Part shown: positions 1 to 64,000 of the stretch, piece by piece | How positions within the stretch are numbered: the stretch's first letter is position 1 | How the letters are laid out: each line of letters opens with the position of its first letter | DNA from: an uncultured Gammaproteobacteria bacterium | GTDB lineage: Bacteria; Patescibacteriota; Microgenomatia; CAZETR01 | Length of the DNA: 64,000 bases | Direction of reading: 5' to 3' | NCBI GenBank assembly: GCA_964514545.1 | Contig: CAZETR010000011.1 | Coordinates: forward strand, 26,294 to 90,293 | Notes under the pieces: model-generated | The model's input: the letters and a program-made list of their open reading frames with translations, nothing else | What the model was told of the DNA's origin: nothing | Database searches by the model: none | Made by a program: the position numbers and the translations under genes

Positions 1-1725
1 TATGACTATGAAAATAAATAGCAAAGTCGAGATTAATATTTGCGTCCGGGCATGAAGTATAAAGGTTTCCTCGCCTGAGTTAAGAGAGGCTAGTAGGACA
101 TTTGCGTAATCTTTGAGGGTTAGATTTCTGGTAATTTCACTTCCGGTACTTGCCGCTGATGCAAGCGCTTTAAGTTTGGAATATCCAAGGACGCTGATTC
201 CCATATTCCAGGAAATCAGTAATGATTGGGTAAGAGACAAAAGCCCAAGGAGAATAACAATGTATTGCGCCGATACCTTTAACTTGCGGGAGATAAATTG
301 CGCTCCCAGACCCACGGCTATACAGATTAGCGGGACTAGTGGGAGCAAATACCTGGATGAGGCAGTCGATCCCATAAATAGTATCCATATCCAATACCAC
401 ATGAAGCTAACAAGCACGAAGCCGTTCAGGTACTGTGGAAGTAGAAGAACTAGTAATCCTAATGCTTTCGGAATCAAAAATAACGATCCGAATGATTTGA
501 GAAGAATCGGAGCTGCCAATTCTGAATGCTTCTGTGATTGCGACACTGGCTCTCTGTTGAGAATTTGTGAAACTTCGTGGACCGGGATGGTTGAGGGACG
601 TGCATCAGAGAAAGGAACTCTATAAATAATCTGGTTTCTAATAATCCACGTAAAACCCAGGAGAGAAGATATGCCCAGAATAATAATGACTCGTTTGGTG
701 ATATTTTGTCCGATGATTTTTTTCCTATGGAGGATATTTCCCAGAAGTATTACAGCTAGCGAGAGAATGACCGTAATCACGTTGTTGGGCAAAGCAAAGC
801 TAGCTGAGGTGTAAATAGTCGGCCTGATAGTAAAAATGATAAAGGTCACTACTAGTGCAGCCAGGGCAAGTGTTTTTGCCCGTTGGGTTAGCTTGTTTGA
901 TAAAATCAAAAAGAAAAAGATTGGATAATAAAAGATTCCTTGAAATTTTAAGAGAAAACTTGTTGTTAACGCGAGGCCTGCGCTGATTCCAGATGAAGTC
1001 GTTAACAACTGGGTGGATTTGCGATAAATGAAAACGAACAGCGCGGAAAATAGGATCTCGGGATAAAGTGCAAATGTCATGAGGAACTCGTCATTGAAGG
1101 GAAGAAAGGTGAATACCAGGGAACTCAAGGTGGCTAATTTTTTTCCAAAGATTTCTTTACAGAGAAAATAGTTCATTGCAAAGAAAAGTAAGTAGTGCAA
1201 AATTGGCAAGGCTTTAAAGGCTTGGGTACGGGGATTGTTTGTGACCGCCATGGCAACTGAAAAGAGAATCCATCCCCCGGGAGGAGGGACAACCATTGGC
1301 TCGCGCGTAAGTACGGTGTCAGTTGGGATGTGAGACTTAAGATGCGTCGACTGAGCGAATGGTAGATAGGAATTTGTAACATCGGGGTCAACGATCGGCC
1401 TGATAATTGTGAAGATCATCATCTTTAGAATGACTGCGATGAAGATGATTCCAAGAGGTGTTATTTTGGGTATTTTGAACGGTTTTAACTTAAAGATCTC
1501 TCTTATTCCTCTGGCCAGGAGAATCGATTGGCAGATGAAAAAAACTTTCGCCCAAAGATTAAAATTGATAGGAAGAAGGCCAATGATTGTGTAGAGGATA
1601 GTTGATATAGATAGGCCAATGATTGCAGATTCCACAAGACTAACGATCGCCATCGGTCGTCTTGGGATGCCCAGTATCCACAGTGAGACTATGGCTGGGA
1701 AAAGAACTGTCAGTGCAATTTCCAT
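1..1725 (-). CDS. Polytopic membrane protein, C-terminally truncated at the window edge (N-terminus MEIALTVLFPAIVSLWILGIPRRP...); possible GT-C-like membrane glycosyltransferase
   Basis: Reverse complement of 1..1725 translated manually. It gives an uninterrupted 575-codon frame from ATG at 1725 with no stop before position 1. The product is hydrophobic and multi-spanning, with a DPD acidic motif in an early loop. It is missing from the ORF track because it runs off the window edge. All short ORFs listed in 113..1594 are antisense to it or out of frame. Confidence 0.6.
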   Translation of the reverse strand, partial: MEIALTVLFPAIVSLWILGIPRRPMAIVSLVESAIIGLSISTILYTIIGLLPINFNLWAKVFFICQSILLARGIREIFKLKPFKIPKITPLGIIFIAVILKMMIFTIIRPIVDPDVTNSYLPFAQSTHLKSHIPTDTVLTREPMVVPPPGGWILFSVAMAVTNNPRTQAFKALPILHYLLFFAMNYFLCKEIFGKKLATLSSLVFTFLPFNDEFLMTFALYPEILFSALFVFIYRKSTQLLTTSSGISAGLALTTSFLLKFQGIFYYPIFFFLILSNKLTQRAKTLALAALVVTFIIFTIRPTIYTSASFALPNNVITVILSLAVILLGNILHRKKIIGQNITKRVIIILGISSLLGFTWIIRNQIIYRVPFSDARPSTIPVHEVSQILNREPVSQSQKHSELAAPILLKSFGSLFLIPKALGLLVLLLPQYLNGFVLVSFMWYWIWILFMGSTASSRYLLPLVPLICIAVGLGAQFISRKLKVSAQYIVILLGLLSLTQSLLISWNMGISVLGYSKLKALASAASTGSEITRNLTLKDYANVLLASLNSGEETFILHARTQILISTLLFIFIVI

Positions 1726-1742
1726 TTGTTAACTCGATGAAT

Positions 1743-2807
1743 TTACCCGCGACCTGACGGTCGGGGTGTCTTCTCGCGTTCGGACTTCGTCCGAAACTGG
1801 TCGCTCATCCCGCGGTCTGACGACCGGGGTATTACGCGTCGCGATAAAATGGTCTGAATTTTCCAGTAAACCGGGCCTATGTTTTTGGCCAATTTATTTT
1901 TAAATCTCATTAGAAGATTCCCGTAGTGATTTTTTACCTTATACGCAGAATCTATGTTCCTGATTGTTAAGATGGCTTCCTTGGTTGCAGTAATGTATGG
2001 GCTATAAATTAATTTTCTAACGTTACTTGTTAGCCTATATCCCGCCGAATAATCGAACTTATTTTCAGAAAGAAGCAGAAATTGGTGAAAATGGTAGCAA
2101 ATTAACCTGTCCCGTTCTATATAAACTGTTTTATCTTTCTCTGTAACACTATATTGTCCGATGTTCCAGGGAGCTGCGTTCACGCCAAGATTTTTTGAAA
2201 TAACAAGTTGTTTATAAAGCGAGGGCCATTCGTTTAGATACATTTGGTCGCCTAACTTATTGTCTTCATATTTCCAGTAGCACCAATCCAGGCATTGCTT
2301 TCGCCATTTTCGAAGACACGCCATCCCCTCTTTGTTCCCTGCAAAGATTTGAAATCCGACGTTAAATCTGCCAATAAGCGAGATTCTGTATTCCTGTCCG
2401 AGTGGATACCTGCTCTCTACTATATATATTGATCCTCCGTTGAGTTCAGCAAACACCGGGTCAATTTTTCCAAAAAGGTACAAGTCGGCGTCCAAATAAA
2501 CCACATACCTGGTCTTGAAATCGTGCCTAAAAATGTAGAGGGGTAATGAGGGCGTACAGGTCCAGTAATATTCCACCCAGTTCCTGTTATTTTTTGCCTT
2601 TAGTAGCTCTTTGTCTTCAAACTCCGCGAGCGGGACAAGCTTGGCGTTTTTGAGCTTCATCTTTGTTAGGATATCGAGGGTATAGTCGTCCATGCAGAGA
2701 ATCCATAACTTTGAATTTGGATGAAACTTTATTAGCGACGTGTAAAGGGCCAGTCCTTTGGGTAAATAACTTTTATCGAAGTAGGTACAAAAGACAAAAT
2801 TATCCAT
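1743..2807 (-). CDS. Putative nucleotide-diphospho-sugar glycosyltransferase (DxD-type: YVVYLDADLYLF); the C-terminal ~35 aa is encoded by a GC-rich hairpin island
   Basis: 354-aa ORF. N-terminal FCTYFDKSYLPKGLALYTSL plus a DAD motif resemble GT8/GT32-like sugar transferases. The basic, low-complexity C-terminus RVIPRSSDRGMSDQFRTKSEREKTPRPSGRG maps exactly onto the GC-rich segment 1745-1845. Confidence 0.5.
   Translation of the reverse strand: MDNFVFCTYFDKSYLPKGLALYTSLIKFHPNSKLWILCMDDYTLDILTKMKLKNAKLVPLAEFEDKELLKAKNNRNWVEYYWTCTPSLPLYIFRHDFKTRYVVYLDADLYLFGKIDPVFAELNGGSIYIVESRYPLGQEYRISLIGRFNVGFQIFAGNKEGMACLRKWRKQCLDWCYWKYEDNKLGDQMYLNEWPSLYKQLVISKNLGVNAAPWNIGQYSVTEKDKTVYIERDRLICYHFHQFLLLSENKFDYSAGYRLTSNVRKLIYSPYITATKEAILTIRNIDSAYKVKNHYGNLLMRFKNKLAKNIGPVYWKIQTILSRRVIPRSSDRGMSDQFRTKSEREKTPRPSGRG
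1745..1845. repeat. GC-rich island of three hairpins at a gene junction
   Basis: Hairpin 1 (1746-1766) is CCCGCGACC-TGAC-GGTCGGGG. A central hairpin (about 1778-1797) has stem TTCGGAC/GTCCGAA with loop TTC. Hairpin 2 (1809-1829) is CCCGCGGTC-TGAC-GACCGGGG; it uses the same loop and outer stem, with compensatory inner-stem changes (ACC/GGT to GTC/GAC). Confidence 0.5.
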
Positions 2808-3672
2808 ATAGATAAACTTTATTTAGGCTGCCGAGCATTTTTTTTGCCAGACTGACGAAGTTGACAAATTTGTATCTGGGCGGACAATAAAGTCGAATAA
2901 AATTGATGGAGTCAAAGATGTTTAACCTCGAGCGCCGGGAAAAAATTAATTTCAAAGCGTTTTTGAAATGTATTTTTTTGAGTGTATGTTCATGCCCTAG
3001 TCCGGTTAAATTGGATTTATTGTATATGATTGCCTTGTAGTAGATTGCTATTTTAAGCCCCTTTAATTTTGCTCTACACCCAAACTCGTAGTCGGAAAGA
3101 TAATGCGGAAAGGCAATATCGTTAAACAGTCCAATGGATTTAAATACACTTGTTTTATATAGCGTGCCCTTGGTTGAAAGAGTATCGATATTGGTTTCTA
3201 CTTCCAATGTTTCTTGCCAACCAGATTTGAGGATAATGGGTACATATTTGCAATTTGCCCAGTCGATATTAATCCCGGCATCGATAACCTTTTTTCCGTC
3301 TTGACTTACACACAGAGATCCAATTATTTCGTACTTGATGTTTTGACTAAATGCTACCAGGCGTCCTACATAGTCTGTATCGAAAGTGCAATCGTTGTTG
3401 ACGATTAAGACGAAATCGCTCTTTCGGGAAACCTTTAGAATTTCTTCTAAACCCCGGTTTATGGATCTGGTCCACCACAGGTTGCCGTCTCCTTCTAAAA
3501 CGGATAGGTTCTTTTGCCTACGTAAATATTGAAGTGTTCCGTCCGTCGATCCATCGTCCACGATAAAAGTTCTTAGGTTAGGATAACTTTGCTTTTTAAT
3601 ACTAGAAAGCAGTTTTTTGGTTTCATTTAATCTGTTGTGGACTGCTGTAAGAATGTAGACTGTGGGTTTCAT
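2800..3672 (-). CDS. Glycosyltransferase family 2
   Basis: Motifs ILTAVHNR...QSYPNLRTFIVDDGSTDGT and DxD. The likely start is the internal MKPTVYI at 3672, which gives an ATGA overlap with the stop of the upstream gene at 3669. Confidence 0.8.
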   Translation of the reverse strand: MKPTVYILTAVHNRLNETKKLLSSIKKQSYPNLRTFIVDDGSTDGTLQYLRRQKNLSVLEGDGNLWWTRSINRGLEEILKVSRKSDFVLIVNNDCTFDTDYVGRLVAFSQNIKYEIIGSLCVSQDGKKVIDAGINIDWANCKYVPIILKSGWQETLEVETNIDTLSTKGTLYKTSVFKSIGLFNDIAFPHYLSDYEFGCRAKLKGLKIAIYYKAIIYNKSNLTGLGHEHTLKKIHFKNALKLIFSRRSRLNIFDSINFIRLYCPPRYKFVNFVSLAKKMLGSLNKVYLYG

Positions 3673-4634
3673 TTGTCGGTTTCTAAAAATACCAGCCAAC
3701 TCTCGCCTAACCCGAGAAAATCTATCAGACGATTGAATGGAATACACGCAACGAGAAATGACCAGACCACTAGTTTGTACATGGACTGGGTAGCGCTAGA
3801 TCTATTAGGAGATAGTGAATCTGTTGGATTATCCCAGATTGGATTTGGCACTCCATGTTTTGCTTTTTTAACGAGGCTGCGAATTTGCAAGAGCGTCCAT
3901 AAATTTGGGGTAATAGTTCTCACTCTGGTGATTTTTAAGTTGTTTATTTTAGCCAGATGGTTAAGGGACTTTAAGGTAAAAAGGTTTTGATGAAATGGCA
4001 CGTGCCAATGAAGCCATTTACGCCCCAACATTTTTCGGGTAAGAGAATTCAGGTTTGGAGTACTAAGAATTATTTTTCCTGCTGGTTTTAGTTTTTTCTT
4101 TGCGGCTTGCAAGAACAATGCAGGATCCGACACGTGTTCTATCACTTGACTGGCAGTTACCACGTCAAATTTAAGTTTAGGAAACGGATTATTTGTAATT
4201 TCTCCTTGAAATACATTTAGATTGAGGGCTCTGGCAATCTTTTGAGCCATTGGGTCAGGTTCAACTCCATAGCCAGTAGATTTTTGGTCTTTAATCTCGA
4301 GTAGCGAAACTCCCGATCCTGATCCAATATCCAAAACCAGATTATGTGGCTTAATTTGCTTATGGGCTATATTGTCGATTCCTAATAACCAGCTACCAAC
4401 TTTCCCAATCTTCGAGATGGAGCTTTTCACCTGCTGGGGTGTGAATTTAGACAGAGGGTAATATTTGCTATATATTTTAGGTATCTCGTTTTTTTTTAAC
4501 CGAGGATAAGTCTGACCAAGTGAGCAGTTTTTACACTGTAGAACTGAATACTTTCCAGAAGATCCGTATCTGTCGTCGAAAAGACCACTTTCCAAAAGAT
4601 TGAGTTTTGTTTTTTTGCAAAGAACGCAGTTCAT
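3669..4634 (-). CDS. Class I SAM-dependent methyltransferase with an N-terminal Cys4 zinc-ribbon
   Basis: N-terminal CxxC...CxxC (MNCVLCKK...CKNCS). SAM motif VLDIGSGSGVSL and VTASQVIEHVSDP. Confidence 0.7.
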   Translation of the reverse strand: MNCVLCKKTKLNLLESGLFDDRYGSSGKYSVLQCKNCSLGQTYPRLKKNEIPKIYSKYYPLSKFTPQQVKSSISKIGKVGSWLLGIDNIAHKQIKPHNLVLDIGSGSGVSLLEIKDQKSTGYGVEPDPMAQKIARALNLNVFQGEITNNPFPKLKFDVVTASQVIEHVSDPALFLQAAKKKLKPAGKIILSTPNLNSLTRKMLGRKWLHWHVPFHQNLFTLKSLNHLAKINNLKITRVRTITPNLWTLLQIRSLVKKAKHGVPNPIWDNPTDSLSPNRSSATQSMYKLVVWSFLVACIPFNRLIDFLGLGESWLVFLETDK

Positions 4635-5308
4635 TTTTGCCCTTTTAACAGATAGACCGCTGTGACTGTAAAAAGATTTGGAAACATTCGCAAAACTGCC
4701 TCTGGAATTGGGCCAAGTTTGTGGATGGTAAAAAGGTGTCTATCTAAAATCTTAAGTCTTCTTTCCGCGCAGAATTTTTCAAAGTCTACGATAGATAATT
4801 GGTGAATAAGGCCTGTAGAGTACCATCTCTGGTTGGTAAACATTTTCATAGGTATTCTCCCGTCAAATAGTAGCTCGAACCTATTGTTAATGAAAGCAAA
4901 ATTGGGAAAAGAAACAATTTGTCTTTTTGCCACTCTCGCCATTTCGCTTAACAAGATCTCGGGATAAAAAACCATTTGAAGAGTAACATTGCATATTGCA
5001 AAGTCAAAATCCCTTTTTTTATATTTTAATTTTGTATCAATTCTTCCGACTGTTGCTGTAATTCCTTTTTTGCGTGCTGAATTTACACCGGAGCGCGAGA
5101 TATCTATTCCTTCGCCATTTATGCCTTTTTCAATAAGGAGCTTGAGAAGTGAGCCGTCACCGCAACCTAAATCCAGGACACTTGCGTTCGCTGGTATCCA
5201 GTCTTTGATAACACTATATTCAGCACGTTGCGAGCTCCCGTTTAGTTTATAACTATAATTTCGATTGTCACTCATTTTTCGAGTAGATAAACGGCGCTTG
5301 AAGCCCAA
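4631..5308 (-). CDS. MetW-like SAM-dependent methyltransferase (paralog A)
   Basis: VLDLGCGDGSLLKLL plus RQIVSFPNFAF closely resemble the MetW domain (CIVSFPNFGHW). Confidence 0.7.
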   Translation of the reverse strand: MGFKRRLSTRKMSDNRNYSYKLNGSSQRAEYSVIKDWIPANASVLDLGCGDGSLLKLLIEKGINGEGIDISRSGVNSARKKGITATVGRIDTKLKYKKRDFDFAICNVTLQMVFYPEILLSEMARVAKRQIVSFPNFAFINNRFELLFDGRIPMKMFTNQRWYSTGLIHQLSIVDFEKFCAERRLKILDRHLFTIHKLGPIPEAVLRMFPNLFTVTAVYLLKGQK

Positions 5309-5910
5309 AGATTTGAATGTCCGGCCAATAATATTCCAGGAATCGCTCCTAGTTTCGAAAAAATAAAAGGATGATGCATAATTTTTTTAACTTTCTTACG
5401 TTCTATATATTCCTCAAAATCTCGGATCGAGAACTGGTGGATATGTCCGGTTGAATACCAGTTGTACCCGAAAAGGGTAAATCTGGGAAACCTGCCGTTA
5501 AATAGCAGATCTAGTCTGTTTAGGATAAACGCAAAATTGGGGAAAGATACTATTTGGCGCTTTGAGACCCGAACCATTTCTGAAAGCAAAATATCCGGGT
5601 ACATGACCATTTGTATGGTAACGCAGCAGATCGAATAGTCGAAACTGTTGTTTGGGTAGGGCAACTTCTTGTCTATTCTCCCTTTGAAGGCAGTAACTCC
5701 CTTTCTCCTTGCTGACTTTACGGCAGTTGGAGAAATATCCAGACCGATTCCACGAATCTTTTTCTTTTGCAGTGACTTAAGAAGTGAACCATCGCCACAG
5801 CCGAGATCTAGAACCCTGCTTCCAGCTTCGACCAGGTCAAATATTTCTTTAAATTCAGCTCTACTAGTTTGTGAGTCGGGTGCGTACTCGTAATTTCTAT
5901 TATCGTTCAT
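5272..5910 (-). CDS. MetW-like SAM-dependent methyltransferase (paralog B)
   Basis: VLDLGCGDGSLLKSL and RQIVSFPNFAF. This is a tandem paralog of 4631..5308 with visible nucleotide-level similarity. Confidence 0.7.
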   Translation of the reverse strand: MNDNRNYEYAPDSQTSRAEFKEIFDLVEAGSRVLDLGCGDGSLLKSLQKKKIRGIGLDISPTAVKSARRKGVTAFKGRIDKKLPYPNNSFDYSICCVTIQMVMYPDILLSEMVRVSKRQIVSFPNFAFILNRLDLLFNGRFPRFTLFGYNWYSTGHIHQFSIRDFEEYIERKKVKKIMHHPFIFSKLGAIPGILLAGHSNLWASSAVYLLEK

Positions 5911-6044
5911 TTTTCTTTTTTATTCTGCACTTTTATTCATATGGATTATAAACTACCTTGGCCCTACCCACCGACTAAAGTTTGAGTATTGGTTGAGTTG
6001 AACAAAGTTGTTTACCTGAAACTCAATACATATGGTATACTTTT
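5911..6044. promoter_or_regulatory. Divergent intergenic region, probably carrying promoters for both flanking operons
   Basis: 134-nt AT-rich gap between head-to-head genes. It contains a TATACT -10-like hexamer and a short inverted repeat (TTGAGT/ACTCAA). Confidence 0.3.
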
Positions 6045-6890
6045 GTGATTCAAAAATTGAATATGCGAGATAAAAAACGGACAATTTACGAAAAAATTAT
6101 CTCTGGTCTCGTGACACATGTCGACCCTAGGACTCGACTGGCCGGATATGTCTATAGTTTAGCTAAGAGGTACTGTTCTGCTTATCAAGGTGAAAACGAT
6201 CCTGATTACCACACTAACGGGCAGCGGAATTTCTATAAAAAATTAGTTTTATCAGGTAATACAAAATTAGTAGTCATTGTCGGTGCGAACATTGGAGAAA
6301 TGTCGAATTATCTTCTTTCTCTGGAAAAAGGGATTGAGGTGCATTGTTTTGAGCCGGATCCAAGAGCGTTTAAAATTCTCCAAACAAAATTAAATGTCTC
6401 AAACGCCGTATTGAATCAACTGGCCGTAGGAGACAGGGTAGAAATAAAACCAATGCATATGCATAAGAAATTTAGTGAGTGGAATACTTTTCATGTATAT
6501 CCTCATCGACTAAAAGAGTTTAGATCCCAGTCAGTAAAAGTTACCACTCTCGATTCGTATCTTTCGGGAAAAAATATCTCCCACGTTGACTTATTGAAGA
6601 TCGATACGGAGGGCCACGACTTTTTTGTGCTTAAGGGAACAAGCCGTTATTTGCAACGAGCTGCAATTGACGTAATTATATTTGAGTACGGAGAGGTGTC
6701 TATGCTATCCCGACAGCTGTTTTATGACATCTATTCGTATCTTGAAGGCAATGGATATCGAGTATATAAAATAATGCCAAACTATCTGAAGAGAATTAGA
6801 TACTCGCCAGATGATGAACGATGTTTTTATGCCAACTTTGTTGCCATTCGAAGAGATTTTAACATTGGAAGTATAGAAACTGATGACTAA
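6045..6890 (+). CDS. FkbM-family methyltransferase
   Basis: VIVGANIGEMS...HCFEPDP...LKIDTEGHDFFVL matches the FkbM-family signature (TIGR01444-like). Confidence 0.75.
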   Translation: MIQKLNMRDKKRTIYEKIISGLVTHVDPRTRLAGYVYSLAKRYCSAYQGENDPDYHTNGQRNFYKKLVLSGNTKLVVIVGANIGEMSNYLLSLEKGIEVHCFEPDPRAFKILQTKLNVSNAVLNQLAVGDRVEIKPMHMHKKFSEWNTFHVYPHRLKEFRSQSVKVTTLDSYLSGKNISHVDLLKIDTEGHDFFVLKGTSRYLQRAAIDVIIFEYGEVSMLSRQLFYDIYSYLEGNGYRVYKIMPNYLKRIRYSPDDERCFYANFVAIRRDFNIGSIETDD

Positions 6891-8056
6891 GATTCAAATC
6901 GCTTTTTTTCGAGAACAGAACTTTTGTAATTTAGAGCTTTTAGGTGCAGTGCTTTAATTTCAAATCCCACCTGCTGAATTTGATTTTGAGTTAAGGCAAG
7001 CCCCGAGGGGAGATACAATCCTACTTTTGAGGCAAGGATAGTGTTCGGAAACTTATCGTTTTCGCCAAGATATGTTTTTAGGATTGGTTGATCTGATGGA
7101 GGGTAAAAAAAGTCGCGGGTATCAATTCCTCGAAGTTTTAATTCTGCACGAAGCTCGTCCCTGGACATGCCAAATTTAATCTCATCGACTGTAATTGCGT
7201 ACATCCAATAGACACATTTACATTTTTTTTCTTCGTGCGGGAGTTTGATACCAGCTACGTCCTGCAAAAGTGACATGTATGTTTTGGCCATTCGTCTTTT
7301 CTTTTCAACGTAATCTTGAATATGACCTAACCCTCCACAACCGACAGCGGCTTGGAGGTTTGTCATGCGATAGTTAAATCCCAATTTTGAGTGGATGAAA
7401 CGTTTGGGAAAGTGATATAAGTCCATTAATTTCCGGGACTCTTTAGCTAGGCTGTCATTATTCGTAACAATCATTCCTCCTTCTCCGGTGGTGATAATTT
7501 TGTTGGCATAGAAACTAAAACAGTTGATGTCTCCCAGAGATCCACATTTCCTTTCTTTATATTCCGCTCCATGTGCTTCGGCTGCGTCTTCAATGATTGT
7601 GAGTTTGTGTTTTTTGGCTATTTTAATTAACGGATCCATGTCGACAGGGTATCCGTAAATGTGAACAGGAATAATGGCTTTGGTTCTTTTGGAAATTTTT
7701 TTTTCTATTAGTTTGACGTCTATGTTAAAGGTGTCAGGATCGCAGTCGACGAATACTGGTTTGGCGCCTACATATATAACTGCCATCCATGTCGCTGCCA
7801 TTGTAAATGCAGGAACTATTACTTCATCTCTTTTTCCTATTCCGCAAGCAAGTAGGGCTACGTGAAGTGCCGCTGTTCCACTGCTGACTGCAATGGCATG
7901 TTTGACGCCAAGGAAGTGAGCAAATTTTTCTTCAAATTCTTGAATGTATTTTCCGGCTGAGGAGATCCACCCGGTTTCTAAAGCGTCTAATACGTATTTC
8001 TTCGCCTCTGGTGAAATAATGGGTTCATTTACCGGGATTATTATACTAGTGTTCAT
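6887..8056 (-). CDS. DegT/DnrJ/EryC1/StrS-family PLP-dependent sugar aminotransferase
   Basis: IIPVNEPIISPEAKKYVLDALETGWISSAGKYIQEFEEKFAHFLG, AVSSGTAALHVAL and FNYRMTNLQAAVG are hallmark motifs. Confidence 0.9.
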   Translation of the reverse strand: MNTSIIIPVNEPIISPEAKKYVLDALETGWISSAGKYIQEFEEKFAHFLGVKHAIAVSSGTAALHVALLACGIGKRDEVIVPAFTMAATWMAVIYVGAKPVFVDCDPDTFNIDVKLIEKKISKRTKAIIPVHIYGYPVDMDPLIKIAKKHKLTIIEDAAEAHGAEYKERKCGSLGDINCFSFYANKIITTGEGGMIVTNNDSLAKESRKLMDLYHFPKRFIHSKLGFNYRMTNLQAAVGCGGLGHIQDYVEKKRRMAKTYMSLLQDVAGIKLPHEEKKCKCVYWMYAITVDEIKFGMSRDELRAELKLRGIDTRDFFYPPSDQPILKTYLGENDKFPNTILASKVGLYLPSGLALTQNQIQQVGFEIKALHLKALNYKSSVLEKKRFES

Positions 8057-8456
8057 TCTCGTACGTTTTTGCTTCTTTGTCTCCAGGGTAGGGTCCTTGC
8101 TTCACCTCAATAATCTTGCATTTCTCGAGAACTTCAAGCCCATGTCCTCCACTTATGGTGAGAATAAAATCTCCAGCAGTAAGAACCACATCTTCTAATG
8201 GTTCCCAATCATCAGAAAACAAATGAACTTTTACTTTTCCTTTTACAATGTAAAGAAATTCCTGGGTCGTATCAACGTTGTATTTTATGTCTTTGCGGTG
8301 TATGTGATTCTTTACGATCTTTCCAGCAGGATGTTCAATGAGACCAAGTTGAAGTGTGTAGCTTTGAGGCGTTAAAAATCTGACGCCGTCGGCTTTTAGG
8401 CTTTTACGAAAAACTAGTGCGACGGTTTTTTTGTATGTTATCTGCTGTACTTCCAC
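8046..8456 (-). CDS. WxcM/FdtA-like cupin (NDP-4-keto-6-deoxyhexose 3,4-ketoisomerase-like)
   Basis: 136-aa cupin with HxH...H (NHIHRKD...H). Its size and its position next to an aminotransferase match FdtA/QdtA-type isomerases. Confidence 0.5.
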   Translation of the reverse strand: MEVQQITYKKTVALVFRKSLKADGVRFLTPQSYTLQLGLIEHPAGKIVKNHIHRKDIKYNVDTTQEFLYIVKGKVKVHLFSDDWEPLEDVVLTAGDFILTISGGHGLEVLEKCKIIEVKQGPYPGDKEAKTYENEH

Positions 8457-8519
8457 AGACCCTTATTATAAGCATCATTGTGCGATTATCAATCAGAATA
8501 TTTTAATCCATCAACCTAC

Positions 8520-8996
8520 TCATTTCTTTACCCAATTACTTAGAAGGTCTGAGCTTGATCTTATCTTCCCACCACCAACTCCGAATATGATTTGGCACCT
8601 TACCTTTATACACGCGTTCCTTTCGAGAATAGGTATTTTTTTGATTGAATCTATGTCTCCACCATTGGCCCAGATGTTTGGCTTTAGGTGGAGAATTGCA
8701 TTAACTACATCCCCACCTCCCATAACAAATACGTCGTCCACGCATCGCAACTCTTTAATTATGGCAACCCTATCTTCTAATGGCATAAATACTTTTCCTT
8801 TCTTTTTAATTGTGTATTCATCCCCGTCGATGACCACTACTAGCTTGTCTCCAAGCGCCTTTGCGGCCTGAAAGGAAAGTAGGTGACCTAAATGAAGTGG
8901 GTCAAAACTTCCACTTACCATAACAACTTTTTCTTTTCTTAATTCTCTTGAATTTCTTTGTAGCAATCTTTTCTTGTCTTTTTTCCGATTTAGCAT
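8520..8996 (-). CDS. Cytidylyltransferase-like nucleotidyltransferase (HxGH family, TagD/RfaE-domain-II-like)
   Basis: MVSGSFDPLHLGHL (HxGH) plus a Rossmann-like layout. The basic N-terminal 25 aa may lie upstream of the true start at 8921. Confidence 0.65.
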   Translation of the reverse strand: MLNRKKDKKRLLQRNSRELRKEKVVMVSGSFDPLHLGHLLSFQAAKALGDKLVVVIDGDEYTIKKKGKVFMPLEDRVAIIKELRCVDDVFVMGGGDVVNAILHLKPNIWANGGDIDSIKKIPILERNACIKVRCQIIFGVGGGKIRSSSDLLSNWVKK

Positions 8997-9002
8997 CTAT
9001 TT

Positions 9003-9680
9003 TTATGCTTTGTATTTTTCCTCGATCTGGTTTTTGATTAAAAGCGGTATATCTGACGGTTTTCTCAAGAGATGTCCGCGTTTGCGAAGAATTGGGAAGA
9101 TTGTATTTTCCACTTTGTGTCCTGTTTCTCTTTCGACGTCCCAGTATTTTCTTCCACCGAGTCTTGCTGTGAGTGCTGGGTCGCTATTTAAATCCTGTCG
9201 TCTGGCTTCTACTTCACTTACCCTCTCGTCAAAAGAGACGATTTCACTTCCCTTGCAGATATCGTCAAGGTAAAACTGTAGGAGCTCAAGAAAAGTGGCT
9301 TTTCCGTTTACCACCCTGACAAGAAACTCTGGTCCTGTTGCAAACAATAAATCAAGGTCTGGATTAACCCGCGCTTGCAATTCTTCTCCCCACAGCAGAT
9401 CTAATTCATCAAAATCTTCGGGTCTCTTATCGAGACGCATTCGCCAGTCATGTGTCGCCGCGACTTTCTCCATTTTTTTTCGGGCAGATAAAGGCAAATT
9501 CAATATCTTGCATAATGCTTCGGCTGCAGCTAGTTGTACGAGCTGATGTTCAACTACGTTTCTCCACCCATCTCTTTCTGATAGCTTACCTCCCTTTACG
9601 GAAAGCCTTATCTCGTTAAGATGTGATAGGGCTAAATCTGAAAAGTATTTTGATTTTGATTCTTTAATCTCTTTAATCAT
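9003..9680 (-). CDS. Hypothetical protein, possible HD-domain phosphohydrolase
   Basis: Has H...HD spacing (VVEHQL...ATHDW). It is a paralog of the 44208..44951 product. Confidence 0.4.
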   Translation of the reverse strand: MIKEIKESKSKYFSDLALSHLNEIRLSVKGGKLSERDGWRNVVEHQLVQLAAAEALCKILNLPLSARKKMEKVAATHDWRMRLDKRPEDFDELDLLWGEELQARVNPDLDLLFATGPEFLVRVVNGKATFLELLQFYLDDICKGSEIVSFDERVSEVEARRQDLNSDPALTARLGGRKYWDVERETGHKVENTIFPILRKRGHLLRKPSDIPLLIKNQIEEKYKA

Positions 9681-9702
9681 TGGCCCTTTATATCACATTT
9701 TC

Positions 9703-10326
9703 TTGAATTTTAAGAGAAGAAGTTGTTTAATGTCTGTTATGTTTGCGCAAGAAAGAGAAAGACAGGGCGAGTTCAAATTTTGCCAAGGGCTGTTGGAAGA
9801 AGCTTTGTTTGTAAAAATGCGTGAGTTTAATAGGCTTGCCCACACATACGGAGCGTCATTAGGCACTCCTGGTTTTGTTCATGGGGGCGAGGGGTTGATG
9901 GTAATTAACTTAGATGCGTTTGTGATTCAACGAGATGGTAAACCTGTTAATTTCTCTGACTTAATATTTTTTGTGGTCTTACACGAGGTGTGTGAAGAGT
10001 ATGCTCGACACTTTATGCCACTCATTCGTCATCCTGATGATTTTGAAATAGGTCGTGATCGATTTCACGAGTATGCCGTAGAACAGGAATTCAAGGCTGC
10101 TAAGCGGGTTGGCAAGATTGACAGATTGTTTGAATTTAGATGTTTGGTTTCTGGAAAGCCTAGCTTCCTTGGTAAAGTTTTTGGTTCATCTGATAGCTGG
10201 TTTGCTATATATCGAAGAGTAGAGAGTGGCACAGGTGTTACACTAGATGAAGAGGTTTTTCAATTAGTTCAAGAAAAAATTGACAGTATTGATATGGGGG
10301 CAGTATTTGATACTTATCTGTTCTGA
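9703..10326 (+). CDS. Hypothetical protein
   Basis: 207-aa ORF with an HEVCEEYARH segment and no recognisable family. It is the only plus-strand gene between two minus-strand runs. Confidence 0.4.
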   Translation: MNFKRRSCLMSVMFAQERERQGEFKFCQGLLEEALFVKMREFNRLAHTYGASLGTPGFVHGGEGLMVINLDAFVIQRDGKPVNFSDLIFFVVLHEVCEEYARHFMPLIRHPDDFEIGRDRFHEYAVEQEFKAAKRVGKIDRLFEFRCLVSGKPSFLGKVFGSSDSWFAIYRRVESGTGVTLDEEVFQLVQEKIDSIDMGAVFDTYLF

Positions 10327-11555
10327 CTGAATTTATAAAGGATGCTGTTTACTCTGTTTGAGAAGTCCGCTTGAGTCCAGAGTTTGGACTTGATCTTGCC
10401 AAGTTCGATTAGCTTTTTTCTTAGTTTTTCGTTTCCGTAGATTCTTTCTATTTTTAGTGCGATGTCCCGTGGATCCCAGGGATTTATAAGTAATCCCGCT
10501 TTTCCAAGCTGGTCACGGCAGCCGCGGATATTGGAAGTTATCGCGGGAGTACCCATAACCCATGCCTCAAGTATTGGAAGGTTTGTGGGCCCGAAGAACG
10601 ATGGCATGACCATGGCTTGAGATAGCTTGTAAACACTCGACAGCTCATCGTAATCCAGATACCCCATATGTTTAACCTGGTCTCCTAAGCCGTATTCATC
10701 TATTAGATTGGTTATTTTGGGATAAGTTGTGAATTCAGCCTTCGTGTTTCCGGTTAAAACAAGGTTCACCATTTTTCCCTTGAGTTTAAGAATCCGAATT
10801 GCTTCGATGAGGTTAAGGTGGTTTTTGTGTGACCAAAATTTGGCTGGATAGAAAATATATTTATCTGGAAGCCTGAGCTTTTTTTTGATTTTTATTATTT
10901 TTTCCGAAGATATATTTGGATTTAGATAGTCAGCGGGAATATACGGCAGAATAATTATTTGTTTTTCTGTCGTTTCGTAACTGTTTAGTAAATCCTCCTT
11001 TCCGACTTGCGAGTCTACGAACATACCGAAAGACTTCTTTGCAATATTTGTGTATATGTATTCCCTCTCTTCCCAACGACCATTTGCTGATACTTCTTTG
11101 AAACGGGGTTTTATCCGGTGCTCAAGGTCATAAACTGTGACTACAAATGGAACGCCTGAAAGAAAAGAAACTGAGGTGGCTGTGGGATAAAATATTAGGT
11201 CAAGTTTTACTGAACGGACTATATTGACGAGTCTGAAATTTCTTAATCGACAAAACACGTCTATGAATGATAAACCTCCAAAGTGATATAAGGGTTTGAT
11301 TACATATGGTTCAATTACTCCCATTCCAATGTTAAAGAGTCGGTATATTTCAGTAGAGAGCGACTTTTCTTTGGGGTAAACATCAACTACTTTAAATCGT
11401 TCGTCTTTTCTAAACTTCTCAGGAACTTCTCCTCCCTCATTGAATATAGTGTATGTGTGACCGCGGATGCGATTGAAGGCTTCAAGAATAGACACGGAAT
11501 ATTGATGTACTCCTCCCTGGCTGGATACGGCTGTGAAATATATACCAATTTTCAT
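10314..11555 (-). CDS. Glycosyltransferase family 4 (GT-B, group 1)
   Basis: C-terminal EAWVMGTPAI (E-x7-E region) and KAGLLINPWDPRDIA are typical of GT4. Confidence 0.8.
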   Translation of the reverse strand: MKIGIYFTAVSSQGGVHQYSVSILEAFNRIRGHTYTIFNEGGEVPEKFRKDERFKVVDVYPKEKSLSTEIYRLFNIGMGVIEPYVIKPLYHFGGLSFIDVFCRLRNFRLVNIVRSVKLDLIFYPTATSVSFLSGVPFVVTVYDLEHRIKPRFKEVSANGRWEEREYIYTNIAKKSFGMFVDSQVGKEDLLNSYETTEKQIIILPYIPADYLNPNISSEKIIKIKKKLRLPDKYIFYPAKFWSHKNHLNLIEAIRILKLKGKMVNLVLTGNTKAEFTTYPKITNLIDEYGLGDQVKHMGYLDYDELSSVYKLSQAMVMPSFFGPTNLPILEAWVMGTPAITSNIRGCRDQLGKAGLLINPWDPRDIALKIERIYGNEKLRKKLIELGKIKSKLWTQADFSNRVNSILYKFSQNR

Positions 11556-12673
11556 TTTGGTAAATATTTTTTGACTAAGTGTACGAGTTCTTTCATCCTT
11601 TGGGGATAAGTGTGTTCTTTAAGTGTTCTTTTTTGACCTGCGAGTGCAATTTCTTTTCTCTCGTTTTCATGGGAAAGATAATATCTAATCTTTGCGATCA
11701 AATCTTGAGAGTTCGTATAAGAAACGACTTCTTTGTTTATTTCGAATAGTTCTCCAAGATTGGTTTTATCATCTGTGATGAGCGTCGATCCCATGCCCGT
11801 ACTTTCGTATAAGCGCATATTATTAGCATAATCTTCCGAAGTAGATATATGTCTATTGATAACTATTTTGCTCCGGGAAAGGATCTTATACATCTCGAGC
11901 CCCCAGGCTTCTCCCCGGTAGCACGTTCTAAGTGGAGACATGGGAGCGAGATATTTATCTCCGTTTCCCCAGAAGTTTAGCGGAACTTCTCTGGCTACTT
12001 CCTCTAATAATTGGGTGCCTTTATGGTGATGGGGACTAATGCTGCCAACAAATGTAACATTATAAATTCGTTTTTGTTTCCTGATTCTTTTTAAGACTCT
12101 CTGCTCAAAGCATAATTTAAGATATTCGCTATTAATACCCATTTGGCGGAATTTAGTCACGAAATGCGGAAAAGAGGTCAAAATTAAATCAAACTGTTTT
12201 AAATTGTTTATTCTCGGCATAGGAGACGCGATTTGACCGACAATTAGGCGACAATAAATTTTTGCCTCTTTCAGAGTTTCTGAGTCTAGAATGCTTAAAT
12301 CTTGGATGTAGAGAACGTCCGGGCGAGAAGACCTGATTTTTGCCAGGGCTACTTCTTGCATGGCTTTCGGACGGCCAATGAACCTGTGGGCAAGAGGCAG
12401 GGTCCTGATTTTGTCAATTAAGTTTGGAGGAGAAATCTTAACGCTATTTTCCCGTGCCCAGGATATGTACAGTATCTCGTCATTTAGAATGAAGTCCTCT
12501 ACTCTATGACCCAATTTTCGAAGGCTATATGAATAAAAATCAGCGGTTCCAAAACTTTGGGACAGAATCCCTTGAAGTTGTTTCTTGTATGACTGCTGCT
12601 GAAGTTCTTTATGGCCTTTCCAAAAAGTTCTTAGAAATGAAGGATAGTATGAGTCGATTATTAAAAATTTCAT
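11552..12673 (-). CDS. CgeB-like / glycosyltransferase-1-type domain protein
   Basis: C-terminal IVINRHISTSEDYANNMRLYESTGMGSTLITD resembles the CgeB/Glyco_trans_1_2 C-domain. Start chosen at the internal MKFLIID to avoid a 158-nt overlap. Confidence 0.5.
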   Translation of the reverse strand: MKFLIIDSYYPSFLRTFWKGHKELQQQSYKKQLQGILSQSFGTADFYSYSLRKLGHRVEDFILNDEILYISWARENSVKISPPNLIDKIRTLPLAHRFIGRPKAMQEVALAKIRSSRPDVLYIQDLSILDSETLKEAKIYCRLIVGQIASPMPRINNLKQFDLILTSFPHFVTKFRQMGINSEYLKLCFEQRVLKRIRKQKRIYNVTFVGSISPHHHKGTQLLEEVAREVPLNFWGNGDKYLAPMSPLRTCYRGEAWGLEMYKILSRSKIVINRHISTSEDYANNMRLYESTGMGSTLITDDKTNLGELFEINKEVVSYTNSQDLIAKIRYYLSHENERKEIALAGQKRTLKEHTYPQRMKELVHLVKKYLPK

Positions 12674-12689
12674 TATATGGAGCGGGGAG

Positions 12690-13628
12690 CTATGTTTTAT
12701 ACAGCTCTCGTATTTTTGACAATCGTTTGGTTCTCGTATTGTATATATGGAGATGTTTAATTTCGTTGAGTTTTTCTGACTGGGAGAGAAAGTTAAGTCT
12801 TCCGTCAGTACCCCTGGATTCACGGTATAAAGATGGGGTGTAGCCATTGCTGAGTGTCTTTATAGGTAATTTCCCTACCCTATCTTTGCGAACAAAGTAG
12901 GCGTTGTTTCCGGTACTTTCTGTCCCCACAAATGCATATCCCTTTCTCTTTGCTAATTCGTAGAGAGCCTTGAACGAAGCACCCCAGTATAGGTGAGAGT
13001 AATGGGCTCTGAAAGTCACAAAATTAGAGTCGTACGGGACTGTCACTGGGAAAGCGTTCCCAAATATTGAGTTGTACTCAATAATTACAATGACCGGATT
13101 CACTTTCTTAATCGCATCCCATACCCAATAATCGTTGCCGTCGATATCGATACTTAATAGGCCAATATCTTGGCGAAAGTTGTACTTCGTGATTATAGCT
13201 TCAACATTTTCAACTGTGATAAATTCGCTTATAGCGGTTAGATCATGCTTCCAATAAATTTCGTCATTTTTAATAAAGTTTATATTCTTAGAACTTGCGT
13301 CTATGACCAAACCACGCCAATTGTTGTTAGTTAATAAAAAGCGCGTGTTCGACTCGAGGTAATTCTCGACCCCAAACTCTATGAACCTTCTTTCTTCGTC
13401 GTTAAGTTTGACGTTATTAATTAAATACTGAATGATGCCGTCGCCACCAAATTGGGAGTAGACTTTAAACTCCGTATCTTGAATGTCTTGGTAGATTCCG
13501 TGGGACTTGATTTGATTAATGAGGGATTTAGCGATTAGATGTTGAGTCGTGTTGTGTACTTTTCTCTGACCTATTAGGTTGCTTAGGTGAATTGCGAGGG
13601 CTTGCAACAGTGAGCTCATTCTTACCAA
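12690..13628 (-). CDS. FkbM-like methyltransferase-domain protein
   Basis: EFGVENYLESNT...WRGLVIDAS and SIDIDGNDYWVW resemble the FkbM core. Confidence 0.45.
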   Translation of the reverse strand: MVRMSSLLQALAIHLSNLIGQRKVHNTTQHLIAKSLINQIKSHGIYQDIQDTEFKVYSQFGGDGIIQYLINNVKLNDEERRFIEFGVENYLESNTRFLLTNNNWRGLVIDASSKNINFIKNDEIYWKHDLTAISEFITVENVEAIITKYNFRQDIGLLSIDIDGNDYWVWDAIKKVNPVIVIIEYNSIFGNAFPVTVPYDSNFVTFRAHYSHLYWGASFKALYELAKRKGYAFVGTESTGNNAYFVRKDRVGKLPIKTLSNGYTPSLYRESRGTDGRLNFLSQSEKLNEIKHLHIYNTRTKRLSKIRELYKT

Positions 13629-14785
13629 AATACGACGTCTGGGTTTATATTTTCAAGTATATCTTTTTTGATTTCTTCGTTATATGGACCGGCTTTTAGA
13701 ATAATGTTTATCCTCCCTTTTCCTTTTAGAATCTTGGGGGAATGGACTATAAATTTCGTGCCATATAAACGCTGGCCTTGTTTCATGGGGCTGTTGTCCA
13801 GAACCGACACAATTCGGTCTGTTTTCAGGCCAAATCCGATTAGATACTGAGAGAAAATGTGAGCGCCAAAAAGATACAACAATTCGTGATTAGTTAATTT
13901 GTTAATTTTTCGATTAAGTCCATTTACCATATCCAGGTGAAAATTTACGAAATCCATAAAAACCTTCTTGTAAACTTTATATTTATTTCTTAACTTAACT
14001 GGGTGTGGTTTGTCTTTGCGGGTAAGGTAGAAAATGCTGTGGTCGTCTCCAAAGGTTTGTTTTCTGATAATCTTAAATCCGGTTCTTAGGAGAAGGTAAT
14101 CCATGAAATATTCGGTGAGGAAGAATGTGTGCTCAAAGTTAAGAGCGTTGGTAAATTTCTTTTTTAGAAAATCGTGTAGCATGGGAATGGCAAAAGCGTG
14201 ATTCTGGCCGGGTTTTAGAAATTTATATATCACTTCGAGAAACTCAACGGGGTTATAGAGATGCTCGAAAAAGTGTGAATGGACAATCGTATCAATTTCT
14301 CCACTGAAAGTGAATTTATCGTCAAACCACTTTTTAACCACTTTTATTCTTTTGTCTTCGACGATTGGATGTGGCTCTACGAGGGTCCATGTGGCTTGGG
14401 GGACTTTATCGAGGTAGTTTTGAGCGATTCGTCCGTGGGCCCCTCCAATTTCAAGAATTTTTTGCGGCTTAAACGTACTCAAGAATTTGGCAAACTCGCT
14501 ATACAAGTCATTCCATACTTTCCCGGTTCCGTCGTTGTGCTGGTTCTTGTAAAGAATCTCTAGGGGAAGAAGTTTTTTTAGCTGAATCATTCCTGATTCT
14601 GGATCTATGACCCACTCCATGTCCGCAAACAGATCATGCTTTATTGGCTCGTCCGTACAGCCCATGAAGACGGGAAAGCTCTTGAAAGTGTACAGGGGTT
14701 CTAGGTCTTGTTTGCCGGTGACGATACTTTTATCACGACGAATATAATCTGTCTGTTTCATCTGGGTGGATATTATGACACTCAA
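13622..14785 (-). CDS. Class I SAM methyltransferase with C-methyltransferase-type C-terminal domain (NDP-hexose C-methyltransferase-like)
   Basis: ILEIGGAHGRIA SAM motif. A long C-terminal domain resembles the Methyltransf_14-type C-terminal domain of sugar C-methyltransferases. Confidence 0.5.
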   Translation of the reverse strand: MSVIISTQMKQTDYIRRDKSIVTGKQDLEPLYTFKSFPVFMGCTDEPIKHDLFADMEWVIDPESGMIQLKKLLPLEILYKNQHNDGTGKVWNDLYSEFAKFLSTFKPQKILEIGGAHGRIAQNYLDKVPQATWTLVEPHPIVEDKRIKVVKKWFDDKFTFSGEIDTIVHSHFFEHLYNPVEFLEVIYKFLKPGQNHAFAIPMLHDFLKKKFTNALNFEHTFFLTEYFMDYLLLRTGFKIIRKQTFGDDHSIFYLTRKDKPHPVKLRNKYKVYKKVFMDFVNFHLDMVNGLNRKINKLTNHELLYLFGAHIFSQYLIGFGLKTDRIVSVLDNSPMKQGQRLYGTKFIVHSPKILKGKGRINIILKAGPYNEEIKKDILENINPDVVFW

Positions 14786-14814
14786 GAAGATACATCAATG
14801 ATCAGAAGAGAAGT

Positions 14815-15519
14815 TTATTTTACTAGATAAGGATTTGTTCTGAGGAGATCGAGAGTTGGCTGGCACAAAACCCTGCCTACCTGTAGGCTTAGCGGTCTGT
14901 GTGAGATTGTGTGTCTTAAGAATTGCATAAACTTGATGTATTCACTAAACCCGTTTTCCTTCGCACTTTCGGGAATATGAATCATTCGGGCGAGGGAAAT
15001 GTGGAGGAGGTTATCAAGAAGCGCTGGTTTTAGTCCGGCCTCCATATAAATCCCTTCGAGTTCTCTTCTTGTTTCAAGAATAAAATCGGGGATGTCTATC
15101 GCTGTCAGAATAATGTTCCCCTTGTCCAAAAGTAGGTACTTATATTCGATGAATTGACCTTCCAGCGCGCTTGCCAGTTGCCTAAGACTTTCATTTTCGG
15201 AAAGAGACGAGAAAATTTGCTTCCTGGCTTCAACACTTTGCGGGGCCTCAAACCCCTCCATGACAGTTGAATGGAGAGGAAAATCTATATCTGCGATAAT
15301 CATTTTAATCCCCATCCCCCTCTCTATGCCCATGCGTATAGCTTGAGTTAGCCTGCCAACACGAGTCAGTGACGAGGGCGAAAAAGTAAGAGCTATAACG
15401 AATCTATTAGCGAGACTGTCTGAAAATCCTTTGAATTCTTCGATCTTCCCTGACCTAAGAGCTGCTATCCCAGACCTATTCATTCCTATGTATTTCAGTC
15501 CTTCGGGTGAGATATTCAT
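14815..15519 (-). CDS. Hypothetical protein, possible 2H phosphoesterase (LigT-like)
   Basis: Two H-x-[ST]-x motifs (PLHSTVME and LLHISLAR) spaced about 100 aa apart. Confidence 0.35.
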   Translation of the reverse strand: MNISPEGLKYIGMNRSGIAALRSGKIEEFKGFSDSLANRFVIALTFSPSSLTRVGRLTQAIRMGIERGMGIKMIIADIDFPLHSTVMEGFEAPQSVEARKQIFSSLSENESLRQLASALEGQFIEYKYLLLDKGNIILTAIDIPDFILETRRELEGIYMEAGLKPALLDNLLHISLARMIHIPESAKENGFSEYIKFMQFLRHTISHRPLSLQVGRVLCQPTLDLLRTNPYLVK

Positions 15520-15584
15520 GTTAAATTCTTTGAACTGGTCTATTCTATGGCCTTTTTGGTTTAAGTCAAGTAGAGCGGGGTTTA

Positions 15585-16412
15585 CTATGATAGATAAAAT
15601 GTTTCATTGCGAACATCTTGGTTGCATCTCCACTGACCCTCCGGGTTTCTGTAAAGCAACTGTTCTCCATCTGGAGGCCGAGGAACTCTCCGGTCTATCG
15701 AAACGAGGTTTCTATCTTCATTAAAGCCCAGATAACCCAAGGCAATAGTTTTACCCGCAGAATCTTCCAGTAGGTATTCAAGTAACCATCTTTCTCCGGG
15801 AAAAAGGTAGCACATTCTGTACCAGCCATCAGGATCGTTGTCGAAAAGTAGATTTTTCATCTTCAGTTCTTCAACTAGTGCTGGATCTACTCTTCTGCTA
15901 TCGAGAGCTTGATTAACCGCTTTGGTTAGTAGGGGAAGATTTTTGTTAAAACGGAATTTTTTTAGTGACTGTCGTAGGCGATCGGTTTGGTCAGAGGTAA
16001 ATATAAATTGAAAGTGAGGGTTTCCTGGCAATTTCGCCGCGTCTCTTTCAGACCACGTAGCAGGGGAAAAATGACTCGTAGTAGGTTTAGTTTTAGTTCG
16101 AATCTCTTCTCTTTTAAGTTGGAGGGCTGTGCGAAGCTTGCCCTGCTTTAATTTAGCAATAAAGGTGTTGTCGCATACCAATTCGTCAGTTAGAACTCCC
16201 CAAACTGTTGATTCATCCATCCTGGGGAATATATCTTCGAGATCAATTTTTCCGACACCTGGTTCTGAGGGAAAGAATTTCGTGTAAGTAACGTCCTCCC
16301 CCTCGATGTAAATAATCAGACATTTACCATTCTTTCTTGGAGAGAATTTGGCTCCAAACATAATCCCACTTCGGAGATATGGTTTTTGTTCAGACTCTTT
16401 TGATACTCTCAT
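15585..16412 (-). CDS. Hypothetical protein
   Basis: 275-aa soluble ORF with no recognisable motif. Confidence 0.4.
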   Translation of the reverse strand: MRVSKESEQKPYLRSGIMFGAKFSPRKNGKCLIIYIEGEDVTYTKFFPSEPGVGKIDLEDIFPRMDESTVWGVLTDELVCDNTFIAKLKQGKLRTALQLKREEIRTKTKPTTSHFSPATWSERDAAKLPGNPHFQFIFTSDQTDRLRQSLKKFRFNKNLPLLTKAVNQALDSRRVDPALVEELKMKNLLFDNDPDGWYRMCYLFPGERWLLEYLLEDSAGKTIALGYLGFNEDRNLVSIDRRVPRPPDGEQLLYRNPEGQWRCNQDVRNETFYLS

Positions 16413-16457
16413 GGGGTGAGTTGTACCATATCTATGGCCTTTTTGCTTTTTAATAGG

Positions 16458-17420
16458 TTAGCCGGTTTTGAAATCTTTGTAACCTGTAAAACTGGACTGG
16501 GCTAAAGGAAGAAGCATTGCGTGAACCTTTTCAGAACAGGATCCGAGAACCACAGACGTGGAGTTTGCGGTAACTTCTTCTCCTTCGTGTGTGGTTGCAA
16601 CGCCTCCGGCCCATTTGGTCATAACTGCACCATTTTCCACATCCCACCTGCCTCCAATGGCATACGTGATCCAGGCATGTCCGTGCAATATTGCAAGCTT
16701 TTGGTTTTGAACATTACTTGCAGTGCCAATTAGGCTAATGTTCATCCCGGTGATTTGAGGGAGGTTTTTAATAAATTCTGCCACTCTTTGTGATGTCCCA
16801 TTTCTAATCGTCGAATCTATATAAACCAATATTCTTCCCCGTGTTGGTTCTGGAATCCTGATTCGAACTGGGTCTATACGTTCATTTAGACTCAGGTCAC
16901 TTTCAAGCGAGAATCTATAGACAAGATCTTTCTGAGCTAAAACTAATCCCTCTTCTCTAAGAAAGGGGCTTGCAATTGCTACCGCATGCGGCTCATTGTT
17001 TAATCTCGCCATGACGGTTGTAGCTGCAAAGGGGAGTCCGAACGCGTATTCTGTGGTTCCATCCAGAGGGTCACCAATAAATTCTAATTCGCTCTCCTGC
17101 CCACTGATTCCTCCCTCTTCAAAAATTAGTTTGCATCCGGACGGGTTGGATCTAGCGAGGAAACGTTTCATTAGTCCTTCAGACGCCCAATCGGCACGGG
17201 TGACAAAGGTATTGTCTCCCTGCTTTACTTTCAATTGTAGGTTGTGCCCTAGCGGGGAATTGGGATGATATTTGACTAGTCGGGTAGCTCCGATAATTGA
17301 AGCCAGTGCGCAGTTTACGGCAATTTTATCGAACCCTGTGGCTGTTATTCTTTCTCTCGCTATAGATATCTTTTCTTCAGTCGAACTTGAGTCTCTTGCG
17401 AGGCTTTCTCGATAAATCAT
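16458..17420 (-). CDS. Inositol monophosphatase / CysQ-family phosphatase
   Basis: DPLDGTTEYAFGLP (DPxDGT) and WDxxAG-type motifs of the IMPase/FBPase superfamily. Confidence 0.8.
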   Translation of the reverse strand: MIYRESLARDSSSTEEKISIARERITATGFDKIAVNCALASIIGATRLVKYHPNSPLGHNLQLKVKQGDNTFVTRADWASEGLMKRFLARSNPSGCKLIFEEGGISGQESELEFIGDPLDGTTEYAFGLPFAATTVMARLNNEPHAVAIASPFLREEGLVLAQKDLVYRFSLESDLSLNERIDPVRIRIPEPTRGRILVYIDSTIRNGTSQRVAEFIKNLPQITGMNISLIGTASNVQNQKLAILHGHAWITYAIGGRWDVENGAVMTKWAGGVATTHEGEEVTANSTSVVLGSCSEKVHAMLLPLAQSSFTGYKDFKTG

Positions 17421-18151
17421 TTTCTATTTTGTGACAAATAATCTGTCGTGTAGGCTAGTGTGTCTGGGTTTCCCGTGTCGAGCCAGGGATCAAAAAGTGT
17501 GGAAGTGAATGGATATCCTCTTTTGATCATCTCGTTTATAACGTGGGTGTCGGTGAGTTTTTGGTCGTTGGGATCCTTTTGGTAAAGATAATTCAGGGAG
17601 TCCCAAAATACTTTGTAATCCTTAACCGCTGTGAGGCCGATATGGACCTGGTGATAATCATTTGCTCCAACATCCTGTACTTTTATAAGCTTTCCATCTT
17701 CTATCCAATGGGTGCGGAAGTACTTGGTAACAACTGATTTATCCAAGTCGCGCATCGGATTTCCACCGGTCCAATTAGTGTCCGGACGGGGAATAGGCTG
17801 GGTAACAATTGTGTCGCAGGCATGGAAGATAAAGGGGCACTGAAGAAGTTCCGCGGCCTTTGACATGGAATATGCGCAGCTGGTACCGGGACCTACAAAT
17901 TTGTCTACCCATGCATATTCAACTTTGATGTCCGAATGATTTTTCTTTAGGTACTCTCTAACCTGGTCACCCAGGAATCCAAGTGTAATTACAAACGAAA
18001 CTCCTTTGGGGTAGGAATCAAAAATATAGGAGAGAATGGATTTGCCGTTTATTTCTACTAGGGCTTTGTTCTTTTCGCGGGTCAGATCACCAAGGCGGGA
18101 CCCAATTCCGGAGGTCGTCACGAGAACTTTATAGGGGTTCGGCCAGCGCAT
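17417..18151 (-). CDS. Sugar-phosphate nucleotidyltransferase (NTP_transferase family)
   Basis: KVLVTTSGIGSRLGDLT (GxGxRL) Rossmann-like nucleotidyltransferase signature. Confidence 0.7.
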   Translation of the reverse strand: MRWPNPYKVLVTTSGIGSRLGDLTREKNKALVEINGKSILSYIFDSYPKGVSFVITLGFLGDQVREYLKKNHSDIKVEYAWVDKFVGPGTSCAYSMSKAAELLQCPFIFHACDTIVTQPIPRPDTNWTGGNPMRDLDKSVVTKYFRTHWIEDGKLIKVQDVGANDYHQVHIGLTAVKDYKVFWDSLNYLYQKDPNDQKLTDTHVINEMIKRGYPFTSTLFDPWLDTGNPDTLAYTTDYLSQNRK

Positions 18152-18166
18152 TAGCTGACGGTTCTA

Positions 18167-19162
18167 TCACGAAAGGTTGTGGATGTAAAGATCAAAGACC
18201 CTGTGCATTTCATTCTGAATTGCGTTTGCAAAATCTTCGTGGTGGGAAATTTTGTCAAATAATCTCTTGTATTCGTCAGTGTTGAAGTTGTAGTGGCCTG
18301 AGATTGTGCTACACAAAAGCTTGTTATTGGCATCATTTTTATTGAGCCACTTCACCCATTTTTTGCTCCGGTATGAGAGCTCGAGAAATTCATTTGCGTC
18401 CAGACCGTACTGGGTGGCCTTATAGAGTGAGAGTTGCGTTTGCAGAATGCCGAATTGTGGCGCAACGTTCATTGCCGAAATCAAACCCCTTCTCTGGCTA
18501 ATTTCTTCCTGACTAAGATAATCTGCGTTGTGCTCTTTCAGGGGTAGATCGTATTTGTCTGCAAGAAGCTTCACCTTTTTTAGATAATCTTCGTGGAAAA
18601 CTCCTTCTTGGTTAATTTCTTTTATAACCGAGCCTGTCTGTGTCACGAAAAAATGCGGTTTGAAAAAAGAGGTAAAGAATTGCATCTGTTGTTCGACTTT
18701 ACCAATGTTCTCAACTTCAATTCCATTATTTTCATCGGTTCCGATCTCAATAAAAACATCGGGGGATTTTTTCTTGATATATTCGATTGCTTTTTGAGAC
18801 TCGTCGAGTATTTCATCATATGTTCCATTGTGGAAACAAAAATCGATATGAATCAAGTCAAAACCTACCTCTATATCTTCATCTATCGTTCTGTATGTAT
18901 CTTTAATGTCGTAGACGCTATTGTGGCCTGGTCCACAATGGTCCCGACAGAGTAGGACTCTGGCATCTGGATATTTTTTATCTAGTCTAGAAATGAAATT
19001 TCCGTAATCCTTGGTATTAAACACGTAGCCTCTGTCAAAATCAACCTGGTTCTTCGAGCAGATGAGCATTAGAGGAACATTGTTCTCTTGCGAGTAAGAG
19101 AAGACCGCTTCAATTATAATATTGCTCATTGGCCCTACCCCTAACGTACTAATCACTTCCAT
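18167..19162 (-). CDS. GatZ/KbaZ-like TIM-barrel protein (tagatose-bisphosphate aldolase non-catalytic subunit family), tentative
   Basis: IIEAVFSY...LMLICSKNQVDF...LCRDHCGPG parallels GatZ LVIEAAL...LIEATSNQVNQ...LGGDHLGPN. Confidence 0.4.
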   Translation of the reverse strand: MEVISTLGVGPMSNIIIEAVFSYSQENNVPLMLICSKNQVDFDRGYVFNTKDYGNFISRLDKKYPDARVLLCRDHCGPGHNSVYDIKDTYRTIDEDIEVGFDLIHIDFCFHNGTYDEILDESQKAIEYIKKKSPDVFIEIGTDENNGIEVENIGKVEQQMQFFTSFFKPHFFVTQTGSVIKEINQEGVFHEDYLKKVKLLADKYDLPLKEHNADYLSQEEISQRRGLISAMNVAPQFGILQTQLSLYKATQYGLDANEFLELSYRSKKWVKWLNKNDANNKLLCSTISGHYNFNTDEYKRLFDKISHHEDFANAIQNEMHRVFDLYIHNLS

Positions 19163-19671
19163 ATCCCGACCCCCTTTTTGAATGTCATCTGTTGGATATT
19201 AAGCCTACTATAAAATTTCGCCATGAGGTGAAAACAGGCCTCTGCAACGGCTCCTTCTCCTCCCCTTCTCTTGGTTACAAAATCAGCTTGAGTTTTGGTC
19301 TGAGGAAAAGCATTTGCGGGGGCAATTGAGTAAGCCACTGCCTTAAATACTAAGCCATCAAAGATTCCGTCGCCCATATAACAAGTTGACTTGATATCGT
19401 AATTCTCTTTTATCCATGAGACTCTATCAAAGGTGCTGACTAATGTTAGTGGAAAATGCATATCGTCGACTATTCTTTTCTTGGAGATTTCAAATCCTCT
19501 TTTGTCTCCTGAGATCATGTGAATGTTTATTCTATCTTTAATAAGGTTTAGCGCGTCGCTGTCGTCAGGGCCGAAAATTTTATATGCTTTCCCTTTGACA
19601 GAATATAAAAATTGGCCGGTCGTGAGAACTCCGTCCACATCGATAATGAAATTCTTTATTTTTTTCTTCAT
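19153..19671 (-). CDS. HAD-IIIA phosphatase, KdsC-like (3-deoxy-sugar 8/9-phosphate phosphatase family)
   Basis: IIDVDGVLTTG and GDGIFDG motifs of KdsC/NANP-type phosphatases. Confidence 0.8.
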   Translation of the reverse strand: MKKKIKNFIIDVDGVLTTGQFLYSVKGKAYKIFGPDDSDALNLIKDRINIHMISGDKRGFEISKKRIVDDMHFPLTLVSTFDRVSWIKENYDIKSTCYMGDGIFDGLVFKAVAYSIAPANAFPQTKTQADFVTKRRGGEGAVAEACFHLMAKFYSRLNIQQMTFKKGVGIWK

Positions 19672-20498
19672 TGTCCTAATAAGCGCAACATTGCACTTTT
19701 CATTATTTCAAGAGGCGCTTCCTGATCAGTGTAAAGTTCAAATTGTTTGACGGCTTGTAAAAGACACATTACCGTACCCGGAATTACGACTTTATTTCTC
19801 TTTCGGGCTAGTTTTATGAGTAGGGTATCAACTGGGCTAATTACAACCTCGTATATTATTTTGAAATTTTCAACTGCTGGTTCATCCACTGGAGTTTCAC
19901 TAAAATCAGGAGTCATGCCGATGCTGGTGGCATTTATTAGCACATCAGCTGGATATTGGTTTCTGTTATTCCAAGGAATAAAAGAATACCCTCTTTTAAG
20001 AGCGAGGTCGTGAGCCTTTTGATAGGTTCGATTGCAGATGCTAACGTCAGTGACACCCAGATGTTTAAGGGCAGCAGTTATTGCAAGGGAGACACCGCCA
20101 GCTCCCAAAACTAATACTTTTTTCCTTTCGATACTCCCTATTCCCTTCAGAGCCTCTGTTGCACCGAAAAAGTCTGTGTTGTAACCAATTAACATTCCGT
20201 TTTCATTGACGATAGTGTTCATGGCTCCAACTTCAATGGCGCTGGTGTCTAGCCTATCCATGTAGTTCAATGCGTCTACCTTAAACGGCATAGACACTCC
20301 GCATCCTCTTATTCCAAGTGCCCTTATACCGTGAATAGCATCTCTCAAATTATTCCCAGTCGGCTCGAGGCCTCGAGCAAGGTAGATCGCGTTTATGCCC
20401 AATGACTCAAACCCGGCATTATGTACAGTTGTCCCGAAATCGCTCGGTCTTTGGGCAAGTGACATGCAAATAATGGTTTCTTTGGTAATGCTAGACAT
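19668..20498 (-). CDS. Shikimate/quinate dehydrogenase (AroE)-family oxidoreductase
   Basis: GAMNTIVNENGMLIGYNTDFFG and VLVLGAGGVSLAI Rossmann segments are typical of AroE. Confidence 0.8.
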   Translation of the reverse strand: MSSITKETIICMSLAQRPSDFGTTVHNAGFESLGINAIYLARGLEPTGNNLRDAIHGIRALGIRGCGVSMPFKVDALNYMDRLDTSAIEVGAMNTIVNENGMLIGYNTDFFGATEALKGIGSIERKKVLVLGAGGVSLAITAALKHLGVTDVSICNRTYQKAHDLALKRGYSFIPWNNRNQYPADVLINATSIGMTPDFSETPVDEPAVENFKIIYEVVISPVDTLLIKLARKRNKVVIPGTVMCLLQAVKQFELYTDQEAPLEIMKSAMLRLLGQ

Positions 20499-21900
20499 AT
20501 AAAGATTTGGTTAGCATTAATTTTCCTAGATGATGGAGAAAAAAATTGAATGGTTCATGGTGTAAGGGAGACATGTTGATAAATATAATTCCTGTTAGTA
20601 ACTGGATCTTCGTTTTATCATATTTTCTGGCTTTGATAAATTCCCGAAATTCATCCCTTGCCTGATGTAAATACGGCGGGGGCTGAAGACTAATTTCTAC
20701 GCTACTGTCAGCCTGGGAAAAAGCAAATTTATTTTTCTTGATCGAACTATAAGGAATAATTAACCCTCCATAGAGTTTGGCCAGATCGTAATAAATATCA
20801 CCGTACTCTACTAAACCGGCAAAACTTTCCCGCCAGTCCAGAAGAATAAACTCAGAACTTCCATTTGGAACAAATAATACGTTGTCAAATTGTAGATCGC
20901 CATGAAACCTGACTGGTGTACCATGACAGAGATAATCCCAATCGACCAATTCGATTAATTCATTTAGGGTAGGTGTTTGTTCTCCGTTAACTTGAGTTTG
21001 AATATCTTTGTGCGAAACTGTATTCCAGTAATTATGTATTCGTTCGTTAGTTTTATTTTTATAGAATTTAACGCAGGCTTGGAAAAAATCTACCGTTTGA
21101 CCATCGGCAAGAAGTGGTTTTTGTGTATCCCAGAGGTGAGATGAGCACCACCACAAAAATCGATTTGTCAGTCCAGGAGATAAACATTCATACATCGTTT
21201 TGCCTGGTACTTTTTTATATGAATAATAATTAGCACCCACTCTGTCCAAGCTTGGAGTTAACCCGTTTAAGAATTTGATTCTTTCAACTCTTGCTTTTAC
21301 GATCTTTTCGTCCTGAAAATATTTGACAACCATGTTTTCCGGAAAGTAAATCGCCTCTTCGGGTTTGGAGAAATCGAACTCTTGATCGTTGTCATTTTTA
21401 AGGTAATTTCTGGCTTGAAGCAACTTATCTGGCTCAGATAAATTTAGATAATCGATAGCGATATCTTCATAATTTGCTTTTACTGTATCTAGTGATTTTT
21501 TTTGTTTTATTGCGTTCCAAAATGACAGATGGTCGAATACGTGAATAATTGGTTCAGATGTCCAATTGCGGTCTTCGTTGAGTGAACTGGTGTTTAGAAA
21601 ATAATTTCCAAAGACAATAAAAAACGGTGTTGTGAGCTGGTTTCTTAGTTTTAGAAGCTCTTGGGAGGTGCCGAAAATATTACCAAGATCGGTAGATGCC
21701 CTAATTACTATGATTTTTTTGTCTGGATGGGCACATAGCAAATAATCCTCCAAAAGTTTCGCATCTTTGCCGGTTATAACAATTATCTCCTCCAGCTGGG
21801 AAAAGATCGATATTTGATGAGAAATTAGAGGAATCCTTCCAAGCGAGGTTAACGATCTGACGGTATTTGAAGGAGAGATGAAGACTGCTTTTTTTGTCAC
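20491..21900 (-). CDS. Fusion: N-terminal MobA-like nucleotidyltransferase domain plus C-terminal APH/choline-kinase-like phosphotransferase
   Basis: C-terminal HGDLQFDNVL catalytic loop and LLDWRE. The N-terminal ~110 aa is a small nucleotidyltransferase-like fold. Architecture resembles LicA/LicC-type kinase plus cytidylyltransferase pairs. Confidence 0.6.
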   Translation of the reverse strand: MTKKAVFISPSNTVRSLTSLGRIPLISHQISIFSQLEEIIVITGKDAKLLEDYLLCAHPDKKIIVIRASTDLGNIFGTSQELLKLRNQLTTPFFIVFGNYFLNTSSLNEDRNWTSEPIIHVFDHLSFWNAIKQKKSLDTVKANYEDIAIDYLNLSEPDKLLQARNYLKNDNDQEFDFSKPEEAIYFPENMVVKYFQDEKIVKARVERIKFLNGLTPSLDRVGANYYSYKKVPGKTMYECLSPGLTNRFLWWCSSHLWDTQKPLLADGQTVDFFQACVKFYKNKTNERIHNYWNTVSHKDIQTQVNGEQTPTLNELIELVDWDYLCHGTPVRFHGDLQFDNVLFVPNGSSEFILLDWRESFAGLVEYGDIYYDLAKLYGGLIIPYSSIKKNKFAFSQADSSVEISLQPPPYLHQARDEFREFIKARKYDKTKIQLLTGIIFINMSPLHHEPFNFFLHHLGKLMLTKSLYV

Positions 21901-21934
21901 AGATTAAGGTGAATTACGGGCAGTCTGAAAAAAC

Positions 21935-22435
21935 TTATATTTTTCGATGTTCCTGTTCGATTCGCCCGTTCGGGCGATCAGTATCGTCCTGAATTCGAAT
22001 AACGTCATCAAGTTGTGGCGAGGAAGCTTCGATTAAAATTAGATCTGTTAAAGCTTCTATCCTGTGTACGCCCGGGGGATTAACGTAGATTATGTGGCCC
22101 GGTCCGAGTTCTTGCGATGACACAATCTCACCAGTATCTTTATCTTCGTAATATAATATTGCTTTCCCGCTAAGTATAAAATTGTGTTCTCGCTTTTCTT
22201 TGTGATATTGGAGGCTTGTCTTTGTACCATTTTTAAGGCCTATTATTTTGAATGCGTACGAACCCTCACTGCCATCGGCAATCCAGATTTCAAAACCCCA
22301 CGGTTTTATTACTAATTTTGCTTGGGCTAAATTAAAAATTTGAAGTTCTTCGGGAAGGTTATCGGGATAAAGTTCATGTCTTCCTGTTCGTGTAAAGTTA
22401 ACAATCTGTTCAAACATTTTAATTTCTGCGCTCAT
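21935..22435 (-). CDS. Cupin-2 protein resembling the type II phosphomannose isomerase (ManC C-terminal) domain
   Basis: KPWGFEIWIA...FKII...GTKTSLQYHKEKREHNFILSGKA parallels RPWG...VKRI...LSLQMHHHRAEHW. Confidence 0.6.
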   Translation of the reverse strand: MSAEIKMFEQIVNFTRTGRHELYPDNLPEELQIFNLAQAKLVIKPWGFEIWIADGSEGSYAFKIIGLKNGTKTSLQYHKEKREHNFILSGKAILYYEDKDTGEIVSSQELGPGHIIYVNPPGVHRIEALTDLILIEASSPQLDDVIRIQDDTDRPNGRIEQEHRKI

Positions 22436-22501
22436 CTTGATTTGATATCTTTCTGGAGTTTTATATACTACTCAGCTACCGAGTGTCAATAATTTCTTGG
22501 C

Positions 22502-23371
22502 TCATTTGCCGAGATTCCTTACGGGAGTTGTGTGTTTGTATATACCACGACTAACTAGTGAGTATCTTGGGACACCTTGGTCATCATCGATGGAGGCAAA
22601 TAATTCTCTTGTTGGGAGCGAAAGGCGGAGTGGTAATATGTCAATCCGGCTGGGATCTTTTTCTAATTCAAACGGGGCCTCGTGCGTGTAGCGGCTAAGT
22701 TTATAGCCTAATAGGCTGTTTAGGAATTGGAATGGACTTTGGGGGTTTACTTTGAACCCTATTCTATTTATAAGAGCTGAGAGCGTGAATATTGGTCGAG
22801 ATAGCGTGGGTGACCATTTGTTTATATCCTTTTTCATCATTGCGATTAGGAACTCCTTTCTAAATATTCCCAAAAGGGAAATTAGGTAATAAGAATGTCC
22901 AGATTTTCTAATAGCAACCCAGTCTTTTATTCTCAGTACAGCGGTATCTGAGTACGTCTGGTGATTAAATTTCACCCCACTGAATGACTTTTTGAATCTG
23001 CCGAAGTGCCACCAAGATATGGGGAGATAATCGCTTCTACTTTTCTGCATTTCTTGGACTAGGTTTTTATATATCGTTTGCGGAGCTAAGTTAAGGTGGT
23101 CCTCGTTCCAAATAAGAATGTAGTTATGTTTGGCTTTTTGGATCATTTCCAAGGCGTTATTAATCCAACCGTTAGCGTCATTTAGAAGCTGGAAGAGTAT
23201 CATTCTGGGACCGAGCTGTTTTTTTAAATATTCTATTGCCTGATCTCTATATGGACCTCGGACATTTATTAACCAGTTGTCACTGACTTTGTCGAATGAC
23301 TTAAATGAATCTTTTAAGTGTTGAAGTTTATCTGGACTGTTTATTTTTAGATTTCCAAGAATTGTTAGCAT
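22502..23371 (-). CDS. Hypothetical protein (possibly GT-A-like)
   Basis: 289-aa soluble ORF immediately downstream of wzt. Contains NEDH; no secure family. Confidence 0.4.
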   Translation of the reverse strand: MLTILGNLKINSPDKLQHLKDSFKSFDKVSDNWLINVRGPYRDQAIEYLKKQLGPRMILFQLLNDANGWINNALEMIQKAKHNYILIWNEDHLNLAPQTIYKNLVQEMQKSRSDYLPISWWHFGRFKKSFSGVKFNHQTYSDTAVLRIKDWVAIRKSGHSYYLISLLGIFRKEFLIAMMKKDINKWSPTLSRPIFTLSALINRIGFKVNPQSPFQFLNSLLGYKLSRYTHEAPFELEKDPSRIDILPLRLSLPTRELFASIDDDQGVPRYSLVSRGIYKHTTPVRNLGK

Positions 23372-23374
23372 TAC

Positions 23375-24607
23375 TTAACTTATTTGATAATTAAGGAGAA
23401 GGCTGCCTTCTGATTGCAGTGGCAATTGTCCGGTTTTGTAGTAATCACCAAACTCTACACTGAAGTTGCCTGCTTTTTGCACCCAGTCCAGGATGTCGCC
23501 ATTTTGGTCTACTGTGATGAGGGTAAATTGATATCTTCCAGGGGTTAATGGAAGATTGCTGATTTTAACCTTTATCACGCCGTCGGATGTACTTATATGT
23601 TGGTTAAAGATTTTATTGCTTATAAAGGCAATTCGGTTTTGCGAAACAAAATCGTCTATGCTAAGGGCAAAATCGATTTTTTTGACAGCCGGGTCAATTA
23701 TATTAAACTCTATCCAGAAGTAGGCGTCCTCCCCGCTTCTAAAGAAATTGACACTCTTTCCTAGGCTGTCTTTGAAAAACACGCGGGTAATTCTTAGCCT
23801 ACCACTTCCCTGTCTGTCTTTTCGATCTTTAAGAGAAATCTTACTTGTTTCGCCCGACATTTTCAGATACTCGGCAATTACTTTGCGTGAATCACCCGAT
23901 TTGACTAATTTTCCTTTGGAGAGGAGCAGTGATCTGGGACAGAGTGATTGAATCGCGCTCATGTTGTGGCTTACAAAAATTACTGTTCTTCCGCTTTTGG
24001 CAACGTCCTGCATCTTGCCGATACTTTTTTTCTGGAACCTGGCATCTCCTACTGCCAATACTTCGTCAACCAGTAGAATTTCCGATTCTAAAAATGCGGC
24101 GATTGAAAATGCTAGGCGAGTATACATGCCTGAGGAATAGTGTTTCACGGGTGTATCCAAAAATTTTTGGATCTCGGAAAAATTCACTATATCGTTGTAT
24201 TTCTTTTTAATTTCCGTTCTACTCATTCCGAGGATTGATCCATTTAGGAAAATATTTTCTTTTCCGGTTAATTCCGGATGAAAACCGGTTCCCACCTCCA
24301 GTAAACTGGCTACTCGCCCGCGAAGATTAATTTGTCCCTGTGTTGGGGGTGTTATCTGGCTGAGTACTTTTAAGAGTGTACTTTTGCCTGCTCCGTTTCC
24401 GCCGATTACTCCTAGCACCTCTCCTTGACCTACGTTGAAAGATACATTTTTCAAGGCCCAAAGGGATATGGCGGGAGCCTTTAGAATTGGCTGAATTTGT
24501 GGAAATTTGATAATTTTAGCAATCGAATCCCGAAGTGCGTGATATGGCTGACGCTCCCCCAGGGCATATTCTTTGGATAAATTTTTGACTTCTATGATTG
24601 GCTCCAT
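23375..24607 (-). CDS. wzt: ABC transporter ATP-binding protein Wzt/TagH-type with C-terminal carbohydrate-binding extension
   Basis: Walker A GGNGAGKST, signature YSSGMYTRLAF, Walker B ILLVDE. A ~160-aa β-rich C-terminal extension resembles Wzt_C. Confidence 0.9.
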   Translation of the reverse strand: MEPIIEVKNLSKEYALGERQPYHALRDSIAKIIKFPQIQPILKAPAISLWALKNVSFNVGQGEVLGVIGGNGAGKSTLLKVLSQITPPTQGQINLRGRVASLLEVGTGFHPELTGKENIFLNGSILGMSRTEIKKKYNDIVNFSEIQKFLDTPVKHYSSGMYTRLAFSIAAFLESEILLVDEVLAVGDARFQKKSIGKMQDVAKSGRTVIFVSHNMSAIQSLCPRSLLLSKGKLVKSGDSRKVIAEYLKMSGETSKISLKDRKDRQGSGRLRITRVFFKDSLGKSVNFFRSGEDAYFWIEFNIIDPAVKKIDFALSIDDFVSQNRIAFISNKIFNQHISTSDGVIKVKISNLPLTPGRYQFTLITVDQNGDILDWVQKAGNFSVEFGDYYKTGQLPLQSEGSLLLNYQIS

Positions 24608-24613
24608 TTTGGG

Positions 24614-25429
24614 TCAGATGATGTCTGCTATATATTTTTCTGTGTGTTTGAAGTAAGCAAGTCCTGAGGCAAAAATTATGACAGCTGAAGTTATGGATGT
24701 AATAATAACCGGCCAATTAAGAATCACTGTCCCGGACAATGCCTCTCTGGATGAATCAATGACTGCGGTCATGGGATTTAGCGCCATAATTAATTTATTT
24801 GTGGAGCTGACAATACTTAAGGGATATATCACGGGAGTGACAAATAGCAGAATTTGAATAAAGAATGGAAGGATATACCTAACGTCGCGAAATCGAACGT
24901 TTAGAGCGCTGGTAAATAAGCTAAGTCCGGCAGAGGTTACGGTGGTTAGCAGAATTGCAAGTGGAATAATCAATATCGCGTAGATAGATGGCGTGAATTT
25001 TAGTACCAGGGAATAGAGTATTAATATAATAAGATTAATGGTGAAGTCTACAAAGCTGACAAGTATGGATGATAGCGGGAGAAAAATCTTGGGAAAATAG
25101 ACTTTTTTGATCAGATTTTCATTTTCAATCAAAGAATTACTGGCATGGCTGAGTACCCCCGAAAAAAAATTCCAGAAAACTAATCCCCCTAGAACAAAAA
25201 GCGAGTATGGCAATTTACCTGAGGAAATGCGAGCTAATTTTCCGAAGAAAACAGTGAATATAATCATGGTTGTAACGGGTTGAAAAACTGTCCATGCAAT
25301 CCCCAGGAAAGTTTGCTTATATCTAACTTTTATATCTCTCCAGGCGAAAATAAAAAATAGTTCCCGAAACCGCCACAGTTCTTTCCAGTCAATATTCCAC
25401 CAATTATTGCGGGGAGTAATTGTAATCAT
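24614..25429 (-). CDS. wzm: ABC-2 type polysaccharide export permease Wzm
   Basis: REL...RDIKVRYKQTFLGIAWTVFQP ABC-2 signature, six predicted TM helices, ATGA-coupled to wzt. Confidence 0.85.
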   Translation of the reverse strand: MITITPRNNWWNIDWKELWRFRELFFIFAWRDIKVRYKQTFLGIAWTVFQPVTTMIIFTVFFGKLARISSGKLPYSLFVLGGLVFWNFFSGVLSHASNSLIENENLIKKVYFPKIFLPLSSILVSFVDFTINLIILILYSLVLKFTPSIYAILIIPLAILLTTVTSAGLSLFTSALNVRFRDVRYILPFFIQILLFVTPVIYPLSIVSSTNKLIMALNPMTAVIDSSREALSGTVILNWPVIITSITSAVIIFASGLAYFKHTEKYIADII

Positions 25430-27471
25430 GTGCCCTGGGGGTTAAGCAAGTAGAGATTTTTAATTATCATGCTTGAGTTGCATATTAACAAATTTCTTAT
25501 TTCGAGGCGATAAAGAGAGTAGTCTTCTTTTCGACTGATGTTTAGGTTAATTGGTTTTCTGCATTTTTCCCTATCGGCAAAATATAGCATTTTGTTTTCT
25601 GCAACGAGATGTTTTAGTTCCTCCATTGGGGTGGCCTCGTAAAAGTCAAGAGGTAGAAGTTCGCAATTTACATTAAATATGTGTGTCCACCCATCTTCGG
25701 CTTTTCTAATTACATCTTCATCAGCCAGGAATAATTCCTTTTTTCCTAAAGTGCCGCACCACTTGTAAATATCCCCGGTCACTCTGTGTCTGTCTTTTAA
25801 CCAATCGTAGATATCTGTTTTGCCTAAGGCGTAGCGGATCTCTTGGGGGGAAATATATGATTTCAGTGAGTAGATTCTTTTAACATTGAAGGCAAAAAAA
25901 TACCCGGCGAATAAAAATAAAACCACTGAATATACTTTGTTTAGTTTCTTTAGACTTCTAGATTTAGAATGAAGCGATAAGGGAATAGTTAGTAGTAGAG
26001 CCAGAACTATCTGCAGAAAGTAAAAGTATCTATCAACATATCCGGTAAAATATTTGATGACAACGAAAGAGAGAGTTGAGCATGAGAGCAAAAACAGAGC
26101 TATTTTGATGGTAGGTAATCGCCGGCTCTTGAGAATTAATAATAATGCAGGAATTAAGAGTAATAGATAGATCGAGTGTCCCTTGGTTATCCCTATTGCC
26201 AGTTGAGGTAAATAAGAAAAGGAAATAGGAATGGTAGCTCCAAAAATGCTATTTGTAACCGAACAGAGTGCCTGATCGCATTTAAATACATTTCCCAGAA
26301 ATGGAAAAATTGGGTTTCCGGTAAGTGCCAAGTTTTTGAGGTACCAAAATCCTCCAAAAAAGACGAGTAGGGAAATAAGCTTAAGAATACTGCTTGGCTT
26401 TAGAATTTTAGAAAACCTCGTCACAAATTTCGCACTTTCTTCTTTGCCTGCGGGTCCTGTCGCGAGTTGTCCTTCCCGCCAGTGCTCGCGGGATTTACCC
26501 GTCTGCGCGCTGTCGGGCGTGCTCGCTGACGCTGTGCCTTGCAGTGCAAGCCTTCCTCTCGCACCACCCGCGTTATTTGTAGACGCAAAACTTATTGCTG
26601 TGTAGGCCAACCAAACCACGAAAATGGTATAGGATGTGGCAAAAGGAACCAGAGATGGATATTTGCTGCCAATAGACATGGCACTAAACACCATACTTGC
26701 GTAAAGGTAATTGGCGGTTTTGGTCAGAATAAACTCAATCATTGTAATCATGCCAAGTACTGTTAGGGCGGCCGTTGAGTAGTCTATATATCCGGAAGTA
26801 GCAACTATTAATAAATCGTGATTTAGAAACAAAAAAATCCAAAGAAACGCAAAAGCTGATAGGTGTGATGTGCGTGATTTAAACCATGCGTAAATGGCGC
26901 TGACGGACGAATAAAAAATCGCAAAATGAAGAAGGCGCGTGGGAGAGTAAGTTTTGGTAAGTGAAAATGGAATCGCAAAAAAAAGGTCTAGTTCTTTCGG
27001 AAGGCTCGGGTGGACGCTTTCATAATCTATTTTCCAGGTTGAGTTGTATGTTTCGTATGGCGACAAGAAGTGATACTGCATCTCGTCCGTGAGATACGGG
27101 GGAAGAGAGCTCTTGACGAGCAAGATCGGAAGAAATATTAGTATGGGCATGATTGATAGCAGATTTGCTTTTATAAAAACCGTGAGTGAGCGCCACTCGC
27201 GGTTTTTTATATAACTTGGTAGAGCAATTATTAGTAACGGAACCAGTGACCAAAGCACATAGTTGGGTCTTATGGGAATAAGAAACCTAAGCCAGAACCA
27301 CTCAAAAACGATTGCCCCTACTCCATAGATCCAGATTGCCGGACGGATAAAACTGGGGGACTTAATGAATTTCTTGTCTATAAATACGCCTAATACGTCA
27401 AAGTATACAAAGAGTCCAAGGGAGATTAACAGAAGGAGGGGCGAGAGGGGCCTGAAGTATTCAGATAACAT
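25426..27471 (-). CDS. Large polytopic membrane protein, PPY-DEM-YH family paralog 1 (putative GT-C-like), with GC-rich in-frame insertion
   Basis: Conserved loop motif SSLPPYLTDEMQYHF, plus LTKTYSPTRLL and SGYIDYST, all shared with 27474..29396 and 33138..34928. Has a soluble C-terminal domain. A ~60-aa low-complexity insert (STNNAGGARGRLALQGTASASTPDSAQTGKSREHW...) is absent from paralog 2. Confidence 0.6.
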   Translation of the reverse strand: MLSEYFRPLSPLLLLISLGLFVYFDVLGVFIDKKFIKSPSFIRPAIWIYGVGAIVFEWFWLRFLIPIRPNYVLWSLVPLLIIALPSYIKNREWRSLTVFIKANLLSIMPILIFLPILLVKSSLPPYLTDEMQYHFLSPYETYNSTWKIDYESVHPSLPKELDLFFAIPFSLTKTYSPTRLLHFAIFYSSVSAIYAWFKSRTSHLSAFAFLWIFLFLNHDLLIVATSGYIDYSTAALTVLGMITMIEFILTKTANYLYASMVFSAMSIGSKYPSLVPFATSYTIFVVWLAYTAISFASTNNAGGARGRLALQGTASASTPDSAQTGKSREHWREGQLATGPAGKEESAKFVTRFSKILKPSSILKLISLLVFFGGFWYLKNLALTGNPIFPFLGNVFKCDQALCSVTNSIFGATIPISFSYLPQLAIGITKGHSIYLLLLIPALLLILKSRRLPTIKIALFLLSCSTLSFVVIKYFTGYVDRYFYFLQIVLALLLTIPLSLHSKSRSLKKLNKVYSVVLFLFAGYFFAFNVKRIYSLKSYISPQEIRYALGKTDIYDWLKDRHRVTGDIYKWCGTLGKKELFLADEDVIRKAEDGWTHIFNVNCELLPLDFYEATPMEELKHLVAENKMLYFADREKCRKPINLNISRKEDYSLYRLEIRNLLICNSSMIIKNLYLLNPQGT
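26445..26572. repeat. GC-rich hairpin-rich island inserted in-frame in a membrane-protein gene
   Basis: About 130 nt of much higher GC than its surroundings. Contains stems CGCGAG/CTCGCG, TCCCGC/GCGGGA and CTTGCA/TGCAAG. Corresponds to the extra loop insert relative to the paralog. Confidence 0.45.
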
Positions 27472-27473
27472 CG

Positions 27474-29396
27474 CTATAGCTTGTACGAAACAGAATTATT
27501 TATTTTTTGAGGATCGAAGAGATAAACATTTTTTACAACCGGGGTGGAGTTACAGACAAGTAAGTTTCTAACCTCTTCCCTAAAAATAACCCTGTTTTCT
27601 TCTCTGGTAATACTAAGGTTGTATCGATCGCGGCAAGCTTTTCTATCTGCCAAATATAGTTTCTTGTTTTGTTTTACCATCAAATTAAATGCTTCAATTG
27701 GCGTGGAACCTGTAAACTCGGTAGCAATCAATTTACAGTTAACGTTAAATATCTGGCCCGGGCTCTCGTCCGGGTCGTGTATGAGCCACTCATCGATCAG
27801 CTCCAGCTCTTTTTCTCCGGGAGTACCGCACCAGGCGAACAAATCGCCGTTGTGTCGATGCCGGTCTTTAAGCCAATCAAAAATGTTTGTTTTTCCAAAA
27901 GCGAAATTTATTTCCTGGGGCGAAACATAAAATCTCGTGGAATAGATTGTCTTTGTCGTTGATGATAGTTTTCCAATGAGGAAAGAAAGAAGAATTATTT
28001 TGTAGCTTATGAGTAAAACTTTTCCAGTGGGACTCTTGAGCTTTATGGCAAATGGTAGAGCTAACACTAGTGTCAAAATTATTTGGAGGAAATAGAAGTA
28101 TCGGTCGACAAAGCCCGAGAATAGTTTAATGATGGGAAATACAATTGTCCCGCTAAGGAGAAGAAATGTCGCAATTCTAGTTAGTTGGGGCTTTCTTCCG
28201 ATAATTAAAATTAGGGCTGCTGGGATCATCAAGGCCACTAAGATCGAGTTTCCCCTAGTGGCGCTAATTACTATTTGAGGGAGATTTGACAAAGTTAAGG
28301 GTGTAGTCCAACTGCCAAAAAAACCTTCGGTGCTATAACAATTATTAAACCTGCACTTAAAAACGTTGGAAAGGAAAGGGTAGAGTGGGTTACCTGTGTA
28401 AATCCAGGTTTTAATATACCAAAACCCGCCGAACAAAACTAGAATAAAAATTATTCTAAGTATCAGAGCTTTGCTGAGAAGTTGTTTGTGTCGGTTTATG
28501 ATGCCCCATCCTGATAGAAGAGTCATCGATACAACAAAAGGGGCCAGGCCGGGGAGTTTGCTGCCAATTGTCAGTCCCCAGAAAGCAAAGCTGGCCATAA
28601 GGACTCCCGGATTAGTACTTAGAAAGTATTCGATCAAGGTAACGATGCCAAGAGCGGTTAGAGAAGCGGTGGAGTAATCTATATAACCGCTAGTTGCCAT
28701 GATGAGCATGTCGTGGTGGAGAAACAAATAAAGAAGTGAAAAAATGGCGGCCGCCCGTAAATTGCTCCGGGACTTGAACCATGCATAAATGGACCAGATT
28801 CCGCTATAAAGAATCATGAAGTGCAGAAGTCTGGCCGGAGCAAATGTTTTGGTGAGTGCAAAAGGAATATTTAAAAAAAGATCCATTTCTTTGGGCAAAT
28901 TTGGATAAAACCTGTCATTGAAAATCCATAATCCGGTTTTAAAGTCCTTGGGTTGGGTCCAGGTAACGTGATTTGCCTCAAAGGGGGACATGAAGTGATA
29001 GGCCATTTCGTCCGTGGTGTATGGAGGCAGAGAGCTTTTGACAAAGAGAATTGGCAGGAATATGGCTAGGGGGATGAGCAGAAAAGCATTACTTTTTATG
29101 AAGACAAATAGTTCAAGCCAGTTTTTGTTTTTTATATAACTCGGGACCGAAATGACGGCCAGTGTGATCAAGGCTAAAAATATCGGTAGGGAGCGTAAGG
29201 GGAAAAAGAAATGAACAAAAAAACTAACAATAACCACCACGCCTAACCCAAAAAACCAGATCACGGGGCGGAGAAATTGGGGGGATTTAATTAGACGCTT
29301 ATCGACGAATATGCCTAACGCGTCGAGAAAAAGGAAAAATATGATTACAAACCCAAGTAGGCCTGGTGTCAGTGGTTTAAAATATTCGGAGAGCAT
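27474..29396 (-). CDS. Large polytopic membrane protein, PPY-DEM-YH family paralog 2 (putative GT-C-like)
   Basis: SSLPPYTTDEMAYHF, LTKTFAPARLL, SGYIDYST. The C-terminal domain is conserved with paralog 1 (SPQEI.FAFGKTNIFDWLKDRHR). Confidence 0.6.
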   Translation of the reverse strand: MLSEYFKPLTPGLLGFVIIFFLFLDALGIFVDKRLIKSPQFLRPVIWFFGLGVVVIVSFFVHFFFPLRSLPIFLALITLAVISVPSYIKNKNWLELFVFIKSNAFLLIPLAIFLPILFVKSSLPPYTTDEMAYHFMSPFEANHVTWTQPKDFKTGLWIFNDRFYPNLPKEMDLFLNIPFALTKTFAPARLLHFMILYSGIWSIYAWFKSRSNLRAAAIFSLLYLFLHHDMLIMATSGYIDYSTASLTALGIVTLIEYFLSTNPGVLMASFAFWGLTIGSKLPGLAPFVVSMTLLSGWGIINRHKQLLSKALILRIIFILVLFGGFWYIKTWIYTGNPLYPFLSNVFKCRFNNCYSTEGFFGSWTTPLTLSNLPQIVISATRGNSILVALMIPAALILIIGRKPQLTRIATFLLLSGTIVFPIIKLFSGFVDRYFYFLQIILTLVLALPFAIKLKSPTGKVLLISYKIILLSFLIGKLSSTTKTIYSTRFYVSPQEINFAFGKTNIFDWLKDRHRHNGDLFAWCGTPGEKELELIDEWLIHDPDESPGQIFNVNCKLIATEFTGSTPIEAFNLMVKQNKKLYLADRKACRDRYNLSITREENRVIFREEVRNLLVCNSTPVVKNVYLFDPQKINNSVSYKL

Positions 29397-29426
29397 CGTG
29401 CCGTCTCATCATACATGGTCACCCTT

Positions 29427-31268
29427 TTAACTTGAAACGACCTGTTTTACTTTCTTGGCGGGGTTTCCGACGGCGATAGTATTTTTGGCAATGTTTTTGG
29501 TAACTACACTTCCCGCACCGATAACAGCGTTATTCCCGATTGTAATCCCCTTTAGAATTATCGCATTTGTTCCAATAAAAACATTCTTTCCAACTAGTAC
29601 TTCCCGGGATTTAATGTTTGCTTTGTTGAAGCGGCGATTCGTGCTATCTATCGGATGAAAATCCGTATCGAGAATTATGCTGTTCGCTCCAACCAAAGTC
29701 CCTTCGCCAATATTAATACTTCTTGCGGCACAGATAACTCCACCCGTAATTCCCACGTTGTCGCCGATAGAAATTGATGCTCCTTTTTCCCACGTGGTTA
29801 AGATTAGCGGGTGATTTACTCCAAGAGGATTTGAATATTTCCAATTGCGCACCTCAACTCCATCCCCTATCCTGATGCTACTATTTTTATGTTTCATAAT
29901 TTTGGGAAATCCATACCATTTGGTGTTTTTGCCTACGCTCACTCCCAATGCTTTGAGATAAACCAGAATTAGTGGATGGTAAATCATGCGTTTTATCTCT
30001 AAAGTAACTTTCCACACAGCACCAAAGCCGGTAATTGTTTCTCTAATTTTAGTTATTTCTATTTTTGCTTCTTCTTTTGAAGGCATGAATTCCTTAAGGA
30101 TGAGGAGAACGACTACAAATTGAATTAAGCCCAAGATAGTTAGCATTGGTTCGTAATTAAGAGTGAGGAATACCGGCCCACCTGTTCCTAATCTATATCT
30201 GACCCAGATACTGTAGAGGTGAATAGCAATTGAGAGAAACCAATATAGTCGGATTCTAGGATTCTCGAAAATATAGAATAGAAGAAGGATCGACGCATTG
30301 TAAAAGTGGTTGGCATGGGCCTGGATGACAATCTGGGGCAATAAGACTGAGGATAAGGTGTAAGTGTCAAGCAAGCTACTTCTTTTTCTTAAAATTGAGA
30401 GTGTAATGAAAATAGTCATTATCGTAAGCGTCAAATACAAAGTTATGTCGGTAATTGTGTGACTAAAGTATGGGGTGTAGATAGGGCCTGATTTATGTAC
30501 AATGCTCTGGATTAACCTAACAATTGGGTGCCAAATATTTACTTCCGATCCCACGAGTACGGGAAATGTATTCTTAACTTGTGTCAGTCTCCATGCAAGA
30601 TAAAATATCGATTGGCCGCTTATTTTGAAATAGATTGAAAAGGCAATGAAAGGGACGATAAAGCCGGAAAAATAATTTAGGGCTGCTTCTATGTGCTGAT
30701 GCACAACTTCCTTAAGTACTAGGAAGATAGCTGCTCCAAGAACTAGTGACTGTGCTTGTGGCTTTGCCATAAATGCCAGTCCCAACATTAGTCCTGAGAA
30801 AAAGGCCTTGTGCTTTACCTTTATGAATTCTTGCCAGATGGCGGCAGAGAGAAGAATAAAAAACGCCATAAGTGAGTCCCAGAAACCTTGCCAGGCTGAG
30901 ATTATAATGAACCATGGGTTAAGCCAATATAATCCAAGCATTTGGAGTTTTTTATTCGGGAAAAGAACTAGCAATAACTTAAGTATTGCTAGTTCAAAAA
31001 TTAAATTGGAAACCTTGAAGGGAAGGAACCAAAGACTGGGAATGGTTTTGGCAATACACGCATCTATTCCGTAGAAAATATAGGTAATGGGAAAATAGAC
31101 TCCGTAAAAAGCATTTGAGAGGCCTTTTTCACAGACGTCTTTGCCCCACGCGTAATAAGCGTCTTTCATATCATGCATCCCCTCTACAAATAACCCGGGA
31201 AACCTTAGGGTCAATCCGACGGCAAAAAGAAGGCCAAGTAAGATTGTTTTGTTGTATCTACGCTTCAT
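29427..31268 (-). CDS. Fusion protein: N-terminal ~400-aa polytopic membrane (GT-C-like) domain plus C-terminal left-handed β-helix (hexapeptide) acetyltransferase domain
   Basis: The C-terminal repeats IRIGDGVEV...ISIGDNVGITGGVIC...INIGEGTLVGANSIIL...VLVGKNVFIGTNAIILKGITIGNNAVIGAGSVV are typical of Mac/LacA-like acetyltransferases. The N-terminus has more than ten hydrophobic helices. Confidence 0.7.
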   Translation of the reverse strand: MKRRYNKTILLGLLFAVGLTLRFPGLFVEGMHDMKDAYYAWGKDVCEKGLSNAFYGVYFPITYIFYGIDACIAKTIPSLWFLPFKVSNLIFELAILKLLLVLFPNKKLQMLGLYWLNPWFIIISAWQGFWDSLMAFFILLSAAIWQEFIKVKHKAFFSGLMLGLAFMAKPQAQSLVLGAAIFLVLKEVVHQHIEAALNYFSGFIVPFIAFSIYFKISGQSIFYLAWRLTQVKNTFPVLVGSEVNIWHPIVRLIQSIVHKSGPIYTPYFSHTITDITLYLTLTIMTIFITLSILRKRSSLLDTYTLSSVLLPQIVIQAHANHFYNASILLLFYIFENPRIRLYWFLSIAIHLYSIWVRYRLGTGGPVFLTLNYEPMLTILGLIQFVVVLLILKEFMPSKEEAKIEITKIRETITGFGAVWKVTLEIKRMIYHPLILVYLKALGVSVGKNTKWYGFPKIMKHKNSSIRIGDGVEVRNWKYSNPLGVNHPLILTTWEKGASISIGDNVGITGGVICAARSINIGEGTLVGANSIILDTDFHPIDSTNRRFNKANIKSREVLVGKNVFIGTNAIILKGITIGNNAVIGAGSVVTKNIAKNTIAVGNPAKKVKQVVSS

Positions 31269-31971
31269 CTGCCCTTAATTTGATTGTGATAATGTCTATA
31301 ATCATCCTTGTTCCAAGTTTGAGAGCCTTTCCAAGTGTCCCAGAGTAAGTGCTCTCTCCGGTGGGTCTCTCTTTGTAGTTAACCGGTATTTGAATTATTG
31401 ATAGATTGTTTTTGCAAGCAAGCACCATCATTTCCAGGCTGAAATCTCCTCCGTTGGCTCTGAATTGTCTTCTAATTTTTTCTAAGGCTTTTTTATGGAT
31501 AATTCGATAGGTGCAACCAACGTCTGAGAGTGAAACTGTGTTGAATAAAAACTGGACTAATTTTGCGACAACGTAGTTTCCCCATTTGAGTAAAAATCCC
31601 ATGTTCGCCCCTTCCCAAATCAATTCCTGCACTGTTCTTGTTCCAATTACGAATTGAAACTCCTTGCTGTAGCTTAGAAGTTTGAATATATCATTAGCTA
31701 CAAACGTACCGTCAGGTTCACAGATTACGATTAGGTCCCCTTTTGCCACCCTTAATCCTTTTTGAATTGCAGCGCCATATCCCTGTTTGACTTCTGGTAC
31801 CACCTTTGCACTTGTCCCTGCGGTCGTTTTTAAAACATCAAACGTGGCGTTATTATCGATAATAATAATTTCATCTATGGCTCTGGTCTTCTCGAAGTCG
31901 AGAATGCTTTTGCGAAGAGTAGCCCGCTCGTTATATGTTGGCATAACGAGTGAAAGTTTAAGTTGTTTCAT
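31258..31971 (-). CDS. GT2 polyprenyl-phosphate sugar synthase-like (Dpm1/ArnC/GtrB-type)
   Basis: LSLVMPTYNERATL... DxD region and a small single-domain GT2 typical of Dol-P/Und-P-hexose synthases. Confidence 0.8.
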   Translation of the reverse strand: MKQLKLSLVMPTYNERATLRKSILDFEKTRAIDEIIIIDNNATFDVLKTTAGTSAKVVPEVKQGYGAAIQKGLRVAKGDLIVICEPDGTFVANDIFKLLSYSKEFQFVIGTRTVQELIWEGANMGFLLKWGNYVVAKLVQFLFNTVSLSDVGCTYRIIHKKALEKIRRQFRANGGDFSLEMMVLACKNNLSIIQIPVNYKERPTGESTYSGTLGKALKLGTRMIIDIITIKLRADEA

Positions 31972-32101
31972 CTTTTATAATTTCAGGGTCATTTTTATTT
32001 TATCAGGCTCTTGCTAAAAAAATCCGTGTGTTCTTTATAAACTTGAGTTTTGTTCTTTACAAGTCTTTAGTTGTCGGTTATGTTGGCTGTGAGTTTGTTT
32101 T
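31972..32101. promoter_or_regulatory. Divergent intergenic/promoter region
   Basis: 130-nt AT-rich gap between a head-to-head minus-strand run and the plus-strand epimerase gene. Confidence 0.3.
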
Positions 32102-33106
32102 ATGAGTAGAAAAAGAACTAGTCTGGTAACGGGTGGGGCTGGGTTTATAGGGTCTCATGTGGCGAGTTATTTATTGAAAATGGGCCAGAGGGTGGTTATA
32201 CTCGATGATTTAAGTGGGGGAAGTATTTCGAATATCCCCAAAGGGGCAGTGTTCGTTAACGGGTCTATAAACGACTCCGGAGTCGTCGAGCCGATTTTTG
32301 ATATGTGTAGATTTGATTATGTTTATCATTTAGCTGCGTATGCGGCTGAGGGACTTAGTCACTTTGTTCGAAAATTCAATTATGAAAACAATTTAATGGG
32401 TTCTATTAATCTTATAAACCAGTCGATTAAATTTGAAGTCAAACATTTTGTTTTTACTTCAAGTATTGCAGTCTATGGAACTAATCAGTTGCCCATGATC
32501 GAAACTCTTATTCCAAATCCAGAGGATCCCTATGGAATAGCAAAATTGGCGGTCGAGAAAGATCTTGAGTCAGCTCATAAAATGTTTGGTCTCACTTATA
32601 CAGTTTTCCGACCCCACAATGTATTCGGGGAGAGACAAAATTTGGGAGATCCTTATCGGAACGTGATAGGGATATTTATTAATAAATGTTTAAAGGGAGA
32701 GCCGATGCAAATATTTGGCGATGGAAGACAAACAAGGGCGTTTTCGTATATCGATGATGTGGCGCCATATATAGCAAAGAGTGCCGAAGTAAAAGAAGCT
32801 TGTAATGAGATTATTAATATAGGGGCAGATCATCCTTATTCCGTGAAGGCTATTGCCGGGATTGTGGCTGAATTAATGGGATCTAAAACGAAGATAAGAT
32901 TTGTGAAAGGCCGCCAGGAGACAAAACATGCTTATTCTGATCATGCAAAGGGGAAGAGAATTTTTAACATTACAAAGACGACAGACTTTAGATCTGGGCT
33001 GTCAAGAATGATCGACTGGGCGAGGCAAAAAGATCAACTATTTACTTCGAAAGTACCAGAAATCGAGGTTGTGAAGAATTTGCCGACTGCATGGAGAGTG
33101 AAATGA
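32102..33106 (+). CDS. NAD-dependent epimerase/dehydratase (extended SDR)
   Basis: TGGAGFIGSHV Rossmann motif, YxxxK region YHLAAYAAEG...; family-level call only. Confidence 0.85.
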   Translation: MSRKRTSLVTGGAGFIGSHVASYLLKMGQRVVILDDLSGGSISNIPKGAVFVNGSINDSGVVEPIFDMCRFDYVYHLAAYAAEGLSHFVRKFNYENNLMGSINLINQSIKFEVKHFVFTSSIAVYGTNQLPMIETLIPNPEDPYGIAKLAVEKDLESAHKMFGLTYTVFRPHNVFGERQNLGDPYRNVIGIFINKCLKGEPMQIFGDGRQTRAFSYIDDVAPYIAKSAEVKEACNEIINIGADHPYSVKAIAGIVAELMGSKTKIRFVKGRQETKHAYSDHAKGKRIFNITKTTDFRSGLSRMIDWARQKDQLFTSKVPEIEVVKNLPTAWRVK

Positions 33107-33137
33107 CTGAGAACCCAAGATGTGAATTTTATGATAG

Positions 33138-34928
33138 CTATTTGCTAAAACCGGTAAATTCATAGAGGTATGGTTTTATCTTTCTTGATTTGCAAATGAC
33201 ATCGTTGTTGTTTTTTCTAAAATAATACTTGCCGTCAGAGTCGTCTACTGGCAAATTCTTGTCGCATTCAGAAAGTGAGATTGCGTAAAGTGGTTTAGCC
33301 TTTGAATAAGTTGAGAGCTCATCGCGACTGTGGGAGCAATTGGTCATAAAGATGGAAAATAATGCATCGTAGTTCCCCCAAATTAGCTCCGGGTCTGTAA
33401 CTCTAATTTGAGTGTCAGGATTTACTTCTTCGCACCATTTTATGACTCCTCCCAGTCTGGGAAAGAAAGCACGAGTCCAATCGTAAATATTTATCATGCC
33501 TTTGGCGTAGGCTAGCTCTCTGGGATTTTGCGTATAGGCTAATTTCACTGTATTTAGAGTGTTTATGGAATTGCGATAAATAAATGAGGCCGAGTAAACC
33601 ATAAGTAATAGGGCGAGTGCCTTGGGGAAAAAATGGATTTTTGACAGATTCCAAGACGCGGCCACAAAAAGAATAGTCATCAGTTGCCAATGAATAAAGT
33701 ATCTGGGTTCAAAAGCCGTAAATTTTGATGAGATTGTCCAGTCAAGAGCTAAAATAGACGTTAATAAGAGCGTGAATTTAACTGATTTCCTGTTCCGGTG
33801 AATGAGGAGAAGAATTAGGGAAATTAATAATAATTTTTCGATACTTAGAAATTGATTGAAAAGTAAAGACTTTATCTTGCTTAGATTGCTAAGGGTAATA
33901 GGAGTGGTCCAGCTGCCAAAAATGTCTGTTTTCTTAGGACATGTTTTACAGGCAAAAATTAATGGATAAACCGGATTCTTGTACAGAACCGCGTTTTTAA
34001 TATACCAGTATCCTCCAAACAGAGAAAAAATTACTAAACATGATATTAACGTGTTTCTTCTAACCGCTTTAAAATCTACAAGTAAACTTATTAGAAAAAT
34101 TGAGATTGCGCTGGAAAGAACTGAGTACTTCATGCCTACCGCCAAGGCGATAAAGCCGACTCTTCCTGCTAGTGAATTTTTGTAAAAAAAGGTGAGCAGG
34201 GCCAAAATTATAAATGCAGCGGCTGCCACGTCGACGTAACCGGATGTACTTAAAGTGAGAATGTCGGGACTGAAAAATAGGATGCCGATGTACCCTCCTG
34301 CTGCCGAGAGAGTTCCAATGTTCTCCTTTAAACAGAAGTAAACTGTAGCTGCCGCAGTTAAAAAGATCAGGAATTGCAGCAGCCTGGCCGATGCGTACGT
34401 CTTGGTTAATACAAATAGGCCCAAGGCCGCGGTTTCAAGTGATCTGGGCATACTTGAGTAGAGTCCGCCTGACAGATTCCACGATTTTTCAAAAGTAATA
34501 GTTGATGGGGACTGCCAGTGATAGGCCATTTCATCCCACATGTACGGTGGAAGAGAGAGCTTTGTAAATATTGGCTTTGCGATGATTACCAAGGGAAGCA
34601 GTAGCACTACGACATCAGGCAATATTTGTTTGAATGAAATATTAAGTTTAATCCTCGAGATTTTGGTTTTATAAAAGCAGAAGAGAAAAATCGGTAAATA
34701 TAAATCTAAAACCGTGGTCGGCTTTAGGGGATAAAAAAGGTGACCTACGTAAACCGCGAGTGTCCAAATAGCTAGGCCAAAGGTCCACCTGGTGAGCAAA
34801 AGAGCCGAGGGAAGTTTGATAAATTTCTTATCGATCCAGGTACCGACAACAAACCAGGAGAGAAAAAGTGCAAAATAAACTAAGAGGTTAAAGAAATTTA
34901 GAGGTTGAAAATAATCGAGGAGTGTCAT
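33138..34928 (-). CDS. Large polytopic membrane protein, PPY-DEM-YH family paralog 3 (putative GT-C-like)
   Basis: LSLPPYMWDEMAYHW, LTKTYASARLL, SGYVDV. Shorter C-terminal domain than paralogs 1 and 2. Confidence 0.6.
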   Translation of the reverse strand: MTLLDYFQPLNFFNLLVYFALFLSWFVVGTWIDKKFIKLPSALLLTRWTFGLAIWTLAVYVGHLFYPLKPTTVLDLYLPIFLFCFYKTKISRIKLNISFKQILPDVVVLLLPLVIIAKPIFTKLSLPPYMWDEMAYHWQSPSTITFEKSWNLSGGLYSSMPRSLETAALGLFVLTKTYASARLLQFLIFLTAAATVYFCLKENIGTLSAAGGYIGILFFSPDILTLSTSGYVDVAAAAFIILALLTFFYKNSLAGRVGFIALAVGMKYSVLSSAISIFLISLLVDFKAVRRNTLISCLVIFSLFGGYWYIKNAVLYKNPVYPLIFACKTCPKKTDIFGSWTTPITLSNLSKIKSLLFNQFLSIEKLLLISLILLLIHRNRKSVKFTLLLTSILALDWTISSKFTAFEPRYFIHWQLMTILFVAASWNLSKIHFFPKALALLLMVYSASFIYRNSINTLNTVKLAYTQNPRELAYAKGMINIYDWTRAFFPRLGGVIKWCEEVNPDTQIRVTDPELIWGNYDALFSIFMTNCSHSRDELSTYSKAKPLYAISLSECDKNLPVDDSDGKYYFRKNNNDVICKSRKIKPYLYEFTGFSK

Positions 34929-35695
34929 GGGGAGTTTGTAATGATAAGATGAGATGGAATAATTCCAAGAGTCATATAAATTATTACCCTGAATTTATTT
35001 CCTGGAAGCATTTTTACAATATCTTTTACGTACAACGGATTTAGGTTTGAATTTGAGGACCAGAATGACTTGCCTGTAAATTTACATAGAAACCGAAAAA
35101 TTTTGAGAGGAAGCCAGTGGAGAAAGAAAAATCCTGTATGTGGCTCATAAATACAACCTCTGTAAGGAGTCGTGATAAATATTTTTTTCCCAACTCGAGC
35201 TATTTCTCTTATAAATTTTGCTTGTTTGGTAAAGTTTCCTACATGCTCCAATGTTGCCCATGCTGTGGCGATATCAAATTGATTTGATTTAAACGGTAAC
35301 CTTACATTAGGTTCTATTCTAATAATTTTAATCTTCGGATATTTTTTCTTTATTTCTGAATAGTCTTCGACCGCAAGGGCCGTAATTTGTGATGGGTATG
35401 GATAGTGTTTCTCAAAATAATTTGCATCTACCATGTCCTCAGTTGGTGAGATCCCTATGTCTATAACGGTTTCGTCTGGTTTCGGTTTGTACTCACGAAG
35501 TAAGAGATTTAGCTGCTCCTTTCTGACTCGCAGAGACAAGTGACTCAAGAATCTCTTCGTGATGCCGACTTTGTTTTCCGGATTTGTAGTCCAAGTGGAA
35601 GCATTGTACTGACTCATCAAAGTTAACCTTTGTACGTTTTGAATAACTTGCTTTCCTTCAGAATGAAGCTGATATCTCTTAGTCCATCTCTCCAT
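34925..35695 (-). CDS. Class I SAM-dependent methyltransferase
   Basis: VIDIGISPTE and FDIATAWATLEHV (Methyltransf_11-like). An alternative start at 35617 would remove the 72-nt overlap. Confidence 0.6.
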   Translation of the reverse strand: MERWTKRYQLHSEGKQVIQNVQRLTLMSQYNASTWTTNPENKVGITKRFLSHLSLRVRKEQLNLLLREYKPKPDETVIDIGISPTEDMVDANYFEKHYPYPSQITALAVEDYSEIKKKYPKIKIIRIEPNVRLPFKSNQFDIATAWATLEHVGNFTKQAKFIREIARVGKKIFITTPYRGCIYEPHTGFFFLHWLPLKIFRFLCKFTGKSFWSSNSNLNPLYVKDIVKMLPGNKFRVIIYMTLGIIPSHLIITNSP

Positions 35696-36348
35696 TGATT
35701 AAGGTTGGATTTTCTGATTCTTCCATCAGGGTGGTAAGTTATGGGAACTTCCTTTAAACTTACGCCTGCTTGCCTGGCTTTGATCGTTGTTTCAGGGCCG
35801 AATTCCATTCCGGGTGAAGAGAGATTCATTTTTTGGAAGGCATTCTTCGAAAATGCCTTCATGCCACAGCAAAGATCGCTAATATGTGTCGAGCAGAAAA
35901 GATTAGCTGTCAAGGTCAATACGGGATTTCCGATATACTGGTGCGACCAGGGCATGGAACCGGGCAGAATTTTGCCTTTGTACCTGCTCCCCATCACAAC
36001 GTCATATCCTTCTCTTAGAAGTCTTATAAATCTGTCTATCTCGACTGGATCATAGCTACCATCAGCGTCTAGTTTAAGTAAATATTTGCCTTTTGCTTTT
36101 TTTAGCCCAGTGATGCAGGCATTGCCGTATCCCCTATTTCTTTCGATAATTATCCGGGCTCCGAGTTTTTTGGCAATCTCTTTTGACTTATCTGATGAAT
36201 TATTATCGCAGACAACTACTTCTCCGTTAATTTTGTGTTTCTTAAGAGCTTTAAAGCAATTTTTTACACAATTTCCGATGGTTCTCTCTTCGTTAAGACA
36301 TGGCATGACCAAGGATAGTTCAATGTTTTTTTTACTCGGTTTTTCCAC
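35623..36348 (-). CDS. GT2 polyprenyl-phosphate sugar synthase-like (Dpm1-type)
   Basis: ELSLVMPCLNEERTI...VVCDNNSSDKS...LKLDADGSYDP. Confidence 0.8.
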   Translation of the reverse strand: MEKPSKKNIELSLVMPCLNEERTIGNCVKNCFKALKKHKINGEVVVCDNNSSDKSKEIAKKLGARIIIERNRGYGNACITGLKKAKGKYLLKLDADGSYDPVEIDRFIRLLREGYDVVMGSRYKGKILPGSMPWSHQYIGNPVLTLTANLFCSTHISDLCCGMKAFSKNAFQKMNLSSPGMEFGPETTIKARQAGVSLKEVPITYHPDGRIRKSNLNQWRDGLRDISFILKESKLFKTYKG

Positions 36349-36385
36349 AGTTTAAGATTATTACCTTTTATTTGCTGTGTGGCAA

Positions 36386-37375
36386 TTACTTCTTTTTATA
36401 TCCCGAAGGATGCAAACTCATCCATCTCCAGGCAGTATTGATTATTTCCTGAGCGCTTGAGCGCTTTGGCTGCCAATTGAGCTCTGAAATGGCCTTGGAA
36501 GAATTGGCAATGAGGCGGGCAGGGTCGCCGGCTCGACGGTTGGTGATAGTAAAAGGAATCTTTTTACCGGTGACTTGTGAGGAGATCGCTATTATTTTTT
36601 TGACGCTAATTCCCTTCTGGTTTCCTAAATTAAACACGGAGTTTGGCAATCGGTCAAACTTGGAGATGGCAGAGATATGTGCCTGGGCAATGTCGATTAC
36701 ATGGACATAATCCCGCAGGCAAGATCCATCTGGGGTGTTGTAGTCATCCCCGAAAATACTAACTTGGTCTCTTTTGTTTTGAGCAACTTCCAGAACTAAT
36801 GGGATAAGGTGGGTCTCGGGACGGTGAAATTCACCATGAGTTTTACTGGCCCCGGCTGCATTAAAATATCTGAAAGTAAAATATTGTAAGCTGTGGGCTG
36901 AGGCATAATGCCTAAGAATCTGCTCAAACATGAGCTTGGACTCGCCATAAGCGTTTAGAGGTCCTTTGATCGCGTCCTCCGATATTGGCGATTGTCTAGT
37001 TTCTCCGTAGACCGCGGCGGTGGAGGAAAAAATGATTTGCTTGCATCCGTATTTAAGCATTGAATTAAGTAAAGTGATTCCGTTGGAGAGGTTGTTTTCG
37101 AAATACAGATGAGGGTGGGTGTTGGCTTTGCCAACTTCTGTCTCGGCGGCAAAGTGGATGACTGTTTGAACACTGTAACGCTTAAAGATCGAGTTAAGTA
37201 AAGACTGCTTGCCAATATTTCCCCGAACGAAAACAGCATCTGGGTCAACGGCTTGTCTGTGGCCGGTTTGCAGGTTGTCGATAACTATCGTTTTAAATCT
37301 CTTTTTGATGAGCATTTCCACACAGACTGATCCTATAAAACCTGCCCCGCCTGTCACTAGCACGGTCTTTTTCAT
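36386..37375 (-). CDS. galE: UDP-glucose 4-epimerase
   Basis: VLVTGGAGFIGS, FSSTAAVYGE and YGESK catalytic region; 329 aa. Confidence 0.85.
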   Translation of the reverse strand: MKKTVLVTGGAGFIGSVCVEMLIKKRFKTIVIDNLQTGHRQAVDPDAVFVRGNIGKQSLLNSIFKRYSVQTVIHFAAETEVGKANTHPHLYFENNLSNGITLLNSMLKYGCKQIIFSSTAAVYGETRQSPISEDAIKGPLNAYGESKLMFEQILRHYASAHSLQYFTFRYFNAAGASKTHGEFHRPETHLIPLVLEVAQNKRDQVSIFGDDYNTPDGSCLRDYVHVIDIAQAHISAISKFDRLPNSVFNLGNQKGISVKKIIAISSQVTGKKIPFTITNRRAGDPARLIANSSKAISELNWQPKRSSAQEIINTAWRWMSLHPSGYKKK

Positions 37376-38178
37376 TACCGAGGTTTGATTACTTTCAAGT
37401 AAAGATTGAACATTTTAAACCCGATTCCGTTTTTAAAATCAATTGGCAGATTATTTCTCAATTTCATGTAACTGGCCCACTTGTTCTGTCGGTTTATCTT
37501 TTGGTTCGTGGAGCTGCCAATTTCATAGCGAAACTTTACCAGTTTCTTCGGAATAAGTTTAATCTGATGACTTTTTAGAATATGCGTGTACATTCCCCAG
37601 TCTTCCCCTCCTCTGCGATATTCATAGTCAAATCGATATTTGTTAACTGCGCTTCGTCTAAAAATTGAGTGGGAAAGTTGGCAGACCCAAAAAAAATCTT
37701 TTGATATATATCCGCTGTTGAAAATAAAATTTATGCTAAGCGCAAGCTGTCGAGCTAAGTTGATCAGCGATACTTTGAGCTTCTCAGCTAAAGGATATGG
37801 ACCGTAGAAATAGGGTTTGATGAGGCACATGGTTCCCATACAGGCGGGATTTGCAAATGCCTTTAGAGAAGCAACTAAAAAGCCGGGCTCCCATTGATCA
37901 TCTGAGTCAAGAAATGCAATCAATTTTCCTGCAGCATGTTTTATTCCGGTGTTTCTAGAACCCCCGGGTCCTTCTTCGTTCGTATTGGGTACAATTTTTA
38001 CTTTTGGATATCTTTTCTTGATGACGTTTTTGGGATAATCTAGGTTGTTGTCGATAACCAAAATTACCTCGATTTTCTCCAGTGGGACTTTTTGTAAATA
38101 TATAGACTGAATTGCTTGAATTGCATATTCAGGTCTGTGTTTATCAGGAATTATTACTGAGATATAAGCTTGCGTCAT
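37375..38178 (-). CDS. Glycosyltransferase family 2
   Basis: ISVIIP...GGSRNTGIKHAAGKLIAFLDSDDQW (DxD). Confidence 0.75.
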   Translation of the reverse strand: MTQAYISVIIPDKHRPEYAIQAIQSIYLQKVPLEKIEVILVIDNNLDYPKNVIKKRYPKVKIVPNTNEEGPGGSRNTGIKHAAGKLIAFLDSDDQWEPGFLVASLKAFANPACMGTMCLIKPYFYGPYPLAEKLKVSLINLARQLALSINFIFNSGYISKDFFWVCQLSHSIFRRSAVNKYRFDYEYRRGGEDWGMYTHILKSHQIKLIPKKLVKFRYEIGSSTNQKINRQNKWASYMKLRNNLPIDFKNGIGFKMFNLYLKVIKPR

Positions 38179-39461
38179 GGTCTGCTTAAATTCTTTGTTC
38201 CTCTCCCAAAATACTTCACTTCGGATTTCTTGATAACTCTTGGGTTTAAAATATTATTAGTGTCAAGAATTAGTTTGTGTCTCATTTTATTAATTTGACT
38301 TGAGGTGATGTTTCTGAATTCAGGCCATGGTGTCATAACTATCGCAAGGTCCAGTCCAGTAAAAAAATCGTCCAGACTCGTGCAAATTTTAAGGTGGGGG
38401 TGAGACACAATCTCGGTGCTGATTGCAGGATCGTAACCTATAATTCCTGCGACTTCGGATTTGAGAATAGTCGACAACGCAAGGGAGAGTGATCTGCGTA
38501 GTGTGTTTGTGTTTGGTTTATAAGTCAGGCCTAAAATTCCAATTATTTTATTTTTTGGCGATGGGAAAATGGTCTTTACCTTCTTAAGAATCATCTTTAA
38601 TCTGTCTGAATTTACCTCATAGACGGCACTTAATAGCTTTGGATTGTAACCGACGTTTGTAGCGATTTTTAGTAAAGCTTTTACGTCTCTGCCGAGGGTT
38701 CCGCCAGCGAATCCGGTACCTGGATTTATCGGTGCAAATCCGATTCTTTTATCCATTTTTAAAGCCTGAAGGATGTCTTTGTAGTCTCCGCCTACCTCTT
38801 CACATAAGTCACAAATTTCGCTGGTAAAGCTGATGGTTGTGGCCAAAAAGGCGTTTAGGGCATGTTTTACCATCTCGGCACTCTCGAATGACATCTCAAG
38901 CATCGGACACTTGAAGAAACTAAAGTCTTTCTTAAATTTATTTATCGCTCTATGACTCGCTGACCCAAGTACGATTCTATCTGGGCTGAGGAATGTTTGA
39001 TATGCATTGCCGAGTCTGATATTTTCGGGAAAATATATCACCTCTACATCTGCCACGCTTTTAAGTTGTCGCTCAAATCTTCGTGTGGTGCCTGTCGGGA
39101 TTTGGCTTGAAATTATAATTATTGACCCGGTGGAACAGTGGTGAGATATCAATTTGATTAGTCTTCTAACTGGCTCTATGTTCAACTCATCGTTTTCATC
39201 AACCGGTGTATCGATAGTGACAAAGATATATTTTTTGTTTTTTATCGCATCGGATGCGTCGAAAGAGAATCTAAGATTTTTATCAAGAGATTCTTTTAAT
39301 TTTTCGTTTAACCCAGGCTCAAAAATGGGTGGGTGGCCGTTTATTAACTCTCTGGTTACTTCAGGATCCAAATCGAATCCGGTGACGCGATACCCCAAAG
39401 AAGCCAACGAAGTCGCATAAATGCAACCCAGGTGCCATAGTCCGAGAATACCGATTTCCAT
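38175..39461 (-). CDS. Nucleotide-sugar 6-dehydrogenase (UDP-glucose/GDP-mannose dehydrogenase family)
   Basis: MEIGILGLWHLGCIYATSLASLGYRVTGFD N-terminal NAD fold plus a conserved central and C-terminal domain. Start placed at the internal MEIGILG. Confidence 0.85.
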   Translation of the reverse strand: MEIGILGLWHLGCIYATSLASLGYRVTGFDLDPEVTRELINGHPPIFEPGLNEKLKESLDKNLRFSFDASDAIKNKKYIFVTIDTPVDENDELNIEPVRRLIKLISHHCSTGSIIIISSQIPTGTTRRFERQLKSVADVEVIYFPENIRLGNAYQTFLSPDRIVLGSASHRAINKFKKDFSFFKCPMLEMSFESAEMVKHALNAFLATTISFTSEICDLCEEVGGDYKDILQALKMDKRIGFAPINPGTGFAGGTLGRDVKALLKIATNVGYNPKLLSAVYEVNSDRLKMILKKVKTIFPSPKNKIIGILGLTYKPNTNTLRRSLSLALSTILKSEVAGIIGYDPAISTEIVSHPHLKICTSLDDFFTGLDLAIVMTPWPEFRNITSSQINKMRHKLILDTNNILNPRVIKKSEVKYFGRGTKNLSRP

Positions 39462-39462
39462 A

Positions 39463-40350
39463 TTATTTTTCATAGAACGTACTGTTATCAATTCTCCTAA
39501 GCTTATATTTGTTTGCAGATAACTTTGACTCATGTTCCAGATCATCTATTGAGTCCCATTTGGCACTAATCAGCCTGCCTGTAATGTGGTCAGCCTTGCT
39601 TGAGCAGAGAAATGAGACTAATTCAGCGGCTAGTAGCGGGGAATCTCCACCCGATCTTTTTTGTTTAAGAGATCTCAAGTATATTTCTTTGCCGACTTTT
39701 TTTTCTCCTTGACCGAGAAGATAGTCGGTTAAGGATGAGTTAACAGCTCCTGGAGCGATACAATTTACCTGTATGTTGGAACCCTTTAGCTCTTCTGCAA
39801 CTACTTCAGTAAGTCCAGCTATTGATATTTTTGACGTAAAGTAGGCTGAGAATCTGGGAAGTGTGTTTTGTCCCCCGACTCCACCACCACAAAGGTTTAT
39901 TATTTTCCCCTTTTTGTTTTTTTTCATGACGGGGATGACCAGTTGGGTACAGTATACGGCCCCGAGTAAATTGACTTGGATGGTTTTTGACCATTCTGTG
40001 GGGTTTATATCTTCCAGTTTTCCTACGGGTCCGTAAATACCCGCGTTGTTAATAAGTACTTCGATTTTTTTTGAGATCTTCTTGGAGAAGTTGATGAGTT
40101 TTTTGCAATCTGCGGAATCGGACACATCTATTTTTAATCCGTATGCGCGAGTTTTTTTTGGGCTACTGTTTAGTGTCTCGAGGGCAATGTTAATGTCTTT
40201 TTTAGTTCTTGAGCATATAACAACTGTGTATCCATCTGCTATCAATTGCTTCGAAATAGCAATGCCTATCCCCCTTGCTCCACCGGTAATAATGGCTAAA
40301 TTTTTATTTTTCACTAACAGATGTATAGCTTGTTTACTATGTACTTTCAA
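39463..40350 (-). CDS. Short-chain dehydrogenase/reductase (SDR)
   Basis: LAIITGGARGIGIAI TGxxxGxG motif; classical SDR length. Confidence 0.85.
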   Translation of the reverse strand: MKVHSKQAIHLLVKNKNLAIITGGARGIGIAISKQLIADGYTVVICSRTKKDINIALETLNSSPKKTRAYGLKIDVSDSADCKKLINFSKKISKKIEVLINNAGIYGPVGKLEDINPTEWSKTIQVNLLGAVYCTQLVIPVMKKNKKGKIINLCGGGVGGQNTLPRFSAYFTSKISIAGLTEVVAEELKGSNIQVNCIAPGAVNSSLTDYLLGQGEKKVGKEIYLRSLKQKRSGGDSPLLAAELVSFLCSSKADHITGRLISAKWDSIDDLEHESKLSANKYKLRRIDNSTFYEK

Positions 40351-40394
40351 CCGTTATATTGATTTTGTTTTATCGATCGGTTATATAGAGTTCA

Positions 40395-41522
40395 ATGAAG
40401 GGAAAGGTTTTGGTGACAGGCGGAGCGGGGTTTATTGGTTCTCATATTGTAGACTTGTTGTTAACGAAGGGCTATAGCGTTCGAATCATTGACATATTAC
40501 AAGAGAGGGTTCATCCCAAGGGTAAACCAAAATATATTCCAAATGAAGTTGAATTTATCAAAGGAGATGTCTCAGATCCAAAGTTGATGCTAAAAGTTCT
40601 GAGGGAAATAGATTATGTCTTCCACCTCGCGGCATATCAGGATTATTTACCGGATTTTAGTCATTTTATCCATACAAATTCTGAGAGTTCAGCTTTGATG
40701 TTTGAGTTAATACTTGCAAATAAGCTTCCGGTAAAGAAAATTGTTTTTGCGTCATCTCAAGCTGTTGCGGGTGATGGAAAATGGAACTGTATAAAACACG
40801 GTCAGTTTTGGGCTGCGTCTCGACCAATTGAACAACTGGAAAGAGGCGAATGGGAGATTAAGTGCCCGAAGTGCCGCAAAGACTGTCAACATGTCTTAAT
40901 GACTGAAGATATCTGCAGGCCGATCACAACTTACGGTATTTCTAAATATGCGATAGAGCTATTAGCTCAAACTTTGGGAAATAAATATAATATTCCAACC
41001 GTGTGTATGCGGTATACGTATGTTCAGGGGCCAAGAAATTCTATTTATAATGCTTACTCAGGAATTCTGCGGGTGTTTGCAATGAGAATACTGAATAATA
41101 AATCTCCGGTCTTATTTGAGGACGGAATGGGCCTAAGGGACTATGTAAATGTGACGGATGTCGCAAGGGCAAATGTCTTGGTAATGGAAGATGACAGGGC
41201 GAATAATAAGGTATTCTTTGCGGGAGGGGGAAGGCCTTACACTGGGTTGGAGTTCGCACAGACGATGCTTAGGGTATTCGGCCGCAAATTGGAGCCGCAA
41301 ATACCGGGAATCTTTCGTGTTGGGGATACTAGATCCACGGTTTCTGATATTTCTGCCTTAGGAAAGTTGGGATGGAAACCCCAAAAAACCCTTGAGAAGT
41401 CCTTGACTGAATATCGAGATTGGCTCTTGGAACAAGGCAAAATTGAAGATGTTTCTGGCATGGCAATGAAAAATATGATAAAGCAGGGGGTAATTCGGAA
41501 AGTTAAAAATCATAAACAATGA
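40395..41522 (+). CDS. NAD-dependent epimerase/dehydratase with a Cys-rich insertion
   Basis: VLVTGGAGFIGSHIV; YGISKYAIE (YxxxK). Insert GKWNCIKHG...EIKCPKCRKDCQH contains C-x25-C-x2-C-x3-C. Confidence 0.8.
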   Translation: MKGKVLVTGGAGFIGSHIVDLLLTKGYSVRIIDILQERVHPKGKPKYIPNEVEFIKGDVSDPKLMLKVLREIDYVFHLAAYQDYLPDFSHFIHTNSESSALMFELILANKLPVKKIVFASSQAVAGDGKWNCIKHGQFWAASRPIEQLERGEWEIKCPKCRKDCQHVLMTEDICRPITTYGISKYAIELLAQTLGNKYNIPTVCMRYTYVQGPRNSIYNAYSGILRVFAMRILNNKSPVLFEDGMGLRDYVNVTDVARANVLVMEDDRANNKVFFAGGGRPYTGLEFAQTMLRVFGRKLEPQIPGIFRVGDTRSTVSDISALGKLGWKPQKTLEKSLTEYRDWLLEQGKIEDVSGMAMKNMIKQGVIRKVKNHKQ

Positions 41523-42235
41523 AGGGCATAGTTTTGGCCGGAGGGTTGGGAACTCGGCTAAATCCGGTTACAAAGGTCTTGAATAAACATATACTCCCCG
41601 TGGATGACAAGCCGATGTTTTACCATCCCCTGGGGACACTGATACGGTCTGGGATTAAGCAAGTAGCGGTAGTAAGCGGGCCGCCGTTCGGAAATCAAAT
41701 TAGAGAACTATTGAGATATTTCCCTTTCCCGGAAACAGTAAAATCTATTTATATTGATCAGCCTTCCCCTGCGGGTATGCCTGACGGTATAATGAGATGT
41801 AAGGCATTTGTGCAAAAGGAATCTGTGATTGTGATCGCAGGTGATAATTTATACGACCTGGATTTTACGACTGAGATCAAAAATTTTTCATCAGGAGCGT
41901 TGTCCTTTTTAAGAAAGACAAGCGATGCCCATAGGTTCGGAGTGCCGATCTATGATATAGATGGAAAATTGATCGGAATTGTGGAAAAACCGATTAACTT
42001 GGTGTCGGAATGGGCTGTAACAGGACCGCATATCTTTGATAATCGTGTGTTTGACATGATAGGGAATTTGAAACCATCTGATAGACGCGAACTGGAAATC
42101 TCTGATTTGAATTTTGAATATATTAAGTTGGGACAGCTGAAGCTTGTGAAACGTTCTGACTACTGGGTTGACATGGGCACTTTCGAATCATTATTGACTG
42201 CAGGTGAACATGCACATTCTAAAATGAAACAATGA
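41519..42235 (+). CDS. Sugar-1-phosphate nucleotidyltransferase (small RmlA/HddC-like)
   Basis: MKGIVLAGGLGTRLNPVT; 238 aa. Confidence 0.8.
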   Translation: MKGIVLAGGLGTRLNPVTKVLNKHILPVDDKPMFYHPLGTLIRSGIKQVAVVSGPPFGNQIRELLRYFPFPETVKSIYIDQPSPAGMPDGIMRCKAFVQKESVIVIAGDNLYDLDFTTEIKNFSSGALSFLRKTSDAHRFGVPIYDIDGKLIGIVEKPINLVSEWAVTGPHIFDNRVFDMIGNLKPSDRRELEISDLNFEYIKLGQLKLVKRSDYWVDMGTFESLLTAGEHAHSKMKQ

Positions 42236-43218
42236 TTGTTGTAAGAGCACCGTTTAGGATTCCCTTGGGTGGTGGAGGCACCGACTTGCCGACATATTAT
42301 TCTAAATTCGGCGGTAGTTTAATGTCAGTCGCTATAGATAAATACATTGTTGCAACTGTGAATAGGCCAATGATTGATAATTTAATTCGTCTTAAGTATT
42401 CGAAAACAGAAATTGTAGAGAAGGTTGACCAAGTAGAACATGCTTTAGTAAAGGAGGCTCTCCGCTTAACTGGTGTGCTTGACAGGGTCGAACTGTCCTG
42501 GATCGCAGACGTCCCCTTCGGAACCGGGATGGGGTCTTCGGGCACATTTCTAGTTTCGACTTTGAAAGCTCTGCATGCAATCGCAGGGAATGAAGTAACT
42601 ACAAGGCAGGTGGCCGAGGAAGCGTGTAAGATAGAGATCGAGATTCTCAAGTCACCGGTTGGGAAACAAGATCAGTACATGGCTGCTTACGGAGGTGTTA
42701 CAAGGCTAGAAATAGATAAATTCGGACATGTTGATGTAATTAAACCCAATATTTCAACTGAAACATTGAGAGACTTAGAAAGTAGTCTGGTGGTTTTTTA
42801 TACCGGCATAAGAAGATCTGGCGCAGGGGTGCTTGCAAAGCAGAATGCGGCAGTAAAAAGAGGAAGTTCAAAGGTCGAGAATAATTTGCATTTCATAAAA
42901 GAGCTGGGGATGGAGATTGTAAAGGCGTTGGAGGGAGGAAATATTAGAAGATTCGGAGCCCTACTGGATGCCCACTGGCAGTACAAAAGAAGGCTGTCGG
43001 ATAAGGTTTCCAGTGACGAAATTGATAGATGGTACCAGGAGGCTAGATATGCCGGGGCTATCGGTGGCAAGATAATGGGAGCCGGCGGCGGTGGCTTTAT
43101 GGTTTTTTGTTGCCCTGGAGACAAGGCGGAGTTAAGAGAATTGATGAAAAAAGAGGGACTCTTGGAGATGCATGTCCGCTTTGATATGGAGGGCGCAAAG
43201 GTAATGATAAACTTTTAA
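42232..43218 (+). CDS. GHMP-family sugar kinase (HddA-like)
   Basis: PFRIPLGGGGTD and PFGTGMGSSGTFLVST GHMP motifs; ATGA-coupled to the preceding nucleotidyltransferase. Confidence 0.8.
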   Translation: MIVVRAPFRIPLGGGGTDLPTYYSKFGGSLMSVAIDKYIVATVNRPMIDNLIRLKYSKTEIVEKVDQVEHALVKEALRLTGVLDRVELSWIADVPFGTGMGSSGTFLVSTLKALHAIAGNEVTTRQVAEEACKIEIEILKSPVGKQDQYMAAYGGVTRLEIDKFGHVDVIKPNISTETLRDLESSLVVFYTGIRRSGAGVLAKQNAAVKRGSSKVENNLHFIKELGMEIVKALEGGNIRRFGALLDAHWQYKRRLSDKVSSDEIDRWYQEARYAGAIGGKIMGAGGGGFMVFCCPGDKAELRELMKKEGLLEMHVRFDMEGAKVMINF

Positions 43219-43231
43219 TTTTTTTAATGTT

Positions 43232-44203
43232 ATGAAAGTAGGAATAATCGGTGCAGGGTTGATCGGAAGAAAAAGAGCAGGAGCGGTGGCAAAATCCGAT
43301 CAGATAATTGTTGTCGCTGATATCGATATTTCCAAGGCAGAAAATTTGGCTAATGAGTTGGTTGGTTGCGAGTCGACGGGAAAGTGGACTGAGGTCGTGG
43401 CAAGAAAGGATGTAGATGCTGTGTGTGTGGCAACAACCCACGAGTCTTTGGCCGAGATCTCTTTGGCAATTCTGACATCTGGAAAACATGTTTTGTGTGA
43501 GAAGCCACTGGGGATAAGGACGCCGGAGGTAGAAAGATGCGTGAAAGAGGCGAAGAAGAAAAAGCTGATCTATAAAACCGGATTCAATCATAGATTTCAT
43601 CCTGGAATTTTTAGAGCGCATGAGATGTTTAAAACCGACAAGATAGGCGAATTGATGTATATTAAAGCAACTTACGGAATTGGCGGGCGACCGGGTTATG
43701 AAAGGGAGTGGCGAATGAATAAAAGGATTTCCGGAGGCGGAGAGTTAATTGACCAAGGAACGCATTTAATCGATTTATCGAGGTGGTTTATGGGAGAAAT
43801 CGTTGATTTTAAAGCCGAGTTATTAACCTGTTTTTGGCCGGTAAGGGTCGAGGACAATGTCTTCATGTGGCTCAAAAATAAAAAGGCGGTTGCCGAGCTT
43901 CACGCCAGTTGGACGGAATGGAAAAATCGATTTGTGTTTGAAGTACATGGAACCCTCGGGTATTTGAAAATTAACGGACTTGGTGGTTCGTATGGAACAG
44001 AGACTTTGACCTGGGGTTTGAGGATTCCCGGCAAGGCCCCGGAGGAAAAAGCGTGGGCGTTTCCCGGTGAGGATGTGTCCTGGAAAGGAGAGTGGCAAAA
44101 TTTTAGACAAGCTGTTCGGGGGAAAGAAGAATTAAACGGGTCTGGGGAAGATGGACTAGAAATGCTACGGATCATCGAGAAAGCTTACAAGCATAAAACC
44201 TAA
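43232..44203 (+). CDS. Gfo/Idh/MocA-family NAD(P)-dependent oxidoreductase
   Basis: MKVGIIGAGLIGRKRA...HVLCEKPLG. Confidence 0.85.
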   Translation: MKVGIIGAGLIGRKRAGAVAKSDQIIVVADIDISKAENLANELVGCESTGKWTEVVARKDVDAVCVATTHESLAEISLAILTSGKHVLCEKPLGIRTPEVERCVKEAKKKKLIYKTGFNHRFHPGIFRAHEMFKTDKIGELMYIKATYGIGGRPGYEREWRMNKRISGGGELIDQGTHLIDLSRWFMGEIVDFKAELLTCFWPVRVEDNVFMWLKNKKAVAELHASWTEWKNRFVFEVHGTLGYLKINGLGGSYGTETLTWGLRIPGKAPEEKAWAFPGEDVSWKGEWQNFRQAVRGKEELNGSGEDGLEMLRIIEKAYKHKT

Positions 44204-44207
44204 TCCG

Positions 44208-44951
44208 GTGCTGTTGTGTTATACTCCATGCCGTATGAGTGTTGAAAATTTATTAAGCGGCCCTTTTTTTCTGGAAAGGCAGAGAAGGTATTTTCAGTAT
44301 TTTACTTTGATTCATTTAAGCGAAATGAGACGTTTGAAAGCTGGAGGGCTTTTTTTTACTGACGAAAAAAATGACTTTAGGGGGGTTGTCAGACATCAAT
44401 TGCTTGTGGGGGCAATGGCTCTAGAAGTGGGAGAATTGTGCGGACTGCCGCAAGATGAGTTGAATGAAGTGGTTTCTCAGGGTTTAACACACGATGAAGA
44501 TAAGCGAAGGCAGGTAAGAGATAGGAGTCGGACTGAAGAATTGACGCATGAATTACAAAAAGGCTCGGGACTGGCTCGCGCAACGAGTACTCATTTTGGC
44601 GATTTTGATAAATGGGGCATAAAAGAGTACATTTTGAGATTTTGTGATTCAAGTGTAACTACTCAAATACTTCCCTGGCGAGAACGAGTGGCAAAACTAT
44701 ACGAAACAAAGGCTGACGAGAATGAATTGGGAAAAGGCATATACGGAATGGGAATGTGGGATAAACTTACCCAAGCAATGGAGGTAGTTGAACAAGAGCT
44801 GTACACAAGAATCATTGAGAGGCACGCGGAGCTTGAGGATCGATTCCCTAGCCAAGAAGATCTGCACCAGATTGTAATAGAAAGGATATTTGAGAAAATT
44901 ATTAATTATTCAAGCAGATCGTATCCAAAATTGAAATCAGGCTCAGACTAG
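44208..44951 (+). CDS. Hypothetical protein, possible HD-domain protein (paralog of the 9003..9680 product)
   Basis: RGVVRHQLLVGAMALEV...GLTHDEDKRRQVRDR aligns with RNVVEHQLVQLAAAEAL...ATHDWRMRLDKR of the other gene. Confidence 0.4.
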   Translation: MLLCYTPCRMSVENLLSGPFFLERQRRYFQYFTLIHLSEMRRLKAGGLFFTDEKNDFRGVVRHQLLVGAMALEVGELCGLPQDELNEVVSQGLTHDEDKRRQVRDRSRTEELTHELQKGSGLARATSTHFGDFDKWGIKEYILRFCDSSVTTQILPWRERVAKLYETKADENELGKGIYGMGMWDKLTQAMEVVEQELYTRIIERHAELEDRFPSQEDLHQIVIERIFEKIINYSSRSYPKLKSGSD

Positions 44952-45686
44952 TTTGAAGTTGGGATCTTTAGAAGCTAGTTCGTAGGCTTGGTCAAATTGA
45001 CTAATAGTTTCCCGAAGTCTGCGGTTGGAAAATGATTGGCGCAGGACCTCCGGCGTTACGGTAACTATATGAGCTCCAAGGGAAAAGGCCTGTCTTATCT
45101 GCTCGGCAGTCCTGATGCTGCCAACAATGACGCGGACATTGCGATGGTTCCTGGTAACCAAGTAAGCAAGGGTTGACTCAAGAACGGCCTCTGGTCCAGG
45201 GCCTTGGTCATATTTTTCATGGCTCTCTTGAGTCCTGGCCCAAAAGAGGCTAATAAAATTGGCGCCGGCGTCAGCTGCGAGAGCTAGTTGTGAAAAAACT
45301 AAACCCAGGGTGGCGTTAACTGGAATATTACGTTTTCTTAGCTCTGGTATAACCTTTAACCATTTAAAATCTGGAGCCAACGGTACTTTAACGACTGCGT
45401 TGGAGGGATGTGCGTCTGCGTATTTAACTCCCAGGTCTACCATTTGTCTAGCCGTCATCTTGGTACTGGGAATTTCGACTGACACCGGAAAACCTGGTCC
45501 AACTATTTGACAAATTTCATTTAGTCGGGCCGGAATATCTAGGACTCCGTCTTTTAGAAGTATGACCGGGTTCGTGGTGAGCCCGGTAAGGACAGCCCTC
45601 CATCTTTTTATTTGCTCAGGGTCGCTTGAGTCAAGGAAGTGGCCGGAGACGTTAACTTCTGGTCTTAGGATTTCTGTGTTTGTCAT
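44943..45686 (-). CDS. Transaldolase-family protein (Fsa/TalC-like)
   Basis: LDSSDPEQIKRW...GLTTNPVIL and VVKVP...NATLGLVFSQ match transaldolase/FSA motifs. Confidence 0.7.
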   Translation of the reverse strand: MTNTEILRPEVNVSGHFLDSSDPEQIKRWRAVLTGLTTNPVILLKDGVLDIPARLNEICQIVGPGFPVSVEIPSTKMTARQMVDLGVKYADAHPSNAVVKVPLAPDFKWLKVIPELRKRNIPVNATLGLVFSQLALAADAGANFISLFWARTQESHEKYDQGPGPEAVLESTLAYLVTRNHRNVRVIVGSIRTAEQIRQAFSLGAHIVTVTPEVLRQSFSNRRLRETISQFDQAYELASKDPNFKLV

Positions 45687-46311
45687 TTATGACACCTGGG
45701 AAATTTTTTATCATATTTTTAAGGGCAAAGATAATGGCATGATGCAGAACGACATGGGTTGCCTCGATCCCAGGTGTTCCGTATGGCTCCGAATTAATTG
45801 GTACTACCAAGCATACGTCTGCCATCTTCATCATGGCTCCCCCATTAAATCCCGCAAAGCCGATTATTTTTGCCTTACGGTCTTTGGCTAGTTTCATCGC
45901 CTGAACCAAGTTTTGCGACCACAGTCCAGCATCTCCCTCGCCTGCCCCGCCGTGGACTGAAAATCCAATCAAAACATCTTTGCTCGTAATCCAGGGGTCA
46001 AGTTGGCCGGCAAAAACGCTCCCCCATCCTTTGTCGTTGGTCCAAGCGCTGACCAATGGAATGTTGTCTACTAAGGAAATTGCCCTAAGCCCTTTTTTGC
46101 CGTCTGCCATGACGGTTTTTGCCAGGTCTGCTGCAAAATGTGTGGCTGTGGAAGCTGACCCTCCGCATCCCATGGTAAAAATGGTGCCTGAATTTTTCCA
46201 TGTTTCAAAAAGAATGTTTATAACTTTTTGAAGGTCATCATTTGACGAAAAGTGGATGGCTGATTTGACTATTTCAAAAAAATACCCGCTTAGTGAAAAG
46301 CTATTATCCAT
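45652..46311 (-). CDS. SIS-domain sugar-phosphate isomerase, GmhA-like (sedoheptulose-7-phosphate isomerase family)
   Basis: IFTMGCGGSASTATHFAADL matches GmhA GNGGSAADAQHFAAEL; about 200 aa. Confidence 0.75.
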   Translation of the reverse strand: MDNSFSLSGYFFEIVKSAIHFSSNDDLQKVINILFETWKNSGTIFTMGCGGSASTATHFAADLAKTVMADGKKGLRAISLVDNIPLVSAWTNDKGWGSVFAGQLDPWITSKDVLIGFSVHGGAGEGDAGLWSQNLVQAMKLAKDRKAKIIGFAGFNGGAMMKMADVCLVVPINSEPYGTPGIEATHVVLHHAIIFALKNMIKNFPGVINDKHRNPKTRS

Positions 46312-46389
46312 TTCCTGGGGCAGGATATGAAACTTTTATTCTATTGGAAATTGGTTGTCAATTAGCAAAGTATTGTATATCATGCCGAT

Positions 46390-47832
46390 ATGTTCAAAAA
46401 TGCGTGGTTTGATTCAATTGCGGCAAATCGGGACGAATGGATAAAGAGGAATTCTTATTATTACGGCTTTATAGAAAACTTAGTGAAATTCTACGTTCCT
46501 GGGGAGGCAAGTGTACTTGAAGTCGGTTGCGGAACCGGAAACTTGATCGGAAAACTAAAAAATAAAATGCGCGTTGGGGTTGACGTTAGCCGGGAAATGC
46601 TTAAAATTGCTAACCGGCACGCGAGAGGCGTTAAGTATATAAGAGCAGACGTGGAAGATGAAGCGGTTGGCGGAAAATATGACTGGGTTTTGGCTGTCAA
46701 CTTGGTTGGATATCTGTCAGATGTTTACAAAGCCTTTGAAAAACTAAAATTGAATTGTATGTCTGACTCGCGAGTCTTGGTTATAACCTACAACCACTTG
46801 TGGGAACCGATCTTAAAACTTGGAGAATTGCTCGGTCTTAGGTCGAAACAACCGGAACAAAACTGGCTTGGAGTCGATGATGTGAAGAATATTTTTTCTG
46901 CAATTGGCTTTGAACTTGTTCAGACAGACTTTAGGTTACTTGTTCCGTTCGACCTGGGGCCAGTTTCCAACCTGATTAACAACCTCTTCGCAAGCTTACC
47001 GGTCATTAGGCATTTTAGCCTATTACAGTGTTTAATTTTCCGACTAGAAAGTCGAACCGAGCGAAATTTGTCCGTTTCCATTATTGTTCCGGCTAGGAAT
47101 GAAGAAGGAAATATTCCAAATATAATCAAACTTCTGCCAAAATTCGGGAAATGGCAGGAAATAATATTTGTCGAGGGGCATTCGAAAGATAGGACGTGGG
47201 AGGAGATAAAGAAAATTTCAAATATCCCATTGAAAATTTCTGAAAATTTATCAAGGGTAAACAAATATCAAAGATCAAATAAATTTGTAGTTAGAGCTTA
47301 TAAACAAAAGGGTATGGGCAAGGCAGATGCGGTTAGATTGGGATTTGAGCAAGCGAAGGGTGAATTGTTGATGGTGATGGATGCTGATTTGACTGTTAGC
47401 CCAGCAGAACTGCTCAAGTTCTATAGCGTAATCTCTCAAGGTAAAGCTGACTTTGCAAATGGCAGTCGGTTGGTCTATCCGATGGAAAAGGAATCAATGA
47501 GGTTTCTAAACAAAGTTGGAAATAAAGTTTTCGGAGTCCTTTTGTCTTTTATCCTGGGACAGTCTTTCAAGGATACTCTGTGTGGTATGAAGGCTCTACT
47601 AAAGAAAGACTATGACAAGATTAAAAGAGGCCGAGCTTTTTTCGGTGATTTTGACCCTTTTGGCGATTTTGATTTGATTTTCGGTGCTGCGAAATTGAGT
47701 TTAAAGATTCTGGAAATACCTGTCAGGTACTGGGAAAGAAAGTATGGGGCAACTAATATTAACCGTTTTAAGCACGGGTTGATGTTGCTGCGGATGACCT
47801 TCTTTGCATTTACAAAATTTGTGTTTTACTAG
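46390..47832 (+). CDS. Bifunctional fusion: N-terminal SAM methyltransferase plus C-terminal GT2 (Dpm1-like)
   Basis: N-terminal LEVGCGTGNLIGKL SAM motif. C-terminal SVSIIVPARNEEGNI...MVMDADLT GT2 core, followed by a hydrophobic tail. Confidence 0.75.
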   Translation: MFKNAWFDSIAANRDEWIKRNSYYYGFIENLVKFYVPGEASVLEVGCGTGNLIGKLKNKMRVGVDVSREMLKIANRHARGVKYIRADVEDEAVGGKYDWVLAVNLVGYLSDVYKAFEKLKLNCMSDSRVLVITYNHLWEPILKLGELLGLRSKQPEQNWLGVDDVKNIFSAIGFELVQTDFRLLVPFDLGPVSNLINNLFASLPVIRHFSLLQCLIFRLESRTERNLSVSIIVPARNEEGNIPNIIKLLPKFGKWQEIIFVEGHSKDRTWEEIKKISNIPLKISENLSRVNKYQRSNKFVVRAYKQKGMGKADAVRLGFEQAKGELLMVMDADLTVSPAELLKFYSVISQGKADFANGSRLVYPMEKESMRFLNKVGNKVFGVLLSFILGQSFKDTLCGMKALLKKDYDKIKRGRAFFGDFDPFGDFDLIFGAAKLSLKILEIPVRYWERKYGATNINRFKHGLMLLRMTFFAFTKFVFY

Positions 47833-49381
47833 ACACGCATTGCGGTTGCTTGAGAAGAAGCATTTTAGTTCCGGAGATTCGTTCGAATGGAGTTGATTTA
47901 TATTGGGGATTGGCAGTAATAAAATCACTGTACGAGACTTGCTGAATATAGAGGGCGTTCCAGCACAAATTGTCTATGGGCACGGAGTTTCCATTGTGAT
48001 CCCCTACGAATGAAAGGTTTTCTAAATCGTATAGATACGGATAGGTTCTGGCTAATTGAGCCGCATTAAACCTTCCGGCCCAAACTCGGCTCCACAATAA
48101 GGAGAATGGTTTTGACTTACCGTATTCCCAAATTGCCGGTCCATCTATTTTTTGAGTTGAAACAAAGACTTCCAAGGCTGCCGAATTTTCAACTTCCTCC
48201 CGGACGTTTACTGATTGACGAGAAATCGTTGATATCGCCAATATTATTGATACGATTAGAACAAGTTGTCGTAGTGATGTGGACAAAGACTTGAAAATCA
48301 ATAATATGGCCGTAATGGTTAAAAAAAGATTTACAGTTTGGTAATAATCCTGGGGGTATTTAAAAAATGCTAACCAGCCGAGGATTGATAATCCAAGTAA
48401 CAAACCAGGGGTTCGGCTGTTGGTAAATTTTCGTGAGAATAGAACAGCTATTGCAGTTAAGACTAGGAGAAATAACCATGGGGTTGACCTTAAACCGGCT
48501 GTGGCGTGAACTGTCCAGCTAGCAATGTCGAGAACTTTAGTCTCTCCCCCACCGTAAACTCCAGCATGGCTAAACAAGGCAATGGCCCATCGGAAAATTT
48601 GTGAGTATCTGTCGTGAATTGGCCAGGTGGTTACGATGAAACCGAGTGCAATTAAGAGTGAGTCCATGGCTACCCTTAAAACAACATTGAAGATTGCTTT
48701 CTTGCTTTTTACCGCCCTGGAAAATCCCAGCGCTAAGGTAATCGGAATTATTGTAATTGAGGTAAATTTGCTAGCAAGCATTACGCCTGAACAAAGTGCC
48801 ATTAATCTCATAGGGAAATCTAATTTATCTCTATGCCAGACGGAGTAGAGAACCAGCCAGATTGAGAAAAGAAGAAATAGCATGTTTTCGGCTCTTATTG
48901 AGACTGGAATAACTGTAAATGGGTAAAACGATAATAGAATGGCTATTCCAATTAACGAAGTTGTTCTTGATTCTGAAATTGCGAACCATCCGCACAGTGT
49001 CAAATAAATACTGAAAACGAAGATCACAGATATAAATCCACGGCTATACCATAGAAGTAAATCGATGTTTACAGTGCTCCATTCTAGAAATGAGGTGTGG
49101 TGAATTTTTGCCCATACTCTGAGAGGCCAATAAGAAGACCCAAGGAACATATGGAGCGGAGTACCGGGGTGATTCGTGTAGGAAATTTGACCTATTGTTA
49201 TCCACTCCACTGCGTTACTAACGTAGTGAATGTCAGGGTCAATTGAATAGAACGGACTGGTTGGCCTTGTAATAATCGGTGAAACTAGGATAGCTGTTAT
49301 GACCAGGGACGCTAATAAAAAGAGTGCCCTAATCCTGAAGGAGGGGAAAACAACGTTTTTAATTCCCTCAACGGTCTTCAT
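47810..49381 (-). CDS. Polytopic membrane protein, possible GT-C-like
   Basis: 523 aa with more than ten hydrophobic segments and an early loop IDPDIHYVSNAVEW. Located inside the GT2 / GT-C block. Confidence 0.45.
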   Translation of the reverse strand: MKTVEGIKNVVFPSFRIRALFLLASLVITAILVSPIITRPTSPFYSIDPDIHYVSNAVEWITIGQISYTNHPGTPLHMFLGSSYWPLRVWAKIHHTSFLEWSTVNIDLLLWYSRGFISVIFVFSIYLTLCGWFAISESRTTSLIGIAILLSFYPFTVIPVSIRAENMLFLLFSIWLVLYSVWHRDKLDFPMRLMALCSGVMLASKFTSITIIPITLALGFSRAVKSKKAIFNVVLRVAMDSLLIALGFIVTTWPIHDRYSQIFRWAIALFSHAGVYGGGETKVLDIASWTVHATAGLRSTPWLFLLVLTAIAVLFSRKFTNSRTPGLLLGLSILGWLAFFKYPQDYYQTVNLFLTITAILLIFKSLSTSLRQLVLIVSIILAISTISRQSVNVREEVENSAALEVFVSTQKIDGPAIWEYGKSKPFSLLWSRVWAGRFNAAQLARTYPYLYDLENLSFVGDHNGNSVPIDNLCWNALYIQQVSYSDFITANPQYKSTPFERISGTKMLLLKQPQCVSSKTQIL

Positions 49382-50181
49382 AAAATTGGTTTGATTGTTC
49401 TTTGCAAACTGTATATCGGAAGAATAAGTATTTTTGTGTGCAAATAGTGGAGAATTAACAAAATTTTATTATTGGTTTGGCCTCTGGCAATTTCTAGTTG
49501 CTCTTTAAACTGCTCCTTGAAATAATTAGTACTTTTTGAAAACCGGTGTTTGCGAAAAACAGATAGATAAGATTTAATAATTCGGGGCTTGCTCAACTGG
49601 CTTAATCTCAGCCAGTAGTCGTAGTCAAAGGCGAATTTGTATTTGGGATTGAATAGTCCAATCTTGTCGACTACTTCTCTTCTCCAGAAAGTTGAGGGTT
49701 GGGGAATCATGTTGAGAATTAGCTGAAAGAGGCGCGAGTAAAAAAGTAGTGAAAAATGGACGTAAGTTGTAATTAACGTACTTCTTGGATGTCTGCCGTT
49801 GAGTAAAACTTTATAGAAACCTGTTACCCAGAGATTTTTTGGGTGATTTTCAAATTCTATGGCAATCTTTTGCAGAGTTCCGGGAAGATAAAAGTCGTCG
49901 GAGTTAAGATAGCCAATTATCTTTCCTGTTGCAACTTTGAGACCTTTGTTCAGCGCATCAACTTGGCCTTTGTCCCTTTCTGATTTCCATCTTATGACTT
50001 TGGGGTGTTTACGGGCGTACCTTTTAATTATTTCAATCGAATTGTCCGTCGATCCTCCATCAAAGATCAGGTATTCTAGGTTTGAGTAATCTTGGTTAAT
50101 GACGCTTTGAATCGTATTATCCAGAAATTTCGCCTGGTTGTACGATGGGGTAATGATTGTAATTTTTGGCCAGGCTTTCAT
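49378..50181 (-). CDS. Glycosyltransferase family 2
   Basis: ITIITPSYNQAKFL...FDGGSTDNS...YLNSDDFY. Confidence 0.8.
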   Translation of the reverse strand: MKAWPKITIITPSYNQAKFLDNTIQSVINQDYSNLEYLIFDGGSTDNSIEIIKRYARKHPKVIRWKSERDKGQVDALNKGLKVATGKIIGYLNSDDFYLPGTLQKIAIEFENHPKNLWVTGFYKVLLNGRHPRSTLITTYVHFSLLFYSRLFQLILNMIPQPSTFWRREVVDKIGLFNPKYKFAFDYDYWLRLSQLSKPRIIKSYLSVFRKHRFSKSTNYFKEQFKEQLEIARGQTNNKILLILHYLHTKILILPIYSLQRTIKPIL

Positions 50182-50183
50182 TA

Positions 50184-50525
50184 CTATTTCTTTTTTCCTT
50201 TGGAGATAACGGTAAACTTGCTGATTAGCTTTTCCATCTCTTTTTTTAGTTCCAGGTGGGAAATATAATTGTTGTAGTTCATAACAGTCAGGATAATGAA
50301 TGCAATTACCATGATAAAGTCCAGGGTCCTGACAAAATGAAACTTCTTGGCAATCGGATCAAGCAACTGAGGGAAAAGTGAGAAGACAATAAAGGAAGAC
50401 CACAGAATTGCCCAGAAAATGAAGCTTTGTTTTAGGATATGCCCTTTTTTGTAATGAATAAGGCCCGCGTAGACCATGAAACATGCGAATGGGACGGTAA
50501 TTAGCTGAACTCCTAAAAGATTCAT
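50184..50525 (-). CDS. Small membrane protein (DUF2304-like, GT2-associated)
   Basis: 113 aa with three or four TM helices. ATGA-coupled downstream of a Dpm1-like GT2, the usual arrangement for DUF2304. Confidence 0.4.
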   Translation of the reverse strand: MNLLGVQLITVPFACFMVYAGLIHYKKGHILKQSFIFWAILWSSFIVFSLFPQLLDPIAKKFHFVRTLDFIMVIAFIILTVMNYNNYISHLELKKEMEKLISKFTVISKGKKK

Positions 50526-51193
50526 CTTCTTTGGGTAATTTTAAATGTCGGAATTGATAAAAAGACTTCAATTGCTTCGAGCAGAGAGACGCCTTTGAAT
50601 TGGTCAAGGTAAATGTTTTCTATTGGTATTTCGGTGTATTTTATTCCGGCTGAACCGATTCTGGCAATCATTTCGGTTTCGACACCATAGCGTTCTGACA
50701 CCCATTTTATTTGTCTGTATGCCGAGGAGCGAAATGCCCTGAATCCGCAAAGGAGGTCTTTGACGTAGATGCCATAGATACCGGAGACCAGAATCGCTGC
50801 GACCCTGTTTCCTAATTTGCGAACAATTGGTACTGGGTGGTGGCCGGTTCTAATACCAATTGCAACGTTGTATTTTTTGAGGGCCTTGATAAATTTAGAA
50901 ATGTGAGAAGGTTTGTGCTGACCGTCTGCGTCAAAGGTAATAATCGCCTTAGCTCCGACGGAAATTGCGTATTCAATCCCCTTCCTTAACGCATATCCTT
51001 TACCCTTATTAAGGGGGAGTGACATTAGTGTTATTGGCAATTGTCTGGCTATTTTAGGAGTGTTATCGGTTGATCCGTCGTCGACGAGAATAATGTTTTT
51101 GCACTCCTTTCGAACACCCTGAATAACTTCGCGGATGTGTCTTTCTTCATTATAGGCAGGAATAACGACATAGGTATTGGATCTATTTATCAT
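50522..51193 (-). CDS. GT2 polyprenyl-phosphate sugar synthase-like (Dpm1-type)
   Basis: YVVIPAYNEERHI...LVDDGSTDNT...TFDADGQHKP. Confidence 0.8.
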   Translation of the reverse strand: MINRSNTYVVIPAYNEERHIREVIQGVRKECKNIILVDDGSTDNTPKIARQLPITLMSLPLNKGKGYALRKGIEYAISVGAKAIITFDADGQHKPSHISKFIKALKKYNVAIGIRTGHHPVPIVRKLGNRVAAILVSGIYGIYVKDLLCGFRAFRSSAYRQIKWVSERYGVETEMIARIGSAGIKYTEIPIENIYLDQFKGVSLLEAIEVFLSIPTFKITQRR

Positions 51194-52323
51194 GCTACCC
51201 AGTAGCCTCTGGTAAACCTCATCCAGAGGAAAAAGAGCCCTGAGACGGAAATGAGGAAATATACTAGCGTTAGTTTTCTGCGGCTGGAAAAAAACTGTGC
51301 AAGAAGAAGAAATGAAGGGAAACAGACCAGAACATAACGAGGTAGTGATACGAAGCTACCGGTAAGCGTGGGCACGATAAATGCAAGGAGATTGAAAATG
51401 GAATAAGAAAGGCGGTGTTTGACTAGGGAAAAAAACGAGGTGATTAGGAACACTGTTCCGACAATTGCCTCCAAAACAATAGTCGAATAGATATCACTCG
51501 ACCTATCTACCGTTGTTATCATTTTAAAATAGCGCCAGTATACTTGATAGAGCATGATTATTTTTTGACTCCTAAATTCGCCGTAGTGACTCAGTGATCT
51601 GATGAAAATAAATGGGTCGCCTGTGGAGGATTTGAGAAATTGCATATAGTAGATTAGCCCCAGGGGTATTAAACAAATCGCGAGTAGGGAACGAAAACTT
51701 GTCGACGGGTGGTTTTTTCTTTGTGTAAACCATTCAATAATCATCGCGGGAAAGAGGAAAATCCCTACAAATCTGGTTGAGGTAGCCAATAATCCCGCTA
51801 TTCCAGCTAACCACCATTTTTTTCTTCTGGCTCCATAAAAAGTCAAAACTGTTAACAATAAAAAAAGCGATTCGGTGTATACAGCTCCAAAGTAAAAGCT
51901 GGTTGGAAATATCAATATAACTAGCAAGGTAAGCAGGCTAACATTTTTGGTGTAGTCGAGTGCAATTAATTTGTATAAAAAGAATAGGGCCGTGATAAAA
52001 CAAACATTGGAAATTGTAAATCCGGCTAATGCCGAATTCGAATTGAATAAAGGGGAAAGACTTTTTATTAGATTGGGATAAAGCGGAAAAAAGGCCTGTT
52101 CTGCAAGCCTGTAGCCAAATTTTGCAATCCCAAGGTAATGTTCACCGTCAAAGTTTGCGTGGACCCAAAGAAGAGGATTTTTTTCAACTGTTTTCCAGTC
52201 AGTTCCCAATAAGTCATGTTTGAGCTGAAAAAACTTGGGGGCAATGAAGATCAGCGCTATGAGCAGTAATCTCCACGAAATAAAGCCGGCAATAATTCTC
52301 TTTGTGGGTGTGTAAAGAATCAT
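51190..52323 (-). CDS. GT-C-like membrane glycosyltransferase (PIG-V/mannosyltransferase-like), tentative
   Basis: WVHANFDGEHYLGIAKFGY...AFFPLYP resembles PIG-V/GT76-type mannosyltransferase signatures. Multi-pass membrane. Confidence 0.45.
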   Translation of the reverse strand: MILYTPTKRIIAGFISWRLLLIALIFIAPKFFQLKHDLLGTDWKTVEKNPLLWVHANFDGEHYLGIAKFGYRLAEQAFFPLYPNLIKSLSPLFNSNSALAGFTISNVCFITALFFLYKLIALDYTKNVSLLTLLVILIFPTSFYFGAVYTESLFLLLTVLTFYGARRKKWWLAGIAGLLATSTRFVGIFLFPAMIIEWFTQRKNHPSTSFRSLLAICLIPLGLIYYMQFLKSSTGDPFIFIRSLSHYGEFRSQKIIMLYQVYWRYFKMITTVDRSSDIYSTIVLEAIVGTVFLITSFFSLVKHRLSYSIFNLLAFIVPTLTGSFVSLPRYVLVCFPSFLLLAQFFSSRRKLTLVYFLISVSGLFFLWMRFTRGYWVA

Positions 52324-52334
52324 GTTGAGTATGT

Positions 52335-53168
52335 CTAGCGCCAGTCTTGAGCTATTCTTTCTCGCGTCTGCGGATTGTGTTTAAATTCCCAGTATTTTAC
52401 GTAGGCTGATGCTTTGGTTAATCCGCTATAAAAGGCAAAAATAAATCCCGGGAAACCGTCTACGAATCCCAGGTGGCGAACGTAAATGGAAATGAATATT
52501 AACACGGGTGAAAAAATAAAGAACCTAATAAAGCTAATAGGTCCGGTTCCCGGGTTGATTGCGAATAATTCGTGGGCAAAGAGGGTTGAATAACGATTGT
52601 CCTTCGTAATATAGGCTGAAAATGAAGGTGTTGGTAAATGGATTAGTTCGTTTTCTAACCAACCGATTTGTCCGGCTATTTCGATTTGTTCATGGACACT
52701 CGTCTGCGGAAATTTGCCCTTTCTTCGACGGAATAACCTGACTACCGGGTCAGGGTAGTGACCACCCTTCTTGATCCAACGACCGAGAAACTGTTTTTTT
52801 CGCTTGATCCAGTAGCCATCAGCGGCATTCTTTGACTCTATAACTCTTTTTATCTCGTCTGCTAACTGCGGTGAAACCCTTTCATCAGCATCAAGCTGCA
52901 AAACCCAGTCTCCCCTTGCCATACCGATGGCCTTCTGTTTCAGAATATGAAAAAGTGGCTTATTTTCCGTTACGATTGTTCTCGCCCCGAGGTTTTTTGC
53001 AATTTCAACTGTGTGGTCATGCGAATTTCCATCTACTATTACAACCTCTTCTGCAAATTTTTTAACCGAGTCAAGACAGTCAACAATGTTTTGTTCTTCA
53101 TTGAAGGTCGCGAGGCAAACGGAAAGTTTAATTTTAGACCCTGAATAATTCAAATGCTGGTTTGCCAT
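52335..53168 (-). CDS. Glycosyltransferase family 2 with C-terminal membrane anchor
   Basis: LSVCLATFNEE...VIVDGNSHDHT...LQLDADE, followed by two hydrophobic helices. Confidence 0.8.
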   Translation of the reverse strand: MANQHLNYSGSKIKLSVCLATFNEEQNIVDCLDSVKKFAEEVVIVDGNSHDHTVEIAKNLGARTIVTENKPLFHILKQKAIGMARGDWVLQLDADERVSPQLADEIKRVIESKNAADGYWIKRKKQFLGRWIKKGGHYPDPVVRLFRRRKGKFPQTSVHEQIEIAGQIGWLENELIHLPTPSFSAYITKDNRYSTLFAHELFAINPGTGPISFIRFFIFSPVLIFISIYVRHLGFVDGFPGFIFAFYSGLTKASAYVKYWEFKHNPQTRERIAQDWR

Positions 53169-54798
53169 TTGGAAAGTTGATCGTTTTAATGGGTGAAATG
53201 CCTGCGGGCGCCTCTTCCGGGGAGGTAATAATGAGAGCGTTGTGGTACTCGGCCATATTGTCCCATTTTATTGGTTTGAACTCAAATTTGCTGAATCTCT
53301 CAACTGTCGAAAAGCCGAAATTGTCACGGGGTGTCAGAACATGATCGGCCTGAAATTGCGACGGGTTGAAACCTGTAAAGAAAAGGGTAAGTATGTACGG
53401 TTGGTCATATCTGTCGGTGATCACGATTTTATCAAAGTTTGAGCCATTTTCTCTAAGATACTTGACCAATTCCTGAAAGCCGTATTGGGATGAAAATGGT
53501 AAACTTTTGGCCAAGTGATTATAGTACTGATGAAGGTAATAGGTAAAATTCCAAGTTATTACTGCAAGTAGAAGGATATGCACTAACAGATTCTTGGGGC
53601 GGGCTTTTGGTCGCCCAATTATCGAAACGAGTCCAAACGCAGATATGAGTTCCAGGGGGATAATCATGTTTTCGGCGCGTAAGGCGTGGGGACTTTGGAA
53701 AGTCAGAGAGGATGCAAGTGGAGCGATGATAAGCCATAGAATTGGAAACTTGCCTAATCCTTTTGCGCCAGCAAGGAAAATTATGCCGATGGCAAGAGTT
53801 GGGATTTCAAAATAATAAAGCAGGCCCATGTTAGGGATTTTATTTCTCTGGATTTCGTCTCCACTAATAAAAAGGAAGTCAGCCGAAAAATGTCGGGTGT
53901 AATTGTCGAAGAAACGAATTGTATATTCGACAAGGCGGTTGTGAATTAGTTTCGCTCCTTGGCTAAACGGAAAACGATGCTGGGATCTCAGTTCATCCGA
54001 GCGCGATTTAGGTCCAGGATCAGATGTGATGCCGACTCCCAGAAATCTAGCTGAAGCACGGCTACTGAAAAAGCTGGCTACTATAGGTAATAATAAAATT
54101 ATAGAGATTGCAATTGATGGTAGTAGCTTACTAAGTTCGGGTCGCTCACTTCTTGGGGTGGTTAAATAAAGTGCAAGAGCCAATATTGGAGCGACCAGGC
54201 GCATCGAGTGGTAGAGGTACATCGTAAGCAGAAAGGCAAATACGGAAAGTTTGGGAGATCGGGCTAGTTTGACAGACTTAATGTACTGCAGGATACCAAA
54301 GAGAAGTACTGTAGTTGCTGCGTTACTCTCCCAACCACCACGCGAAAAGTGGATATGCCATGGAGAAATAGCTAGGAGGAAACCAGCGACGGTTCCGATT
54401 GAAAATTGAATACTGAAAATTGAAAATTGTTTACCCGGGTAAATTAGGTTTGCAAGCTCGCTTATAAGAAAGATGGAGAAGATCGAGAGGAGGATATTGG
54501 GAAGGCGGACCGCGAGTGTGTTTAGACCAAGTGTTTTAACAAACGGGAGAGCAAGGTAGAAATAGGCTCCCGGTTTGTAATCATTGAATGATTGAAATTC
54601 AAACGGCCAGGGACGGCCGTGTTCGTCTTTTCCGGTTTTGATCAAAGAATAGGTGTTATAACCGATGGCTGCTTCATCGGCATTCAGAGCCGGAAGCGAG
54701 CTGATCTTATAGAATCTGAGAACTGAAGATAAAAGAAGAATGAGAAAAAGAGGAATATTTTTCTTCCACTTCACTGCCATGACTTTAATCGGGTTCAT
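53134..54798 (-). CDS. GT39/ArnT-family (PMT_2) membrane glycosyltransferase, paralog 1
   Basis: LNADEAAIGYNTYSLIKTGKDEHG N-terminal loop with DE, SPWHIHFSRGGWESN, and more than ten TM segments. Confidence 0.8.
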   Translation of the reverse strand: MNPIKVMAVKWKKNIPLFLILLLSSVLRFYKISSLPALNADEAAIGYNTYSLIKTGKDEHGRPWPFEFQSFNDYKPGAYFYLALPFVKTLGLNTLAVRLPNILLSIFSIFLISELANLIYPGKQFSIFSIQFSIGTVAGFLLAISPWHIHFSRGGWESNAATTVLLFGILQYIKSVKLARSPKLSVFAFLLTMYLYHSMRLVAPILALALYLTTPRSERPELSKLLPSIAISIILLLPIVASFFSSRASARFLGVGITSDPGPKSRSDELRSQHRFPFSQGAKLIHNRLVEYTIRFFDNYTRHFSADFLFISGDEIQRNKIPNMGLLYYFEIPTLAIGIIFLAGAKGLGKFPILWLIIAPLASSLTFQSPHALRAENMIIPLELISAFGLVSIIGRPKARPKNLLVHILLLAVITWNFTYYLHQYYNHLAKSLPFSSQYGFQELVKYLRENGSNFDKIVITDRYDQPYILTLFFTGFNPSQFQADHVLTPRDNFGFSTVERFSKFEFKPIKWDNMAEYHNALIITSPEEAPAGISPIKTINFPNGKPAFELFRV

Positions 54799-56450
54799 TG
54801 TTTTTTGGATGCGAAAATATAGAAAGCCGGAGATTTGTCAGGGTATTCAATTTCTTTAACCAGCCTTACATCGGTTTGGTTTTTGGCGTTTGGATCCATG
54901 GCAAGAGGCTCCCCTACAACAAGGGTGTTCGATAGGTATTTATCCCCACTCCAGGCAAGCGGCCGAAACTCCACGTTGTCAATTTTTTCGATTAATCCAA
55001 CGTCTCCGTTTGGATTTTCCTTTAGTCTGACTTGGGGCCACCATTTCCGCGGGTCATATTTTTGATAAAAGAGAAAATAAATATAGGGTTGAGCGTAACT
55101 TTGGTTGAAAATAATTTTTTGGTATTGGGTCTGAATAGGGCTTAAGGCATTTACTACTTGTTTATAGCCAAAGTACCAATATTTAGCGTTGAGGAGAGAT
55201 GTGTGGATAAATTCCAGATCAAGAAACCTAACCAAAGAGATTGTGTATAAAATGATGATTAGAGCGATAATTGGTTTTGCGCTTTTAAAAGATCTGACCA
55301 GGTAAATTAGTCCGAATGCTGTCGCAAGAGTTAGCGGAGCAACAAAATTTAATGATCTGACCCCGTGTATTATGTCTCTGGAAAGGGCCGCCGAGAGAGG
55401 GGCTGTGGCAAGCCAGTAAAGCATAAATTTTTGACCTGATGATGAGGAGTTTACAATCTTGACTACACCGATAACTAAAAATACGGCTTCGAATATGTAC
55501 ATTACCCCGTGGTAGGGAGTTGAATGCCTAAGTGTCGTCCAATCGCCTTCAAATAAGAGAAATCTTGGAGAGAAGTAATTGAAATAGTGCAAGAGAAAAA
55601 CTTTAGAGAGATATAGGGGTTCCGAGTGATAAAGATAATAGGATAGGGTTTTTTGTGATTTTCCATCTTCGGACAGAAGTTGAGAGATTTCTTCCGGTGA
55701 TCTCCTGTAAGCAAATAAACTATAGACCTTGAGTCTTCCTGAACCAGTGCGCAGTGAAATAATTATCGGTAGTGCCAGAAGAGATAAAACGATAGTTGGT
55801 TTAATTAGGACTTTAGTTTGCGGCAGTTTGATTCTGTAGGCTAGTAAAAGCGACAAGATTGTTAACGGGGTGGATAATTTTGCTCCCTGGTAAGCCCAGA
55901 AGGTAAAACCAAAAAGTAGCGCCGAATAGTAATAAAATTTTGGTCTGTCGAGTGATTTTAAAAAGAAATGGATACCGGCCAAAGTAAGAGTAAGCGCGAG
56001 ATTTGATTCCCAGGCTCCCCTGGAGAGGTGGATGTGCCAAGGGGAGAGTGCGAGCAAGAAACTGGCGACGTGCCCAACGTTAAGTTTTAAGAAACTAGTT
56101 TTAACGTTGTTCTCGGAAAACAACGCGTTTGCGATAAAATATATCATTAGAACTGCCACTAATCCGGCTATGGCGCCCGGAAGACGAGTCGAGAATTCGT
56201 TGAGTCCAAAGATGGCTATAAACGGTATGTCTGAATAAATATAAAGACCCGGTTTATAATCCCCGAATGATTTAAAGACAATTGGGAACCTCTGACCGTA
56301 TTCGTCCCTGCCTGTTTTTAGAATCGAGTAAGCGTTGTAGCCCAGTGCTGCCTCGTCTGGTGTCAGATGGATTGGATTTGTACCCAGACCCCAGAATCGC
56401 AAAATTGTCGCTATAACTAATATTGAGAGTAAGGGTAAGTTCTTGAGCAT
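54795..56450 (-). CDS. GT39/ArnT-family membrane glycosyltransferase, paralog 2
   Basis: LTPDEAALGYNAYSILKTGRDEYG; SPWHIHLSRGAWESN. Confidence 0.8.
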   Translation of the reverse strand: MLKNLPLLSILVIATILRFWGLGTNPIHLTPDEAALGYNAYSILKTGRDEYGQRFPIVFKSFGDYKPGLYIYSDIPFIAIFGLNEFSTRLPGAIAGLVAVLMIYFIANALFSENNVKTSFLKLNVGHVASFLLALSPWHIHLSRGAWESNLALTLTLAGIHFFLKSLDRPKFYYYSALLFGFTFWAYQGAKLSTPLTILSLLLAYRIKLPQTKVLIKPTIVLSLLALPIIISLRTGSGRLKVYSLFAYRRSPEEISQLLSEDGKSQKTLSYYLYHSEPLYLSKVFLLHYFNYFSPRFLLFEGDWTTLRHSTPYHGVMYIFEAVFLVIGVVKIVNSSSSGQKFMLYWLATAPLSAALSRDIIHGVRSLNFVAPLTLATAFGLIYLVRSFKSAKPIIALIIILYTISLVRFLDLEFIHTSLLNAKYWYFGYKQVVNALSPIQTQYQKIIFNQSYAQPYIYFLFYQKYDPRKWWPQVRLKENPNGDVGLIEKIDNVEFRPLAWSGDKYLSNTLVVGEPLAMDPNAKNQTDVRLVKEIEYPDKSPAFYIFASKKQ

Positions 56451-56453
56451 GAT

Positions 56454-58139
56454 TTAGCGTATTTCCAGTAAATCAAAGGCCGGATGCCCGTCGAGAAAAT
56501 TAATTGTGGAAAGTTTACTCCACCCTGATGGATAGTTCCCGGGGGAGGTCACTAATAACGCTGGTTTGACCAGGGGTATTTTAACTCCGCGCTCGGTTGT
56601 CAGATCTTTAACCTGCCAGTCATTTACAAACCAGTATTTCCCGAATCGATCTGTCCAGTACCAGTTTGACTGAAAATAACGGATTTTATTGGGATCGGTT
56701 TGTAGGTCGAGAGGGTTAAACTTAAGATAAAATAAATAAAACTCGTGCGGTTCGCCGTATTTTTTAGTCGTAATTACCGTACGGTACTCTGGATGAGAAC
56801 GCAGGAACTTAACGACGTCTTGGTAACCATACTGCCAGGCCCATGAGTAATTTACCCGATACGTTGTAAATAAAACTTTCATGTAATTGAATAGAGGTGC
56901 TGAGAGGCAGAGCGTAAGGGTAATAAAAAATATCTTAGTTGTATATTTAAGTTTGGTTTTCAAAAATTTGTGGGCAAGAAAAATTCCAACAGCCGATATG
57001 AGTACAATTTCTGGGAGCATAAGTGAGCTCCTAATGACATGGTATTGACCTGACGTAAGAGCTGCCGGAATTGGTGAGGAGAAAAGAAGGATCAATACCG
57101 GAGATTTATAAAAGTGCCGATTTTTAACAAAATAGATAAGCCCGATGTAAAAAAAGGGTAGAATTACAAGCGGAAGGAGTCCAAAGCCAGGGATACTGTA
57201 TTGATACTGACTGCCGCCGGAGACAAATAAAAAGTTGGGTAAAAAATAACCGATGTAATTCTTAAAACTTTGTTTGACAACGTAGATCCCCTTGTTGTAA
57301 ATAAGGCGAGAGAAAATTGCCGGGTAGGGTGATTTTCCCCGAAGATGGTTTATTTCGTTAATTGCGCCTGAGTCTAAAACAAAAACCCATGGGGCCCGAG
57401 CAGTCGATGATGAGGAGAGAAAAATCCAGAACATTGATGAGGATAGGAGCAATGCTGAAAGTAGGATTAAGACGTGTTTACTCGGATGTTTTATTATTTC
57501 GTTCAATTTATGAGCGTGTCGGAAAGCGAGGAAAATGAACAATATCGGAATGACGAGGCGAGTGTTGTGATAGGAAAATAGAGAGAAAGATAGACATAAC
57601 AATGAGAGGGGAAGGAAAAGCGAATGTCTGTGACGGTGAAAGTAAAGAGCAACGCCGCTAATGAAAAAGAAAAGAGCAATTGTTGACTGAAACACTGCTC
57701 GAGACGGGAGGATATGCCAAGGAGAAATTGCCAATAGAAGAGCGGCAAAAAGTGCGATGTTTTTTGAGTTAATGCTGGTTGGAGACTGTTCTAAGAGACC
57801 TGTTGTAAAGAAATAAATCGAAATAATTGAGAGGGAACCAAACAGGGCTGCCGGAAAACGGGTGCTAAACTCGGTGAGCCCAAAAGTAGCAATAAACGGT
57901 ATTGAAAGATACATATAGGCCGTGGTTGGATAATCCCCATAGGCTCTAAAGTTTATAATGGGTAGACGCTTCCCCCATTCGTCCCGTCCAGTCTTTAATA
58001 TTGAATAGGCGTTGTAACCATGACTAACCTCATCCCAGTTAAGAGAAGGTGGCGAGGACGAAAGGTGAAGAAAACGAAGAAATATCCCTAAAAAGAAAAT
58101 AAATATTAGCCCCGGCCAGGGATGTAAGAGTTTTTTCAT
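56454..58139 (-). CDS. GT39/ArnT-family membrane glycosyltransferase, paralog 3
   Basis: LNWDEVSHGYNAYSILKTGRDEWG; SPWHILPSRAVFQS. Confidence 0.8.
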   Translation of the reverse strand: MKKLLHPWPGLIFIFFLGIFLRFLHLSSSPPSLNWDEVSHGYNAYSILKTGRDEWGKRLPIINFRAYGDYPTTAYMYLSIPFIATFGLTEFSTRFPAALFGSLSIISIYFFTTGLLEQSPTSINSKNIALFAALLLAISPWHILPSRAVFQSTIALFFFISGVALYFHRHRHSLFLPLSLLCLSFSLFSYHNTRLVIPILFIFLAFRHAHKLNEIIKHPSKHVLILLSALLLSSSMFWIFLSSSSTARAPWVFVLDSGAINEINHLRGKSPYPAIFSRLIYNKGIYVVKQSFKNYIGYFLPNFLFVSGGSQYQYSIPGFGLLPLVILPFFYIGLIYFVKNRHFYKSPVLILLFSSPIPAALTSGQYHVIRSSLMLPEIVLISAVGIFLAHKFLKTKLKYTTKIFFITLTLCLSAPLFNYMKVLFTTYRVNYSWAWQYGYQDVVKFLRSHPEYRTVITTKKYGEPHEFYLFYLKFNPLDLQTDPNKIRYFQSNWYWTDRFGKYWFVNDWQVKDLTTERGVKIPLVKPALLVTSPGNYPSGWSKLSTINFLDGHPAFDLLEIR

Positions 58140-58145
58140 GGCGAG

Positions 58146-59762
58146 TTAAGGCTTTTGGTTGTCTTTAACTGACACGAACCTGAAGAGAACTTTTCCGCTG
58201 GGATCCAAAATATCTTTCAAGCTTTTTATATCTTCAGGAAAATCCTCATTTGAGCCGATCAAAAGAACATTGCCCCTATTTCTGTCGAGCGACCAATTTA
58301 AATCCCTAATCTCGTATTTGCCGAGATTGTAGCTTTCCAACTGATCTACGTATTTTTTGCCTGCTGATTCGTATCTAAGCCAGTCTTTGGAATTCTTTTG
58401 AAAATCGGGCGGATCCCAGGGTTTGTAAAAGGCCAGAAAACTTTGGGGTTCAGTATAGCGTTTCGAGAAATGGATGGAATCGTAATTGTTCTCGAGAGAG
58501 ATGGCTGTCTGAAAGGCTTCCCGGAAACTAGCTCTTTGACTGTAGATTGGCTTTTGAGGCAAAAGAAAAAAATATTTGAATAAAAAGTAAACTACGGAAA
58601 TCAGTAGAATTGTAAATATTAATTTTGGTTTAACTTTAGGGTTCGATTGAAGAAAGCGAGTTAGCCCAAAAGCCGAAAGGATCACACTTAGTGGCAGAAT
58701 TGTTATTCCTCGGTTTGCGTTTAGGTCTCCAGCCAATGCCGGCGCGATAGGGGCAAGTAAAAACCAGCCAAATATTAACTTCTTGTGGATGTGTTTTTCT
58801 CTGAGAAGAAAATAGATGGCGTATGCAATAAAGATAATTTCAATTCGATAGTGAAGAGGTGTTCCGGGAAAGTTAAGGTGGGAATTGTCCGGGCGGGCTC
58901 CGGTAAAGAAAAATGTGGGGGAAAAGTAGCTCAGGTAGTTTGTTATAAACTGCCCTCCAACAAAAATATATTTGTTATCGAATATTTTAACTATGGCTGG
59001 GTGGATTGGAATTTGTGGTCTGTTTGTAAAATATCCAGCAACATTTTGTGAAGAAAAGATACTTACGTCGCTGGCTCGCTTGAGGACAAGTTTAAAATTG
59101 AGGAGCGTGGGGAGAAATATGACAAAGAAAATTCCAAGTGAGGTTAGCAAATATATTCTTTTTACTCCGCGTGACCTGAGAAACGGAATAAGTATAATCG
59201 TTAACAAGAGTGTTGCGAGTCTCCACGAGTGATAGGTATATGTGTTAATTGCTAGAAACAGAAAACCCGAGTAAAGATATCTTCGATTGTGGATTCCTTT
59301 TATAGCTAGCAGTAGACCTAGACTAACAAAAAAAATGCCTAATCCACCTTCGAAAGCCGAACGCGAGACTTGGATATGCCACGGTGAAATGGCTAAGAGA
59401 ACCGCAGCCCACATACCGGTATGAGAATCAAATAATTCCCGAGTAAGCAAGTAAACAAGGAGTATTGAAAGGGTACCAAAAAGGACTGCTGGGAGTCGAG
59501 TCGAGAACTCCGACAGACCAAACAAAGCCACCGACGGAATTGTAAGGAATGTATAAAGGGGAGCTTTATAATCTCCAAAGCCCCGGGGGAATAGTGGAAG
59601 GAGTTCTCCCCATTCATCCCGTCCAGTTTTCAAAATTGAATAGGCGCTGTATCCCTGTCCTGCCTCGTCGGCATTAAAACCAGTTGGGAATTCGGTGATC
59701 AAGGCTATTCTTAGGAGGAATCCTAGAAAGAGGGAAAGTATCAGGACGTGTCGGAGGTTCAT
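58146..59762 (-). CDS. GT39/ArnT-family membrane glycosyltransferase, paralog 4
   Basis: FNADEAGQGYSAYSILKTGRDEWG; SPWHIQVSRSAFEG. Confidence 0.8.
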   Translation of the reverse strand: MNLRHVLILSLFLGFLLRIALITEFPTGFNADEAGQGYSAYSILKTGRDEWGELLPLFPRGFGDYKAPLYTFLTIPSVALFGLSEFSTRLPAVLFGTLSILLVYLLTRELFDSHTGMWAAVLLAISPWHIQVSRSAFEGGLGIFFVSLGLLLAIKGIHNRRYLYSGFLFLAINTYTYHSWRLATLLLTIILIPFLRSRGVKRIYLLTSLGIFFVIFLPTLLNFKLVLKRASDVSIFSSQNVAGYFTNRPQIPIHPAIVKIFDNKYIFVGGQFITNYLSYFSPTFFFTGARPDNSHLNFPGTPLHYRIEIIFIAYAIYFLLREKHIHKKLIFGWFLLAPIAPALAGDLNANRGITILPLSVILSAFGLTRFLQSNPKVKPKLIFTILLISVVYFLFKYFFLLPQKPIYSQRASFREAFQTAISLENNYDSIHFSKRYTEPQSFLAFYKPWDPPDFQKNSKDWLRYESAGKKYVDQLESYNLGKYEIRDLNWSLDRNRGNVLLIGSNEDFPEDIKSLKDILDPSGKVLFRFVSVKDNQKP

Positions 59763-61483
59763 CTCGAAAGGATGTAAAAAATAGGCTGAGCGGAGGGATT
59801 TAGAACTGTTTTGAGAATTCGCACGTCTTTTGTCGGACTGTTAATCCAATCTCCAGTTCCAATTTCATCTCGTGCGCTGGCAACATAAATATCACCCGGC
59901 TTTAGCAGTTCAATAAATCCCTGATCCTTGACGATCTTTTCAACTATTCCGAAATAATACTTATCTCCGATATTAAATCCTTTAAATCCGGGCACAATAT
60001 CCGATTTCATTTCATATGAAGTAAATTGTTTTTGAAATAGACCCGGATCGTAGTTGTACCAAAAGAGAAATCTGGGTAATGATGGCTCGTATGTATTGTT
60101 TATGTAAATTCTGTTAGTTTCTGAATCGTGTTTTTTGAGATAAAGCATGCTTTCTTTGAATCCGGACTGCCAAAAACGCCAGGATTCCCGTGGCCATTCT
60201 ACGTAATAGCGGAATAGATATTTGCTTATATTATAAGTTCCTAATAGGCAGACGATAATGATGGCTAACTTTACCGGCGTTTTGTGTTTTGAAGTAAATA
60301 ATTGATTTATTCCCATTGCTGAAATAATTGCAAGCGGTGGTAGGAGCACAATTAGCCTGCCGGCGTGATTGCCACCGTCCTTCGTTAATGCAGAGGCAAC
60401 GGGAGCAATCAAAAGCCAACCCAGAAGAAGATAATAAGGAGGCTTAACTGTTGAGGTGGTTACTAGTTGTTTGGCAATAACTCCGAAACCCAGAACTATG
60501 GTTATCGCTTCAAATAGATATAATTCTCCCATTCCACCTACGGAGTGACGTAGAATTGGATCTCCCTCAAATAAAAGAAAGTCGGTCGAGAACGATTTTA
60601 AGTAATTATGAATAATTTCTTCTCCGTATAGAGTTAGTTTATTTCGAAAAAACCGAGTCAGGGGAGAGATTGATTGTGATCTACGGGTGATCAGGTCGTG
60701 CAAGAGGGACTGGTCTCTGAAAAGAGAAATTTTGGAGAACCTTTCTGAAGGGGAGCCACGGGTGAGCTGGCCTATAAATGGGATAAGCAAGATAAGGGCA
60801 ATTATGCAGGCTGATGCGATCGTTGCCGGCTTGATCTGTTTGATTGATTTCCAATAGACGGATATTGCAGTTAAGAACAGTAATGGAATAAAAAGTATGG
60901 CAATCGCGTATGAGTATATTCCGAGGGCATTAATTGCAGCGGCTATAGGCAATAGCTTGGGTGTCGTTCGCGACTTTAAAAGGAAATACAGACCAAATAG
61001 AGAGAAAACCAGAACTCCGATGTTGTCGTTATCCCAGCGAGAGAATTGAATATGCCAAGGGGAAATGGTCAATAGAATTAAGGAAATTAATCCTAGACGA
61101 CGGCCGAAAAGATCTCTGACAATTAAGAAGAAAGCGGCAAGGGAGAGGATTCCAAAAAAGACGCTTGGGAGTCTAACTCCCAATTCCGTAAGGCCAAAAA
61201 TAGCAATAAACGGAACTGTTGAATAGATATAGATCGGGAGTCTATATTCAGCAAACGATTTGAACATGACAGGCAATAAGTTCCCGTAGTAATCTCTTCC
61301 TGTCCTGAGAATCGAGTTTGCCTGTAATCCAACATCTATTTCGTCACCTGATAATTCGATTGGCACCCGATCAAGCTTGTAGGTTCTTAAAAATATGGCG
61401 AGAATAAAAGTTAGTATGACTAGAAGGGAGTACTTGGAGAGCATATGGCTACGTTCATTGTATCTTATTCTTCGTAGATGCAA
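59759..61483 (-). CDS. GT39/ArnT-family membrane glycosyltransferase, paralog 5
   Basis: LSGDEIDVGLQANSILRTGRDYYG; SPWHIQFSRWDNDN. Confidence 0.8.
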   Translation of the reverse strand: MHLRRIRYNERSHMLSKYSLLVILTFILAIFLRTYKLDRVPIELSGDEIDVGLQANSILRTGRDYYGNLLPVMFKSFAEYRLPIYIYSTVPFIAIFGLTELGVRLPSVFFGILSLAAFFLIVRDLFGRRLGLISLILLTISPWHIQFSRWDNDNIGVLVFSLFGLYFLLKSRTTPKLLPIAAAINALGIYSYAIAILFIPLLFLTAISVYWKSIKQIKPATIASACIIALILLIPFIGQLTRGSPSERFSKISLFRDQSLLHDLITRRSQSISPLTRFFRNKLTLYGEEIIHNYLKSFSTDFLLFEGDPILRHSVGGMGELYLFEAITIVLGFGVIAKQLVTTSTVKPPYYLLLGWLLIAPVASALTKDGGNHAGRLIVLLPPLAIISAMGINQLFTSKHKTPVKLAIIIVCLLGTYNISKYLFRYYVEWPRESWRFWQSGFKESMLYLKKHDSETNRIYINNTYEPSLPRFLFWYNYDPGLFQKQFTSYEMKSDIVPGFKGFNIGDKYYFGIVEKIVKDQGFIELLKPGDIYVASARDEIGTGDWINSPTKDVRILKTVLNPSAQPIFYILSR

Positions 61484-61629
61484 AGTGGGGTCTGGAGCGT
61501 ATCAACAACCGCCAACTTACGCAGGTGGTTTGCCGTACTTCTCTCGCTTTGCGAGTCCGCCTTCGGCAGAAAATCTACATCTACCAGATAACGCTGGTAG
61601 ATTTAAGACTTGAAGTATAAAGTTGGGGT
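61484..61629. promoter_or_regulatory. Divergent intergenic region with a perfect 7-bp inverted repeat (candidate operator/promoter region)
   Basis: CTACCAG-ATAACG-CTGGTAG at 61581..61600. The region is GC-richer than its surroundings and lies between the head-to-head GT39 array and the plus-strand paralogs. Confidence 0.3.
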
Positions 61630-63183
61630 ATGTTTGATCACCGAAATAGGTCATGGAAGTTGATACTTGTAGTTCTTCCGGTTTTGATCAAAGTTTTTTT
61701 GTTATTAAATATTCAACTCGGCATTCAGGAGCATCTGTATCTATATAGGGCATGGACTTTGGTAAAGTTCGGGAGGGACGAGACCGGAAACTTTCTGCCA
61801 CCAATTTTTCAGTCTCATGAGAGCTACCAGTTGCCATTTTTGTCGTATCTGATTGTTCCTGTCGTGGGAGTTTTAGGTCTGAATTTCTTCTCCGGGGCAA
61901 TTGTTGAGATGGGGTTATGGGCTGGTTTAGCTTTATTGCTATTGCATAAGTTCAAGGGAATAGGGGCTCCATTGATGGTACTTGTGGGTCCAATTTTTGT
62001 TTGGCCGGGGAGTTGGGAAGCAAAGCTATTGGTTGTGGAGCTAATGCTTTGGTTTATATTTCTGGAGCGGAGGAGATGGATAGCTTTAACTGGAATTGGA
62101 GTATTGATGTTGCTGACTTCTTTTGATAGCTATGTTTTGCTACCGACCTTGATTTTGGGAGCTGGAGTTGCATTTCCAACTTTGAGAAAAGGATTGTTTA
62201 CTCCCGGGGTCTGTTTAATTCTGCTCGTGACGAGCTTGATGTTCCAAGCCAGAAGATTTCCAGGACTTGGGAGAGCATTTCGAGAGAAGGAGTTTGGTGT
62301 GTTTCTTGGCTCTGAAGTTAGTTCCACAATAAACTTACTCAGAGGCGAGGATTTGAGAGCAAATGTTCAAGTGTGGGCGCGGGTCTGGCATAATAAACTT
62401 TCATATGGAACTGTCTTTATTAATAACTTCTTAACTGCGACTGATCCGGTACTGTTCTTTGGGCATGGGGATCTGGACAAAAGATCTAATAGCCAGTGGG
62501 TTGGAATCCTGTTGGTAGTGTACCTGCCGATGTTGGTTTTGGTTGTCCGATTTTGGAAAATGAGTTACGCTTGGTGGGTTTATGTTTTTGTGGTCGGGAT
62601 AGTGATCGCGAGTTTGAAAGGTACGCAGGTTTTTGAGCGAGATATGTTTATCGCTGCCTTGTGTTTGGTAATTATTATTGCCGGAGTAATGGATCGATTT
62701 CCGTTATGGGGCTACAGGGTTCAGGTTGGTGCCACTATGCTTTTATTGTTTGCTGTCTATTTTTCAGCTAATTTTCATCCCTTAAATATGGAAATCGAAT
62801 CCGGGTATGGGCTGAAAAATATAGCTAGTTTAGCGTTAGCTCACCCGAATACATTAGTTTTGTTCGCAGATGATGTCTATGCTAATCCAGGACCAACTTT
62901 AGCTTATTATATGAAACCAGTCCCTCTCAAAAATAAGTTGAGTGTTTTTGGGTACAGGCAGTTTTTACGTAGAGTTGGGAATATTGAAGTGGTGACCCCT
63001 AACGATAAACGCCTGGAACTGGAACGCGAGATGTGCCGGAAAGTTGATTTAGCTCCGATTCGAATTGTTTCAGCAAATGCAGTTAATGGTTGGTCGGATT
63101 ACAGGCTCGCCGTAGTAAAACCTATTATTGTTCAACGTTCAGGAATACCCCTTGTCTATTCAGCTGTTTACAATGAAAAGTAA
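61630..63183 (+). CDS. Divergent GT39-like membrane protein lacking the catalytic DE motif (possible pseudo-glycosyltransferase)
   Basis: LGIQEHLYLYRAWTLVKFGRDETGNF...YQLPFLSYLIVP aligns with the LNADEAAIGYNTYSLIKTGKDEHG...YKPGAYFYLALP loop of the neighbours, but has QEH in place of DE. Polytopic. Confidence 0.55.
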   Translation: MFDHRNRSWKLILVVLPVLIKVFLLLNIQLGIQEHLYLYRAWTLVKFGRDETGNFLPPIFQSHESYQLPFLSYLIVPVVGVLGLNFFSGAIVEMGLWAGLALLLLHKFKGIGAPLMVLVGPIFVWPGSWEAKLLVVELMLWFIFLERRRWIALTGIGVLMLLTSFDSYVLLPTLILGAGVAFPTLRKGLFTPGVCLILLVTSLMFQARRFPGLGRAFREKEFGVFLGSEVSSTINLLRGEDLRANVQVWARVWHNKLSYGTVFINNFLTATDPVLFFGHGDLDKRSNSQWVGILLVVYLPMLVLVVRFWKMSYAWWVYVFVVGIVIASLKGTQVFERDMFIAALCLVIIIAGVMDRFPLWGYRVQVGATMLLLFAVYFSANFHPLNMEIESGYGLKNIASLALAHPNTLVLFADDVYANPGPTLAYYMKPVPLKNKLSVFGYRQFLRRVGNIEVVTPNDKRLELEREMCRKVDLAPIRIVSANAVNGWSDYRLAVVKPIIVQRSGIPLVYSAVYNEK

Positions 63184-64000
63184 AATAATTTTGTTCTTGA
63201 TTCTTTTTGTTGCGGGTTTCTTGAGATTGTATTTGCTGGGAAAATATCCTACTTCGTTAAGTGTAGACGAAGTGTCGATTGGATATAACGCCTATTCAAT
63301 TCTCTCTACTGGCAGGGATCAGTATAGACGATTTTTTCCGTTGGTATTTGAGTCTCTCGGAGATTTCAAATCTCCAGTTTACATTTATGTGACGGCTGTA
63401 TCTGAGAAATTGTTAGGGGTTAATGAAGTTGCTGTGCGGGTTCCAGCAGCCGCTGCGGGAATTGTCGTAGTGTTCTTAGCCTACCTGGTAATTTACCGGT
63501 TAACGGGAAAGGTTAATTTGGCTTTGTGCTCGGCGGCGGTCCTCGCGCTTTCGCCTTGGCATATCAGATTTTCCAGAGGTGCCTATGAAGCAAGCTTGGC
63601 CCTCGCGTTTTTAATGTCAGCTTTTTACTGCCTAATTAGATTGAAAAAATTCACGTTGGGGCTAGTAATGGCTATATTCTCTATGTATACCTACCACGCC
63701 GAAAAGATTATTGCCCCACTGTTTGTTATGGGCATGGTGGTTATTTATCGAGATCGTTTCCATGTTTTGTGGAATGGCTCAAGGAAAAGAATGGTCTTTC
63801 TGGGATTTGTCTTTGCCTTAGCCACAATGGTAGCTGTTTTTATAAACGGTGGACAAGTGAGAGCCTTACACACGAGCATATTAAGTGATGTTGGGGTAAA
63901 TCAGGGATTGAGTCAAACTAAAGGGCTAAAGAGCGTAAATCGCGCATTTCTTGTATTTAGTACAATTACGAATAGGTATATTCAATATTTTGGCTCGTAT
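63173..64000 (+). CDS. GT39/ArnT-family membrane glycosyltransferase, paralog 6 (3' truncated at window edge)
   Basis: Manual translation from ATG at 63173 gives MKSKIILFLILFVAGFLRLYLLGKYPTSLSVDEVSIGYNAYSILSTGRDQYRRFFP...SPWHIRFSRGAYEAS. Not in the ORF track because it runs off the window. Its start overlaps the stop of the previous gene. Confidence 0.75.
   Translation, partial: MKSKIILFLILFVAGFLRLYLLGKYPTSLSVDEVSIGYNAYSILSTGRDQYRRFFPLVFESLGDFKSPVYIYVTAVSEKLLGVNEVAVRVPAAAAGIVVVFLAYLVIYRLTGKVNLALCSAAVLALSPWHIRFSRGAYEASLALAFLMSAFYCLIRLKKFTLGLVMAIFSMYTYHAEKIIAPLFVMGMVVIYRDRFHVLWNGSRKRMVFLGFVFALATMVAVFINGGQVRALHTSILSDVGVNQGLSQTKGLKSVNRAFLVFSTITNRYIQYFGSY

Follow-up and report, generated by a model that had tools for sequence, protein, structure and literature searches.

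A short segment at the end of a glycosyltransferase (GT) gene, at positions 1737-1843 on the minus strand of the window (the whole 64-kb stretch of DNA analysed here), is very probably a 107-nt non-autonomous element of the IS200/IS605 type (a PATE), with the minus strand as its active (top) strand. The limits of the element were set by alignment to about 25 related copies and by a pair of empty and filled sites. Read 5' to 3' on the top strand it consists of CGCGACGCGTAATA, a left hairpin, a core, a right hairpin and TAAATTCAT. The two hairpins are the left and right ends of one mobile element and not duplicated regulatory modules. One insertion event would explain both the GC-rich, CpG-dense structured patch and the non-conserved basic C-terminal tail of the GT.

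Structure of the element

The preliminary description of this DNA had reported two hairpins of identical architecture with a perfect 7-bp stem between them, and all of these features were present on direct reading. In the plus-strand reading, hairpin 1 (1746-1766) is CCC-G-CGACC TGAC GGTCG-GGG and hairpin 2 (1809-1829) is CCC-G-CGGTC TGAC GACCG-GGG. Each is 21 nt long, with a 3-bp outer stem, a 1-nt bulge, a 5-bp inner stem and a TGAC loop, and the inner stems are the same apart from two compensated pairs. The central hairpin (1779-1795, TTCGGAC TTC GTCCGAA; repeat I8) has a perfect 7-bp stem and a 3-nt loop. The motif CCCGCGNNNTGACNNNCGGGG matched exactly twice in the 64-kb window, also when two mismatches were allowed, in comparison to a mean of 0.02 matches in shuffled sequences (0/100 shuffles reached two). 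The GC content of the triple-hairpin patch was 65%, against a window mean of 41%, and its 18 CpG per 100 nt were the maximum of the window (mean 3.9). The minus-strand RNA of the patch was found to fold stably (-50.5 kcal/mol, z = -3.8), with z = -1.3 for the plus strand.

The element lies directly 3' of a TTAT tetranucleotide (1844-1847, minus strand; ATAA on the plus strand), which is the putative target and left cleavage tetranucleotide. This TTAT belongs to the flanking DNA outside the element, within the native GT codons ATT TTA T(CG). The left-end linker CGCGACGCGT (1834-1843, minus) separates the cleavage point from the putative left guide AATA (1830-1833, minus). In the minus-strand fold the linker is predicted to pair with 1773-1778 and close the fold of the element, with a closing helix that reads TCGCG/CGCGA in the window copy and TCCCC/GGGGA in canonical copies. 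By the IS608 rule, the candidate guide is the tetranucleotide that immediately precedes the foot of the hairpin, and it is complementary to the target TTAT at 4/4 positions. Hairpin 2 is the left subterminal imperfect palindrome (1809-1829, minus), with its foot 14 nt from the left cleavage point, and its equivalent in the family (helix 6) shows compensatory changes at five of seven pairs. The internal hairpin (1779-1795) lies in the core between the end hairpins; comparison with L174-type and canonical copies placed it at the same position as the internal helix of the canonical 128-nt copies. The right subterminal imperfect palindrome is hairpin 1 (1746-1766, minus; top strand CCCCGACC GTCA GGTCG-C-GGG), preceded by the putative right guide GACA (canonical GATA), the 4 nt 5' of its foot (1767-1770, minus). 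The bulged base is the only difference between this hairpin and both the right-end hairpin of L201 (CCCCGACCGTCAGGTCGTGGG) and the left-end hairpin of L220, two of the relatives described below. The right-end tail TAAATTCAT (1737-1745, minus) ends in the right cleavage tetranucleotide TCAT (1737-1740), and its TAA (1743-1745) is the present GT stop codon.

Judged from sequence, the two hairpins are predicted to be the left- and right-end binding sites of a transposase, and the compensatory changes between them would follow from this shared role. Selection most likely acts on the single-stranded DNA hairpins recognised by the transposase.

Other limits and the opposite polarity were also considered. 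A direct repeat, TGAATTTACC (1738-1747) and TGAATTTTCC (1855-1864), initially suggested a target-site duplication. Excision between the repeats would leave a GT ending in WKIHRVNKWKLH*, and the native QTIL, which matches the homologues, sits between the repeats. The family alignment and the empty/filled pair set the ends at 1737 and 1843 without duplication, which ruled this reading out. The plus strand as active strand was ruled out by the orientation of tnpA and of the right end in L201 and by the end distances.

A family of related insertions

The pattern of hairpin 1 had low-GC matches in one reference genome, Microgenomates bacterium Gr01-1014_5, where three were found (L124, L148 and L167); its remaining matches were chance matches in GC-rich genomes. 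A second pattern gave approximately 30 low-GC metagenome matches. All low-GC matches belong to one family that has both ends in common with the window element. The family comprises about 25 insertions with sharp ends in low-GC metagenome and Microgenomates contigs, and window positions 1736-1797 matched its profile with E = 6.5e-9 (nhmmer). Further copies had been expected from the preliminary description, and those found were all in other genomes: in the 64-kb window, the motif match and the family profile search both gave one copy only. A second GC-rich patch in the window (26431-26576) has 9 nt in common with the element and gave no match to the family profile. When the loose pattern CCCGCGNNNTGACNNNCGGGG was searched in viral contigs, 101 single matches were obtained; the three with complementary inner bases were GC-rich CGCGC stems, and were considered noise.

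On the top strand, 21 of the 25 family copies have TTAT immediately before the left end, and 22 of the 25 finish with TCAT. Inverted terminal repeats and target duplications were found in none of the 25 copies, and the flanks were otherwise unrelated. Empty sites were identified in L199 and L176, with the sequence ...AATAATTTAT|AGCCGTAATAC... (also read as ...AATAATTTAT|AGCC...). At the same point, exactly 3' of TTAT, the filled sites L190 and L195 carry 128 nt (CCCCCTTCGCG...GGGAGTTTCAT). The flanks of the filled and the empty sites are 99.9% identical, and the 128 nt were gained without duplication. This pair represents another locus, from which we infer precise insertion for the window copy. 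Presence and absence differ between 99.9%-identical contigs, and the family is apparently active. One other locus (L174 type) was seen for the short subfamily that includes the window copy; the canonical copies are 128 nt long.

Hairpins of the same architecture were present on the same strand, in direct orientation, in all family copies. In the covariation analysis 97% of the cells were paired, as compared to 93.3% in shuffles. Eight pairs showed double changes, a number reached by 0/500 shuffles, and seven of these pairs were in the two subterminal hairpins. The earlier suggestion that the structure is under selection was thus borne out, with the compensatory changes concentrated in exactly the two hairpins that had been singled out.

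The orientation of the family relative to neighbouring genes was mixed, and some copies were inside ORFs. An insert of roughly 50 aa was seen in an AbiEii-like gene at L199. Elements of the family remodel protein termini, and sometimes protein interiors. A small protein gene within the canonical copies (ATG start, TAA after) was considered and rejected, as 1-nt indels shift the frame and ATA variants exist. Covariation of stop codons at the ATGAAG/ATAAAG end (TGA/TAA) and at the other end (TAA/TAG/TGA) was apparent only: the target TTAT, which is ATAA on the other strand, often holds the TAA of a gene, and the right-end TCAT gives TGA on the other strand.

Transposase-encoding relatives and guide/target pairs

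Relatives that encode an IS200 transposase carry the same hairpins as the window element. In L201, the product of an ORF at 206-637 has 143 aa and matched the Pfam family Y1_Tnp (PF01797; E 5.7e-31). This ORF is followed by ...GAAGAAA-CCCCGACCGTCAGGTCGTGGG-AGCTTCAT|, the right end of the family (also read as ...GGGAGCTTCAT|). The elements of the L201 homologues P0132, found in 10 places with at least five distinct flanks per side, and P0153 carry this hairpin at each end, in direct orientation. Homologues were found in L210-L222. A transposase gene was not found in the 64-kb window with tblastn; a weak TnpA match at 55413-55646 lies within a PMT_2 glycosyltransferase and was spurious. A TnpA probably exists, or existed, elsewhere in this genome.

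The ends were compared with those of IS608. In IS608 the left cleavage site TTAC is outside the insertion sequence, 19 nt 5' of the left hairpin, and the right site TCAA is 10 nt 3' of the right hairpin (PMC3201880). The IS608 guides are located 4 nt 5' of the hairpin feet, with the left guide AAAG for TTAC (PMC3201880; PMC5934647) and the right guide GAAT for TCAA (PMC5934647). The window family resembles this Helicobacter pylori element in that its subterminal imperfect hairpins each have an unpaired base, and in that the left cleavage tetranucleotide is outside and the right one inside the element. The distances to cleavage are similar: on the left they range from 14 nt in the window copy to 16-17 nt, and on the right they are 8-9 nt. 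The candidate 4-nt guides lie directly 5' of the hairpin feet and appear to follow the same pairing pattern. The window family differs from IS608 in the lack of an internal tnpA or tnpB, the target TTAT instead of TTAC and other hairpin sequences, and its catalysis is predicted.

The left guide/target pairs were AAAA/TTAT in canonical copies, AATA/TTAT in the window copy, AGAT/TCTA in L210-L219 and, as deduced from a single site, AATT/TTAA in L220. On the right, the guide/cleavage pairs were GACA/TCAT in the window copy and GATA/TCAT in canonical copies. The putative left guide and the cleavage tetranucleotide appear to covary across the relatives, consistent with the IS608 rule; AAAA or AATA/TTAT, AGAT/TCTA and AATT/TTAA would make up a clean natural series of such covariation.

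By analogy, the window copy probably arrived by an IS608-like mechanism. A Y1 (HUH-type) TnpA encoded elsewhere would bind both hairpins on single-stranded DNA, and the cleavage sites would be recognised by base pairing between the 4-nt guides and the respective cleavage tetranucleotides. The top strand would then be excised as a circle, with the predicted junction ...AAATTCAT|CGCGACGCG..., and the circle would be inserted 3' of TTAT in a single-stranded target without target duplication.

Proposed effect of the insertion on the glycosyltransferase gene

The GT gene (GT8-like; 1743-2807, minus strand) encodes 354 aa, and the residues from approximately 323 on (RRVIPRSSDRGMSDQFRTKSEREKTPRPSGRG) are translated from the element, which contributes the last 33 GT codons and the stop (1743-1843). 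The preliminary description had asked whether the GT normally ends before this tail. The GT homologues were mostly 320-335 aa long and ended 5-12 residues after a conserved GPxYW motif, and the tail was absent from all homologues examined, of which the closest was 58% identical. The tail therefore appears as an added element and not as a native part of the GT. In-silico removal of 1737-1843 gave a 323-aa GT ending in WKIQTILSS*, to be compared with the 324-aa homologues P0004 (WDLQSILK*) and P0003 (WDLLSILR*).

The native end was reconstructed with the insertion rule of the family and with the C-terminal length and similarity to the homologues. The native GT stop would be the TAA at 1730-1732, located 3 nt before the start codon of the downstream membrane-protein gene (ATG at 1725-1723, minus strand). 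The insertion would have occurred after the T of ...ATT TTA T|CG AGT TAA, two codons before the GT stop, and the GT reading frame would then run on across the element until a TAA of the right-end tail that happens to be in frame. In this way the final Ser codon and the stop would have been replaced by 32 element-encoded residues, with a net gain of 31 aa, and the gap from the GT stop to the next gene would have widened from 3 nt to the present 17 nt, the distance that had been noted earlier. The predicted empty junction at the GT locus is ...ACCATTTTAT|CGAGTTAAC..., or ...CAGACCATTTTAT|CGAGTTAACAAATGG... on the minus strand. The effect of the insertion on the GT and its mRNA was probably incidental. 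The 31 extra residues should not be annotated as GT, nor the hairpins as regulatory RNA.

Comparison with known mobile elements

By their published definition (PMC3119063), PATEs have near-terminal palindromes and neither terminal inverted repeats nor target duplications, are too small to encode a transposase, and show the longer distance at their 5' end. Those of haloarchaea include the HqIRS families of Haloquadratum walsbyi (PMC3119063), and a PATE-like IS605 remnant has been described in Halanaerobium hydrogeniformans (PMC7290912). The window element (107 nt) and the canonical copies (128 nt) have no coding room for a transposase. The family shares with PATEs the absence of terminal inverted repeats and target duplications, the similar near-terminal palindromes at both ends in direct orientation, and a 5' distance longer than the 3' distance. 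A short conserved targeting oligonucleotide at the 5' flank and ends in common with transposase-encoding IS200/IS605 elements are further similarities.

In contrast to the PATEs of haloarchaea, the hosts are of the Patescibacteria/CPR type, with contigs of 32-48% GC, and the sequences are unrelated. Partners with tnpB (IS1341-type) dominate among the haloarchaeal PATEs, whereas here the partner is of the IS200 type with tnpA only. The canonical copies also keep a strongly conserved internal three-helix core and are not merely fused ends. No description of this family was found in limited literature searches; the element is of an ordinary kind, although the family seems to be undescribed. Despite being streamlined, genomes of the Patescibacteria/CPR type harbour a non-autonomous IS200/IS605 family that is apparently active.

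Rickettsia palindromic elements (RPEs) are short palindromic mobile repeats that can occur inside protein-coding genes and be translated in frame, adding a peptide. In-frame translation is a similarity to the GT tail and to the insert in the L199 AbiEii-like gene. RPEs are not known to be connected with IS200/IS605 ends or with a target rule of the TTAT type, and here the translation of the element looks accidental.

Alternative explanations

Conservation of the internal helices in the canonical copies exceeds what a simple end-to-end fusion would need. It is conceivable, though we consider it rather unlikely, that the near-invariant internal three-way junction of these 128-nt copies stacks the terminal helices and so juxtaposes the left and right cleavage sites as a selected, "self-synapsing" single-stranded DNA fold, or that it encodes a small RNA with an independent function. 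In that case the window copy would be a stripped derivative, retaining the ends and one internal hairpin. If such a self-synapsing fold exists, it would make a transposase-less element an efficient substrate that persists in the ultra-small genomes of Patescibacteria.

Of the three possibilities raised in the preliminary description, a REP-like element came closest, and an mRNA processing or stability element or an attenuator was left without evidence. The mobility of REPs is generally attributed to relatives of these Y1 transposases, and RAYTs are Y1 transposases related to the IS200 TnpA. Like REP/BIME sequences with their RAYTs, the family consists of GC-rich hairpins dispersed at gene junctions and presumably depends on a Y1 HUH transposase. 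The element could accordingly be seen as a REP/REPIN-type palindrome kept by a single-copy domesticated RAYT, and not as a derivative of a classical insertion sequence, given that the hairpins are short, GC-rich and repeated in the genome of an AT-rich bacterium. We regard this as very unlikely. The unit is a defined, two-ended element of 107-128 nt with direct hairpins, asymmetric ends, a flanking TTAT and a target rule, and has no inverted pairs. A GT[AG]G head was not found beside the hairpins on either strand, where the flanks are TTTA/TCAT on the plus and AATA/GACA on the minus strand. Moreover, the Y1 genes are multi-copy, with end hairpins in direct orientation and at least five different flanks, as would be expected of an insertion sequence and not of a single-copy RAYT.

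A host-selected cis-acting mRNA element in the space from the GT to the next gene, for processing, stability, attenuation or as a coupling spacer, is also very unlikely. Hairpins at the 3' end of a cistron can stabilise the upstream mRNA, and both the stable fold of the minus-strand transcript and the location of the element 17 nt upstream of the next start codon would suit such a role. However, family copies lie in both orientations relative to their neighbours, in many unrelated gene contexts and in part within ORFs, and their presence is polymorphic between nearly identical contigs. Both the tail and a spacer of this kind are missing from the GT homologues. On the transcribed strand there is no U-tract or terminator: the scan for intrinsic terminators in 1500-2100 gave no minus-strand site, and one weak plus-strand site (1753-1765) that is within chance expectation (0.5 +/- 0.6). 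With Rfam there was no match in the window at the gathering threshold and none at E <= 10 in 1600-2000. If the mRNA is affected at all, this would be a side effect of the insertion.

It is equally improbable that the family is primarily a structured non-coding RNA, guide- or ribozyme-like, with secondary transposon features; the canonical copies do have a constant length of 128 nt, a multi-helix fold that stacks the termini side by side and near-invariant internal loops, and the excess of G.U over A.C (approximately 21 vs 8 cells) mildly favours folding of the complement of the top strand, with most of these cells coming from one clade. Against this reading, it is in the two transposase-type hairpins that the compensatory changes cluster, and the internal helices vary so little that they give no covariation support. 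Rfam gave no hit even at E <= 1-10 (none at E <= 1 for the three copies of Gr01-1014_5). Next to the copies inspected, where a few ORFs were checked against Pfam, no gene of the TnpB or IscB type was noticed. The window copy retains both ends without the conserved internal domain.

Two related RNA candidates were rejected. A 5' leader or riboswitch with GGGGGA as a sequestered ribosome-binding site did not agree with the mixed orientation to neighbouring genes, and the window copy is antisense to this model. A hammerhead-like CUGANGA was considered in the loop; most copies have CUGACGG, and there was no Rfam match.

With regard to the IS200/IS605-type element itself, such elements favour the lagging-strand template. 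The GC skew was positive across the whole window and the cumulative skew rose along it, which by the conventional reading would place the top strand of this one copy on the leading-strand template.

Results

A hairpin element with the marks of an insertion sequence

The 107-nt element on the minus strand of window 1737-1843 is very probably a non-autonomous IS200/IS605-type element of the kind called a palindrome-associated transposable element (PATE). Direct reading of 1700-1870 bore out the triple-hairpin architecture of the preliminary description. Hairpin 1 (1746-1766, CCC-G-CGACC TGAC GGTCG-GGG) is followed by a central hairpin (1779-1795, TTCGGAC TTC GTCCGAA) with a perfect 7 bp stem and a 3-nt loop, and by hairpin 2 (1809-1829, CCC-G-CGGTC TGAC GACCG-GGG). 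The motif CCCGCGNNNTGACNNNCGGGG occurred in the 64 kb just at the hairpin 1 and hairpin 2 sites, also with two mismatches permitted; shuffled sequences gave a mean of 0.02 matches and reached two in 0 of 100. The GC content of the patch was 65% compared to 41% for the window, and its CpG density was the window maximum (18 per 100 nt, mean 3.9). Folding of the minus-strand transcript, as had been proposed, gave -50.5 kcal/mol (z = -3.8), compared to z = -1.3 for the plus strand. The suggestion that this structure is an attenuator found no support: there was no terminator-like site on the transcribed strand at the element, and Rfam had no match in the window at the gathering threshold, nor in the hairpin region at E <= 10. 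Earlier ideas, namely that the element reflects a target-site duplication, codes for a small protein, forms a 5' leader or acts as a ribozyme, were each tested and dropped.

The element belongs to a dispersed and mobile family

With one genome taken per species, the CCCGCGRYCTGACGRYCGGGG scan produced 70 matches, of which 67 lay in DNA of 53-79% GC, where chance matches are expected. The remaining three all came from Microgenomates group bacterium Gr01-1014_5, whose genome has 40% GC, and proved to be copies of an approximately 130-nt element. These copies and the window element have a common start (ATGAA...CCCGCGACCTGACGGTCGGGGT.TCTTCTC) and a common end (...TTTCGCG...GATAAAA). A metagenome scan with CGNNCTGACGNNCGGGGTNTCTTC found 38 loci, and about 30 of them were contigs of 34-47% GC with the same family. 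Further copies, whose absence the preliminary description named as a refutation, exist in other genomes. A profile built from the metagenome copies detected the window element (E = 6.5e-9) and no second copy in the 64 kb. The length of canonical copies is constant at 128 nt, not counting a flanking ATAA; the window copy and the L174-type copy make up a shorter subfamily (about 100-107 nt).

The insertion rule was determined from 25 family copies, all placed in top-strand orientation. The 4 nt 5' of the element were TTAT in 21 of them, the other flanks being TCAT, CTAT, TTTA (or TTAC) and TTAG, and the 3' end of the element was TCAT in 22. Neither terminal inverted repeats nor a target duplication were detected across the 25 copies, and the flanks were otherwise unrelated. 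Four contigs of one genomic region, 99.9% identical and from four metagenomes, gave direct evidence that the family is mobile at this locus. Two of them (L199 and L176) carry the empty site, in which ...AATAATTTAT is followed directly by AGCCGTAATAC..., and the other two (L190 and L195) have 128 nt (CCCCCTTCGCG...GGGAGTTTCAT) at exactly that point.

Some copies had unusual flanks. At L187 1795-1810 and L193 3466-3480 the right end ...AGCTTCAT is directly followed by CCCTCTTCGCCC, similar to the left-end start CCCCCTTCGC, as might be left behind by a tandem insertion into a target site that was used again. The copies at L175 1137-1269 and L188 1954-2086 have identical right halves with the same flank next to them, and differ in the left-end hairpin and the opposite flank. 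This mosaic could come from recombination between copies or from metagenome assembly chimeras at a repeat.

Transposase-bearing relatives and element type

A 1,039-nt contig (L201) contains a 143-aa ORF that matches the Pfam family Y1_Tnp (PF01797, E 5.7e-31), followed on its 3' side by GAAGAAA-CCCCGACCGTCAGGTCGTGGG-AGCTTCAT at the element terminus. This right end is the reverse complement of the 'ATGAAGCT-hairpin-TATCTTC' end of the family, and its hairpin differs from hairpin 1 solely in the bulged base. The presence of a transposase next to a family end decided our assignment of the element type, and from the same arrangement we infer that the active (top) strand is the minus strand of the window. 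Homologues of the L201 transposase were abundant in the protein search. One of them (P0132) was found in 10 places with at least five different flanks per side, and another (P0153) in three places; both elements have the same hairpin on both sides of tnpA, in direct orientation. No tnpA was found within the 64-kb window. The upstream and downstream flanks of the P0132 copies were mixed and matched in a way similar to the L175/L188 mosaic. A protein 79% identical to the L201 transposase (P0122) is annotated by NCBI in a 'Candidatus Micrarchaeota archaeon' MAG, which suggests either that the transposase has spread between domains among co-occurring ultra-small organisms or that the MAG was wrongly binned. 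Directly downstream of the IS200-like element, L201 680-1039 holds an ORF with a YADDF motif (…FNHYVRYADDFVFLS…), presumably resembling a reverse transcriptase fragment of group II intron or retron type.

REP elements, named as one option in the preliminary description, also have GC-rich hairpins, but the present element does not fit the REP/RAYT system in its head tetranucleotide, its hairpin arrangement or the behaviour of the linked transposase genes. PATEs are defined by near-terminal palindromes, no terminal inverted repeats, no target duplication and a length too short for a transposase, with a 4-5-nt targeting sequence flanking the 5' end and a palindrome lying farther from the terminus there than at the 3' end (PMC3119063), and the element family matches these features. 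A PATE-like IS605 remnant has already been published (PMC7290912). A limited literature search found no published description of such elements in Patescibacteria.

The Helicobacter pylori element IS608 inserts 3' of TTAC with DNA neither gained nor lost; its left cleavage site, outside the IS, is separated from the left hairpin by 19 nt on the 5' side, and the right site, TCAA, is found 10 nt beyond the right hairpin on its 3' side. Both are recognised by 4-nt guides directly 5' of the hairpin feet, AAAG on the left and GAAT on the right (PMC3201880, PMC5934647). The corresponding distances in the family are 14 nt (window) to 16-17 nt on the left and 8-9 nt on the right. Canonical copies pair the left guide AAAA with TTAT and the right guide GATA with TCAT, and the window copy AATA with TTAT and GACA with TCAT. 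Among elements with a transposase, L210-L219 have AGAT with TCTA on the left, where flank conservation begins exactly at TCTA, and AAAA with TTAT on the right. L220, whose boundary was inferred from one site, has AATT with TTAA and AATA with TTAT. By these sequences, left guide and site covary in line with the IS608 mechanism.

Covariation in the end hairpins

In the RNAalifold consensus of 17 canonical copies, a terminal helix extends the right-end hairpin and another helix encloses the left-end hairpin; the structure also has a closing helix (TCCCC/GGGGA) and an internal one. In total 97% of the consensus-structure cells were paired, compared to 93.3% in shuffled and 41-58% in slid controls. 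Double-sided changes occurred at eight pairs, which was matched by 0 of 500 shuffles. Seven of these pairs lie within the two subterminal hairpins, as expected if hairpins are kept for transposase binding and the stem sequence is free; the internal helices are near-invariant and speak neither for nor against the fold. This would also account for the double compensatory swap between hairpins 1 and 2 noted in the preliminary description, hairpin 1 being the right-end and hairpin 2 the left-end palindrome of one element. Selection on structure is upheld as an explanation; the regulatory RNA roles proposed with it found no support. G.U cells outnumbered A.C cells (about 21 vs 8), an excess that by itself would point towards the non-top strand but comes mostly from one clade.

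The internal core of the canonical 128-nt copies (TCCCC...GCTTCGTCGGGAGCGAAATCCCTCCGAAGC...CTTCGC...GCGAAGGGGGA; columns 37-92 and 126-136 of alignment A3) is nearly invariant, while the end hairpins have diverged among contigs. The predicted fold of this core stacks both termini side by side. Plain end fusion would not need such a conserved core.

Probable insertion at the 3' end of a glycosyltransferase gene

Every gene in window 1-5300 is on the minus strand. The glycosyltransferase (GT) ORF (1743..2807, 354 aa) ends 17 nt before the ATG of a membrane-protein gene (1725-1723), confirming the gap described before. Pfam gave a sub-threshold GT8 match for the GT, and PF01501 is precomputed on many of its homologues. 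These number more than 1,100, with a top identity of 58% and several annotated as Patescibacteria; those among the matches listed are mostly 320-335 aa long and cover about 90% of the query. In the alignment their C-termini lie 5-12 residues past the invariant W of GPxYW, and the basic tail is absent from every aligned homologue. The tail is, on this ortholog comparison, probably not native to the GT.

The minus strand across the insertion reads TGG AAA ATT CAG ACC ATT TTA T/CG CGA CGC GTA ATA CCC ... GGT CGC GGG TAA ATT CAT/CG AGT TAA CAA ATG (slashes, element ends). Deletion of 1737-1843 in silico would give a GT of 323 aa ending in W K I Q T I L S S *, with its stop at TAA 1730-1732, 3 nt ahead of the next ATG. 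Two 324-aa homologues (P0004 and P0003) end similarly placed, in WDLQSILK* and WDLLSILR*. No allele of the GT locus with an empty site was found. By this reconstruction the insertion would have put 32 residues encoded by the element in place of the last Ser codon and the stop, lengthening the protein by 31 aa, and the frame would now be closed by a TAA present by chance in the right-end tail of the element.

A second translated element, besides that of the GT, is a diverged family member at L199 5822-5958 (also L176 4575-4711 and L195 2668-2804). It is read through in frame in a 277-aa ORF (L199 5616..6449), adding about 50 residues compared to two neighbouring paralogues of 240/241 aa, which may be AbiEii-like.

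Other observations in the window

A second GC-rich patch (26431-26576, 72% GC, 14 CpG per 100 nt) may be a different inserted element. It has 9 nt in common with the studied element (ATTTACCCG) and was not matched by the family profile. The patch lies inside a minus-strand ORF (25426..27471) for a 681-aa membrane protein, where about 60 aa are translated in frame (…NNAGGARGRLALQGTASASTPDSAQTGKSREHWREGQLATGPAGKEESAKF…); the adjacent 640-aa paralogue (27474..29396) is without this segment. These two large membrane proteins (25426-29396) have 310 identical positions in a 700-column alignment, and Pfam gave no family above threshold for either. The surroundings look like an extensive minus-strand region for glycan synthesis, with GT2, GT8-like and methyltransferase-like ORFs and a PMT_2 gene at 54795-56450.

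Follow-up and report, generated by a model that had tools for sequence, protein, structure and literature searches.

Results

The Wzt extension and the exporter

The stretch of DNA analysed here (the window, 64 kb) contains an ABC-transporter-dependent glycan locus. Glycan export of this kind, with a carbohydrate-binding domain on Wzt, had been proposed from sequence alone, and Pfam matches to adjacent Wzm and Wzt genes bore this out. Wzm (24614–25429, minus strand) is the ABC-2 permease of the exporter (ABC2_membrane, PF01061, 79.8 bits), with six predicted hydrophobic segments (about six TM) and 40–63% identity to Wzm genes adjoining Wzt in related loci. Six nucleotides away, wzt (23375–24607, minus strand) encodes the 410-aa ATPase subunit, in which ABC_tran (PF00005, 79.7 bits) is joined to Wzt_C (PF14524). 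The NBD covers aa 47–250 (nt 23858–24469), in agreement with the extension of about 160 aa described earlier. Among PDB entries, Aquifex aeolicus Wzt (8dku/7k2t) matched best, with E 2.5e-67 across aa 47–385, and Foldseek of the AF2 model (pLDDT 87.7) retrieved full-length A. aeolicus WzmWzt (8dl0/7k2t, E 1e-40). Because close Wzt_C-bearing relatives extend to Patescibacteria and even to archaea of the genus Methanoregula, an O-antigen label should not be presumed.

The C-terminal carbohydrate-binding domain (CBD, aa ~256–410; 23378–23842, minus strand) was evaluated by profile and structural model, two of the checks that the sequence-only reading had suggested. PF14524 covered aa 263–385 at 46.6 bits (gathering cut-off 30.4), and the AlphaFold model showed an all-beta domain of eight strands with a beta-sandwich fold (pLDDT 90–97). 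Moreover, a CBD-only profile (A5) matched the A. aeolicus CBD crystals 8dky/6o14 (E 2e-11) and gave no other credible match. By profile and model, the extension thus genuinely belongs to the family of cap-reading CBDs and is of the A. aeolicus type.

A TagGH/TarGH exporter of the teichoic-acid type, carrying a polyol-phosphate polymer, is very improbable. The best NCBIfam matches of Wzt are the TagH models PRK13545 and PRK13546, a small TagD/RfaE-like cytidylyltransferase lies at 8520–8996, and the 289-aa protein described below most resembles wall-teichoic-acid glycosyltransferases in its fold. However, the TagH models cover the NBD only and score far below their cut-offs (199.6 vs. 538 and 168.4 vs. 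320), the TagH/TarH structures align to aa 48–267 only, and the window gave no Pfam match to Glyphos_transf (TagF/TarL). The C-domain itself is Wzt_C, which effectively rules this exporter out.

In A. aeolicus, the CBD binds a 3-O-methyl-Man/Rha cap and a Trp stacks on the methyl group (PMC9445017). W375 of the Wzt studied here aligns with this cap-binding Trp (PMC9445017) and does not vary in alignments A1 and A5. The same residue is invariant throughout the sampled Wzt_C clade and therefore carries little information on specificity. Other cap-pocket positions differ from those of A. aeolicus Wzt (A348 is I364 here), and thousands of Wzt_C proteins are without a known cap. Both observations, together with the lack of a recognised dedicated terminator in the window scans, could suggest that the CBD reads no specific cap, that it binds the backbone generally or is a structural remnant, and that stoichiometry sets chain length. 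We consider this improbable, since every CBD-bearing Wzt studied experimentally is cap-dependent, with the CBD essential (PMC9445017), and the domain shows high conservation and a confidently predicted fold. In addition, its sequence has changed much faster than that of the NBD (median identity 33% vs. 66%), as expected of a specificity module.

A predicted GT-A-fold transferase and a conserved cassette follow wzt

Three nucleotides past the wzt stop codon begins a gene for a 289-aa protein (22502–23371, minus strand) that matched no family in Pfam or NCBIfam. Its AF2 model (pLDDT 91.3, pTM 0.88) gave TarP, TarS, RmlT and CgT as best Foldseek matches (E ~1e-5), and although the TM-scores are modest (0.40–0.47), the model points to a new GT-A-fold transferase family that has no Pfam model. 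The family carries an invariant W-x-E-D motif (WNEDH here), forms 28 clusters in a search of 5.8e9 proteins, some of them fused to SIS or cupin-like domains, and has 479 representatives among 1.84e9 proteins. We propose that the protein is the dedicated transferase for the sugar made by the genes that follow.

These genes, all on the minus strand, lie in the order Wzm–Wzt–GT-A–cupin–kinase–SDH–HAD–GatZ-like–NTase. The order is kept in L084, L085/86, L087/88 and L092 as far as the contigs run, L087/L088 and L092 ending earlier; these four are independent contigs on which the genes around the cassette differ. The genes that follow wzt form a conserved mobile cassette within one tightly packed operon, a widely shared and undescribed gene set. 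The sequence-only reading listed its genes only in part, and the conserved mobile unit went unremarked.

The cupin (21935–22435) is of the phosphomannose-isomerase C-terminal type (PF01050, 31.6 bits vs. a cut-off of 23.6) and is proposed as the sugar-phosphate isomerase of the cassette front end. The next gene (20491–21900) encodes an APH/choline-kinase-type kinase with HGDLQFDN and LLDWRE motifs and a weak PF01636 match. It belongs to a family of ~530-aa NTP_transferase+kinase fusions, but alignment showed its N-terminal nucleotidyltransferase to be a degenerate relic that has lost the GxGSRMG loop and carries an internal deletion; we propose that it acts as an anomeric sugar kinase. The stand-alone sugar-1-phosphate nucleotidyltransferase (NTase, 17417–18151; PF00483, 26.4 bits), with an intact GIGSRLG, aligns with the N-domain of the same fusion family and is 42–75% identical across cassette loci. 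The SDH-like oxidoreductase (19668–20498) has Shikimate_dh_N, Shikimate_DH and SDH_C domains (NF009202, 239 bits, below the cut-off of 306; aroE TIGR00507, 198.7 vs. 200.2), and the KdsC-like HAD sugar-phosphate phosphatase (19153–19671; TIGR01670, 67.5 bits, below cut-off) is 51–76% identical across cassette loci. The class II aldolase-fold protein at 18167–19162 resembles GatZ/KbaZ (PF08013, 26.9 bits vs. a cut-off of 26.7; also PF01116, 22.9 bits; weak PDB matches 3txv and 2fiq), and its D74–H75 aligns with the catalytic Asp87–His88 of GatZ. GatZ/KbaZ are C4 epimerases that convert F6P to T6P (PMC11907403), and a role as ketose-phosphate C4 epimerase is proposed here. Overlaps of 4–10 nt join the kinase, SDH, HAD and GatZ-like genes. 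The majority of the cassette proteins score below curated family cut-offs.

The cassette was then surveyed across GT-A-carrying metagenome loci no shorter than 9 kb, 45 in all. Kinase and NTase were each present in 41 loci, HAD in 34 and the cassette methyltransferase (MT23) in 33. Two front ends were found and were never mixed: GatZ-like plus cupin in 24 of the 45 loci, and Rpe-like plus SIS in 15, none of which has a GatZ-like gene. The cupin gene accompanies the GatZ-like gene, and a SIS domain takes its place in the other cassette type. The SDH-like gene occurred in only 5 of the 45 loci and is an accessory step restricted to the cassette sub-type of the window. Within the GT-A family, fusions to SIS and to a cupin-like domain were found, and NTase+kinase fusions are extended by SIS, by cupin or by HAD (the last in L093), which links the cassette steps to one another. 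Additional methyltransferases of FkbM, TylF, CmcI or radical-SAM type always accompany the cassette. Wzt was nearby in 10 of the 45 loci, and 8 carried a Wzx-type flippase instead (L089, L090, L093), indicating that the cassette is not specific to Wzt but portable across Wzt- and Wzx-type loci.

In the window, the cassette is interrupted by a lineage-specific insertion (14815–17420, minus strand) that comprises an IMPase-family protein (16458–17420; PF00459, 67.5 bits) and two ORFs (15585–16412 and 14815–15519) without a family match in Pfam or NCBIfam. Its GC content is 0.425–0.441 compared with ~0.39 in the flanks, and L084/L085 have no homologue of it; there the methyltransferase gene comes right after the NTase gene (L085) or behind an intervening GT2 gene (L084).

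Methyltransferases and the rest of the locus

Pfam scans confirmed six methyltransferases among about 25 genes in 3669–25429, a density well beyond the few per cent of a genomic background, and related loci (L091, L093, L082) are similarly enriched. Of the "at least seven" in one minus-strand run claimed earlier, six were thus recovered, five of them on the minus strand and one on the plus strand; no gene could be matched to the one placed "downstream". The Zn-ribbon enzyme (3669–4634, minus strand; Methyltransf_23, PF13489, 91.5 bits) has an N-terminal CxxC...CxxC and one C-terminal hydrophobic segment (TM at aa ~288), and its orthologue in L087/L088 is 39% identical. Two MetW-like paralogues lie in tandem at 5272–5910 and 4631–5308 (minus strand; PF07021, 157.8 and 167.7 bits; 56% identity). 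The FkbM-family gene on the plus strand (6045–6890; PF05050, 77 bits) has homologues adjoining wzt in L020 and L028. The borderline FkbM-like gene (12690–13628, minus strand; PF05050, 23.0 bits vs. a cut-off of 22.7) shares 56% identity with a gene immediately following wzt in the Nostocales locus L055, 32% with one so placed in the Saccharibacteria locus L045 and 50% with a gene in L117. It overlaps by 7 nt the 387-aa cassette methyltransferase (13622–14785, minus strand; PF13489, 44.9 bits), which consists of a SAM domain and a C-terminal domain resembling NDP-sugar C-methyltransferases (4rv9, mycarose 3-C-methyltransferase, E 0.008 over aa 166–372), the Zn-Cys N-domain being absent. Its orthologues in L084, L089, L090, L091 and L093 are 48–59% identical, some with a weak PF08484 match. 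Two further methyltransferase domains lie beyond 3669–25429, one at 34925–35695 and one in a methyltransferase–GT2 fusion (46390–47832, plus strand; Methyltransf_25/23/11 domains and PF00535). The fusion is 48% identical to a gene divergent to wzm in L082 and is an alternative candidate for the chain-terminating enzyme.

The minus-strand region also encodes two cytoplasmic glycosyltransferases, a Glyco_trans_1_2 protein (11552–12847; PF13524, 108.7 bits), whose real start is probably M59 at 12673 and which has homologues close to Wzt in loci from Acidobacteriota, cyanobacteria and Parcubacteria, and a GT4 (10314–11555; PF00534, 92.7 bits). An amino-sugar block occupies 6887–8996 (minus strand). 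It contains the aminotransferase reported earlier, a LegC/PseC-like DegT protein (6887–8056; PF01041, 399 bits; TIGR04181, 352.8, below the cut-off of 420), a WbuC-like cupin (8046–8456; Cupin_2, E 0.005; TIGR04366, 34.6 bits, below the cut-off of 42) and the cytidylyltransferase-like protein (8520–8996; RfaE domain II, 70.6 bits, below the cut-off of 181.5). The gene at 8046–8456 had been read as a ketoisomerase, which did not hold: its match is weak and WbuC-like, and no FdtA/QdtA-type match was obtained. Directly upstream of wzm lie two paralogous ~10-TM proteins, family A (25426–29396, minus strand), which share 42% identity and an invariant SxPPYxxDExxYH loop. They matched nothing in Pfam or the PDB, and hhalign did not connect them to the PMT_2 paralogues; homologues occur beside Wzm/Wzt or within the locus in L082, L084, L085 and L092, and a role in extracytoplasmic glycan transfer is a guess. 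The minus-strand run is headed by a gene pair (29427–31971), syntenic in L092, that encodes a membrane domain fused to a hexapeptide acetyltransferase (29427–31268; Hexapep matches at aa 557–591) and a small GT2 (31258–31971; PF00535, 55.7 bits). The acetyltransferase part shares 57–59% identity with acetyltransferases that stand alone in L084 and L087.

When about 60 ORFs no shorter than 100 aa, drawn from the entire window, were scanned with Pfam, none matched Glycos_transf_4 (WecA), Bac_transf (WbaP), Polysacc_synt (Wzx), Wzy_C/O-antigen ligase or Wzz, and the earlier statement that the window holds no Wzx/Wzy, initiating transferase or chain-length regulator therefore stands. Neither a WbdD-like (kinase/methyltransferase/coiled-coil) nor a WbbB-like terminator was found in the window scans. 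The sole kinase belongs to the nucleotidyltransferase–kinase fusion family for sugar activation and is not WbdD-like.

Discussion

As the best overall explanation, held with moderate confidence, the region represents the cytoplasmic half of a surface-glycan pathway that depends on an ABC transporter, with a rare-sugar cassette after wzt. Judged by the chemistry of the enzyme families and by the gene fusions, the product of the cassette is most likely a methylated rare sugar in NDP-activated form. The sugar would be made de novo: the GatZ-like enzyme (Rpe/AlsE-like in the alternative cassette type) would epimerise a ketose phosphate, which the cupin (there the SIS domain) would isomerise to an aldose phosphate. 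This would be dephosphorylated by the HAD enzyme, re-phosphorylated at C1 by the kinase and converted to an NDP-sugar by the nucleotidyltransferase, and after methylation the GT-A enzyme would transfer it onto the lipid-linked polymer. Sugar identity, step order and methyltransferase substrate are all inferred. Epimerisation followed by dephosphorylation is a favourable route to rare sugars (PMC11907403). The remaining chain would be built by the other methyltransferases, the DegT aminotransferase with the acetyltransferase, the GT4 and the Glyco_trans_1_2 protein. Once exported, the polymer is probably decorated or transferred by the many multi-TM proteins and small GT2s encoded elsewhere in the window. 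Of the heavily methylated, capped polysaccharide envisaged earlier, abundant methylation is plausible, but none of the listed methyltransferases has been tied to the chain terminus.

We tentatively suggest, at somewhat below even chances, that the methylated cassette sugar is the non-reducing terminal residue that stops elongation, is bound by the CBD and licenses export. In all six lineages with a GT-A gene abutting wzt, the CBD is 42–87% identical to that of the window (its own CBD left out of the comparison), compared with a maximum of 41.7% and a median of ~30% in 80 GTDB Wzt loci. Where the cassette lies 4–6 kb from wzt, the CBD is just 23–25% identical or unalignable. The CBD of L082 is 56% identical, yet no cassette occurs in the 17.7 kb seen, and since Wzx-type loci also carry the cassette, its sugar can be an ordinary side-chain or repeat-unit residue.

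The last two observations also bear on a different assignment, which appears rather unlikely to us: the cap would be a simple O-methyl (or methyl-phosphate) group placed on the last backbone sugar by a stand-alone methyltransferase, and the cassette sugar would belong to the repeat unit or a side branch. The FkbM-like enzymes, the membrane-anchored Zn-ribbon methyltransferase and the fusion at 46390–47832 are the candidates. In L055, L045 and L020, homologues of the FkbM genes (12690–13628, 6045–6890) come immediately after wzt, the orthologue of the fusion (48%) stands beside wzm in L082, with its similar CBD and no cassette, and a cap is unneeded in the Wzx-type loci that carry the cassette. 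The closest solved CBD, moreover, binds 3-O-methyl-Man/Rha, and the methyl-stacking Trp is kept here. In contrast, no methyltransferase shows a WbdD-like architecture (kinase or coiled-coil ruler), membership in the CBD clade goes along with a GT-A gene adjoining wzt, and what the close relatives L084, L085, L087 and L092 conserve beside wzt is the GT-A gene and cassette, not any of the stand-alone methyltransferases.

Two of these readings have counterparts among known systems. Chain length set without a cap would recall the CBD-less Wzm/Wzt systems of Klebsiella pneumoniae O2a and of mycobacterial galactan. A methyl cap added by a stand-alone enzyme would resemble Escherichia coli O8 and A. 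aeolicus, and the known ligands of A. aeolicus-type CBDs are O-methyl sugars (PMC9445017).

A Wzm/Wzt exporter with a C-terminal carbohydrate-binding domain

Minus-strand genes lie close together along the flagged stretch (3669-25429), and nearly all genes of the 64-kb window (GC ~0.40) belong to glycan biosynthesis. At the upstream end of the stretch, the permease and ATPase of an ABC exporter are adjacent on the minus strand, with 6 nt between them: Wzm (24614-25429; PF01061 ABC2_membrane, 79.8 bits) and Wzt (23375-24607; PF00005 ABC_tran, 79.7 bits, plus Wzt_C, PF14524). The C-terminal extension of Wzt, taken from sequence alone to resemble the domain that recognises chain terminators, was identified as Wzt_C in the Pfam search (46.6 bits against a gathering score of 30.4, aa 263-385). 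Consistent with this, the AlphaFold model of Wzt (input of 60 homologues, mean pLDDT 87.7) showed an all-beta C-domain of eight beta strands (pLDDT 90-97). The top Foldseek match of the model was the full-length A. aeolicus transporter (7k2t/8dku; E ~1e-40, ~410 columns). A phmmer search of the PDB aligned aa 47-385 with full-length A. aeolicus Wzt (8dku/7k2t, E 2.5e-67), and the nucleotide-binding part (NBD) matched it with E 2e-63 and 44-49% identity. Moreover, a profile of the carbohydrate-binding domain (CBD) alone matched crystals of the A. aeolicus CBD on its own (8dky and 6o14; E 2e-11), with no other credible match; the CBDs of E. coli O9a and Raoultella were undetected by this profile at E ≤1. 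On the basis of the adjacent pair and the CBD fold, this is a Wzm/Wzt-type glycan exporter, and its export is predicted to depend on a cap.

A teichoic-acid exporter of the TagGH/TarGH type was considered and rejected. TagH/TarH aligned only to the NBD of Wzt in the phmmer search of the PDB, and TagH models scored far under their cut-offs, again on the NBD only (199.6 vs. 538 and 168.4 vs. 320). In addition, Wzt_C is present and no Glyphos_transf match was found in the window. Because the C-domain folds as a beta-sandwich and TagH/TarH match the NBD only, neither of the two outcomes that the sequence-only reading had named as speaking against it (an extension lacking such a fold, or grouping with TagH) was observed.

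The ligand of the A. aeolicus CBD is 3-O-methyl-mannose or -rhamnose, whose methyl group stacks on Trp362 (PMC9445017). This residue aligns with W375 of the window Wzt, which was invariant in the alignments made; since it is invariant across the clade, W375 does not discriminate between ligands. At other positions of the cap pocket, the Thr is conserved (T346, T362 in the window protein) and I364 takes the place of A348. The Wzt_C-bearing architecture is very common (8000 candidates at E ≤1e-10, nearly all with Wzt_C), and the best relatives of the window Wzt are spread over many phyla, including Patescibacteria and Methanoregula archaea. Identities of 45-57% over the best aligned segment were found in loci from Methanoregula MAGs (L059, L064) and Patescibacteria (L012, L014, L017, L026, L029, L043); the L029 match ends at residue 303, and those of L012, L014 and L026 run through the CBD. 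The occurrence of CBD-type Wzt in archaea and in candidate phyla not expected to make LPS indicated that it is not confined to O-antigen export. A Wzt_C domain accompanied by many methyltransferases, as first described, is fairly ordinary.

Methyltransferases and neighbouring genes

At least seven methyltransferases had been counted in the minus-strand run. The stretch is indeed methyltransferase-rich; Pfam confirmed six within 3669-25429, and one of these, an FkbM gene at 6045-6890, lies on the plus strand. The others are a Methyltransf_23 protein (3669-4634), two MetW-like tandem paralogues that are 56% identical (4631-5308 and 5272-5910), a marginal FkbM protein (12690-13628, minus strand; 23.0 bits vs. 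a cut-off of 22.7) and a second Methyltransf_23 protein (13622-14785, minus strand; PF13489, 44.9 bits). The aminotransferase was borne out as a DegT protein (399 bits) nearest to LegC/PseC models. The product of 8046-8456, called a ketoisomerase, scored only as a cupin of the WbuC family, below threshold (34.6 bits vs. a cut-off of 42; Cupin_2, E 0.005). The FdtA/QdtA 3,4-ketoisomerase assignment is not supported, as there was no match to the FdtA-like cupin family.

As also noted earlier, genes for chain initiation, Wzx/Wzy and chain-length regulation are missing from the window: among ~60 ORFs scanned across it, no WecA/WbaP, Wzx, Wzy/ligase or Wzz domain was detected, and Wzy_C/O-antigen ligase (WaaL-type) had no match anywhere in it. 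As a caveat to this negative result, about a dozen multi-TM proteins have no family or are only weakly assigned. Taken together, the observation made in the sequence-only reading was largely right, and its interpretation is partly supported.

A 633-nt gap interrupts the minus-strand run at 9681-10313; its sole ORF (9703-10326, 207 aa, plus strand) matched no family. This ORF may be spurious, in which case the gap may be a promoter or intergenic segment with a separate transcription unit on either side. The first 1742 nt of the window contain no credible ORF and no Rfam or tRNA match, and their GC (0.425) and GC skew (0.17) are above those of neighbouring genes; the C-terminal ~35 aa of the adjoining GT8-like ORF (1743-2807) look like read-through into this region. 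Neither tRNA nor Rfam searches gave a match across the window, and a promoter and terminator scan of 21.8-33.2 kb gave nothing over the shuffled expectation.

A conserved gene cassette directly follows wzt

The nine genes after wzt appeared in Pfam and NCBIfam searches as a miscellany that included an unassigned 289-aa protein, an IMPase-family protein and ORFs without family. The 289-aa protein gene starts 3 nt past the wzt stop codon and is followed, all on the minus strand, by genes for a PMI-type cupin (21935-22435, Pfam match), a 469-aa weak APH kinase (20491-21900), a shikimate-dehydrogenase-like (SDH-like) protein (19668-20498), a KdsC-like HAD protein (19153-19671), a weak GatZ/class II aldolase (18167-19162) and a weak NTP_transferase (NTase; 17417-18151). 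The order Wzm, Wzt, ~288-aa protein, cupin, kinase, SDH, HAD, GatZ-like and NTase recurs in four related loci on independent metagenome contigs (L084, L085/L086, L087/L088 and L092), up to the end of each contig, which comes sooner in L087/L088 and L092. A methyltransferase of the 13622-14785 type comes after the NTase gene in L084 and L085. Identities across these loci are 42-87%, and the other glycosyltransferases, methyltransferases and aminotransferases differ; L092, with the sample label 'ANAN16' (SAMN03842437), is the closest relative. Because the neighbourhoods of homologues keep them together, the genes after wzt form a unit.

The minus-strand region 14815-17420 (2.6 kb) encodes the IMPase-family protein and two ORFs without family match. 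It was read as an insertion in the cassette because it is absent from the relatives L084/L085 and has a higher GC (0.425-0.441). The 234-aa ORF within it (14815-15519) recalls 2H phosphoesterases through its two HxS/T-type motifs (PLHSTV and LHISLA).

A scan of metagenome contigs with the alignment of the 289-aa family yielded 80 loci, and gene content was counted in the 45 of at least 9 kb. Kinase and nucleotidyltransferase were each present in 41/45, HAD in 34/45 and the 13622-type methyltransferase in 33/45. A GatZ-like gene occurred in 24/45 loci, every one of which also had a cupin (present in 26 loci), and an Rpe/AlsE-like gene with SIS occurred in 15/45; these two front ends never shared a locus. 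SDH-like genes were found in 5/45. A Wzt gene lay nearby in 10/45 and a Wzx-type flippase gene in 8/45, the two never being present together. Furthermore, fusions link individual steps, namely NTase+kinase+SIS (locus L090), NTase+kinase+cupin (L091) and NTase+kinase+HAD (L093), and extra methyltransferases (FkbM, TylF, CmcI or radical-SAM type) accompanied the cassette in every example inspected.

The 289-aa protein reads as a divergent GT-A glycosyltransferase

Neither the 289-aa protein in Pfam and NCBIfam at E ≤0.01 nor any standalone family member (Pfam field empty) had a family match. A word-indexed search gave 28 clusters only, and an exhaustive profile search gave 479 representatives among 1.84 billion proteins. 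In some of the 28 clusters, a PHI-type SIS domain or a cupin-like extension is attached to the C-terminus. The structure model (pLDDT 91.3, pTM 0.88) shows the Rossmann-like GT-A fold, in which a DxD-type acidic motif follows beta-4. An invariant W-x-E-D motif occupies the DxD position, with E90-D91 invariant in 27 sequences. Its best PDB matches were TarP, TarS and RmlT (E ~1e-5, TM 0.40-0.47), with CgT also among the best. From this model, the protein reads as a divergent GT-A glycosyltransferase, and this function is predicted. A role as a Wzt-specific terminator is weakened because the family also occurs in Wzx-type loci and fused to isomerase domains.

Proposed pathway to a nucleotide-activated rare sugar

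GatZ/KbaZ proteins were shown to convert fructose-6-phosphate to tagatose-6-phosphate, and epimerising a sugar phosphate and then removing the phosphate gives a thermodynamically favourable rare-sugar route (PMC11907403). The cassette resembles this route in its marginal PF08013 match (26.9 bits vs. a cut-off of 26.7, aa 12-112 only), in the retained Asp-His pair and in the HAD phosphatase gene next door. D74-H75 of the GatZ-like protein aligns with the catalytic Asp87-His88 of GatZ, the other ligands not being alignable. At 331 aa, the protein is ~90 aa shorter than GatZ/KbaZ (~420 aa), and the similarity is confined to the N-terminal ~110 residues.

The 469-aa kinase belongs to a large family of ~530-aa fusions of NTP_transferase and choline/thiamine-kinase-like domains, which comprises >1,000 clusters with few named members, including candidate-phyla bacteria and DPANN archaea. 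This membership indicated a sugar-activating kinase and not a WbdD-like polymer kinase. The N-terminal NTase part of the protein is degenerate: the GxGSRMG loop and a stretch inside the domain are gone. The intact stand-alone NTase, 2.3 kb downstream of the kinase, aligns with the NTase domain of the fusion family and gave weak MurU-model matches. From this arrangement, a fusion protein seems to be in transition, either splitting up or becoming redundant.

The C-terminal half of the cassette methyltransferase (13622-14785) weakly resembles NDP-sugar C-methyltransferases (4rv9, E 0.008), and PF08484 matched its orthologues weakly or faintly. TylC3/TcaB9-type NDP-hexose C-methyltransferases have a Zn-Cys N-domain, a SAM domain and a Methyltransf_14 sugar-nucleotide C-domain; this protein has the SAM domain, and no Cys cluster was visible in its N-terminal 95 aa.

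Each front end supplies one candidate ketose-phosphate epimerase and one candidate isomerase. The simplest path that we infer to be consistent with all parts would begin with the epimerisation of a ketose-6-phosphate and its isomerisation to an aldose-6-phosphate, from which the HAD enzyme would remove the phosphate. The APH-type kinase would then phosphorylate C1, for which the AmgK and NahK kinases are precedents, and the nucleotidyltransferase would form the NDP-sugar. Finally, the 13622-type methyltransferase would methylate the sugar and the GT-A enzyme would move it onto the polymer. The SDH-like enzyme is not assigned to a step of this path. The hexose formed would differ with the front end (talose/galactose-type vs. 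allose/altrose-type); alternatively, the substrates could be pentulose phosphates.

Is the cassette sugar the cap read by the CBD?

We regard it as possible, though somewhat short of probable, that the cassette sugar is the cap read by the CBD. In its favour, only 3 nt separate the wzt stop codon from the GT-A gene. The GT-A gene abuts wzt in six lineages, the window and the L092, L084, L085, L087 and L117 types. Where it does so, the CBDs are 42-87% identical to the window CBD (its own aside); the 80 GTDB loci chosen by Wzt similarity reached a maximum of 41.7% with a median of ~30%. L117 falls within the abutting group despite its alternative Rpe+SIS front end. By analogy, a cap role would also fit the nearest characterised CBD, which recognises an O-methylated terminal sugar. 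Against it, the cassette also serves Wzx-type loci. Strict co-variation of CBD and cassette was rejected, since it holds only partly: locus L082 has a CBD 56% identical to that of the window with no cassette seen within 17.7 kb, carrying a methyltransferase-GT2 fusion and radical-SAM enzymes instead, and loci with several kb between cassette and wzt have unrelated CBDs.

No WbdD- or WbbB-type terminator (kinase plus methyltransferase, coiled-coil, GT99) was detected among all window ORFs. The WbdD type was rejected because the sole kinase domain belongs to the NTase-kinase sugar-activation family and no methyltransferase carries a kinase or coiled-coil extension. Candidate installers of a cap are the GT-A enzyme with the cassette sugar, the FkbM methyltransferases and a methyltransferase-GT2 fusion (46390-47832). 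The last two underlie the main rival explanation, in which a stand-alone methyltransferase caps a sugar of the backbone; homologues of the window FkbM enzymes come after wzt in three other loci (L055, L045 and L020).

The full reading in favour of the cassette is that an undescribed, horizontally mobile pathway after wzt makes an NDP-activated methylated rare sugar that is attached by a new GT-A family. In Wzt-linked loci of uncultured bacteria, some perhaps without LPS, this sugar would end the chain as a new kind of cap, recognised by a CBD of the A. aeolicus type. We consider this reading speculative and, as a whole, rather unlikely. The recurrent position of the cassette directly after a particular CBD clade and the unassigned GT-A family merit modest experimental follow-up.

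CBD-bearing Wzt exporters are common, and to our knowledge the only caps worked out are methyl, methyl-phosphate and beta-Kdo, all of them from Aquifex and a few Proteobacteria. A portable sugar pathway with its transferase and methyltransferases directly after wzt in several lineages would be a testable candidate for new cap chemistry. If true, it would give a function to a GT-A family of ~480 representative clusters without a Pfam model, to the NTase-kinase fusion family, and to SdhL-like and short GatZ-like proteins. In addition, the two front ends (C4 or C3 ketose-phosphate epimerase) mirror engineered rare-sugar routes, a design that could serve the production of nucleotide-activated rare sugars.

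Membrane proteins and glycan genes in the rest of the window

Three paralogous proteins of ~600-680 aa with ~10 TM segments (family A) are encoded on the minus strand at 25426-27471, 27474-29396 and 33138-34928, the first two upstream of wzm. All three share an invariant SxPPYxxDExxYH loop, and in L082, L084, L085 and L092 homologues are encoded next to Wzm/Wzt or elsewhere in the locus. The family had no match in Pfam, nor in the PDB when a 7-sequence profile was used, and hhalign did not connect it to the PMT_2 paralogues. The protein at 25426-27471 contains a hydrophilic Ala/Gly/Ser-rich stretch of ~80 aa (aa ~292-369, ~26360-26600) that is missing from both its L092 orthologue and the paralogue 27474-29396. 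This stretch may be inserted sequence, or may reflect an error of assembly or reading frame at this spot.

Five tandem PMT_2-type (GT-C-like) multi-TM paralogues (53134-61483, minus strand; 27-31% mutual identity) are followed by a sixth, weaker relative (61630-63183, plus strand). Together with small GT2s and a DUF2304 protein (49378-53168), they look like a polyprenyl-phosphate-sugar/GT-C decoration system. A GDP-heptose-like module on both strands (40395-46311) comprises an SDR, an NTP_transferase, a GHMP kinase, a GFO/IDH/MocA oxidoreductase, a transaldolase/FSA and a GmhA-like SIS protein; parts of it recur at 42-47% identity in two Methanoregula loci, L059 and L064, where a Wzt with Wzt_C is likewise encoded.

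Comparison with known systems

The closest characterised exporter is A. aeolicus WzmWzt (PDB 7K2T, 8DKU, 8DKY, 6O14; PMC9445017), which shares the Wzm and Wzt pair and a CBD homologous over its whole length, the only solved CBD matched by the CBD-only profile. The two Wzt proteins differ in that overall identity is only 33% and A348 stands opposite I364 of the window protein. We know of no cassette of this kind described for A. aeolicus.

In E. coli O9a/O8, the WbdD terminator works with a Wzt-CBD, and in K. pneumoniae O12 and R. terrigena the WbbB beta-Kdo cap does so (described in part in PMC9445017). The proposed logic is the same, in that the polymer would be finished in the cytoplasm and a terminal modification would stop growth and be read by the Wzt CBD; the Kdo case shows that a special sugar, added by a transferase devoted to it, can act as a cap. 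Unlike these systems, the window lacks a WbdD-like kinase/methyltransferase/coiled-coil protein and a GT99 Kdo transferase, and the candidate cap sugar would come from a different, uncharacterised pathway.

Salvage-type sugar activation pairs an APH-fold anomeric kinase with a nucleotidyltransferase, as in AmgK/MurU and NahK, or in the kinase-pyrophosphorylase fusion Fkp. The cassette is similar in pairing or fusing an APH/choline-kinase-fold kinase with an NTP_transferase domain, and differs in that the free sugar is apparently made de novo in the same operon (epimerase, isomerase, phosphatase) and not scavenged. The GT-A enzymes TarP, TarS and RmlT add sugars to wall teichoic acid ahead of its export by an ABC transporter. 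The 289-aa protein resembles them in its GT-A core and acidic DxD-like motif (E90-D91), and like them would act cytoplasmically on a lipid-linked polymer bound for an ABC-2 exporter. It is unlike them in its identity of 10-16% at those TM scores, its missing Pfam GT2 match, its lack of trimerisation or C-terminal domains and its own invariant C-terminal motifs.

In mycobacteria, Wzm-Wzt exports galactan, which GT-C arabinosyltransferases then act on. The window resembles mycobacterial galactan export (transporter: PMC13649706) in joining Wzm/Wzt to many multi-TM PMT_2/GT-C-like paralogues and in having small GT2s of the polyprenyl-phosphate-sugar-synthase type. Mycobacterial Wzt has no CBD, unlike the window Wzt, and the likeness to the system with Emb/Aft enzymes is one of layout. 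Because exporter, PMT_2/GT-C-like paralogues and small GT2s share the window, a two-stage assembly is suggested, in which the exported polymer would be further modified outside the membrane, loosely like mycobacterial galactan before its GT-C arabinosylation.

What the first reader, a model, noticed from the sequence alone, without database searches (positions are those of the whole stretch)
16458..22435. Sub-cluster suggesting synthesis of an unusual activated sugar or polyol phosphate
The consecutive minus-strand genes here form a combination not matching a textbook pathway. They are an IMPase-family phosphatase, a GxGxR nucleotidyltransferase, a GatZ/KbaZ-like TIM-barrel protein, a KdsC-like HAD phosphatase and an AroE-fold dehydrogenase. 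They are followed by a nucleotidyltransferase–APH/choline-kinase-like fusion and a PMI-type cupin. An HxGH cytidylyltransferase sits nearby at 8520. This could encode a CDP/NDP-activated ketose, alditol-phosphate or phospho-substituent (teichoic-acid-like or phosphocholine-like decoration) added to the exported polymer.
Basis: inference. Interest (0 to 1): 0.55.

Follow-up and report, generated by a model that had tools for sequence, protein, structure and literature searches.

The report
Uncharacterised cassette making an activated rare sugar
These seven genes are one conserved, unnamed biosynthetic cassette, found in dozens of uncultured bacterial and archaeal lineages, that most likely builds a nucleotide-activated rare sugar from a ketose phosphate for a cell-surface polysaccharide; which sugar it makes is still unknown.

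Summary
The gene calls are right. All seven minus-strand genes (16458-22435) exist, overlap or abut, and carry intact catalytic motifs. The exception is the N-terminal nucleotidyltransferase half of the "fusion", which is a vestige.

The combination is not chance. In 61 complete loci from candidate phyla radiation (CPR) bacteria, DPANN archaea, SAR86, Pelagibacteraceae and other uncultured groups, the same core recurs: GatZ-like barrel, PMI-type cupin, KdsC-like phosphatase and nucleotidyltransferase-kinase. At least nine different gene fusions tie the parts together.

- **Reductase:** the AroE-like gene is interchangeable with a classical short-chain dehydrogenase (25 loci versus 22, never both). 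It lacks the shikimate carboxylate-binding residues.
- **Transferase:** the adjacent unannotated 289-aa gene (22502-23371) has a GT-A glycosyltransferase fold. Its relatives are fused to the cupin or to an HxlB-type isomerase.
- **Variant cassette:** one version swaps GatZ-like plus cupin for Rpe-like plus HxlB-like.

Best reading: ketose-phosphate epimerase, then isomerase, then phosphatase and anomeric kinase, then nucleotidyltransferase, giving an NDP-sugar that a dedicated glycosyltransferase uses. This follows the logic of the heptose pathway with unrelated enzymes.

A polyol-phosphate or phosphocholine-like decoration is not favoured. The product, the reductase step and the IMPase/second-nucleotidyltransferase pair remain unresolved. 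No literature was found.

The parts
16458..17420 (-). IMPase-family phosphatase (320 aa), an accessory member of the cassette
   Evidence: PF00459 at 67.5 bits. The DPLDGT and WD motifs can be read in the translation. IMPase genes occur in 12 of 61 core loci and one is fused to a nucleotidyltransferase in L041 6721-8265. It overlaps the next gene by 4 bp.
17417..18151 (-). Stand-alone sugar-1-phosphate-type nucleotidyltransferase (244 aa, GIGSR); probably the only working nucleotidyltransferase of the cassette in this genome
   Evidence: PF00483 at 26.4 bits. NCBIfam hits are to archaeal GlmU, AglF, RmlA and HddC types. It is 32-46% identical over its full length to the nucleotidyltransferase domains of the kinase fusions elsewhere.
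18167..19162 (-). GatZ-like class-II-aldolase-fold TIM barrel (331 aa); proposed metal-dependent ketose-phosphate epimerase acting by retro-aldol/aldol chemistry
   Evidence: AF2 model pLDDT 88.9. Best PDB fold match is GatZ 2fiq (TM 0.80, 15% identity), followed by class II FBA. D74/H75, D143 and H211 align with GatZ D87/H88, E171 and H257 (PMC11907403). These residues are invariant in alignment A1. The family has 319 cluster representatives at E<=1e-30.
19153..19671 (-). KdsC-like HAD phosphatase (172 aa)
   Evidence: TIGR01670 at 67.5 bits, below cut-off. Best PDB sequence matches are KdsC proteins. D11xD13, D101 and D105 are invariant in 58 cassette homologues. Relatives are fused to the GatZ-like protein (P0165, P0176) or to a nucleotidyltransferase (L025, L033).
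19668..20498 (-). AroE-fold (SdhL-type) NAD(P)-dependent oxidoreductase (276 aa); a ketoreductase step, not shikimate synthesis
   Evidence: Best PDB match is HI0607 SdhL, 1npy, at 195 bits. The sugar-acting 5-ketofructose reductase 7cok belongs to the same family. The catalytic and hydroxyl-binding positions K65, N86, T101, D102 and Q244 are invariant, T61 is a conservative Ser throughout, and carboxylate-binding S14, S16 and Y215 are replaced by R/K, G and I/V. It is mutually exclusive with a classical SDR across 61 loci (25/22/0/14, p=2e-7).
20491..21900 (-). APH-fold sugar kinase with a vestigial N-terminal nucleotidyltransferase domain (469 aa)
   Evidence: HGDLQFDN and LLDWR are invariant. 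The N-domain has lost the GxGxR loop and two further segments compared with about 528-aa relatives that carry PF00483/PF12804. More than 1,285 homologues were found.
21935..22435 (-). PMI type II-like cupin (166 aa); proposed sugar-phosphate ketose/aldose isomerase
   Evidence: PF01050 at 31.6 bits. Q76, H78, E83, H124, E136, D144, R147 and D150 are invariant in 63 homologues. Relatives are fused to the GatZ-like protein (P0281), to a GT2 (L080) and to the 289-aa protein (P0247).
22502..23371 (-).
   Evidence: No Pfam or NCBIfam hit. AF2 model pLDDT 92.2. The top-ranked Foldseek PDB matches are almost all GT-A glycosyltransferases (TarP, RmlT, TarS, CgT, SpsA), E about 5e-6, TM 0.40-0.47. W88xE90-D91-H92 is invariant. 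It is present in 14 of 61 core loci. Homologues are fused to an HxlB-type SIS domain (TIGR03127 at 190.8 bits, cut-off 160) or to the cupin.
23375..24607 (-). Wzt ABC-transporter ATPase with a C-terminal carbohydrate-binding domain (context)
   Evidence: PF00005 at 79.7 bits and PF14524 Wzt_C at 46.6 bits. Wzt lies directly upstream of the 289-aa gene here and in L001, L002, L043 and L092.
24614..25429 (-). Wzm ABC-2 permease (context)
   Evidence: PF01061 at 79.8 bits.

Best explanation
The region is one self-contained cassette that makes a nucleotide-activated (NDP-) rare sugar and passes it to a dedicated GT-A glycosyltransferase. It sits inside a polysaccharide cluster exported by a Wzm/Wzt ABC transporter.

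Proposed flow; every step is inferred and none has been shown biochemically:
1. The GatZ-like barrel epimerises a ketose phosphate by metal-dependent retro-aldol/aldol chemistry. The simplest case is fructose-6-P to tagatose-6-P.
2. The PMI-type cupin converts the ketose phosphate into the corresponding aldose phosphate.
3. The KdsC-like phosphatase and the APH-fold kinase together move the phosphate from the terminal carbon to the anomeric carbon. The order is unknown. Kinase first would mirror HddA/GmhB in heptose synthesis; phosphatase first would mirror MupP/AmgK in MurNAc recycling.
4. The stand-alone nucleotidyltransferase (17417-18151) makes the NDP-sugar. It replaces the dead N-domain of the kinase protein.
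5. The 289-aa GT-A protein transfers the sugar to the polymer.

The AroE-like enzyme performs a keto-reduction on a sugar intermediate; other lineages use an ordinary short-chain dehydrogenase for it. Its position in the pathway is not resolved. The IMPase is an accessory phosphatase that works with a nucleotidyltransferase, and its role is also unresolved. If the starting ketose is fructose-6-P, the product would be a talo- or galacto-configured hexose. This last point is a low-confidence inference.
For: - **Synteny:** the core GatZ-like + cupin + kinase occurs in 61 loci, 52 of them with the HAD. These come from CPR bacteria, DPANN archaea, SAR86, Pelagibacteraceae, Bdellovibrionales, Omnitrophota and others.
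- **Fusions linking every part:** NT~KIN~ALD (P0323), ALD~NT~KIN (P0404), ALD~CUP (P0281), HAD~ALD (P0165, P0176), HAD~NT (L025, L033), IMP~NT (L041), CUP~GT2 (L080), U289~CUP (P0247) and U289~HxlB (P0244).
- **GatZ-like enzyme:** fold match to GatZ at TM 0.80. It keeps the GatZ base and metal ligands. GatZ is reported to epimerise F6P to T6P (PMC11907403). It has HNADY where class II aldolases have the phosphate-binding HGxSG loop, as GatZ has HSTDY.
- **Variant cassette (L090, L092):** keeps U289, NT~KIN and HAD but swaps GatZ-like + cupin for an Rpe-like ketose-phosphate epimerase + an HxlB-type isomerase. This is another epimerase + isomerase pair.
- **Nucleotidyltransferases:** the domains score as sugar-1-phosphate types.
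- **Kinase:** catalytic motifs are invariant.
- **U289:** GT-A fold.
- **Reductase:** AroE-like and SDR are mutually exclusive. The AroE-like protein lacks the carboxylate-binding residues. An SDH-family enzyme is known to reduce a keto-sugar (7cok).
Against: - No enzyme has been assayed and the sugar is not identified.
- The reductase has no necessary place in the simple five-step scheme. It is absent from 14 of 61 loci and from the variant cassette.
- The IMPase/second-nucleotidyltransferase pair is unexplained.
- The best PDB sequence match of the fusion-type nucleotidyltransferase domain is LicC, a phosphocholine cytidylyltransferase (46 bits). A non-glycosidic phospho-alcohol substrate is therefore not excluded by sequence.
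- U289's fold matches are modest (TM 0.40-0.47), and the GT-A fold is shared with nucleotidyltransferases (IspDF at rank 38).
- GatZ's own epimerase mechanism rests on docking, not on structures with ligand.
Confidence: 0.55

Rival explanations
1. One reading: the cassette makes a CDP-activated alditol or other polyol phosphate. Ketose-P is made by the GatZ-like enzyme, dephosphorylated, reduced to an alditol by the AroE-like enzyme or SDR, re-phosphorylated by a choline-kinase-like kinase, and activated by a LicC-like cytidylyltransferase. The result is added as a teichoic-acid-like phospho-substituent.
For: - A reductase is present in 47 of 61 loci.
- The best PDB sequence hit of the nucleotidyltransferase domain is LicC, 1jyk.
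- The kinase is of the APH/choline-kinase fold.
- A phosphatase-then-kinase order would fit moving the phosphate to another hydroxyl.
Against: - It gives no role to the invariant PMI-type cupin, or to the HxlB-type isomerase that replaces it.
- The reductase is missing in 14 loci and in the variant cassette.
- No LicD-, TagF-, Stealth- or CDP-alcohol-type transferase co-travels with the cassette. The co-travelling transferase has a GT-A fold.
- Most nucleotidyltransferase hits are sugar-1-phosphate enzymes.
- The kinase lacks the choline-kinase-specific motif; it has LDWR instead of IDxEY (sequence reading plus my own knowledge of the motif).
Confidence: 0.15
2. The GatZ-like protein is a true C-C bond-forming, DHAP-dependent aldolase. 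It would build a ketose-1-phosphate from DHAP plus an aldehyde such as lactaldehyde, methylglyoxal or a pentose phosphate. The product would then be reduced, dephosphorylated, isomerised by the cupin, phosphorylated at C1 and activated. That amounts to reversed fucose/rhamnose catabolism joined to an Fkp-like salvage step, yielding an NDP-6-deoxyhexose or a higher-carbon sugar.
For: - It gives every enzyme, including the reductase, a place in a linear route.
- The fold is that of a class II aldolase.
- The SDH-family 5-ketofructose reductase is a precedent for reducing a 5-keto ketose.
- An IMPase/FBPase-type enzyme could remove a 1-phosphate.
- Fkp-type nucleotidyltransferase-kinase fusions exist in salvage pathways (my own knowledge).
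Against: - The DHAP phosphate-binding HGxSG loop is replaced by HNADY, as in GatZ.
- Only two of the three aldolase His ligands are kept.
- PF01116 scores below its cut-off (22.9 against 25.5).
- In the variant cassette the slot is filled by an Rpe-like epimerase, which forms no C-C bond.
Confidence: 0.12
3. The cassette makes a nucleotide-activated cyclitol. The barrel would act as an aldol cyclase, the AroE-like enzyme would work on the carbocycle, and the IMPase and an inositol-phosphate-type cytidylyltransferase would complete the route.
For: - AroE-family enzymes normally act on six-membered carbocycles.
- An IMPase is present in this window.
- There are weak hits of the nucleotidyltransferase domain to inositol-1-P cytidylyltransferase.
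Against: - The IMPase is present in only 12 of 61 loci.
- The AroE-like gene is replaceable by an ordinary SDR and is sometimes absent.
- The kinase plus phosphatase would be superfluous if a cyclitol phosphate were made directly.
- The variant cassette uses Rpe-like + HxlB-like, which are open-chain sugar-phosphate enzymes.
Confidence: 0.05
4. The genes are unrelated housekeeping genes (shikimate pathway, Kdo synthesis, inositol or gluconeogenic phosphatase, mannose metabolism) that merely lie together.
For: Each gene taken alone resembles a housekeeping family.
Against: - Every curated equivalog cut-off is missed: AroE 239 against 306 and 198.7 against 200.2, KdsC 67.5 against 107, IMPase 40 against 332.
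- Synteny is conserved and fusions recur across bacteria and archaea.
- No aro or kds partner genes were seen in the parts of the window that were scanned; the 38-64 kb stretch was not scanned against family libraries.
- The AroE-like protein lacks the shikimate carboxylate-binding residues.
Confidence: 0.02

Closest known systems
NDP-D-glycero-D-manno-heptose pathways: GmhA isomerase, HddA or HldE kinase, GmhB HAD phosphatase, HddC or HldE nucleotidyltransferase
   Same: The proposed logic is the same: ketose-phosphate isomerase, anomeric kinase, terminal-phosphate HAD phosphatase and sugar-1-P nucleotidyltransferase. A kinase-nucleotidyltransferase fusion also occurs in both, as in HldE.
   Different: Every enzyme belongs to a different family: cupin or HxlB-type SIS instead of GmhA, APH-fold instead of GHMP or PfkB kinase, KdsC-type instead of GmhB-type HAD. 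There is an extra ketose-phosphate epimerase and usually a reductase. None of the heptose equivalog models is met.
E. coli GatZ/KbaZ and Agrobacterium tagatose-6-phosphate 4-epimerase (PF08013)
   Same: Same fold (TM 0.80 to 2fiq). The same Asp-His base/ligand pair, the acidic ligand in the IGT(E/D) motif and the second His in the (A/E)H(S/N)xDY motif are kept.
   Different: It is 331 aa rather than about 420 aa and only 15% identical. The Pfam match covers only the N-terminal 100 residues and barely reaches the cut-off. GatZ K279 and E44 are N232 and I34 here. It sits in a biosynthetic glycan cluster, not a catabolic galactitol or GalNAc operon.
MurNAc recycling bypass MupP / AmgK / MurU, and Bacteroides Fkp (fucokinase/GDP-fucose pyrophosphorylase)
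   Same: A HAD phosphatase frees the sugar, an APH-fold anomeric kinase re-phosphorylates it, and a GxGxR nucleotidyltransferase activates it. Fkp shows the same nucleotidyltransferase-kinase fusion idea. This comparison rests on my own knowledge.
   Different: Those are salvage routes for existing sugars. Here the sugar phosphate seems to be made de novo by an epimerase/isomerase pair encoded in the same cassette. There is no significant sequence match to AmgK or NahK structures.
SdhL (H. influenzae HI0607, PDB 1npy) and 5-ketofructose reductase (PDB 7cok), both in the shikimate dehydrogenase family
   Same: SdhL is the best match (195 bits), with the same N-terminal SLxxRPSxFGTT signature. 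The catalytic Lys/Asp pair is conserved. 7cok shows that the family can reduce keto-sugars.
   Different: SdhL's physiological substrate is unknown. The cassette enzyme sits in a glycan pathway and is functionally replaceable by a FabG-like SDR.
Bifunctional PMI-GMP (ManC/AlgA type II phosphomannose isomerase with GDP-mannose pyrophosphorylase)
   Same: A PMI type II cupin is paired with a GxGxR nucleotidyltransferase (PF01050 hit, TIGR01479 C-terminal region).
   Different: The cupin is a separate small protein. No phosphomannomutase is present; a phosphatase plus a kinase stand in its place. An extra epimerase acts upstream.
Chain-terminating caps read by Wzt carbohydrate-binding domains (E. 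coli O9a WbdD; terminal Kdo in K. pneumoniae O12)
   Same: Wzt here carries a Wzt_C domain. The GT-A gene and cassette directly follow wzm-wzt here and in four other lineages (concept from PMC9445017 and PMC3482155).
   Different: Nothing shows that the cassette sugar is terminal. In 14 other loci the cassette lies with a Wzx-type flippase instead.

Membership tests
GatZ/KbaZ-like family (PF08013) | Class-II-aldolase-type TIM barrel closest to GatZ | tested here: met
   Foldseek top hits are 2fiq (TMq 0.80) and 3txv (0.75), ahead of class II FBAs at 0.48-0.62.
GatZ/KbaZ-like family (PF08013) | Asp base plus His/Glu/His metal site (GatZ D87, H88, E171, H257) | tested here: met
   D74, H75, D143 (a conservative E to D change) and H211 align with them and are invariant in 16 homologues (residue roles from PMC11907403).
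GatZ/KbaZ-like family (PF08013) | Pfam gathering score and full-length match (about 420 aa) | tested here: inconclusive
   26.9 bits against a cut-off of 26.7. Only residues 12-112 match, and the protein is 331 aa. hhalign against GatZ gives 85.8% probability over 97 columns.
GatZ/KbaZ-like family (PF08013) | Fructose-6-P/tagatose-6-P 4-epimerase activity | not testable with these tools
   Needs an enzyme assay.
Class II fructose/tagatose-bisphosphate aldolase (PF01116) | Three-histidine Zn site and HGxSG phosphate-binding loop | tested here: not met
   Only the first and third His equivalents are present. The loop reads HNADY. PF01116 scores 22.9 against a cut-off of 25.5, and hhalign against GatY gives 0.7% probability.
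Shikimate dehydrogenase AroE | Three-domain SDH architecture with the catalytic Lys/Asp pair | tested here: met
   PF08501, PF01488 and PF18317 all match. The K65, D102, N86 and Q244 equivalents are invariant in 25 cassette homologues.
Shikimate dehydrogenase AroE | Shikimate carboxylate-binding residues (E. coli S14, S16, Y215) | tested here: not met
   They are replaced by R/K (20 of 25), G (20 of 25) and I/V (23 of 25). The residue roles come from my own knowledge of AroE structures.
Shikimate dehydrogenase AroE | Curated equivalog score and aro-gene context | tested here: not met
   NF009202 scores 239 against 306 and TIGR00507 scores 198.7 against 200.2. No aro genes were seen among the window genes scanned (1.7-38 kb). 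The gene is always inside the cassette in 25 loci.
KdsC (Kdo-8-phosphate phosphatase) | C0-type HAD with DxD nucleophile motif and GDxxxD | tested here: met
   D11xD13, D101 and D105 are invariant. The best PDB matches are KdsC proteins.
KdsC (Kdo-8-phosphate phosphatase) | Curated score and KdsA/KdsB partners | tested here: not met
   TIGR01670 scores 67.5 against 106.95 and NF007019 scores 61 against 208. No KdsA or KdsB was seen in the cassette loci.
Sugar-1-phosphate nucleotidyltransferase (PF00483), gene 17417-18151 | GxGxR loop and Pfam score | tested here: met
   GIGSR is present, and PF00483 scores 26.4 against 21.2.
Sugar-1-phosphate nucleotidyltransferase (PF00483), N-domain of 20491-21900 | GxGxR loop and sugar-binding core | tested here: not met
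   The loop is deleted, two further segments are deleted, and there is no Pfam or NCBIfam hit.
APH / choline-kinase-type kinases (PF01636) | Brenner motif HxDxxxxN and downstream Asp | tested here: met
   H333-G-D335-L-Q-F-D-N340 and D355 are invariant in 60 homologues.
APH / choline-kinase-type kinases (PF01636) | Choline/ethanolamine-kinase-specific motif (IDxEY...N) and Pfam score | tested here: not met
   The sequence reads LLDWRES. PF01636 scores 19.9 against 23.2. The motif definition is from my own knowledge.
PMI type II cupin (PF01050) | Pfam score and the Q/H...E...H metal motif | tested here: met
   31.6 bits against 23.6. Q76, H78, E83 and H124 are invariant in 63 homologues.
IMPase family (PF00459) | Pfam score and DPxDGT / WD motifs | tested here: met
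   67.5 bits against 27. DPLDGT and RWDVENG can be read in the translation. The substrate was not tested.
GT-A glycosyltransferases (for the 289-aa protein) | GT-A Rossmann-like fold with an acidic DxD-type motif | tested here: inconclusive
   The top-ranked fold hits are nearly all GT-A enzymes (E about 5e-6), but TM is only 0.40-0.47. E90-D91-H92 is invariant at the expected place. No sequence family matches.

The most novel reading that the evidence does not exclude
This is a previously undescribed, widespread route to a nucleotide sugar, built entirely from enzymes recruited from other families: a GatZ-type epimerase, a PMI-type cupin, an AroE-type or SDR reductase, a KdsC-type phosphatase, an APH-type anomeric kinase and a new GT-A family. 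It would supply a rare sugar, possibly not yet recorded in prokaryotic glycans, to the surface polymers of CPR bacteria and DPANN archaea. In ABC-transporter clusters such as this one, that sugar may be the chain-terminating cap read by the Wzt carbohydrate-binding domain.
Probability: 0.35. Interest if true: 0.75.

Novelty: new variant of a known kind. Interest (0 to 1): 0.62.

Why it matters
Nucleotide-sugar pathways define which sugars a cell can put on its surface. This cassette is carried by many uncultured lineages (CPR bacteria, DPANN archaea, marine SAR86 and SAR11 relatives) whose cell-surface chemistry is almost unknown, and its genes are annotated only as hypothetical or by generic domain names.

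If the proposed route holds, four things follow:
- It gives a function to a GatZ-like family (319 cluster representatives at E<=1e-30), to a nucleotidyltransferase-kinase family with more than 1,285 homologues, and to a new GT-A family.
- It shows a shikimate-dehydrogenase-fold enzyme working in glycan synthesis, interchangeable with an SDR.
- It offers a phosphatase + kinase bypass of a phosphomutase.
- It provides enzymes for making rare NDP-sugars.

It also warns against annotating these AroE-, KdsC- and IMPase-like genes as shikimate, Kdo or inositol metabolism when reconstructing the metabolism of reduced genomes.

Tried and rejected
- **Source of the window.** An exact look-up of the AroE-like protein found nothing. 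The closest named relatives are Saccharibacteria and Andersenbacteria genomes at 62-63% identity. A CPR origin is therefore only inferred.
- **Literature.** Three searches for the cassette or plausible products found nothing relevant. The SdhL search gave only an incidental mention next to a sorbose operon.
- **Sequence searches against solved structures.** They gave nothing useful for the kinase domain and only marginal hits for the cupin.
- **SDR replacement.** NCBIfam typing shows only generic FabG / glucose-1-dehydrogenase similarity and gives no clue to the substrate.
- **Readings considered and set aside:**
  - A Kdo- or KDN-like ulosonic acid route. There is no PEP-condensing synthase and no CMP-type synthetase, and a kinase would be unnecessary.
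  - A role for the HxGH nucleotidyltransferase at 8520. It is not syntenic anywhere else.
  - The 275-aa gene at 15585-16412 as a cassette member. It was found only in the same organism (L008).
- **One product for both cassette types.** I tried to derive a single product reachable by both the main and the variant cassette, for example tagatose-6-P via HxlB + Rpe acting on 3-hexulose-6-P. This is chemically attractive, but it leaves the cupin without a counterpart, so I left it as an idea only.

Full report
**1.

The minus strand between 16458 and 22435 carries seven consecutive ORFs that overlap by 4-10 bp or are separated by at most 66 bp. They continue upstream without a break into a 289-aa ORF (22502-23371), wzt (23375-24607) and wzm (24614-25429).

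- IMPase family: PF00459, 67.5 bits.
- GxGxR nucleotidyltransferase: PF00483, 26.4 bits, with GIGSR.
- GatZ/KbaZ-like barrel: PF08013, 26.9 bits against a cut-off of 26.7.
- KdsC-subfamily HAD: 67.5 bits, below the curated cut-off.
- Shikimate-dehydrogenase fold: all three Pfam domains.
- APH-type kinase.
- PMI-type cupin: PF01050, 31.6 bits.

None of the genes reaches a curated equivalog score for a housekeeping enzyme. The surrounding 38 kb encodes glycosyltransferases, methyltransferases, acetyltransferases, epimerase/dehydratases and the ABC exporter. This is a large surface-polysaccharide cluster.

One detail needs correcting. The 469-aa "nucleotidyltransferase-kinase fusion" has lost its nucleotidyltransferase. 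Against about 528-aa relatives that carry PF00483/PF12804, the window protein and its two closest relatives lack the LAAGxGSRMG loop through an 11-residue deletion. They also lack the GPGTGPG motif and two further segments. The kinase motifs HGDLQFDN and LLDWR are invariant.

The stand-alone nucleotidyltransferase at 17417-18151 is 32-46% identical over its whole length to the nucleotidyltransferase domains of intact fusions elsewhere. It most likely supplies the lost activity.

**2. It is one conserved cassette**

Close relatives of the kinase protein lie in metagenome contigs with the same order: wzt, 289-aa gene, cupin, kinase, AroE-like, HAD, GatZ-like, nucleotidyltransferase (L001-L003).

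The GatZ-like protein is the best-conserved member, at 50-60% identity across phyla. A scan of one genome per species returned 80 loci. All are from uncultured organisms:
- many CPR/Patescibacteria lineages;
- DPANN archaea (Woese-, Pace-, Nano- and Iainarchaeota);
- SAR86, Pelagibacteraceae, Bdellovibrionales, Omnitrophota, Spirochaetota and a few others.

Domain-level annotation of every neighbourhood gives 61 loci with the core GatZ-like + cupin + kinase. Of these, 52 have the HAD, 14 have the 289-aa gene and 12 have an IMPase.

The family has 319 cluster representatives at E<=1e-30 among 1.84 billion.

Independent gene fusions join the parts in almost every combination:
- NT~KIN~ALD (P0323)
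- ALD~NT~KIN (P0404)
- ALD~CUP (P0281)
- HAD~ALD (P0165, P0176)
- HAD~NT (L025, L033)
- IMPase~NT (L041)
- CUP~GT2 (L080)
- U289~CUP (P0247)
- U289~HxlB-type SIS (P0244 and others)

**3. What the parts look like**

*GatZ-like barrel.* The AF2 model (pLDDT 88.9) matches E. coli GatZ best (2fiq, TM 0.80, 15% identity). Class II aldolases follow at lower scores.

GatZ and KbaZ have recently been reported to be fructose-6-P/tagatose-6-P C4-epimerases. The proposed base is Asp87 and the proposed Zn ligands are His88, Glu171 and His257 (PMC11907403). Aligned with GatZ taken from MG1655, the window protein has D74-H75, D143 and H211 at these positions. All are invariant in the family.

Where class II aldolases bind the DHAP phosphate through HGxSG, this family has HNADY and GatZ has HSTDY. 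That argues for a ketose monophosphate substrate and against a DHAP-dependent aldolase.

*AroE-like enzyme.* The best solved relative is H. influenzae HI0607 (SdhL, 195 bits). The 5-ketofructose reductase 7cok, which acts on a sugar, belongs to the same family.

In 25 cassette homologues aligned with E. coli AroE, the positions K65, N86, T101, D102 and Q244 are invariant. T61 is a conservative Ser throughout. The residues that hold the shikimate carboxylate are replaced: S14 by R/K, S16 by G and Y215 by I/V (residue roles from my own knowledge).

Across the 61 core loci, the AroE-like gene (25 loci) and a classical FabG-like short-chain dehydrogenase (22 loci) never co-occur. Fourteen loci have neither (Fisher p = 2e-7). 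The two are alternative solutions for one redox step that most cassettes need.

*Cupin, HAD and IMPase.*
- The cupin keeps the PMI type II metal motif: Q76, H78, E83 and H124 are invariant in 63 homologues.
- The HAD keeps the DxD and GDxxxD motifs, and its nearest structures are KdsC proteins.
- The IMPase has the family motifs.

*The 289-aa gene.* It matches no Pfam or NCBIfam model. Its AF2 model (pLDDT 92.2) hits almost only GT-A glycosyltransferases at the top of the PDB list: TarP, RmlT, TarS, CgT and SpsA, at E about 5e-6 and TM 0.40-0.47. An invariant W-x-E-D-H sits where GT-A enzymes carry DxD.

**4. A variant cassette sharpens the interpretation**

Some homologues of the 289-aa protein are fused to a SIS domain. 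That domain scores above the curated cut-off for 6-phospho-3-hexuloisomerase (TIGR03127, 190.8 against 160).

Their loci (L090, L092) read: wzm, wzt, U289~HxlB, an Rpe-family protein (205-212 bits against an rpe cut-off of 212.6, also close to allulose-6-P 3-epimerase), a 526-aa NT~KIN and a KdsC-like HAD. They have no GatZ-like gene, no cupin and no reductase.

So the activation and transfer half (HAD, kinase, nucleotidyltransferase, GT-A) is constant. The front half is exchangeable between two pairs of the same functional type: a ketose-phosphate epimerase plus a sugar-phosphate isomerase. The isomerase of either kind can be fused to the GT-A protein.

**5. Most likely mechanism (inferred, none of it assayed)**

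1. A ketose phosphate is epimerised by the GatZ-like enzyme.
2. The cupin isomerises it to an aldose phosphate.
3. The HAD phosphatase and the APH-fold kinase move the phosphate from the terminal to the anomeric position.
4. The nucleotidyltransferase makes the NDP-sugar.
5. The GT-A protein transfers it.

This is the logic of NDP-heptose synthesis (GmhA, HddA/HldE, GmhB, HddC) or of the MupP/AmgK/MurU bypass, carried out by unrelated families.

With fructose-6-P as the start, the product would be talose or galactose in configuration. I hold that only weakly.

Because wzt here encodes a Wzt_C carbohydrate-binding domain, and the GT-A gene follows wzt directly here and in four other lineages, the sugar could be a chain-terminating cap of the kind such domains recognise (PMC9445017, PMC3482155). 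However, 14 other loci pair the cassette with a Wzx-type flippase, so this is speculative.

**6. What remains unexplained**

- The reductase has no necessary place in the five-step scheme.
- The IMPase plus second nucleotidyltransferase pair, which is fused in L041, has no assigned role.
- The order of the phosphatase and the kinase is unknown.
- The sugar is not identified.

**7. Rival readings**

It gives no role to the invariant isomerase, lacks a suitable transferase, and fails the choline-kinase-specific motif.
- *DHAP-aldolase route to 6-deoxy or higher sugars.* It uses every enzyme neatly. The missing phosphate loop and the Rpe-like replacement contradict it.
- *Cyclitol route.* It is unparsimonious.
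- *Chance housekeeping neighbours.* This is excluded.

**8. Novelty**

No paper describing this cassette was found. Database names are "hypothetical protein" or generic domain names.

It is a new variant of a known kind of system, a nucleotide-sugar pathway, with unusual enzyme recruitment and a wide distribution in poorly known lineages.

Overall confidence that it is an NDP-sugar pathway feeding a glycosyltransferase is about 0.55. Confidence in the specific chemistry is much lower.

Noticed in passing
window 53134-61483 (-) and 61630-63183 (+): Five tandem paralogous polytopic membrane proteins of 538-574 aa, 27-31% identical to each other, with 6-7 crude TM-like segments each. A sixth, distant copy lies on the other strand. 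One representative (54795-56450) gave no PDB sequence match.
   Followed up: partly
window 25426-27471, 27474-29396, 33138-34928 (-): Three paralogous large polytopic membrane proteins with no Pfam or PDB match. The first two are 42% identical; the third is 27-32% identical to them. They sit between wzm and the rest of the glycan cluster.
   Followed up: partly
window 6887-8996 (-): A separate sub-module: a LegC-family aminotransferase (352.8 bits, below cut-off), a WbuC-like small cupin, and the HxGH nucleotidyltransferase. The last resembles RfaE domain II (70.6 bits) more than TagD (48.5 bits). It is not syntenic with the cassette in other loci.
   Followed up: partly
window 4631-5308 and 5272-5910 (-): Two adjacent MetW-like methyltransferase paralogues (167 and 160 bits against TIGR02081, below its cut-off of 189.5) inside the polysaccharide cluster.
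   Followed up: no
L090 9001-13209; L092 9001-13151: A variant cassette: the GT-A-like protein fused to an HxlB-type 6-phospho-3-hexuloisomerase, followed by an Rpe-like epimerase, NT~KIN and a KdsC-like HAD. It lies directly after wzm-wzt in L092 and after a GT4 glycosyltransferase in L090.
   Followed up: yes
L041 6721-8265; L025 6334-7503; L052 11384-13279; L080 8449-9669: Unusual fusions in DPANN, CPR and Omnitrophota relatives: IMPase~nucleotidyltransferase, HAD~nucleotidyltransferase, nucleotidyltransferase~methyltransferase and cupin~GT2.
   Followed up: partly
L007 6245-7933; L081 13368-14900, and 6 further loci: A B12-binding radical SAM enzyme recurs near the cassette in 8 loci, possibly a C- or O-methylase of the glycan.
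   Followed up: no
window 15585-16412 (-): A 275-aa ORF directly downstream of the IMPase has no family match. It has no homologue next to the cassette in any other locus except the same organism's contig L008.
   Followed up: partly
window 1-64000: No tRNA genes in the 64 kb. The scanned part (1.7-38 kb) is dominated by glycan-synthesis genes, and GC content is an even 39-45% across the window.
   Followed up: no
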